Notes: generated from the letters alone by a model not told the origin. Counted from the whole stretch's first letter, positions 1 to 63,308 are shown. The stretch: DNA of 63,308 nucleotides, filler included, from Reclinomonas americana ATCC 50394 (GCA_048213135.1; 5 parts of 4 records of this genome joined end to end with filler, not necessarily neighbours in it), one strand, 5' to 3'. Translations and numbers: made by a program.

Positions 1-1672
1 ATCGCGCAGGCGTCCGAGAGTGGCCACCTGTGACCAGGATGAGGAGAATGAGAGGAAAGAAACAGGAGAGGGACACAGACCTCACTCTCGAATGACTCCA
101 TCGTCCACGGTGCCTCGGGGTCGAGCACCTTGATGGCCACGTGCATTTCGCGAAGCAGAGTGATGAAGACGGCACCCTGACCGCCCTCGCCGACCTTGAG
201 GCGTGGTGAGAAGGTGTCGGTGGCTTGTACGATCTCGGGCCACTCGAAGCGCTGCACAGCAGTGTCGACTGCAGAGTGTTTGATGGGAAGTGAGACATTG
301 GTGAATTGAACACTGATATGAAGAAAGAATGAGGGCAAGGGACTGACCTTGGGTGAGGAGGAGATCCTGTCGCAGCTGGGAGACGAGTTGATTGCTTTGT
401 TGCAGCTGCGTGGTGAGATGTCCTTGTCACGCAGGGCCACAGTTAGCTGGGCCTGCAGTAGGCCGTGGACTTGCTGCCATTCCGTCACAATCCGCTGCAG
501 CTGGGCGTTTTTCTGCAGCAGCTCTGCGTTGGCTCGCTGCAGTTGGGCAACTTGCTGCTGGCTTTCAGTGCTGACGCGCTGAATTTGGGCATTCTTCTCC
601 TGCTCCTCGGTCCTCCCCCGTTCGAGCACTGCGTTGGCTTGCTGAAGCTGAGCGACAATGTCCTCGTGCTCCCGTCGCTGTCGGTCCCACTCTCGCTGCT
701 GCTGCTCTCGCTCTTGCTGCGCTGCGGCAAGATCGCGCTGGAGTTGCGCATGGAGTGCGTCCTTGTCGGCGAGCTGGCGTGCCATGGCGGGATCATCAAC
801 AGCCGACTGCAATTTACGAGAGTGCGAGGGAGGACACGGAACGGGTGTGAGAAGTGAGTTTCACGAGCAACAGAAGCAGAAAGTGGCACTCTCCGTCTCA
901 CCTGGCGTGCTGGCACTGCATCATATTCGCCAGGAACGACACACAAGACACATGCAGATGGTGGAGCGTGAGCACGAACACAACATGCCAACACACATAA
1001 AAGAGGTCATACCTGCGGGAGGCGGGGATCGCGGCTGCTGTTGTTGCTGTTGGGATGGTGGTGCTGGTTGTGCAGCAAGGCGGCCAAGCAAGTCGGCCAC
1101 TTGCTGCTTGCCTTCGTCGCGTGCCCACTGAGCCGCCGTCTTGCCCTCCTTGTTGACCATGGGAACGAGATCGGGGAAGCGAGTGGCGAGTAGTCGCACA
1201 ATGGATTCGTGGCCATGGTAAGCAGCATAATGCAGTGCCGTGTCACGGCCATTGGAGACCGCCCGCACCATCTCCGGCGGACATCGTCGTTCATCGGCCA
1301 GCAACCACTCCACCACTTGCAGTTGCCCACCAATGGCAGCCACCATCAGTGGCGTCCGGCCATAGTCGTCGACCATTTGTGCGAGTTGTGGTCCGACACC
1401 ACTCTCCTCCCACAAATACTCCAACACAGAGAGATGGCCATAGGCAGCGGCACAGTAAAATGCCGAGCTGCCAACAACATCCATCTCCTCTCTCTTCAGC
1501 AGAGTCAGTGCGCCCTCACGCGCCACCAACTCGCGCAGTGCCTTCACATCGCCTTCCGCTGCCATCTCCAATGCTTTCTTCCGAGGAGCACTGCCACCAA
1601 AGAGGCAAAAGCAGAAGCGCGAGTGAGAGTGAGAGAGAGAATGCCACCTGACAACATCGCAGCACACCTCAT
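1..1672 (-). CDS. Ankyrin-repeat / coiled-coil / IRAK-Pelle(RLK)-like protein kinase, 3' end outside the window; apparent 1-nt frameshift near 420
   Basis: Exons 1672-1668 (ATGAG), 1590-1013 (ankyrin: SAFYCAAAYGHLSVLEYL, GRTPLMVAAIGGQLQVVEWLL, TALHYAAYHGHESIVRLL), 915-902 (14 nt), 806-348 (Q/E/L-rich coiled coil), 268-81 (RFEWPEIVQATDTFSPRLKVGEGGQGAVF...VAIKVL...FESE) and 27-1 (VATLGRLRD). All junctions are GT-AG. Confidence 0.85.
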
Positions 1673-2257
1673 TTCTTTGATCCCGAGACTGGCGGAGAAA
1701 GACAGGAACTCTCTCTCTCTCTCTCTCTGTGCCTCACGCGCGCACTGAGCCGCACACACTGTCAGCCTTTGTTTTTTCCGCGTCCTGTTTCAACGGCGGA
1801 CAGGAATGCGCGTGACGTCGTGTTGCTGCCAAAGCTCGCGAGAGTGTGACCTGTCGAGCTGGAAAGCCTTCTATCCTGGTCATCGTTTTTCCTCGTCAGC
1901 GCACGCGCAGTACGCATTCGTCGAAGTCCAATCTCGAACACCGCGATCGCATTACGAAAGACCTGCAAATGCCCTTCGGCTGCCCGACGCAAGAACGTGT
2001 AGCACAGGCTCTTCTCCACTTGCATCCCGTACTTTCCTCGCCAACGCACATTCCCAAGGTCGAGTTTCAACGATCCGAACACGACGTCGATACCAAATCT
2101 ACTGCAGGAAGCCCTTCCGCAACGCACCACTGATCAGCAGATTCCGCACTCGTACGCCGTACTCACCACTCCCACAAACACCCACAAACGCGACCATGGT
2201 TTCCGAACAGCAAACAAATTTTCGCGCTCAAAACCGCCAACAACACCCCCGGCCGAG

Positions 2258-2399
2258 ATGATCCTCCACACGGAGGCCTTCTCCAAGAGATATGTGGGCG
2301 GCATATGCTCAGGCGCCGGCTTGTGCTGGTTGATGGCCGTTGTGGTGACGTTTGTGTTGCCGGCGATCTTGGCGTTTATCTCGGGAGGTGAGAGGGGGT

Positions 2400-2454
<55 letters not shown>

Positions 2455-5282
2455 NNNNNNNNNNNNNNNNNNNNNNNNNNNNNNNNNNNNNNNNNNNNNN
2501 NNNNNNNNNNNNNNNNNNNNNNNNNNNNNNNNNNNNNNNNNNNNNNNNNNNNNNNNNNNNNNNNNNNNNNNNNNNNNNNNNNNNNNNNNNNNNNNNNNNN
2601 NNNNNNNNNNNNNNNNNNNNNNNNNNNNNNNNNNNNNNNNNNNNNNNNNNNNNNNNNNNNNNNNNNNNNNNNNNNNNNNNNNNNNNNNNNNNNNNNNNNN
2701 NNNNNNNNNNNNNNNNNNNNNNNNNNNNNNNNNNNNNNNNNNNNNNNNNNNNNNNNNNNNNNNNNNNNNNNNNNNNNNNNNNNNNNNNNNNNNNNNNNNN
2801 NNNNNNNNNNNNNNNNNNNNNNNNNNNNNNNNNNNNNNNNNNNNNNNNNNNNNNNNNNNNNNNNNNNNNNNNNNNNNNNNNNNNNNNNNNNNNNCCCTGT
2901 CTCCCTGTCTCCCTCACTCATTCACTCACTCACTCACTGTCACTCACTCTCACTCACTTACACTCTCACTCGCTCACACACACCAGTATATTGCTGCTGC
3001 TGGTGTTCACCTTCCTTCTCTCCCCTTCTCCATCTCTGACTTACCTATCTCTGCCCACTCTCTCTCCCATCTGAGACAAGTCACCTGCTTATCATTTCCA
3101 CTCACTGCCTCTCTCTCTCTCTTTCTCTCTCTCTCTTCAGCATTCTGGCTCCGAAGCAACACGTTCTTTGAGCCACCCAAAGTGCAACCAAAGGCCAACG
3201 CGGTGCTATTGGTGGATATGGGACCGTCGGCGCCGTACACGCGCATGTGGAGCACGCATCCGGGGATTAATTCGCTCATTCCAGCCGCGCAGTTGTTGTC
3301 GCCGTCGTATTTGGTGAGCGAGAAGGAGGCAAAGGGAGAGAGGAAAGGGTGAGAGGCAGGGAGGGAGAGGGAGACTCTGCACGTGTGTTCTTTGCATGAC
3401 TCGCTGCACTCGCTTCCATATTTCAGAGACATAAGGTACTTTCTCTGCTAGGTTTGCAATCGTTTTTCCTCGTTTGCACTCGTTTCCTCTCGTTTGCACT
3501 CGTTTCCTCTCGATTTGCACTCGTTGCCTCTCGTTTGCGCTTTTTTCTCTCGTTTGCACTGGTTCCATCGCGCCTGCACTCGTTTCCTATCTTTTTTTTT
3601 GCACAAGTTTCCTCTCGTTTCCACTCGCTTCCTCTCGTGTACGCTTGTTTCTCTCGTTTATGCTTGGTCCATCGCGCTTGCTCTCGTTTCCTCCCGTTTG
3701 CACTCGTTGCCTCTCGCTTGCACTCGCTTCCTCTCGTTTTTTCTTGTCTCTGCTCGTGCTCTTTAGTCGAGCGCTGAGCATTGCAACCTGATAGGTCGAC
3801 ATATCGGTCGACAAACAAGGGTTGAAGGACAAGGGTTGAGGGTTGAAAAATGCAGGGTTGGGGGACAACGGTTGAGGGTTGAAAATGCTCACTCTCATCG
3901 CTTTCTGCTGCATGCTTCTCGTTTCGCCCTCCAGTGAGTACTTGACTCGTGATTCGTCATTTGTACATGCGTTGATGTCGATTGCGCTCTGTATCCATGG
4001 CGCCGATTCCCTATGTTTCTCGTGCAACCTCTCCGCCTTCCTTGTTCAGCCCGTGTTCGTGTCCTTTTTTGTCTGCCGCAGCACTCGTGCAGAGCTTGAT
4101 CTCCTATCCCTCCTACTGCTGTATGCTTCGCGTTATTTTGCAGTGCCAGCAAGCACTTGACACCTTACGCTCTCCCTCTTCGCGTGCCCGTTGAATGTCG
4201 ATGTCGCCCAATTCTCTACTTCTTTGTGTCTCACGCCTCTCTTGCATAGCGCTTCTGTGATTGCCTGCATCTCTCGAAGTCAGCTGCTGTCTCGCACTGT
4301 GTTCCCTTGATCTCCCATGCACTCTTCTCTGAGTTTCTTCTGTTGCGCTGCACATTACGCGCCGTTCACTGCTTGCCCCTATGCCTTTCTTCGTGATTGT
4401 TGCGGTCACGTCGCCACCTCCTTTCCTCTACATCTCCCCCTCTCTCACCCTTTCCCCCTCCCACCAGGTCTCCATCGAAGACGACGACCTCGACGGCCGC
4501 GCCTCCGCCCTTCGCTACCGCGTCCGCTTCGCCATCTCCTCCGCCAACCCCGTCTACTCATTCCGCCTCCTCAACTTTCTCCAATTCGACCTCGATCACC
4601 GTCTCGATCTGTCGATGGAGTCGCTGGTGTACTTTGAGGTCACACACAAATGTTTTCCGACCCCTCCCCCCTATTATTCTCCTCACCAGCCCCCCCACAC
4701 CCGCAGTCCTCCTCCGGTGTCCCCTTCACCAACCTCTACTGCGACGGCCAGCTGCAATTCCACCAGCGCGAACCCATCTCCATGGTCAATCCGGCGCGCA
4801 CCATCTACAACACCACCCTCTTCGATCCAACGCGCGTGACGTCGCTGGCCGAGATCGCCCCGCACAACATCCTACCGAATTACATGAGCCGCAACGAGAC
4901 CACGGCGCTCGAGGCGAAGCAGTGCTCGTGGAGTGCGGGAGTGGCGTCGGGGCAGTTTGTGTTTGAGGGGGTGGCGAGAATACCGAATGCGAGGGTGGAG
5001 TTGCGTCAGAGGGGGAAAACGAGGGGAAGGGAGGGCAAAGGAGGGAAAGGGAGGGAAAGGGGAAGGGAGAGGGTAAGAGAGAGAGGGAGGAGAGAGAGAA
5101 GGGATGTGAGAGAGTGATAAGGAGAGCAGGGAGTGTGTGTGAGAAGAGAATACCGAATGCGAGGGTGGAGTTGTGTGAGGGAGAAATAGGAGGGGAAGGG
5201 AGAGGAAGGGAGGGAAAAGAGAGGGAGTGGAAGGAGAAGGGCGGACGGAGTGAAAGGGGAAGGGAGAGAGAGGGAGGAGAGG

Positions 5283-5316
<34 letters not shown>

Positions 5317-5875
5317 GAGAGAGAGAGAGAGAGAGACAACAACNNNNNNNNNNNNNNNNNNNNNNNNNNNNNNNNNNNNNNNNNNNNTTAATTAATTAAN
5401 NNNNNNNNNNNNNNNNNNNNNNNNNNNNNNNNNNNNNNNNNNNTGAGAGACAACTCTTCTCCAGAGAGAATCCCAGAGAGCAAGGCAGTGACGCACACAA
5501 AGTGACAGACAGCAGGCCAGTGCTCACATTCGAATCGTGCTCTGTTGTCACCATGTCAGTCTCATCCTGTCAGTCTCCGTTGCCTTCATGTCCATCCTCA
5601 CCTCTCCCCCTCCCCCCTTCTCCCTTCCCCCCTTCCCCCTTTCCCCCTTTCCCCCTTTCCCCCCTTCCCCCCTTCCCCCCTCCCCCCCTTCCCCCTTCCC
5701 GCGCAGCTACGTCCCCGGCACCTGGGAGGCCATCAAAATGGCCTGGATCCAATACGTCTCCTTCATCCTCGTCATCGGGTGGATCTCGTTCTCGCTGGTG
5801 GGCCTGCTCGTGGTCAAGCGCATCCTGCCCACGCGGGTGATACGCGACTCCACACCCAAGCTGCATCAATTTTAG
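2258..5875 (+). CDS. TMEM231: Ciliary transition-zone transmembrane protein TMEM231
   Basis: Exons 2258-2387, 3141-3313, 4468-4638, 4707-4999 and 5707-5875 join in frame. They give an N-terminal TM helix then AFWLRSNTFFEPPKV, IEDDDLDGRAS, DGQLQFHQREP, YMSRNETT and YVPGTWEAIKMAWIQY plus a C-terminal TM helix, which is the TMEM231 family pattern. Confidence 0.88.
3454..3745. repeat. Degenerate 10/20-bp periodic repeat (CTCGTTTGCA/CTCGTTTCCT) in TMEM231 intron 2
   Basis: Repeated cgtttgcact/cgtttcctct units are directly visible. Confidence 0.85.
3817..3885. repeat. Cluster of (A)GGGTTG(A) telomere-like motifs
   Basis: About six agggttg/ggttga motifs in 70 bp. Confidence 0.55.
5344..5443. other. 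Artificial scaffold linker N44-TTAATTAATTAA-N44
   Basis: Six-frame-stop 12-mer at 5388-5399 embedded in Ns; the same construct occurs four times. Confidence 0.97.
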
Positions 5876-7276
5876 TGCATGGCACTCTTTCTGTAGTCAT
5901 GACTTTGTTGAGTTTCACCGCAGTCCGCAAGTCTCGTCTTCTTCGCGCTCGTCTCGACTTGCTGTGCACTCCGCTTGACTCTCCCAGACATCTCGTGGCT
6001 CTGTTTTCTTGTTCTTTCGCGACGCCAGCCTTGACTCGTGCTCCTCCCCGTCATACAGTCTCTCTTCGTTGATCTCCTTCCACTTCGTTGCTCTGTTTTC
6101 GTTTCTTGTCGTGGTCGCCACTGCTCCGTTCCCTCTCAACTCCCTGTCTCCGCTGCACCCACCGCTCCCGCCCTCTGTGTCCTCTCTTGACTCTTCTTTC
6201 TTCGCCCTCGCCTCGAGTACCCAGTCCTCTTGCTGTCGTTCTCAATCGGCCACGTGCTCTAGTCCTGCTTGACGATGTCGTTGATTTTGGCCGCAGATTC
6301 TCTCGTCTCCTCTCCTTCTCCGCGCTCAGCCGAGCCAGTTGGCTGTAATTGCGTGCGCCTACTCCTCTCACCCTCATCGCCAAGTCTTGCCCTTCGGTCG
6401 CCATCGCTACCTTGCTGCTCCAATCTTTCTCTGCTCCTCCTTCGCCTTTCTTTTCACTCATCGCTCCCCCTCCCACTTCCTTGCTTCCTCGAGTCTCTCT
6501 TCTCACCCTTATCGCCAAGGGTTGCCGTCGCTCTCATGCTGTTCTCTCTCACTCATCCTTTCCTCTTGTTTGTTCCTCCCTCCCCCTCGTTCCTCACTTC
6601 TTACCTCGCCTTTTCTTTCTCTCATCGCCGAGTCCTGTCTTCCTCGAGTCAATCTTTCTTCTCCAACCCGTTTTCAAGTCCTGCTGTCGCTCTTTGTCGG
6701 TCGTGGCATCCTCCAGTCACTCAGTCGCCTCGCACAGTCTCTCAGGTATCTCCGCGCCTGCCGTGGCTGCAGCCCTGTTTGCCTTTTGTCTTCCGCTCTT
6801 TCCGTCGCCGAGTCTTGCCCTTCTGCTGTCATCTTTCGTCTGTCGACGCTTTCCCGGCAGTCGCCCTCTGCTCTCTATCTTCCTTCGCCTCCTTCTCCTC
6901 CTGCTTCCTCTATCATCCGCACTTGCCCTTTCGCAAGCAATTCTGGCGGCTCTCAGTCTCACATTTCACCTCACACACGCAACTGCCGCACCTGCATCTC
7001 CCCCGTGCCGCACCTGCAGCACACCGCCAACACGTACACTGCATGATCCCCCACATCTCGTCTGATATTCATTTGGAATCCTCCGACTGCTGAACTCCTC
7101 ACCATTCATGGATGCATCATGCCCTTCTACCCCTACCAACCACAACAATCAACGCTGCAGCGTTCAACAAGATCAATGACGTCAACAGAGGGGAGAAGAA
7201 GAGAGAGATGGACACCGAAAGATTCCTCCGGCTTTTCACGAATTGAAACTTTTCCGATATCTTTTCACTTGCTCTC

Positions 7277-8198
7277 TCACGTGGAAACATCAATCACGGA
7301 GAAGAATCCCAGCTCCCGTCGCGCATGAGGCAGTGGCAACGGCTGCGGCACCGCACCACCATCCTCCTCGCCCTCCGCAGAAGAAGATGCCGGCCTGCCT
7401 GGACCCGATTGCATCACCACGCGAGATTCATGCATCTGATGATGCCCGGCCCCGTGCAGCGCCGACGATAATGACGACTCCTCCTCCTCATCATCGTCCT
7501 CCTCATCCGCATCCTCCTCATCCTCGTCAGTGAGCGTGGCCAGCGACGTGCGACTGGCACTCATCTCCACCGCCCGCTGCTTCCACGCCGCAGATGCACA
7601 CGATTCCTTCTCCAGCTCCGTCAACCACGCCTCCACGCGCTCACTCGCCGACACACGATGCCCCAATGTCCGCAAATACCTCCGCTTCAAAACAACTATA
7701 CAAAGGGCAATCAAATGAGCAAAACAATCACATTGTAGTCTCCAAGTGTGTGAGAGAGGGAGAAGGCGCGCAACTTGGAGGGGGAATGAGGTGATCCAGT
7801 GACACCGATGTGGGTAATGAGTAGGCCGAGGAGGTGTGCGACGAGGAGCAGGCCGAGGAGCGCGACATGGCATGAGCCATTGCGCCTTGTCCGGCGTGTT
7901 CTCCCACTGTTGCAGTCATGAGTCGCTGCTGCTGCTGCAGTGACGGGTGTTGCTGATGCAGAGAGTGAGCTGGCGCCGGTTGTTGTTGCAGCAGTGGCGA
8001 GTGGTGCACAGCAGTCGACTGCTGCAGCAGTTGTCGTCGCGACACTGCTGCAGCCACGACCATCATCATCACGTCGTCTTCCTCGTCATAGTCGTCGACT
8101 TGCTCCTCTTGCTTGTGATGGTGTTGTTGTGAGGTGGAAAAGGTGTCTGTTTTGGTCGTCGCGGAATGCACAAGTCGAGTGTCGTCGTCGTCGTCCAT
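7277..8198 (-). CDS. Orphan low-complexity (Q/H-rich, acidic) protein, two exons
   Basis: Exon 8198-7775 (MDDDDDTRLVHS...; an alternative ATG lies slightly upstream) joins in phase 1 through a GTTGCG donor at 7774 and a tatag acceptor to exon 7695-7277 (VLKRRYLRTLGHRVSASERVEAWLTELE...DEDEEDADEEDDDEEEE). No recognisable domain. Confidence 0.5.
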
Positions 8199-11100
8199 GG
8201 GGAGAGGGCTGAGGGAGAGTTGGCCCATGCAGTGGTGTGTCTGACTGAAAGAGAGAGCGTGTGTGTGTGGTTGGCGTGTCGCAGTCGCTCTTCGCTCTCT
8301 TGTGAGGGTCAAAAACGGGGTGATGATGTCTGAGTTTTCGGACGTGAGGCCGGTTGGCGTTCGACGTTCAGTTGGTGGTGAGTGGAGGAGTTGATGAGCG
8401 GGCGGGGGGGAGGTTGGTGTGTGTCAGAGAGGGAGAGAGAGAAAATGAAGGGATGGGGAGAGAAAAGGAGAGAGGGAGGTGAATTACTTTGCGCGACGTC
8501 GACGTCGAGAGGTTGCATGCAAGGGCGACGCAAGCGAAACGAGGCAAGGCGAATAAGAGAAATGCTGCCCCTCGTGTGCGTCAGAGCACTGTGGATCCGG
8601 AGCGCGAGGGGCTGTGCAGCAGGATCGGAACATTGCAAGCAAGAAACCAAGCAGAATTCGTTGTACAAGCCCCTGGCCAAGCAGACGAATTCTAAGCATA
8701 GGGAAACAAGGCTCGGGACCCGAGAATTCGTGTTCTTTGCAGGGCGCGAGGCCTGCGAAGGCGATTCGCACTTCCCGACCTGCAGTTGTCGAAATTTCGA
8801 AATCCATGGAGGCCCACACACTCTCCTGACCACCACGGAAGTGCCAACCAGGTGGCTTGCTCTCGTAAGAGAGGAAGCCTGCAGAAGCAAGGAACTGAAG
8901 GAGAGGACACTACAGATATGGATTGTCCTCGACTTCGTGCACGTGTTCCGCAGCTCAACATTTCAATCACGTTGTTTGGCTTTGCCTGCTGGAAGGGAAG
9001 GTGACTGCTGGAGAACAGTAATTATATGTCCATGTATTGTTGGTCTGCCAAGGTCATTGTCGGCAAGGAATTTGTGGACGTCGACATTTGTCGCATTACC
9101 GGAATGAAGTGTTTGCAACCGCAGCATTCTGCATCAACAACAACAACAATTCATTCGCCGGCAAACGAGCAACGTCTAGTCGATTGAAAAGCATCAGCAC
9201 AAAACATGTGTCGAGGGCAGCGGCAGATTTCGATTTCCGCAGCGTGTGTGTATTCGCTTTCTCAGCAAGTCAGCATCTGCATTCCCGCTGGCGTTTCGTA
9301 TACCGCCGTCCGAGCAGCTGTTGCCTCTTGTTCTGCAGTCAAAAACGGTCATTGCCACCGGCCTCGAGCTCGAGTGCGATCGAAGTCGGAAATCGAACAA
9401 AACATCAAAGTCGAAATCGGTATGGAGACTCGAGGATACTCGTGCACTGAGTGAGGCAATCATTGTGCACGCTGCATTTGCGATTCTTTAGCGAGGATCA
9501 AGCCAGGAATGTGCGGAAAGGACTGCAGGACACCGACGTTTTTCCGAGGGGCACGCACGCGCAGATCACCTGCTCTCTCTCTCTGCTCTCAGTCAACCAG
9601 TCAGTCACACTCAGGTATGCCGCCCTCTCACTCACTCACGTCACGCGCTGCGACGAACTGTGTCCGTTCTTTGTGTGAGAGAGATAGAAAAGAGGGCATT
9701 GCTCTGTGCGTGTTTCAGTGATCGTCTCTGTGCGCGTGTTGTGTATGCGTATGTGAAGGGAGGAGAACCAACGAACGGCGATGGTTGTAAGAAAAAAAGG
9801 CTTTCCCTTTTTCGGTGGTCACATGGCTCACCACATGCAACCGACGTTCACTCAACGCCCTCTCTCTCAACGCTCTTTCTCTCTCACTCACTCCCACGCA
9901 GACACGAGAGGGAGTGTGTGTGTGTGTGCGGGGAGAAGAAGTGTGCGTGTGTGTCTGTCTGTGTGAGCGAGAGAGACGTTGCAGACACATTCACTCATTC
10001 GCTCATTCGCTCATTCTCACGCTCTCTCGCTCACTGTCTCTCATTCACTGACGCCTTGGCCTTCGACTCGTTTCCCTTTACCAGCTCACTCGTTTGCCTT
10101 TGTTGCACTCTCTCCTCCTCCTCCTCTTCCCCCCTCTCTCACACGCACGCACTCTTCCGCACACTGAGTCATCCATCCTGTCTCTCGCCCTCCTTCTCTC
10201 TCTCTCTCTCTCCTTTGCCCTTGACTCGTTTCCTTTTACCAGGTCACTCATTCGCCTTCTTTGCATCGTATCGCCTTCTCCCCTCCGCCTTCTCCTCCTA
10301 ATTTTCACTCCCGTGTTACACTCATTCTTTCCTTGTCACTCTGCTTGCCTTCCTTCTCTCTCTCTCTCTGCATCTCTTCTCTTTCTCAGTCACTGCCTGC
10401 ACTCTGTCTGCCATTCCTTTTTTCGCCCTCCGTCCTACTCGCTCCGTCTCTCATCAAAGCCACCCCCTCTCATCCTTCCTGTGTTCGTTCTCTCGACCTT
10501 CTCTCTCGTTCCCGTGGCCCTCGACTCGTGACGCTGGACGCAAGTCACTCTTATTTTTCCTTCCTCGCTCTCTAGCCGTCGCATCTCTCACTCGCTCATC
10601 TTTCCTTCTCTCACTCTCTCATCCTTCGCATAGCTCACTCGCTCAATCTTCCTTTTCTCTCTCTCTCTCGTTCTCAGTCTCTCTCTTTCTCTCTCTCTCG
10701 TTCTCACTCTCTCACTATGTGCCCTCAACTCGTGACGCTGGACGCAAGTCACCCTCTCTTTCTTCCTTTCTCAATTCGCTCATCTGTCCTCCTTCTCGCC
10801 CTCTTTCATCGCACTCACACCCTTCTGTTCCTGCTTTTTCTTTCTCCCCCACTCACCCTCTTCTCCCCCCTCCCCCTCCCCACAGATGNNNNNNNNNNNN
10901 NNNNNNNNNNNNNNNNNNNNNNNNNNNNNNNNNNNNNNNNNNNNNNNNNNNNNNNNNNNNNNNNNNNNNNNNNNNNNNNNNNNNNNNNNNNNNNNNNNNN
11001 NNNNNNNNNNNNNNNNNNNNNNNNNNNNNNNNNNNNNNNNNNNNNNNNNNNNNNNNNNNNNNNNNNNNNNNNNNNNNNNNNNNNNNNNNNNNNNNNNNNN

Positions 11101-12852
11101 NNNNNNNNNNNNNNNNNNNNNNNNNNNNNNNNNNNNNNNNNNNNNNNNNNNNNNNNNNNNNNNNNNNNNNNNNNNNNNNNNNNNNNNNNNNNNNNNNNNN
11201 NNNNNNNNNNNNNNNNNNNNNNNNNNNNNNNNNNNNNNNNNNNNNNNNNNNNNNNNNNNNNNNNNNNNNNNNNNNNNNNNNNNNNNNNNNNNNNNNNNNN
11301 NNNNNNNNNNNNNNGAAAAAGGGGGGAAGGAAAAGGGGGAAGGAAAAGGGGGAAGAGGAATAGGAAAGGAGAAGGGGGAAGGGAAAGGGGGAAGGGAAAG
11401 GGGGAAGGAATAGGGGGAAAGAAAAGGGGAAGGAACAGGGGGAACGAATAGGGGGAGGGGGGAGAGGAATGGTATGTGCAGATCGAGGCGGAGTGTAACG
11501 AAAGAGGAACAGTGTGTATGTGTGCGTTATATGCAAGTGTGAGAGAGTGAAAGAGATAGTGATCGACACACCCACACATGTACAGAAGCAGACACACGGC
11601 TGTATCACGACATGAGCAGTAGAGTTTGGGCACAGCGACGTGACAAAGAGTGTATGTGTGTGCATGTGTGCGCGCGCGTGTGTGTGAGGGAGAGGAGACG
11701 AAGAAGAGAGAAATCGTTTCCTATCACTCCCATGCACCAACAAACCTTGCGATCAACCCAGAAGCTCCATGGGGTCTCCAACGGCTGCAGCAGAAGCAAG
11801 TAACGTCAGCATGTGATGTGGCACACAATAATCTCTCTCGCTCTTACGCCAACTGCAACATGCGTCAAGAAGTACGGTATCTCGCACACTGCTCTGCCGA
11901 GTTCACCAGCTCTTCTCTCACTTCCTCCTACTCCATCTCAGTCTCGCGACACTGCTGTGCACATACAGTTATCTCACACTACCTCTCTCTCCTCGCCCTC
12001 CCTTCTCCCCTCCCCCCACTACTCAACATGATGCGACGGATCAATCGGCGGCAACGATCCACGCGCCCGACTCGAGGCGGGTGAGAATGGCGACCCGGTG
12101 GCCGCGTTCAGTGCCGCCGACGACGAGTGCGCCAAGAATGACGTCGTCGTGGTTGTTGACGACGACGAGGAGGAGGCCGGCTTGGCGGGGGAGCTTGGAT
12201 TCGANNNNNNNNNNNNNNNNNNNNNNNNNNNNNNNNNNNNNNNNNNNNNNNNNNNNNNNNNNNNNNNNNNNNNNNNNNNNNNNNNNNNNNNNNNNNNNNN
12301 NNNNNNNNNNNNNNNNNNNNNNNNNNNNNNNNNNNNNNNNNNNNNNNNNNNNNNNNNNNNNNNNNNNNNNNNNNNNNNNNNNNNNNNNNNNNNNNNNNNN
12401 NNNNNNNNNNNNNNNNNNNNNNNNNNNNNNNNNNNNNNNNNNNNNNNNNNNNNNNNNNNNNNNNNNNNNNNNNNNNNNNNNNNNNNNNNNNNNNNNNNNN
12501 NNNNNNNNNNNNNNNNNNNNNNNNNNNNNNNNNNNNNNNNNNNNNNNNNNNNNNNNNNNNNNNNNNNNNNNNNNNNNNNNNNNNNNNNNNNNNNNNNNNN
12601 NNNNNNNNNNNNNNNNNNNNNNNNNNNNNNNNNNNNNNNNNNNNNNNNNNNNNNNNNNNNNNNNNNNNNNNNNNNNNNNNNNNNNNNNNNNNNNNNNNNN
12701 NNNNNNNNNNNNNNNNNNNNNNNNNNNNNNNNNNNNNNNNNNNNNNNNNNNNNNCCCCCGTCACCTTCCCCCTTCACCTTCCCCCTTCACCTTCCCCCTT
12801 CACCTTCCCCTTCTCCTTCCCCTTCCCCTTTCTCACTTTCCCTCCCACTCAG

Positions 12853-13619
12853 GGCCTCGACGCCCCCGGAGCCAGCGAACAACAAGTCATCTCCCTGCAA
12901 GAGGACCAAACCACCTACCTCGGCCACCTGCAGTGCCTCGGCACGTGCCAGACAGTGGAGAACTTCTGGAGGTACTCTCTCTCCTACCCATATCCATCCC
13001 CTCTCCTTTATCTCACCCTCCTCTACCAGCTTCTACACCCACCTGGTGCGCCCGTACGACCTGCCCCGCATGACCAACTTCCACTTTTTCCGCAACCAAG
13101 TACCGCCGGCGTGGGAGAGCTACCCCAGCGGCGGCTCGTGGATTGTCAAGATTCGCAAGGAGAGCGGCATGCTCGCCAGACTGTGGGAGAAGCTGGTGTG
13201 TGCTCATCTCTCCAGTCGTCTCTATCTCTCTTTGTCTCCTCACCCCTTCCCTGTTCAATGGCAGCTCTTCTCGGTGGTGGGCGAGAGCCTGGAGGAGCCC
13301 GACGTGGTCGGCGTGGTCCTCTCCATCCGACCAAAGGAGGACGTGATCAGCGTGTGGAACGCCGACACCAACAACCGCTTCCGCATCGCCGACAAGGTCA
13401 AACGCCTGCTGCGCATCGGACCCAACACGGTCATGGAGTACAAGACCAACCTCGCCGCCCTGCAAGATCACTCGTCATACCGCAACGCCAACAAGTTTAT
13501 CGTGCAGGCCAATGAGGTTTGCAGGAAGGGAAAGGCGGTGATGGGGGAGAGGGAGAGCGAGAGAAAGAGAAGAGAGGAACACAACACAGAGAGTTGAGCA
13601 GAAGACACCTAAGCCTTTG

Positions 13620-13657
<38 letters not shown>

Positions 13658-13889
13658 TTTGCCTTGATGGCTGTCTGCCTCGAAACCATGCATTGCCTGT
13701 TTCCGTTTCAGTTGATCGCATCGTTGGAGAGTTTGGGTCTCTCTCTCTAACACACACTCTCTCCCCTCGCATTCTTTCATTCTTTCTCACTTTGTGTCTT
13801 TCTCTGTGCTTGCTGTCTCAGACAGTCTTCTATACTCGCTCGTTGTCTGGCTGCACTCGTTCTAATTGGCTTACTTCTCTGCTTTCTTG

Positions 13890-13927
<38 letters not shown>

Positions 13928-14690
13928 GTTTGCCTTGGGACCGCGCGTGTCGTCTCATGTTCCATGAGTGTTATGGTTTCTGCACTCTTTCTCCCTGTCT
14001 ATATTTCTCTTCTGCTTCTCAAGTATTGCGAGTCAAAGTTCCTATTCTCTCATTTGCTCCTCACATAACTTTGTCCCTTAGTCTTCCTTTCTCTTCCCCG
14101 TCCTCTTCGCCCTTCGCTTCCCTTTCCCTCCCTCTCATCATGCTTCCCTCCCTCTCCATTTTCTCATTCTGTTGTCTCCTTCCTTTCCCCTCTTACACCT
14201 TCTCCTCCCCCTCTCCTTCCTGTGTCCCTCACTCCCTGTTTCGTCACCTCTGTCCCTCACTGTCCATTTATCTCATTCCCCTGTTCCCTCTCTCCCCCTT
14301 CTTCTTCCCTTCCTCTCCTCTCATTCGTTTCCCCTGTTCTCCCTTCCCCTATTCTCCCTTCTTCCTCCCTTCTCCTCTTCTCCCTCCCCTCTTATCCCTC
14401 CCCTCTCTCTTCCCCTCACCTCCCCCTTTTCCTCTACGCAGGGCATGAGCCCACCGCCCACCCCACCGCTCACCCTGGTGCCGCTGGAGCGCAAGCTGAG
14501 GATCCTCGAGGAGCAAGCAAAGCAACTCGACCTCGGCAGCTCATCGACGGTGAGCACTTTCGTCCACTCTTCTTCATCTTCATTCCTCCTCACTTATCAC
14601 GAGCAGGCACCGACCATTGCACAACCGCGCCCACGGCCCAACAAGCGGGCCGATTCGCTGGATGAACCAGTGCTTGTTATCGCCGAGTAA
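12853..14690 (+). CDS. Eukaryotic translation initiation factor 4E family, class II (4EHP/nCBP-like); 5' exons unresolved (probably include 12032-12203 and gap sequence)
   Basis: Spliced product TYLGHLQCLGTCQTVENFWSFYTHL...HFFRNQVPPAWESYPSGGSWIVKIRK...LARLWEKLLFSVVGE...VVGVVLSIRPKEDVISVWNAD, with four GT-AG introns. Tyr at the W56-equivalent position suggests class II. Stop TAA at 14688-14690. Confidence 0.88.
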
Positions 14691-15037
14691 TCTTAAACGT
14701 CACCCCGCCCTTCCCTCCCTCGACATTGTTATCTTCTTTTTTGATTTTTCTTCTTCTTTTCTTCCCCACCTCACCCGCGTTTTGCCTCTAGAGATTTTTG
14801 TCTCCTTTTCGCCCACTCCCCTTGATCGGTGTTGCATTTTGTAATTCCCCTGCTGTTATACATGTGTGATTGGGCGTTCGTTGCCCACCCACTTCCGCCT
14901 CTCCGCGTAGTAAAAGAAAGCGCAGCCGATCCATTTTGCATGTGTGTTGACCAGGGCGTGTTTCCGAGTTCAAGCAGAGGGCATTCGCTGTGTCTCGATA
15001 TGTCTGTGCTAGAAGTCGAGTTTCGAAAGTGTTGAAA

Positions 15038-15570
15038 GGCATGCACACCTCCCTCACTGTTGATTGGCATGCCTCCCTCACCGTTGACTGGCACACCTCC
15101 CTCACTGTCGAATGGCAAACTTCTCTCACTGTTGACTGGCACACCTCCCTCACCGTTGAGTGGCATACCTCCCTCACTGCTGACTGGCATACCTCACTCA
15201 CTGTTGAATGGCATACCTCCCTTGCTGTTGACTGGCATTGTTCACTTGCTGTTGAACGACATGCCTCTCTCACTGTTGACTGGCATAATTCCCTCACTGT
15301 TGAATGGCATACTTTCCTCACTGCTATACGAATGATAATCCTTCCTCTCTGTTGAATGGCGACCTCCCTCACTGTTGGCTGGCATGCCTCCCTCACTGTT
15401 GACTGGCATACCTCCCTCACTGCTGACTGGCATACCTCCCTCACTGTTGAACGTCATACATCCCTCATTGTTGCATACCTCTCTCATTGTTGAATGACAT
15501 GTCTCCCTCACTGTTGACTGGCATACCTCCCTCACTGCTGGAATGGCATACCTCTCTAACAGTTGACTGA
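15038..15570. repeat. 24-bp minisatellite, about 22 degenerate copies (GGCATACCTCCCTCACTGTTGACT)
   Basis: Head-to-tail units with no spacers, lying between the convergent 3' ends of eIF4E and the CEP192-like gene. Confidence 0.95.
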
Positions 15571-15661
15571 ATGCAAGGCTCCCATCACTGCAGCATCCTC
15601 GCCCTCTCGTCTACACTGGATCTGTGACTAGGGTGTGTTACCATTTATTGCTTCTGTGCTA

Positions 15662-18600
15662 TCATCTCGGTCTCTCCGACAGCACGCTCAGTTCCACCAC
15701 GTGCGACTCGCCGTCACAGCGTAATGTCAACTCGGCAAGTGTCGGTGCGCCCGTCGCGTTGGTGGGGCCGTCAAAGGAGACCGCCAGGTCGGCGGATTCG
15801 TCCTGCGAGCGACGAGGGTGAGAGGAGGTAGAGGGAGAGACAAGCAGGTAACAGATAATCTACCTCTTCGTTTCCTCTCTCTCTTCTTCTCCTTCAATTT
15901 CAGAACTTATCTTGCACATTCCAAGCCTCTCTTCTCTCCCTCTCTGTATTTATGCTCTGCTCTTCCGAGTTTCTCTCCATCGGTCCCTATTCCACAATCC
16001 TGCTTTTGAATTCGCCATCTCCCCAGCAGCACACTTGTCTGAACTCTCTCACTCGCCACTTTTCACTGTCTTGAGTGTGACTGTGTTCCACAATCCAGTG
16101 ACGCTTATATCTGCAGTCAGTCTCACTGCCTGAAGACGCAAATAAAGAATCGCACAATTGCTGCTTCCTCACAAGTATCTCTTACCGCTCGTGCAGCTAA
16201 GACAAGAAACACTTGCTTGAGTTCCCACTTCCTCTTCCCCTCTCTTTCTCATCACTCGCAGAATTACTACAGAACATTGTACTCGATTCATGAGCAGACT
16301 CTGAGACTGTGCACACACACAATCACACACACACACACAACGCGAGAAAGAGAGATCGATCATGCAACAAATCTCAAATACCAAACCCCTCTCTCTCTCC
16401 TTCTTCTCACCCTCCGGCATTCGTCGATGCAAACTGTTCTGCGCATGCCTCACGATGGCGCTCAAGGTGCGTATTCGCTTACGAGACACACGCACAGACA
16501 TACACACACTGGACCAGTGCATAACTCCCACGCATTCAGTGAGACTCGCGTGCGTCACAAGCTTCTCTCTCACACAAACATGCACACACCGAACACAAGC
16601 ACGCAAACTACTCCTTCTCTTTCCCTTTCCCCTTTCACCCCCTCCCTTCCCCTTACTACCCCTTCCCCTTTACCCCTTCCCCCCTGGGCGCTCACCGGCT
16701 GCAACAACCCCTCCTCCGCAACCTTGAACCTCCGATCATTACACGAGGCACGCCAGTGCAACGGTGTGTCGCCCACATTGGTCAGCAGCAGCAAGTCCCG
16801 CGACTGCGCGCCCACAAAGTACAGACTCTGCGAGCCCAAATGCAAACTCTGTGTGCACGCCTCGCCTGCTCGTGAAGTGAGCGACAAATCACAGACACGC
16901 CCACACGCGCGAGTGCACAAACTCACCAAAGAGGCGCACCGAGTCCGTGTGCTCACTCTGCGTAACGGGGCTCACGTGGCGCACCTGCAGCGTGCGCACC
17001 ACCGGTCCCAGATGCTGGTGCGTGGGCATGAATACCACCGGCAGCATCACATACGATCGCGGACGAATCTCCACCGATGCGTGGCGCACGCGGAACGGCG
17101 GTCCAGGCGCCACAATGTCCACTCGCGCCGCGGTGGAACACGGATTGCAAATCGGCAGCTTCGCCGTCCGCCGACCACCGACCTTGGTGCGCGGGAACGT
17201 CAACTGATCGTCGCGCACATACACGGCATCGCGCGGTTTGCCACTGCCGCGACGCTGCGACAAGATGCTGCCGCCGCCTGTGGTGCCACCATTGGTGGAG
17301 GTGTAGGTGCCGGTTTCCGAAGGCACGCCCTCGTCTTGCGGGTGGTTGTCGGCGGCGTCGAACTGAGGAGATAGAGAGAGAGAGGTGAGCAAAGTGGAGG
17401 ACTGAGCTTTTGGAGACATGGAATCACCTTCCCGCCCAACGCATATCTCGTCTTTGGCATGTGCGACTCCACCCGCGACGACGATCGGTGTGGCGGCGTT
17501 CCTTCTCCGGTCGGATGCGACACGCCCATTGACAGCTGCACGAGAACAATGAGCAGATAGGAAATTGATCAACATGTCGTCGCTATCTCGTTTTGTTGCT
17601 GTTCTTCGTGTGCTCCATTTTCTACCTCAGCATCGTTCTCCTCTTCCGGCCTCTATTTTTATCTCCTTCTTCCTCTACTTCTACTCATTCTTCGCGTCCA
17701 TTATCTTCCCTTTTTCTCGCAAATCCCCAAATCCTCCTCATCTTTTTCTTTATCGTCGTTGTATTCTTCTTGTTGCTTTTTATCTATTTCTCGTTCTTCT
17801 GCTTCTCCTTCAGTAACCACCCTCTTTCTTCCCGCTCCCTCTCGGTCCCATTCATCCCTCTCTCCCTTCACATTCTTACTCCCCTCCTCCCTTCTCCTTT
17901 CCGTCTCCTTCTCCTCTACTTCACCCTTCCCCTCATTCGCGCACCATTCTCGGCGGCTCACTGGACACCGCCCCTGGCGGCCTGTTGTGCTCCGGCGGCA
18001 CCAAATCCCCACGCATGCTGACCTGCACCTGCTTGCTGTGCTCGACACTCTCAAACACGAAATACTGCGTGTACGACACCACGCCCGTGCCAATCGCCGT
18101 CTCCGGCCCCGCCGCCGTGTCCTCGATCGGCGGGCAGAACTCCACGTCCACCTCCACCGTGCGGCGAGGGGCGACCTTGCCGCGCAGCAGCGCAAAGCGG
18201 AACACGCTGCCAATGTCGTCGGAGAGCGTGGTCACCTTGCCCTGCCAATGCATCACCAGTAAGTGGGCTGGTGGAGAAGGGACAGTGTCTCCTTGGCAAA
18301 GGGAACGCACATCAGCCAGTGTCCGGAGAACGCGCGTGGATGGCTGCAGGGTCCACGAAAGCTCGCGCTTGAACGACACATTGTCGATGCTGAGTCGCGA
18401 GCTCACGTACGCGCCACCACCACGCACTCGCCGTTGCAGTTGCAAGTGCAGGTGCTTGGTGCGCAGCAGCAGAGGTGCGTGTCCGGAGCCCACATTGAAC
18501 ACTTCACCGTGGCCGGCCTTTTCGCGCAGCAGTGCCTCGGCGTCCGCCTGCGCCGACGGAGAGATCGGGCGGTCGGCGGAGGGTGTCTTTTTCGGCGTGC

Positions 18601-21600
18601 TCAACATGCGCTTGTCGTCGCCCGGTGAGCCTGAGTGCGTGCAGCAAGTGTGTGTGAGAGAGAAGAGGAGAGATGAAGTGAGAGAGAAGGAGAGATGGAG
18701 ACTGAGAAGGAGAGAGATACGGAGAGATGGAGTAAGAAGGAGACATGAAAGAGAAGGAGACATGGAGAGAGAGAGAGAGAATGAGTGACAAAGAGAGATA
18801 GGGAGAAAAAGAGACATGGTGACAGTGATAAGAGAGAAGGGAGAGAGAAAAGGAGAGATAGAGTGCGAGAAGCCGAGAGATGGAGTGAGAGAAAAGGAGA
18901 AATGGGAGAGAGAGACGGAGAGATGGAGTGCGAAGGAGACATGAGAGTAGGAGACATGGAGAGAGAAGGTCAAAAAAGTGGGAGAAGGAGAGATTGACAG
19001 CGAGTTGGAGAGAGAGAGGAAACAAACTCTAGAATCGCAACACTCAAAACTCACTCACACAGACAACAGAGAGAAAGAAGAAGACACACTTTAAGAGAGA
19101 GAAGGAGACATGGAGAGAGAACAGGGAAGGACAGATTGAGAGAGAAGGAGAGAAAGAGAGAGGAAACAGACACTGCATATCGAAAATCGCAAAACTCATA
19201 ACTCTCTCTCTCTCTCACACAGACGGAGACAAGAAGACACGCTATTACGAGAGAGGGATAGAGAGAGTTGGAGAGAGAGAGAGGAAACAACACTGCAAAT
19301 CGAATATCGCAACACTGAGATGAAACAGCCTTACGAGAGAGAGAAGGAGAGACGGCGAGAAAGCGAAGAGAGATGAAAAACACTGCATATCAAATATCAC
19401 AACACTCATAACTCTCTCATAGGCAAGGAGAAAAGAAGACACACGTACGAGAGAGAGACAGAGAGAGAGAGAGAAGGAGAGAAAGAGAGAGAGAGAGAGA
19501 CAGGAAACAAACGCTGCATATCGATATCGCAACACTCATGACTCTCTTACTCTTCCAAGGGCATATCACTCACCAGATCGCCCACGACGACTGGGCTCGA
19601 ATGGCATCACTGGTGGCGGTGGTGCCACCGAGCGAGGTGAGCTTCGCGGCGACGCCGAGAACGGTTTGATCACCACTGGAATAAGCAGCGGAGGCACCGT
19701 GCCGAGTTCCTGCGGCTGGATGCTGATCGATGTTTCCACTCGCTCAGGAGTCGCCGCCGTGCTGGCAATCAGTGCCTCCGCAGCCGACACGGTCTGCGAG
19801 GAATATGAGCACCAGGAGATTTGCTCTCAAAGCAAGAGGGGAAACGCAACATGCAGCTGCGACTGGCCCGGGCGCAGAGTGCCAGTCGGTGCGGAGACAA
19901 TCAGTCGGGACAGGGGGAACAGAATCTCGTATGCCACGCTCAGGTTCGAGCTGTGATTGTGCACCACCAAGTGCTCTGTCAGAGGAAGGGTGAGTGATGG
20001 GAGAGGCAACAAGCACTCGTCTCTGCCTCTCTTACCAAGACGGTGCTGTGAGTGCAGCTCGATCGTGGCCGGATGCACGCTAAACACTGGATGCGACAAG
20101 TGTCTGTAGCCATCGGTCGACAGCACAGGCGTCGGACCAGGAGCCGGAGGTGGAGATGTTGCGACAATGGCTGGTGGAGAACGATCGAGAGCGGCCGAGA
20201 GCGTGTGCGGTGGGGATGACCTCTGCTCACATGAATGCTTCAGCACATCAAGGACGAGAGAGAAACAAGAGACACTTTGTGCGCACCTCCTCGCCAATCA
20301 CCACCTGCACTGGCACCTCCACTCTCCGCAGGCTCTCCGTAAACACCTCGGCATCGTAGAATGTGTCAAATGCCGTTTCCGCCTGTGCTCACAGTTGAGC
20401 GAGGAAGCAGTGCGCTTGAAAATGGGAAAGAGAACATACCGTGCTGAGTGTTGGATCGTTGTATTCGGTGTCTTCGTAGTCGAATGCCGGGACAGCGTTC
20501 TGTGCCAGCGCGTCGTCGAACACATCGAAGGAGAGCACTTGCGTGTCGGAGGCCACGGCGCCTGCAACGAAGAGGGAAGGGAACAAACAGAAGTAAGATG
20601 AGAGTTACGCGTTTCTCCTTCTGAATGCGGGAGAGAGAGAGAAGAGAAAGAAGACAGAGAGACACAGANNNNNNNNNNNNNNNNNNNNCAGAGAGAAAGA
20701 GAGAAAGTGAGTCAGAGAGTCGAATCACTGTTGCAGAATAGAGCGTGGAACAAGGCGATGAATTCCTGCAAGAACTGGAGAGAAATATTCAACTAACTGA
20801 GCATGCATCAAAAAGAAGGGATGTCACTGCGAGTTGGAGAGAGAAGAGAAGATGAGAGAACATTTAATCACTTACGCAGGATAGATTGTGGGTGAAGAGC
20901 GAATTATGGAGAATGATAGCAGACTGCATGCATGGCAATTCGATTTGTGAGAGAAAAAGAAAGATGAGATCGAGTGAGATGGTCGAATCACAAAGGATGG
21001 ATTGTGCAAGATGGTTTCTGAAAGAAGAGAAGAGACCCGAAGGATTTCTGAGCATGCAGAGACATTGCAACAAAATGGAAGAAGAGAAAGACGAGAGAGG
21101 AGAGAAGGAGGAATCTCCTTTCACATATAGTGTGCGAGAACGTGCTGAAGACGGGAGAACGAAAGAACTCGGAGATAATGCAATGAAAATAGAAGAAGGA
21201 TGGCATCACAATTTGAGAGAGAACAGAAAGATGAGAGAGACAGTCGAATCGCATTCAGGGCAAAGTTTGCATGTCATGTAGAAGACGAGAGAAACGCAGA
21301 GAACGATTGAAACATGTTAGAAGAGAGGGTGCGATGAGGTTGATCTCACAAGCTGAACGTCGCTGATTCTTTACAAAAGGACGAGAGTAAACTTGGAGAC
21401 AGAATGAGAGACCTTGCAGAAATGACACATCAAATTAAAAGGCTGACGATTCAGCGACAAGTGAAATCAACATCCTCCAACCAATCTCAGTCATGACGCT
21501 CCAGCTCACTCTATTGTTCTCCTCAGCAACACTCACAAGGCTCTCCATTCCCCCTTCCCCTTATTCCCCCTTCCCCTTCTTCTCCCCTTCTCCGCCCTTC

Positions 21601-24600
21601 TCCTTTTTACGCACCTGGCACCCCTGACCCCAACTGCATCTGCAGCGCACGAATCTTGTGCTTCCTTCTCCTCTGCCGCAAAAACTCCTCGCCAAACTCC
21701 AACACCAGCGTCACCGCGCGCCGTCCACTCGCCGGATCGCCGACCCGATGGTGCACCGTCACCAGCACCTCCTGCTCGCCACCCGACGCCCCCAACAGGA
21801 AGAATTCCGGCCGCACCGTCACCCCTCCATCCGCACAATACGCCCGCACAAACGCCATGCGACTGCCGTGGTTGACGGCGCGCGTGCACAGCTGCGCCTC
21901 GCCACCCGGCGGCACACGCAACACCAGCACCGACGAGTCGGCGGCCGAGCTCTCCCGTCGCACCTGCAGCGCCACCTGCGCCGTGCCGGCCCAGGCCAGC
22001 AGTGGGATCTTGAAAATGGTCTGCGGATCGGTCTGCAGCAGCAGTGCGGACCGGTGCGCCAAGGCACGGGTGGGCGTGCGCTGCAGCGTCGGCCGGAAGC
22101 GCACCTCCACACGCGTGCTCTCCCCGGGCGCCAGATGCACCACGGGCGACGTGGCAATGTCGAACACACGCGGCACGCCACTGGCCGGGTGCGGCGGTGG
22201 GGCGACGGACACGTCGATGCTGCACGAGCGGTAGGCGCTGTTGTTGGACACTATCACCGACTCGGTCTTGGTCTCGCCGTGCGCCACCGCCGAGAAGTTG
22301 ACCACGGGTCGGTCGCAGATGATTGTCGGCGCCTCCTCCACCTCGGCCAGCACGGGGATGGAGTAGCGTGAGTGCGCGGTGCGCAGGGTCAGGGTGCCGT
22401 TGATCTGCCGGTGGGGAAGGAGGGGGAAAGAGGGGGAAGGGAGTTAGCAGGGAGAAGGAGGGGGTAAGAGGGGGAAGGGAGTTAGCAGGGAGAAGGAAAA
22501 GGGGAAGAGAGGGAAGGAGAAGAGACGGAAGGAGAAGAGACGGAAGGAGAAGAGAGGGAAGAAGAAGAGACGGAAGAAGAGAGAGAAGGAGAAGAGACGG
22601 AAGGAGAAGAGAGGGAAGAAAAAAGACGGAAGAAGAGAGAGAAGGAGAAGAGACGGAAGGAGAAGAGAGGGAAGAAGAAGAGACGGAAGAAGAGACGGAA
22701 GGAGAAGAGACGGAAGGAGAAGAGATGGAAGGAGAAGAGACGGAAGGAGAAGAGATGGAANNNNNNNNNNNNNNNNNNNNNNNNNNNNNNNNNNNNNNNN
22801 NNNNNNNNNNNNNNNNNNNNNNNNNNNNNNNNNNNNNNNNNNNNNNNNNNNNNNNNNNNNNNNNNNNNNNNNNNNNNNNNNNNNNNNNNNNNNNNNNNNN
22901 NNNNNNNNNNNNNNNNNNNNNNNNNNNNNNNNNNNNNNNNNNNNNNNNNNNNNNNNNNNNNNNNNNNNNNNNNNNNNNNNNNNNNNNNNNNNNNNNNNNN
23001 NNNNNNNNNNNNNNNNNNNNNNNNNNNNNNNNNNNNNNNNNNNNNNNNNNNNNNNNNNNNNNNNNNNNNNNNNNNNNNNNNNNNNNNNNNNNNNNNNNNN
23101 NNNNNNNNNNNNNNNNNNNNNNNNNNNNNNNNNNNNNNNNNNNNNNNNNNNNNNNNNNNNNNNNNNNNNNNNNNNNNNNNNNNNNNNNNNNNNNNNNNNN
23201 NNNNNNNNNNNNNNNNNNNNNNNNNNNNNNNNNNNNNNNNNNNNNNNNNNNNNNNNNNNNNNNNNNNNNNNNNNNNNNNNNNNNNNNNNNNNNNNNNNNN
23301 NNNNNNNNNNNNNNNNNNNNNNNNNNNNNNNNNNNNNNNNNNNNNNNNNNNNNNNNNNNNNNNNNNNNNNNNNNNNNNNNNNNNNNNNNNNNNNNNNNNN
23401 NNNNNNNNNNNNNNNNNNNNNNNNNNNNNNNNNNNNNNNNNNNNNNNNNNNNNNNNNNNNNNNNNNNNNAGAGAGAGAGAGAGAAACAGAGAGAGAGAGA
23501 AGGGGAAGGAGAAGGGGGAAGGAGAAGAGAGGGAAGGAGAAGAGGCGGAAGGACAAGAGACGGAAGGAGAAGGGAGAAGGGAGTTAGCAGGGAGAAGGTT
23601 GACGCTCATTGTCAGTTTCTTTCACCTTCAAGATATCTCTCTCCCCTCTCTCGCTCCATGATTGCTCACTCTAGCTCCGGAGAAGCGAATTGCACATTTG
23701 CACTCTCACAAACAATCTGTCTCAATTGTTGCGCTCTGTCTCATCACTTCGCTCACTCATTCCTGACTCTTCCTCTGTGATGAGTCTGCGTTACATTCAT
23801 CTCATTCTACTTCTTGCCTCCGACAGCAGTTGTATTGTCGGAAGAGAGAAAGAGACAGAAGAAGACGAGGAGAGGCGAAGAGAAACATAGCAGCTGCACT
23901 TCTTCGCTAAATAAGTCTCACTCTCACTGTCCATCGCTCTTCCCCTCGCTCTCATGAGTCATCCCATTACTCGTCCCAGTCCCTTCACTTTTCCCCCTCA
24001 CTCTTACCCTTCACACTTCACTCCTGCAACACTCTTTCCGATCTCCCTTCTCATCACTTCCCTTCGTCCCCATAATTCTTCCCCGCCTCGCTCGATTCTT
24101 CAACTTTCTCGCCGCTCTTCCATGTCACCGTTCCTCTCATTCTTTCCTTTTCCCTTCACTTTTTCCTTCCTCTTCTCCTCACACTGTCTTTAATTTGCTC
24201 CCTTTGCTCTTTCCCTTCTCTCATATCCTCGCTCTCTCCCTTCCCCCTTGATTCCCACTCTTCCCTTTCCCTTCACTTTTCCTTACCCTTCTCCTCACAC
24301 TGTCTTTCACTTGCTCCCTTTGCTCTTCCCCTTCTCATATTCTCCTCGCTCTCTCCCTTCCCCCTCCGTCTCTCTCATTATCCTTCCCTGCCCTTCCCCT
24401 TCTTCCCTTCCCTTCTCTCCTTCCTCCCTCTCGTCCTTCCCCTCTCTCCACCCACCTTTCCGGTCCTCTGCGGCGTGAATCGCAGCTGCACGGTGACCAC
24501 ATCCTTTGGTGGCACGCGCACCCGCTCCGGGAACTGCAGCTCCACACAATCGCTGTCAAACTCCACATCCAGCGGCAGATTGCCGGCATTCCTCAACGGC

Positions 24601-25437
24601 AACGGCGTGAGACTCGTCTGTCCGAGCACCGCATTGTTGAAAAAGAGCGCCTGGCAGTGCTTCGGAATCTGCAGACGACCACGTCCCGACGATGCCAGCA
24701 GCTCCACTCGTTGCTCCAGCTGCTGCTCGGTCGGCGCCGATTCGTCGGCCAAAAAGTCGGTCCACGGCAGCACCGAAACGTGTGCGTGCACCACGTCGGC
24801 TGCTTGCATGACGTGTGGGTGCGCCGGGCGTCGATACTCAATGGCCACGCGTGTTGGCATCTCGGAGTTGACCGGCAGCACAATAGAGCGAGGATCTATT
24901 GACAGAGAATGGTGAGAAAGGGTGTGAGGCAACGCCTTGATGGGAATGGCGACGCACCTGCGGGTTGTGGAACATTTTCGTGCGCACTGTCGAGGTAAAT
25001 GTGGAATGGTGGCTCGGTGGAACCTGCACAATGACGAGTTTGTCAGCAATAGAGCCACAACATAAGCATCCATGTCCACCACACCATGCGCCACAAGGGT
25101 GGCCATCAGCAACAGTGGAGCCGCAGTCTTGTTCCACACTCGGAATGTCTGCAACACTGGTCCGTCGGCCACCAGCGACTGTGGTGTGCCACTGAAAATC
25201 AAGTCCGCCGAGTCAACCTGCATGTGCGCAAGTGAGACAACCTTGCACCGCATCAAGAGAGAGAGAGACAGAGAGAGACAGAGAGAGACAGAGAGAGACA
25301 GAGAGAGAGAGAGAGACAGAGAGACAGAGAGATAGAGAGATAGAGAGACAGAGAGAGAGACAGAGAGAGAGAGAGACAGAGAGACACAAAGAGACACAGA
25401 GAGACACAGAGAGAGAGAGACACGGAGAGAGAGAGAC

Positions 25438-25468
<31 letters not shown>

Positions 25469-52021: not shown

Positions 52022-52971
52022 GTCACTCTCTCTGTCTGCCTGTTTGCTTGTCTGTCTGTCTGTATATATCTCACACACTTCTCTCCAACTCAACCTCTCT
52101 CACTCTCTGTGAGTCCGTGTGCCACTCCCTACCCCTCCACGAACCCACACAGAGGCGACGGTCTGATCAGGTAGCTACCGAGGCCAAACAACTTCAAGAA
52201 CGGTTCCAAAATCGAGCCTGCCGTCACGGGGAAAAAGTCTGCAACCGAGAAAAAAACGAGAGTGAGTTTGTTTCACAGTCTCTCTCTGCCAGTCTTTCTG
52301 TGTGTGTTTGTGAGCGCAAGCGTGTGTGTATCGATGTGTGCCGCTCTGTACAGAGACTCACTCGAATGGGTGCTAATTTCACAATCTCTCTGCCTCGCTT
52401 TCTGTGAGTGTGAGAGAATACGCATGTGTGTGCGAGTGCGTGCCGCTCTGTATCGAGGCTCACTCGGAGGCTATTACGCAAAGCCAACAAACACACACCC
52501 TCGCTTGCTCGCTCTCTGATGCAGATTCTCATGCACATCCAACAAGCACATGCACATCAGCAGCACACACTCTCATTCACCCCCACGCACGAGTTGGAAA
52601 AACTTGAAGAAGGCCAAGGAATTCAAGAGGTCGAGGGTCAACTATCTCCCCTCCCTCTCTCGTAATCCCCTATGCCTCGCTTCCCCCTCCTTCCCCTCAC
52701 ATTCCCCTCCTTTTTCCCCAACCTCACCATCGATGGAAATCTGCCCGCCACTCGCCGCCGACACCGTCTCCATCAGCTCACACGGATCCAACGAAAATTG
52801 CTTCTTGCGGTCCCTCAGCGACTCAATAATCTCGCCCGGCGGCCGCTCCAGCGACAACACCACAATTGGCACAGTGGCGTATGCACTGCGCAGCTCCGCC
52901 AGGATCTCAGTGAGATCGGGGAATGGGCGGCTGACGCCGAGGGTGACGCCGAGGCGCAGATTGGTGATGCC
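50826..52971 (-). CDS. C-terminal half of a radical SAM protein of the tetraether synthase Tes/GDGT-MAS (MJ0619, COG1964)-like family; 5' part cut by the scaffold linker
   Basis: Exons 52971-52728, 52238-52145, 51779-51652, 51595-51525 and 51023-50826 join in phase to give ...VSAASGGQISIDDFFPV...RPSPLCGFGTILFN...VPASRFIDIEEF...LLIVHARMDLAGFDASRRAQCTYC...SAACTQHL*. This matches the motif order I recall for the family. Confidence 0.72.
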
Positions 52972-53036
52972 CTGCGTGAGACGAATTCAGAAGACATGAA
53001 CAAACGAGAATGGACCCCTCGCATTCTCTCGTTTCC

Positions 53037-53136
53037 NNNNNNNNNNNNNNNNNNNNNNNNNNNNNNNNNNNNNNNNNNNNTTAATTAATTAANNNNNNNN
53101 NNNNNNNNNNNNNNNNNNNNNNNNNNNNNNNNNNNN
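53037..53136. other. Artificial scaffold linker N44-TTAATTAATTAA-N44
   Basis: 12-mer at 53081-53092; it truncates both the ankyrin gene and the radical SAM gene. Confidence 0.97.
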
Positions 53137-53184
53137 TTTAGAGAAAGACACCGCGAGCACGAAACAAGAGCATCTCCATCTCAC

Positions 53185-55081
53185 CTGGCATTCTGGCTCT
53201 GCGCGGACAGTGTGTGAGCAGCAGAAGCAGGATGTACAAAAATTAGGTATTGACGAGGGATCACACCTGCTGCTATAGCTAGTGATATCCGCTGCTGCCG
53301 CGGTGGTTGTGCGTGGCGCAGCGATGATGACTGTGCCGTCAAGTGATCGAGCACGTTGGCCACTTGCCACTGGTCCTTCCATCGCGCCCTCTGCGAGGCC
53401 GTCTTGCCCTTCTTGTCCACAAGGAGAATGAGGTCGGGGTGGCGAGTGGCGAGGAGTCGCACAACATCAATGTGGCCATTTGCTGCNNNNNNNNNNNNNN
53501 NNNNNNNNNNNNNNNNNNNNNNNNNNNNNNNNNNNNNNNNNNNNNNNNNNNNNNNNNNNNNNNNNNNNNNNNNNNNNNNNNNNNNNNNNNNNNNNNNNNN
53601 NNNNNNNNNNNNNNNNNNNNNNNNNNNNNNNNNNNNNNNNNNNNNNNNNNNNNNNNNNNNNNNNNNNNNNNNNNNNNNNNNNNNNNNNNNNNNNNNNNNN
53701 NNNNNNNNNNNNNNNNNNNNNNNNNNNNNNNNNNNNNNNNNNNNNNNNNNNNNNNNNNNNNNNNNNNNNNNNNNNNNNNNNNNNNNNNNNNNNNNNNNNN
53801 NNNNNNNNNNNNNNNNNNNNNNNNNNNNNNNNNNNNNNNNNNNNNNNNNNNNNNNNNNNNNNNNNNNNNNNNNNNNNNNNNNNNNNNNNNNNNNNNNNNN
53901 NNNNNNNNNNNNNNNNNNNNNNNNNNNNNNNNNNNNNNNNNNNNNNNNNNNNNGGCAATATGCAAGGTAGTGGATTGGCCATCAGTGACTGCCCGCACCA
54001 TTGCCGGCGGGCAGCGTTGCTCCTCGGCAAGCAACCATTCCACCACCTCCACTTGCCCATTGAAGGACGCTTCCATCAGCGGGGTTACGCGATTATCAGT
54101 GACCGCGAGTGCAAGTTGTGGCCCGACGCCGCTCTCCGCCCACAAGTACTGCAACACAGCGAGATGGCCACCGGAAGCGGCATTGGAGAAAGCCGTACCA
54201 CCACCACTGTCCATCTCATCTCTCCTCAACAGACTGTCCGCGCCCTCACGTGCCACCAACTCGCGCAGTGCCTCCACATTGCCACTCGCCGCCATCTCCC
54301 ATGCCCGCATCCTTTGCTGTTGCCTGTGATATAAACAGAACGGGAACACCGCTGTCAGCAAACAAAAAACAGGTGACAGACCTTGACAAACACACCTCGG
54401 TTGTTCTGGATAACGAGAGAGGTGTGAGCAGGGCAAGCAAAGCATGAAAAAAGCACAACACGCACCCAGCGGCGCAGCCAGGCGATCGAGCAACTCAGCC
54501 ACTTGCTCCTTGCCATTCGAGCGTGCCGTCTGCGCCGCCGTCTTGCCCTCCTTATCGGTCATCGCAATGAGATCCGGGTAACAGGAGGCAAGAAGAAAGA
54601 CAATGACTTCGTGGCCTTCGTCGGCCGCACAGTGCAGTGCAGTGGACTGTGGAAAGTCGTCGCCGTCATTCGAGACAATGCGCACCATCTCCGGCGGACA
54701 CCGTCGCTCATCGTCGAGCAACCACTCCACCACATGCAAGTGTCCATTGTAGGCGGCCTCCATCAGAGGCGACCATCCGTGCATGTCGACCATTTGTGCG
54801 AGTTGTGGCCCGACTCCACTCTCCTCCCACAGATACTCCAACACCGACAAGTGGCCGCGTTCAACAGCACAGCAGAATGCAGAGTTGCCGTACTTGTTCA
54901 TCTCCTCTCTCCTCAGCAGAGTGTGGGCGCCCTCGCGTGCCACCAACTCGCGCAGTGCCTGCACATTGCCCTCAGCTGCCATCTCCCATGCTTTCTTCTT
55001 CCTCTTGCGACGAGAACTGCGCGCGGGACAAAGAAGTGGATGTGTGAGAGTGTTGATGATAAACGCAGTGGTGTGCCTCAT
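53185..55081 (-). CDS. Ankyrin-module gene (paralogue of 1-1672) with two tandem ankyrin cassettes; 3' part cut by the linker
   Basis: ATGAG 55081-55077, cassette 55016-54466, cassette 54323-53267 (interrupted by a gap) and a 14-nt micro-exon 53198-53185 homologous to 915-902. Confidence 0.82.
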
Positions 55082-56223
55082 GCTTTGCTGAAGATGTCGA
55101 TGGAGTGGGCAGCTCTCTCTCTCTCTCTCTCACGCGTTTAGTTGTTTTTCCGAGCGCAGGACAACTTTTCTGTGTTTCGACGTCGACGACGAGGAAGAAG
55201 AAGGGAAGAGGATAAAGTAGGAGCAGGAGGAGGAAGACTTGGATATCCACAGGCGGCGGCGCATGGTGGGGAGGATTTGCGATCGCGAGGAGGTCCTGGT
55301 GACGCAAGGTGCGCGAGCTCGACACGTGGAGTCTGCAACGGTGCGAGGTTATAAACTTGGCGGGCATTAGATAAATCTGATCTGCGCGCTCTCAAAAACT
55401 GTCTACTCTGCGTGCTGCGAGTGAGAACGAGAGAGATTCTCCGATGGATGCAGCNNNNNNNNNNNNNNNNNNNNNNNNNNNNNNNNNNNNNNNNNNNNNN
55501 NNNNNNNNNNNNNNNNNNNNNNNNNNNNNNNNNNNNNNNNNNNNNNNNNNNNNNNNNNNNNNNNNNNNNNNNNNNNNNNNNNNNNNNNNNNNNNNNNNNN
55601 NNNNNNNNNNNNNNNNNNNNNNNNNNNNNNNNNNNNNNNNNNNNNNNNNNNNNNNNNNNNNNNNNNNNNNNNNNNNNNNNNNNNNNNNNNNNNNNNNNNN
55701 NNNNNNNNNNNNNNNNNNNNNNNNNNNNNNNNNNNNNNNNNNNNNNNNNNNNNNNNNNNNNNNNNNNNNNNNNNNNNNNNNNNNNNNNNNNNNNNNNNNN
55801 NNNNNNNNNNNNNNNNNNNNNNNNNNNNNNNNNNNNNNNNNNNNNNNNNNNNNNNNNNNNNNNNNNNNNNNNNNNNNNNNNNNNNNNNNNNNNNNNNNNN
55901 NNNNNNNNNNNNNNNNNNNNNNNNNNNNNNNNNNNNNNNNNNNNNNNNNNNNNNNNNNNNNNNNNNNNNNNNNNNNNNNNNNNNNNNNNNNNNNNNNNNN
56001 NNNNNNNNNNGGACAGATCAATATCGATTTGCTGAAAGGTTTTCTTCGCTTTCTCTCGCCGCTGTCACGCAAAAAAGCGAGGCGTTCTTGGATTTCTAAG
56101 CATCCACAGTGTGCACTGCAATCGTGAATTCCGATTTTCGATATCATGCACCCTGGCCAATTACAAATCACTCGTTGCTCGCGCGACAGTTGTGATAACG
56201 CCACACTCAGTGTTGCACGCGCA

Positions 56224-56537
56224 ATGGACGTGGCCACAAACCCACCAGACAGTGGCCGCGGAAGCGGAAACAAACGCGTAGTCATTGTGCGTCGACGAGC
56301 CACGAAACCCGACGAGAGTGGAACAGGAGGAGAAGGCGATGAAAAGTCATCTTCTTCTCCACAAGTTGTTGTTGTTGAGCCGGTGAAGATGAGAAAGGTG
56401 GTGCGAGTGGTGCCGAAGGAGCAGTTGAAGGAGGTGTTGATGAGTGGAAATAGCGCGCGGGGTGCGAGTGGTGTGAGTGCGGGAGTGGGAGGAGGAGGTG
56501 TGGGAGTGGCGGCAATGGAGCATTCGTTGTTGGGAAG
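56224..56537 (+). CDS. Probable first exon of an unknown gene, truncated by the linker
   Basis: ATG-initiated frame MDVATNPPDSG...VVEPVKMRKVVRVVPKEQLKEVL ending at an AG|GTGAGG donor followed by GA-rich intron-like sequence. Confidence 0.5.
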
Positions 56538-56826
56538 GTGAGGACGGTGGAGGGAAGGGAGGGAGGGAGGGAGAGGGGAGAAGGGAGAAGGGGGGAAGGG
56601 AGAAGGGGGAAGGGAGAAGGGAGGGAGGGAGAGTGCAATCTCTTTTCGGCTCTGTGAGGGGGACAGAGAGAGAGAGAGAGTGTGTGTGTGTGTGAGAGAG
56701 TGTGTGTGTGTGTGTGTGGTGGTGTGTGAGAGAGAGTGTGTGTGCGTGCGTTGGGAGAGAGGGTTAAGCAGTAGTGCATGCGCATGCTGCTTCCTCTCGT
56801 GGAAGGGGAGAAACACACACACACAC

Positions 56827-56926
56827 NNNNNNNNNNNNNNNNNNNNNNNNNNNNNNNNNNNNNNNNNNNNTTAATTAATTAANNNNNNNNNNNNNNNNNN
56901 NNNNNNNNNNNNNNNNNNNNNNNNNN
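56827..56926. other. Artificial scaffold linker N44-TTAATTAATTAA-N44
   Basis: 12-mer at 56871-56882. Confidence 0.97.
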
Positions 56927-57000
56927 GAGAGAGAGAGGGAGAGAGAGAGTGCATGACGAAGAGAAGCCAGAAAATGAGTGGCCTCGGAACGCAGACCAGA

Positions 57001-58523
57001 TCAAAATACGTAAGGAGCGCAAGACACGGCAAAGGGCGCAGGAAGAGCTTGGAAAGAAAGTGAACTCATCCTTGGATAGAAAGAGAGGGCGAGAGGAACA
57101 TTCCCCCTCTTGCCCCCCTTGCACAAATTTCTCTCCACTTACATTCGCATCCCACTCCTTCTCCTCCTCCTTCCTCCTAATCTCACCGCTTGGCCATTCC
57201 CAACTGCGCGCGCTGGAAATACGCCTTGCGAATCGGCAGCACCGACATGGTGTCCTCGGTCCACGCCACCACCGCCTCATGCACTGCCTGCGACAGCTCT
57301 TCGTGAATCGCCGCCGCCTTTTCCTGATCCGGCAGCGCGGCCGCCGGGTCGGCAGGACCGCCACCCTTCTTGGCGGCGGCGGCCTTGGGGTCTGCCGGGC
57401 CCGGGTAGTACTTGTTCTGCAGTCGTTCCCGTGCCGCCTCGATTTCGTCGACGCGGGCGACCAGCAACCGGCGGCTGTGCGAGGGGGAAAGGGGAGAAGG
57501 GAAAGGGAATAGAGGGGAGGGAAAGGGAAGAGGGAAGAGGGAATAGAGGAAAGGGAGAGGGAATAAAGGGAAGGGAAAAGGGAAAGAGGGAAGAGGGAAG
57601 GGAGAGGAAAAGGGAAGGGAACGGGAATAGAGGAAAGGGAGAGGGGAAAGAGGGAAGGGGAGAGAGGTAAGGGAAGAGAAAAAGAAAGAGATGAGGACAC
57701 AGAAGAGATGAGAGAGAAGTGAAGGAAATAACAGAGAAGAGAGAGAGATAGAAAGCACGAGGGAGAGAAAGCAAAAGAGAGAGAGAGGGGGAAAGCAAGA
57801 GAGAGAGAGAGAGAAGGAAAGCAACAGTGAGAAAGCAAGAGAGAGAAGTGAAGAGAGAAAAGAAAGATGAAGTGATGAGGAGATGACGAATGATTACAAG
57901 AAAGAAAGAGAGCATTGAAACGAGAAACGAAGGGAGAAAATGAATGAGGACAAGAGCACAGAGCGAAACGAAGGTAAAAGAACAACGAGAGAGGAGATGA
58001 CGAGCCAGAGAAGAAAGCAGAAAAGGGCATCATGGACAAGAGAGAGAAACACAAACACACAGAGGGGGGGGGAGAGAATACAATGAGTCACACAGCCTCC
58101 ATGCCAACACAAACGACAAGCAGAAGAGACGCAACACGACAGCGAGCGAATTGGCCTCGTGCACAATCGTCGGCATGCGCGACGACGGTCCCTCTTGTGA
58201 GCGATTGAGCAAGTTGCTGGCGGCACGGTGCATTGAGGTGCTCGAGGTTCCGTGCGGTGTCTTGGCGCCACTAGGCAGCTTGCGACTGTGGACAAGAAGA
58301 GTGAGACAAGAGTGCGCACAAGATAAAACCCGATGCAGCTGCACGCAACAGACTGCCCATCGACTTCCACGGTGTCATCATCACGCCAGTGGAACGCTGC
58401 GTCGGCGTCCGTGCGCCCGAGCGCATTCCGTCGCCAGAGCTCGACGTGTGCGGCAACCGACTGCTCGAGCCGCCGCGTGGGGAAATGGGGGCGGAGATGG
58501 ACACGGTGCGAGCGCGTTCCTTC
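57001..58523 (-). CDS. Exons of unknown function, possibly the C-terminal extension of the GST-like gene
   Basis: Phase-consistent exons of about 58523-58350, 58286-58136 and 57475-57188 (RRLLVARVDEIEAARERLQNKYYPG...IHEELSQAVHEAVVAWTEDT) and a probable short last exon ending at 57001. Confidence 0.6.
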
Positions 58524-59329
58524 TGCGAAAGGAGCGAAGAGTGAGCAATGTGGGAAAGAGAATAGAAGAGGGTAAGGAAATNNNNNNNNNNNNNNNNNNN
58601 NNNNNNNNNNNNNNNNNNNNNNNNNNNNNNNNNNNNNNNNNNNNNNNNNNNNNNNNNNNNNNNNNNNNNNNNNNNNNNNNNNNNNNNNNNNNNNNNNNNN
58701 NNNNNNNNNNNNNNNNNNNNNNNNNNNNNNNNNNNNNNNNNNNNNNNNNNNNNNNNNNNNNNNNNNNNNNNNNNNNNNNNNNNNNNNNNNNNNNNNNNNN
58801 NNNNNNNNNNNNNNNNNNNNNNNNNNNNNNNNNNNNNNNNNNNNNNNNNNNNNNNNNNNNNNNNNNNNNNNNNNNNNNNNNNNNNNNNNNNNNNNNNNNN
58901 NNNNNNNNNNNNNNNNNNNNNNNNNNNNNNNNNNNNNNNNNNNNNNNNNNNNNNNNNNNNNNNNNNNNNNNNNNNNNNNNNNNNNNNNNNNNNNNNNNNN
59001 NNNNNNNNNNNNNNNNNNNNNNNNNNNNNNNNNNNNNNNNNNNNNNNNNNNNNNNNNNNNNNNNNNNNNNNNNNNNNNNNNNNNNNNNNNNNNNNNNNNN
59101 NNNNNNNNNNNNNNNNNNNNNNNNNNNNNNNNNNNNNNNNNNNNNNNNNNNNNNNNNNNNNNNNNNNNNNNNNNNNNNNNNNNNNNNNNNNNNNNNNNNN
59201 NNNNNNNNNNNNNNNNNNNNNNNNNNNNNNNNNNNNNNNNNNNNNNNNNNNNNNNNNNNNNNNNNNNNNNNNNNNNNNNNNNNNNNNNNNNNNNNNNNNN
59301 NNNNNNNNNNNNNNNNNNNNNNNNNNNTC

Positions 59330-59412
<83 letters not shown>

Positions 59413-59640
59413 GCATGACTTGCGATACGTGACGTCTGGCATCCTATTTGCACTCTGCCATGGGCGTCTGCTGTCTCCAGTCGATGTATGTTTTGTTTTC
59501 GTACACCTCCCGTTCCACCCTGTCTTTCCTCTCTCTTTCCCTTTTCCCCATCATCCCTTTCCTCTTCATGTTCACTTTACTTTTTTCATTTCTATCTTGT
59601 CTTCCCTTCCCCCTCTCCTTCTCCCTTATCTCCCCTCTCC

Positions 59641-60733
59641 CTACTTCACTGGCAACTTCTTCCTCCCACTCGCAAACTTCTCCGTGAAGCTCACGAGAAA
59701 GTCCTCGTACGTGGCGCACTCGGCGGGCAGCAGCTGCAGCATCGTCTGCTGCACGCGCTCCTCCTTGCGCGCAAACGCCAGGTAGCGGCGCAGCATCAGC
59801 AGCGAGTCGTCGCCGTCGACCTCGCCGAGGGCCTTGAAGCCACGATGCGCGCGCAGCACAATGTCGATGCGCAGCAGGAACGGCAGCACGGCGGCGTCGA
59901 GCAGGGTGAATGTGCCGCACATGAGCCAGGGCGAGAAGGCCTCGCTCGTCTGCCGCTCCGCCAGCTCGTGGCGCGACATTTCGCTCTCGCCACTCAGGCT
60001 GCTCCACGAGGTGTTGATGGTCTCCTGGAATTCGCGCAGCAACTTGAGCAGGCGGTCCGCGCCGTGGCTCTGCTCCGTGGCCTCTTGCGAGGTCAGCATC
60101 GCGGCCATCACGGGGACGATCTTGGTGTCGAACTGAGGTGGAGGAGGGTGAGTGTAGGGAGGTGAGGGGATTCTCATGCGCAGGACGACGCAACGAAGCA
60201 AATGAGCTGGCGAATCAGGGCGCGCATAATGGGATTGTCGCGCACGGGCATCAGCGGGGTGGCGGAGGAGGAGGCCATGGACTCGCAGAGGCACGCCAGC
60301 TCGTCGATGAGCTCGTTGATGACGAGCGACTCGGAGATCTGCATACACGAGAGAGAGGGCGCGGTGAGAGGGAATCTCGAATCTCTCGCAGGAAGAATAC
60401 GCGCGCAACGTTGTGCAGGCCGTCGAAAAAGTCGGGCACCTGCTCGTGCGGGTTGAGCATGCGGAGCCAGCGCGGCTTGTTGTCGAGGTCGATGGAGGCG
60501 AGCTTGTAGCGCAGGGTGCCGCGGAAGATGAGGGCCAGCCAGACGCGCTGGCAGAAGGGGCAGGCCGGGGAGATGACCACGAGGGGCTCCTCGCGGGAGG
60601 CCAGTTTGTGGATGTCCATGGAGAGGGTGGAGCCGAGGGGGAGGATGGTGGCGCCGGGGGAGGAGGAGGAGGGGGAGGTGGAGGAGGAGGAGGCGGAGGA
60701 GGTGGTGGTCGGGGGGTGACTGATGGCGGACAT
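59641..60733 (-). CDS. Glutathione S-transferase-like protein, omega/DHAR-type with a CPFC motif
   Basis: CPFCQRVWLAL...IDLDNKPRWLRMLNPHEQVP...ISESLVINELIDE and the C-domain PWLMCGTFTLLDAAVLPFLLR. Exons 60733-60410, about 60338-60195 and about 60133-59641; it may instead splice onward. Confidence 0.85.
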
Positions 60734-61039
60734 GGTGCGGTTGAAAAGTGGGTGGGGAAGAGTTGTCTGTGACAGGAGAACTGAGGCAGATTCTGTCTGG
60801 TCGTGGTGGTCAAGAGGGGAAGGAGGTTGTAACAGGTTGTAGTGTGGTTTCTGTATTGCGTAAATTGGACCTGTATCGCTCGGTTCGTACGGCATGTTCT
60901 TGACTTTGTGACGAAGGAATGATCGACTTGTTCGATTCCTGGGGGCAAATTCACACACACAAGAGATCTGCCCCTGCCCCTGTGGACTCAGTGTTTGTGT
61001 TGACGATTTCGTTGGACTTGCAACTGGAAATTATTAATC

Positions 61040-63192
61040 GAGACAGCCGTCGCTCCGCACGATGAGTGCGGTGGCCTTTTGGTCAGCGGTGGTGCGTTTT
61101 TTTGACGGGCCGCACCGAAGTGATGCCACTCTAGAGGAGCATGCGACCTCCTGATCATGAATACATCGCTCATAGTTGGACCGTATCGACGGCCTCACCA
61201 CACTGCGTCGACTGTGTGTGCGAGCTGGCCAATCCACGACCGAGTGGAAACGTCATGCGGCCGACTTGCACACCTCGACGTCGATGAGCAATTGTAGACA
61301 GTGGTGTCATGTTGTCACACTCCACATGCGTCTCCGTCTCTCTTGCGACCACATCACGACGTCCAGCCAATGCATTCTCTCTGTCCGCCACGAAGAAGCA
61401 GGACGCGCAGCGTGGCCAACAAAGGCGCAGTGTGTGTGAGAGGCGCAGTGAGCTGTGAGCTGCTGTGAGCAAAGAAAAATGAGGTGCGCTGTGTGATTGT
61501 TGCACAGTCTTTGTGGTTTCTCCTCTTTATGACTCCCCTCTCTTGTGTGTGGCAGTGCCCCTCGCAAGAAAGCATACGAAATGGGCAAGGAAAACGACGT
61601 GCACGCACTGCGCGAGTTGGTCGCGCGTGAGGGCGCGCGCACTCTGCTCGCGCGAGAGGAGATGAGCGCCAGTGGCGGCTCGGCTTTCCACTACGCCGCC
61701 TGGTTCAACCACCTCCCCGTGCTGGAGTATCTGTGGGAGGAGAGCGGAGTCGGTCCACAGCTCGCTCAGTTGGTCGACGACGGCGGCGTAACGCCACTGA
61801 TGGCAGCGGCCTTCACTGGGCATCTGCAAGTGGTCGAGTGGTTGCTGGCCGATGAGCGACGGTGTCCGCCGGAGATGGTGCGCGCAGTCACTCATGCGCA
61901 CGCCGACGCCGGAAATCCGCAGTGCACTGCTCTGCATTTTGCGGCTGGAGAAGGCCACGAAGCTGTTGTGTCGCTCCTCGCCACTCGCTTCCCCGAGCTG
62001 ATTGCCATGGGTGACCAGTGGGGCGAGACTGCGGCGCAGAGGGCGCGCGCCAGTGGTAAGCGGCGAGTGACTGAGTTGCTTGATCACCTCGCAGGCGAGC
62101 ACTGGTAGATGCTCATTGTTGTGTATCTCAGTGAAATTTCTATTGAGACAGCCGTCGCTCCGCACGATGAGTGCGGTGGCCTTTTGGTCAGCGGTGGTGC
62201 GTTTTTTGACGGGCCACACCGAAGTGGTGCCACTCTAGAGGAGCATGCGACCTCCTGATCATGAATACATCGCTCATAGTTGGACCGTATTGACGGCCTC
62301 ACCACACTGCGTCGACTGTGTGTGCGAGCTGGCCAATCCACGACCGAGTGGAAACGTCATGCTGCCGACTTGCACACGTCGACGTCGATGAGCAATTGTA
62401 CGTAGACAGTGGTGTCATGTTGTCACATGCGTGTTCATCACTCTTGCGACCACATCACGACGTCCAGCCAATGCATCCTCTCTGTCCGCCACGAAACAGG
62501 ACGCGCAGCGTGGCCAACGAAGGCGCAGTGTGTGTGAGAGGCGCAGTGAGCTGTGAGCTGCTGTGAGCAAAGAAAAATGAGGTGCGCTGTGTGATTGTTG
62601 CACAGACTTTGCGTTTTCTCCTCTTTATGACTCCCCCTCTCTTGTGTGCGGCAGTGCCTCTCGCAAGAAAGCATACGAAATGGGCAAGGAAAACGACGTG
62701 CACGCACTGCGCGAGTTGGTCGCGCGTGAGGGCGCCCGCACTCTGCTCGCGCGAGATGAGATGAGCGCCAGTGGCGGCTCGGCTTTCCACTACGCCGCCT
62801 GGTTCAACCACCTCCCCGTGCTGGAATATCTGTGGGAGGAGAGCGGAGTCGGTCCACAACTCGCTCAGTTGGTCGACGATGGCGGCGTAACGCCACTGAT
62901 GGCAGCGGCCTTCAATGGGCATCTGCGAGTGGTCGAGTGGTTGCTCCCCGATGAGCGACGGTGTCCGCCGGAGATGGTGCGCGCAGTCACTCATGCGCAC
63001 GACGACGCCGGAAATCCGCAGTGCACTGCTCTGCATTTTGCGGCTGGAGAAGGCCACGAAGCTGTTGTGTTGCTCCTCGCCACTCGCTTCCCCGAGCTGA
63101 TTGCCATGGGCGACAAGTGGGGCGAGACTGCGGCGCAGAGGGCGCACGCCAGTGGTAAGCGGCGAGTGACTGAATTGCTTGATCGCCTCGCA
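61040..63192. repeat. Direct tandem duplication of about 1.1 kb (upstream region plus ankyrin gene start)
   Basis: gagacagccgtcgctccgcacgatgagtgcgg starts at about 61040 and about 62145; the ATGs are 1098 bp apart and the copies are near-identical throughout. Confidence 0.95.
61479..62108 (+). CDS. Ankyrin-module protein, stand-alone or truncated duplicate
   Basis: ATGAG 61479-61483, GT-AG intron, exon 61556-62108 (SAFHYAAWFNHLPVLEYL, GVTPLMAAAFTGHLQVVEWLL, TALHFAAGEGHEAVVSLL) ending in TAG. Confidence 0.82.
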
Positions 63193-63232
63193 GCGGAGCA
63201 GCAGCAACAGCAACAGCAGCCGCCGCCTGCAG
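62577..63232 (+). CDS. Ankyrin-module gene, continues beyond the window
   Basis: ATGAG 62577-62581, exon 62655-63232 ending QQQQPPPA at a phase-1 G|GTGTGA donor, as in the kinase-linked paralogue. Confidence 0.85.
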
Positions 63233-63254
63233 GTGTGATTTCGCGCAGACCTTT

Positions 63255-63308
<54 letters not shown>

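Follow-up and report, generated by a model that had tools for sequence, protein, structure and literature searches.

A candidate second class of 5' splice sites, GTTGCG(T/C), in GT-AG introns of Reclinomonas americana ATCC 50394

Putative introns beginning with GTTGCG, followed by T or C, form a recurrent group in the 63,308 nucleotides of Reclinomonas americana ATCC 50394 analysed here (the window, filler included; GCA_048213135.1). They account for about 10 of the ~73 introns in the window (~12-14 %, about one in seven), are distributed over at least six genes and are intermixed with ordinary introns within single genes. What was observed is the motif itself, along with its overrepresentation, its strand bias and the fact that it coincides with exon ends that keep the reading frame. 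Tentatively, at slightly less than an even chance, we take GTTGCG(T/C) to be a discrete second 5' splice-site class in otherwise ordinary GT-AG introns, which would be recognised by base pairing offset by one base. A literature search retrieved no paper that ties GTTGCG to a donor class.

A check of the sequence located GTTGCG at all 12 positions, and on the respective strands, that a preceding sequence-only reading had proposed as donors. Ten of these continue as GTTGCGT and two (7774 and 60409) as GTTGCGC, likewise as proposed, so that the base at +7 is T in 10/12 and C in 2/12 cases. None is preceded by G: the bases at -1 are a, a, t, a, t, a, a, c, t, t, c and c, A being the commonest (5/12), compared to a G frequency of 0.55 at ordinary donors (0.45^12 = 7e-5). 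On both strands of the window, GTTGCGT occurs 18 times versus 7.2 times expected from an order-2 Markov model. All 21 one-mismatch neighbours are near the expectation of the same model, which indicates that the first G and T of the heptamer are as fixed as its other bases. Enrichment in the window was absent for ATTGCGT, CTTGCGT and TTTGCGT as well as for GTTGAG (31 versus ~34 expected). Within zones of assigned gene orientation (set from Pfam hits and the parser and in part our own assumption), 16 GTTGCGT copies are sense and 1 is antisense. At least three sense copies (21922, 30965 and 43682) are exonic.

A donor-neutral parse, to which only GT and GC were known, took GTTGCG as donor at 5 of its 26 sense occurrences, whereas GT sites as a whole were used 66 times out of 3598 (binomial P ~1e-4); the rate is comparable to that of GTGAGC (6/39). 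With a boundary score that included no donor model, the 26 GTTGCG sites had a median of 43.6 and 600 other GT sites one of 14.8 (Mann-Whitney P 0.004).

The gene parser is home-made and noisy, and many of its ordinary donors are doubtful. Its best parse, admitting two donor classes, contains 9 introns out of 73 that begin with GTTGCG, and the donor at 5000 is added via Pfam. Of the 12 sites originally proposed among roughly 75 donors, eight are well supported and one moderately; three (7774, 38059 and 44693) are weak (Table 1). Coding sequence on both sides together with strong acceptors was found for 19850, 44838, 58135, 58349, 60194 and 60409. Within the window, the class exceeds what independent position frequencies predict: ordinary-class frequencies yield 0.16 x 0.07 x 0.19 x 0.10 = 2e-4 per donor, i.e., ~0.02 expected among 73 versus 9 parsed. 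GTGCGT, described earlier as locally common, is not the leading ordinary donor in this parse: GTGAG (13/73) is the commonest, and GTGCG (5/73) is exceeded by GTTGCG itself (9/73). No single ordinary hexamer is more abundant than the GTTGCG class, and no GTTGAG donor appeared in any parse of the window. In-frame GT or GC alternatives that score at least as high as the median ordinary donor (2.05 bits) were present within 45 bases at only two of the 12 sites.

Table 1. Introns and candidate donors with GTTGCG in the window (positions counted from its first letter)
Feature	Motif	Position	Strand	Phase	Length (bases)	Support	Remarks
TMEM231 intron	GTTGCGT	5000..5706	+	2	707	well supported	contains two gap linkers
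Possible intron, gene without known family	GTTGCGC	7696..7774	-	1	79	weak	
CEP192-like gene intron	GTTGCGT	19794..19850	-	0	57	well supported	
End of PP2C homology (profile position 226 of 255)	GTTGCGT	38053..38059	-			weak	Pfam PP2C alignment extends to 38062
Kelch gene intron	GTTGCGT	41072..41147	+	0	76	well supported	chosen in two-class parse
Kelch gene intron	GTTGCGT	43114..43341	+	2	228	moderate	
Possible intron	GTTGCGT	44693..44751	+		59	weak	follows optional 66-base exon
Intron	GTTGCGT	44838..44905	+	2	68	well supported	chosen in two-class parse
Intron, gene without known family	GTTGCGT	57475..58135	-	2	661	well supported	chosen in donor-neutral parse
Intron, same gene as preceding	GTTGCGT	58286..58349	-	2	64	well supported	chosen in donor-neutral parse
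GST/DHAR-like gene, intron 2	GTTGCGT	60133..60194	-	0	62	well supported	chosen in all parses
GST/DHAR-like gene, intron 1	GTTGCGC	60339..60409	-	0	71	well supported	
Extra candidate donor	GTTGCGT	34124..34130	-				outside earlier list; 402-codon open frame ends 4 codons later
Extra candidate donor	GTTGCGT	46687..46693	+				outside earlier list; upstream coding score 40.4; read-through stop after 14 codons

The TMEM231 intron is spanned collinearly by Pfam TM231 (profile position 256 at 4997, 257 at ~5705) and has a CGCAG acceptor of 18.5 bits; the alternative donor of the parser at 4961 is ruled out by this alignment. The donor at 19850 was chosen in the donor-neutral, main-class-only and two-class parses, with coding scores of 36.0 upstream and 32.6 downstream and a stop seven codons into the read-through. 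In the GST/DHAR-like gene, the donor at 60194 is the sole good frame-compatible pairing and its read-through meets a stop after six codons; at 60409, GST_N homology reaches the exon end and the ISES motif opens the next exon, in-frame rivals being GCGCGC at +3 and GTATTC at +9. High GC3 marks the exons of this GST gene, which is not the case in most genes. In the kelch gene, the exon following the 41072 intron (41148-41279) enters the Kelch_1 profile at position 6, and the upstream exon provides the start of the motif. Acceptor and downstream coding scores are 14.3 bits and 45.4 for 44838; the acceptor of 58135 scores 17.9 bits, with coding scores of 27.7 upstream and 44.5 downstream, and that of 58349 scores 13.1 bits, with a CTCAC motif 20 bases ahead of the 3' end of the intron.

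The moderately supported donor at 43114 follows an exon with Kelch homology and has an acceptor of 12.7 bits and moderate downstream coding (21.8); one donor-neutral and the two-class parse selected it, the other donor-neutral and the main-class-only parse selecting 43168 instead. Among the weak sites, 7774 has a poor acceptor (3.1 bits, total 30.3) and lost to 7805 in the donor-neutral and two-class parses. The donor at 44693 is frame-compatible, yet was picked by no parse and lies inside an intron (44568-44751) of the two-class parse. At 38059, the read-through stops after three codons, a rival donor GTGAAT lies five bases downstream, and no downstream PP2C exon was found up to the 20-N gap. 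Any intron starting at the extra candidate 34130 would enter the gap at 33378-33997. A thirteenth donor at 50138 was rejected, as SLC35F homology runs on in frame to a GTGAGT donor at 49989. Also rejected was the second GT of the motif (GTTGC/GT, the slash marking the cut), which would lie five bases off the frame set by the homology-fixed acceptors and has a non-consensus sequence downstream; 38059 forms the exception.

Homologue searches returned 334 hits for SLC35F (top identity 58 % among the best 120 of these 334) and, for the CEP192 exon compared against 1.84 billion representatives, 27 hits (best full-length hit 29 % identical, fragments 48-55 %). Searches for longer proteins homologous to GST exon 3 or to the TMEM231 exon found none.

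Lengths of the GTTGCG introns range from 57 to 707 bases. Their tails carry pyrimidine tracts, and CTCAC, CTCAT or CTTAC motifs are located 16-34 bases ahead of the 3' end in 6 of 10 introns. This 3' half (CTCAC/CTCAT-like branch motif, pyrimidine tract and CAG) is that of GTGAG and GTGCG introns, which suggests removal by the same spliceosome. U12-type introns likewise form a minority class with a fixed 5' word of its own; in contrast to these, however, the introns of the window resemble the ordinary class in their pyrimidine tracts and CTCAC/CTCAT motifs, and neither the U12-type 5' word nor a U12-type branch word without pyrimidine tract is present. The interiors of six short introns are no more alike than shuffled sequences (mean -7.4 versus -9.3, sd 4.8; maximum 5 versus 8), in line with the original claim that the introns share nothing further. 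Together with the excess, the strand bias and the use in the donor-neutral parse, these unrelated interiors uphold the view of a frequent, discrete 5' splice-site class that is not an introner family.

Recognition of these sites would most likely proceed by base pairing offset by one base relative to the ordinary class. The intron would begin at the first G of GTTGCG; TGCGT at +3 to +7 would stand where TGCGT at +2 to +6 stands in G/GTGCGT, and the +1 G of the intron would occupy the usual pairing place of the exonic -1 G. Later steps would then cut at the sole GU on offer, one base upstream of the position predicted by the first pairing. All 12 sites match such a shifted consensus, having TGCGT or TGCGC at +3 to +7. 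Offset pairing is favoured by the lack of -1 G (0/12 versus 0.55), and by +7 T/C mirroring the +6 T/C of the ordinary class. The shift does not extend to the ordinary consensus in general, as GTTGAG is never a donor although GTGAG provides 13/73; a plain register shift is disfavoured by GTTGAG being both unused and unenriched and by GTTGCG (9) exceeding GTGCG (5). With the standard 5' end of U1, moreover, the invariant C of GTTGCG at +5 should pair less well than A would. Rfam searches of the window yielded no match at gathering score; at E up to 1, 18 sub-threshold matches (17 microRNA-like, one snoRNA-like) included no spliceosomal snRNA.

Mammalian sites recognised in a shifted register are rare and varied. 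Shifted and bulged U1 registers were proven in human cells according to Tan et al. (2016; PMC4856993). As described there, the shifted-register sites of Roca and Krainer (2009) are likewise GT donors with T at +3 and a consensus displaced by one base; they likewise have no need of -1 G, and the cut stays at GU, as would be the case here judging from the sequence. In contrast to the mammalian sites, a single heptamer comprises ~12-14 % of the donors in the window, its middle base is always C, and the commonest ordinary donor has no counterpart in GTTGAG. The same paper describes a bulged +2/+3 register (Roca et al. 2012, via PMC4856993). In such a register, bulging of one U would make GT-T-GCGT equivalent to GTGCGT and restore the usual downstream pairing. 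Since a bulge leaves exon pairing in place, -1 G should stay favoured, a prediction at variance with 0/12 versus 0.55 in the ordinary class.

Alternatively, the sites may be GT-AG donors cut at N/GTTGCG in the normal register and bound by a dedicated partner, either a second U1-like snRNA complementary to GUUGCGU or a sequence-specific protein, comparable to U11 for minor introns. We consider this unlikely, though it accounts for the near invariance of all seven positions with one-mismatch neighbours at expectation, for the invariant C at +5, for the disuse of GTTGAG despite the dominance of GTGAG, and for an abundance matching any single ordinary hexamer. The missing -1 G is not predicted by it, and in their branch and 3' signals the introns do not differ from ordinary ones. 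To our knowledge, a second U1 that handles a large fraction of GT-AG introns is without precedent. The same idea was raised for Ostreococcus lucimarinus, which according to Irimia and Roy (2008; PMC2483917) has two kinds of 5' splice sites, one of them the atypical GTGCGTG; these authors posed the question of distinct snRNAs or sets of proteins for the two classes. According to that study the Ostreococcus classes are split by chromosome and differ in branch signal, whereas those of the window are mixed within genes and have common 3' signals.

A further possibility concerns the position of the cut. The introns could be of the GC-AG type and start three bases downstream (GTT/GCGT or GTT/GCGC), with the exon ending in GTT and the protein one residue longer. 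This in-frame GC rival, present at every site, had been overlooked in the sequence-only reading. It keeps the frame in all 12 cases, with GCG after GTT throughout as in GC-AG introns; the matrix parse of the ordinary class itself took GTT/GCGT at 58346 and 58132, at the two GTTGCGC sites the donor becomes GCGCGC, which is GTGCGC with GC in place of GT, and T is not rare at -2 or at -1 in the ordinary class. Yet GC-AG cutting would require exon positions -3 to -1 to be G, T and T without exception whichever of the three phases applies, with the exon ending in GTT rather than in G, and ATTGCGT, CTTGCGT and TTTGCGT are unenriched. The base at -1 would be T in 12/12, scores in the ordinary matrix including the GC charge lie between -1.5 and -6.7 bits, and the ten GCGT sites lack further consensus past GCG. 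GC donors elsewhere need a stronger match to the consensus, and GT-AG is by far the commoner intron type across eukaryotes. Homology confirms no GC donor within the window. It does not separate the two readings, which are one residue apart: the lengths of TM231 and Kelch_1 lean slightly to GT, whereas the spacing from VP to the acid-Ser motifs of DHAR leans slightly to the extra residue, with DHAR sequences as reference. Aligning the GST exons to PDB entries did not separate them at residue level either. On balance GC-AG cutting appears improbable, and we infer a cut at N/GT instead of GTT/GC together with the offset pairing register. Two candidate cuts three bases, or one residue, apart are also a feature of Delta-3 tandem donors, for which a study on STAT3 (PMC11162779) proposes non-canonical U1/U6 registers; those are GU-GU pairs, whereas the second candidate here is GC.

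That most GTTGCG sites are not splice sites at all, their sense-strand enrichment arising from, e.g., an exonic or intronic regulatory motif on which by-eye placement and the parser had locked, is a still more doubtful reading. Indeed, three sites are weak, exons contain at least three of the sense copies, 50138 lies within an open frame, and in-frame alternatives exist near every site. These alternatives are poor donors, however, and the donor-neutral parse picked five sites without knowing the word. The Pfam collinearity at 5000 also speaks against a non-splicing motif, as do the short introns, read-through stops and strong acceptors after 19850, 44838, 58349 and 60194. A relic of introner-like mobile DNA, of which only the splice-bearing tip was kept, could explain an identical heptamer at intron 5' ends in unrelated genes and the lack of -1 G preference expected of insertion outside proto-splice sites, but is highly implausible given shuffle-like interiors, the wide range of lengths, no matching inverted terminus ahead of the acceptors of the introns compared, no retrieved paper with both GTTGCG and introner, and the drift to the ordinary consensus that would follow unless the word were needed for splicing.

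Overall, there is about an even chance that major-type introns of this lineage have their 5' ends recognised by two routes in parallel: the ordinary one (GTGAG/GTGCG) and one fixed on GUUGCGU (about one intron in seven), which would operate via a shifted snRNA register or a dedicated U1-like snRNA. If true, such dual recognition would provide the first large, discrete donor class of non-canonical register built into a genome. Gene finders trained on a single donor matrix would place roughly one in seven introns of this genome wrongly, which is what happened in the main-class-only parse. Shifted or bulged U1 registers, rare exceptions in mammals, would here belong to the regular splice code, which would open the determinants of the cut site after U1 binding (U6, U5, Prp8 and U1C) to comparative genomics. 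Recognition by a dedicated snRNA, or GC-AG introns preceded by exons that end in GTT, would be equally unusual.

The hexamer GTTGCG, proposed by the sequence-only reading as a 5' splice site at 12 positions of the window, is present at all 12 on the strands claimed, and the following base is T at ten and C at two of them, in agreement with that reading. Likewise, none carries G at exon position -1, the preceding bases being a, a, t, a, t, a, a, c, t, t, c and c. The heptamer GTTGCGT has 18 copies on the two strands together, where an order-1 model expects 6.1 and an order-2 model 7.2, and all 21 of its one-mismatch neighbours lie close to their expected counts (observed/expected, e.g., ATTGCGT, 3/5.5; CTTGCGT, 10/12.5; TTTGCGT, 5/8.5; GATGCGT, 3/8.6; GCTGCGT, 8/7.3; GTTGAGT, 6/5.3). 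Within zones of fixed gene orientation, which were set from Pfam matches or, for family-less genes, from the gene parser and are thus partly assumed, the sense:antisense ratio of GTTGCGT is 16:1; the ordinary donor hexamers show no sense bias in the same zones (GTGAGT, 20:30; GTGCGT, 23:32). Judged from the sequence, the word is a real strand-specific signal at exon ends. Three scattered copies of a repeat of ~45 bases containing GAGTGTTGCGAT are located in the long CEP192 intron (19041, 19313 and 19533, minus strand); they carry GTTGCGA and are not donors.

All results are based on the window sequence (63,308 bases, 22 N runs, G+C of ~56 % outside the latter), on comparisons with Pfam and PDB and on the output of a small self-written gene parser. 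The Pfam search covered 389 stop-to-stop frames of at least 75 residues each. Four gaps (5344-5443, 28771-28870, 53037-53136 and 56827-56926) all consist of 44 N, TTAATTAATTAA and 44 N; they are scaffold linkers of artificial origin that carry stops in every frame and have no biological meaning.

Genes and additional candidate donors located in the window
Feature	Position	Strand	Evidence
Ankyrin gene	924-1733	-	Pfam
TMEM231	2003-5872	+	Pfam
eIF4E	12755-13594	+	Pfam
CEP192-like gene	16892-25478	-	Pfam
PP2C	38050-38795	-	Pfam
Kelch gene	from 40273	+	Pfam
SLC35F	48092-50640	-	Pfam
Ankyrin gene	53954-55129	-	Pfam
GST/DHAR-like gene	59644-60733	-	Pfam
Ankyrin, two genes	61533-63306	+	Pfam
Extra candidate GTTGCGT donor	34130		
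Extra candidate GTTGCGT donor	46687		

The two adjoining ankyrin genes have almost identical N-terminal starts (61581-61883 and 62680-62823, plus strand), which looks like a recent tandem duplication. The Pfam match of eIF4E spans 138 residues versus 121 profile positions, and at 13196-13264 (+) the parser places a stop-free, in-frame intron of 69 bases. Sub-threshold matches to microRNA families cluster on both strands at 13520-13671; in the fold, a (GA)n and a (CT)n run pair with each other (z-score -3.1), and the cluster is a low-complexity artefact within an eIF4E intron.

In the parser, a three-periodic coding model trained on Pfam-supported stretches was combined with a Markov model of non-coding sequence, and acceptors were scored with a learned matrix. 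In its donor-neutral form, which required of a donor only GT, or GC at a penalty, it predicted 70 introns and used GTTGCG at 5 of 26 sense occurrences versus 66 of 3598 for all GT (binomial P ~1e-4), a usage of the same order as that of GTGAGC (6 of 39). Taken together, the neutral runs selected six of the 12 sites exactly (19850, 38059, 43114, 58135, 58349 and 60194). When boundaries were scored with no donor model at all, the median was 43.6 at the 26 GTTGCG sites, versus 14.8 at 600 other GT sites (Mann-Whitney P 0.004) and 17.0 at 257 GTG[AC]G sites. With separate models for ordinary and GTTGCG donors, 73 introns resulted, of which 9 begin with GTTGCG, 13 with GTGAG and 5 with GTGCG. The parser is noisy, choosing 4961, which Pfam excludes, over 5000, and its GTC and GTT donors are in many cases open to doubt. 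The claimed frequency (12 of ~75 donors) is borne out for this window, with ~10 of ~73 versus ~0.02 expected from independent positions. Among 45 ordinary donors common to two parses, a noisy set, T is commonest at -2 (18 of 45) and G occupies -1 in 26 of 45, the exon-end context here being TG|GT, in place of the AG|GT of textbooks.

About nine of the 12 sites hold as predicted donors. At 5000, the TM231 profile breaks off after position 256 (base 4997) and continues with 257 near 5705, in agreement with the phase-2 join proposed earlier. The intron at 19850 measures 57 bases, has a good acceptor and coding sequence on each side, and its read-through hits a stop. Downstream of 41072, the next exon begins at Kelch_1 profile position 6, the motif start being provided by the preceding exon. 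At 44838, 58135, 58349, 60194 and 60409, the acceptors are strong (8.0 to 17.9 bits) and both flanks are coding, and 43114 has a good acceptor with moderate downstream coding. The remaining three are weak: 7774 has a poor acceptor, the parsers favouring 7805; 44693 would end an optional in-frame exon of 66 bases used in no parse; and 38059 faces an equally good rival, GTGAAT, five bases on. Some donor is needed near 38059, where PP2C homology terminates at profile position 226 of 255 and read-through meets a stop after three codons; no exon for the remainder of the domain was found downstream in 37396-38060 (-), up to the 20-N gap at 37376-37395.

Three further occurrences of the word in sense orientation (21922, 30965 and 43682) are exonic. 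The copy at 50138 was rejected as a donor; it lies in an open frame whose SLC35F homology runs on to the GTGAGT donor at 49989. Between two conserved blocks of SLC35F, the open frame at 50040-50210 (-) is ~40 residues longer than in homologues; this stretch contains GTGCGT at 50208 and GTTGCGT at 50138 and may hide an in-frame intron. In TMEM231, the last 22 exon bases and four donor bases (4978-5003) recur 170 bases downstream inside the intron (5148-5173, plus strand), the copy running on as GTTGTGTGAGG and the original as GTTGCGTCAGAG; either the exon-intron boundary was duplicated here on a small scale, or the repeat stems from the assembly.

The GTTGCG introns range from 57 to 707 bases, and the interiors of six short ones resemble each other at shuffle level only. 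Since, in addition, their tails carry pyrimidine tracts, CAG and, in 6 of 10 examined, CTCAC, CTCAT or CTTAC 16-34 bases from the intron end, as do the ordinary introns of the window, they are neither an introner family nor U12-type.

In-frame GT or GC rivals within 45 bases that reach the ordinary-class median (2.05 bits) exist at only two of the 12 sites, 41072 (-33) and 58135 (+21); the rival of 60409 at -30 (1.9 bits) would remove a conserved motif, VP, from the GST fold. Overlooked before, all 12 sites have a GC three bases into the word, and GC-AG introns cut at GTT|GCG, with exons one residue longer, would fit. Given an ordinary-class matrix only, the parser took this cut at 58346 and 58132. 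The GST/DHAR-like gene, whose PDB matches are DHAR and omega-class GST chains, has a spacing that would suit the GC cut when compared with DHAR sequences. The TM231 and Kelch_1 lengths, in contrast, place the GT cut one residue nearer to the profile, and homology cannot decide so small a difference. The GT cut is favoured because the initial G and T vary no more than the remaining word, because the alternative would fix exon positions -3 to -1 as GTT in each of the three phases, for which we know of no precedent, and because the ten GCGT sites share no further bases after GCG.

The nearest known systems are the mammalian shifted and bulged registers, GC-AG introns, the two-class system of Ostreococcus and U12-type introns. 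According to PMC4856993, human splice sites provide proof of both registers, and in PMC2483917 Irimia and Roy ask whether separate snRNAs or sets of proteins recognise two Ostreococcus intron classes, GTGCGTG and GTRNGT. A literature search of limited coverage found no paper linking GTTGCG to a donor class.

A dedicated partner made for the word, e.g., a second U1-like snRNA, would better explain the specificity for C at +5, GTTGAG being unused and not enriched and GTTGCG outnumbering GTGCG. A one-base shifted register, in which the +1 G of the intron would occupy the slot of the exon -1 G, fits the absence of -1 G (0 of 12, where ordinary donors have a frequency of 0.55; 0.45^12 = 7e-5), and T or C at +7 (10 and 2) mirrors +6 of ordinary donors. 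The proposed displacement of a locally common GTGCGT is exact as a string relation (GT+TGCGT versus G+GTGCGT), but GTGCG makes up only 5 of the 73 donors, fewer than GTTGCG itself, and GTGAG is the commonest ordinary donor without a corresponding GTTGAG, both of which speak against a plain shift. A simple +3 bulge is argued against by the same lack of -1 G, because a bulge would keep exon pairing. Candidate explanations for GTTGCG in R. americana are a shifted register, a dedicated partner or the GC-AG reading.
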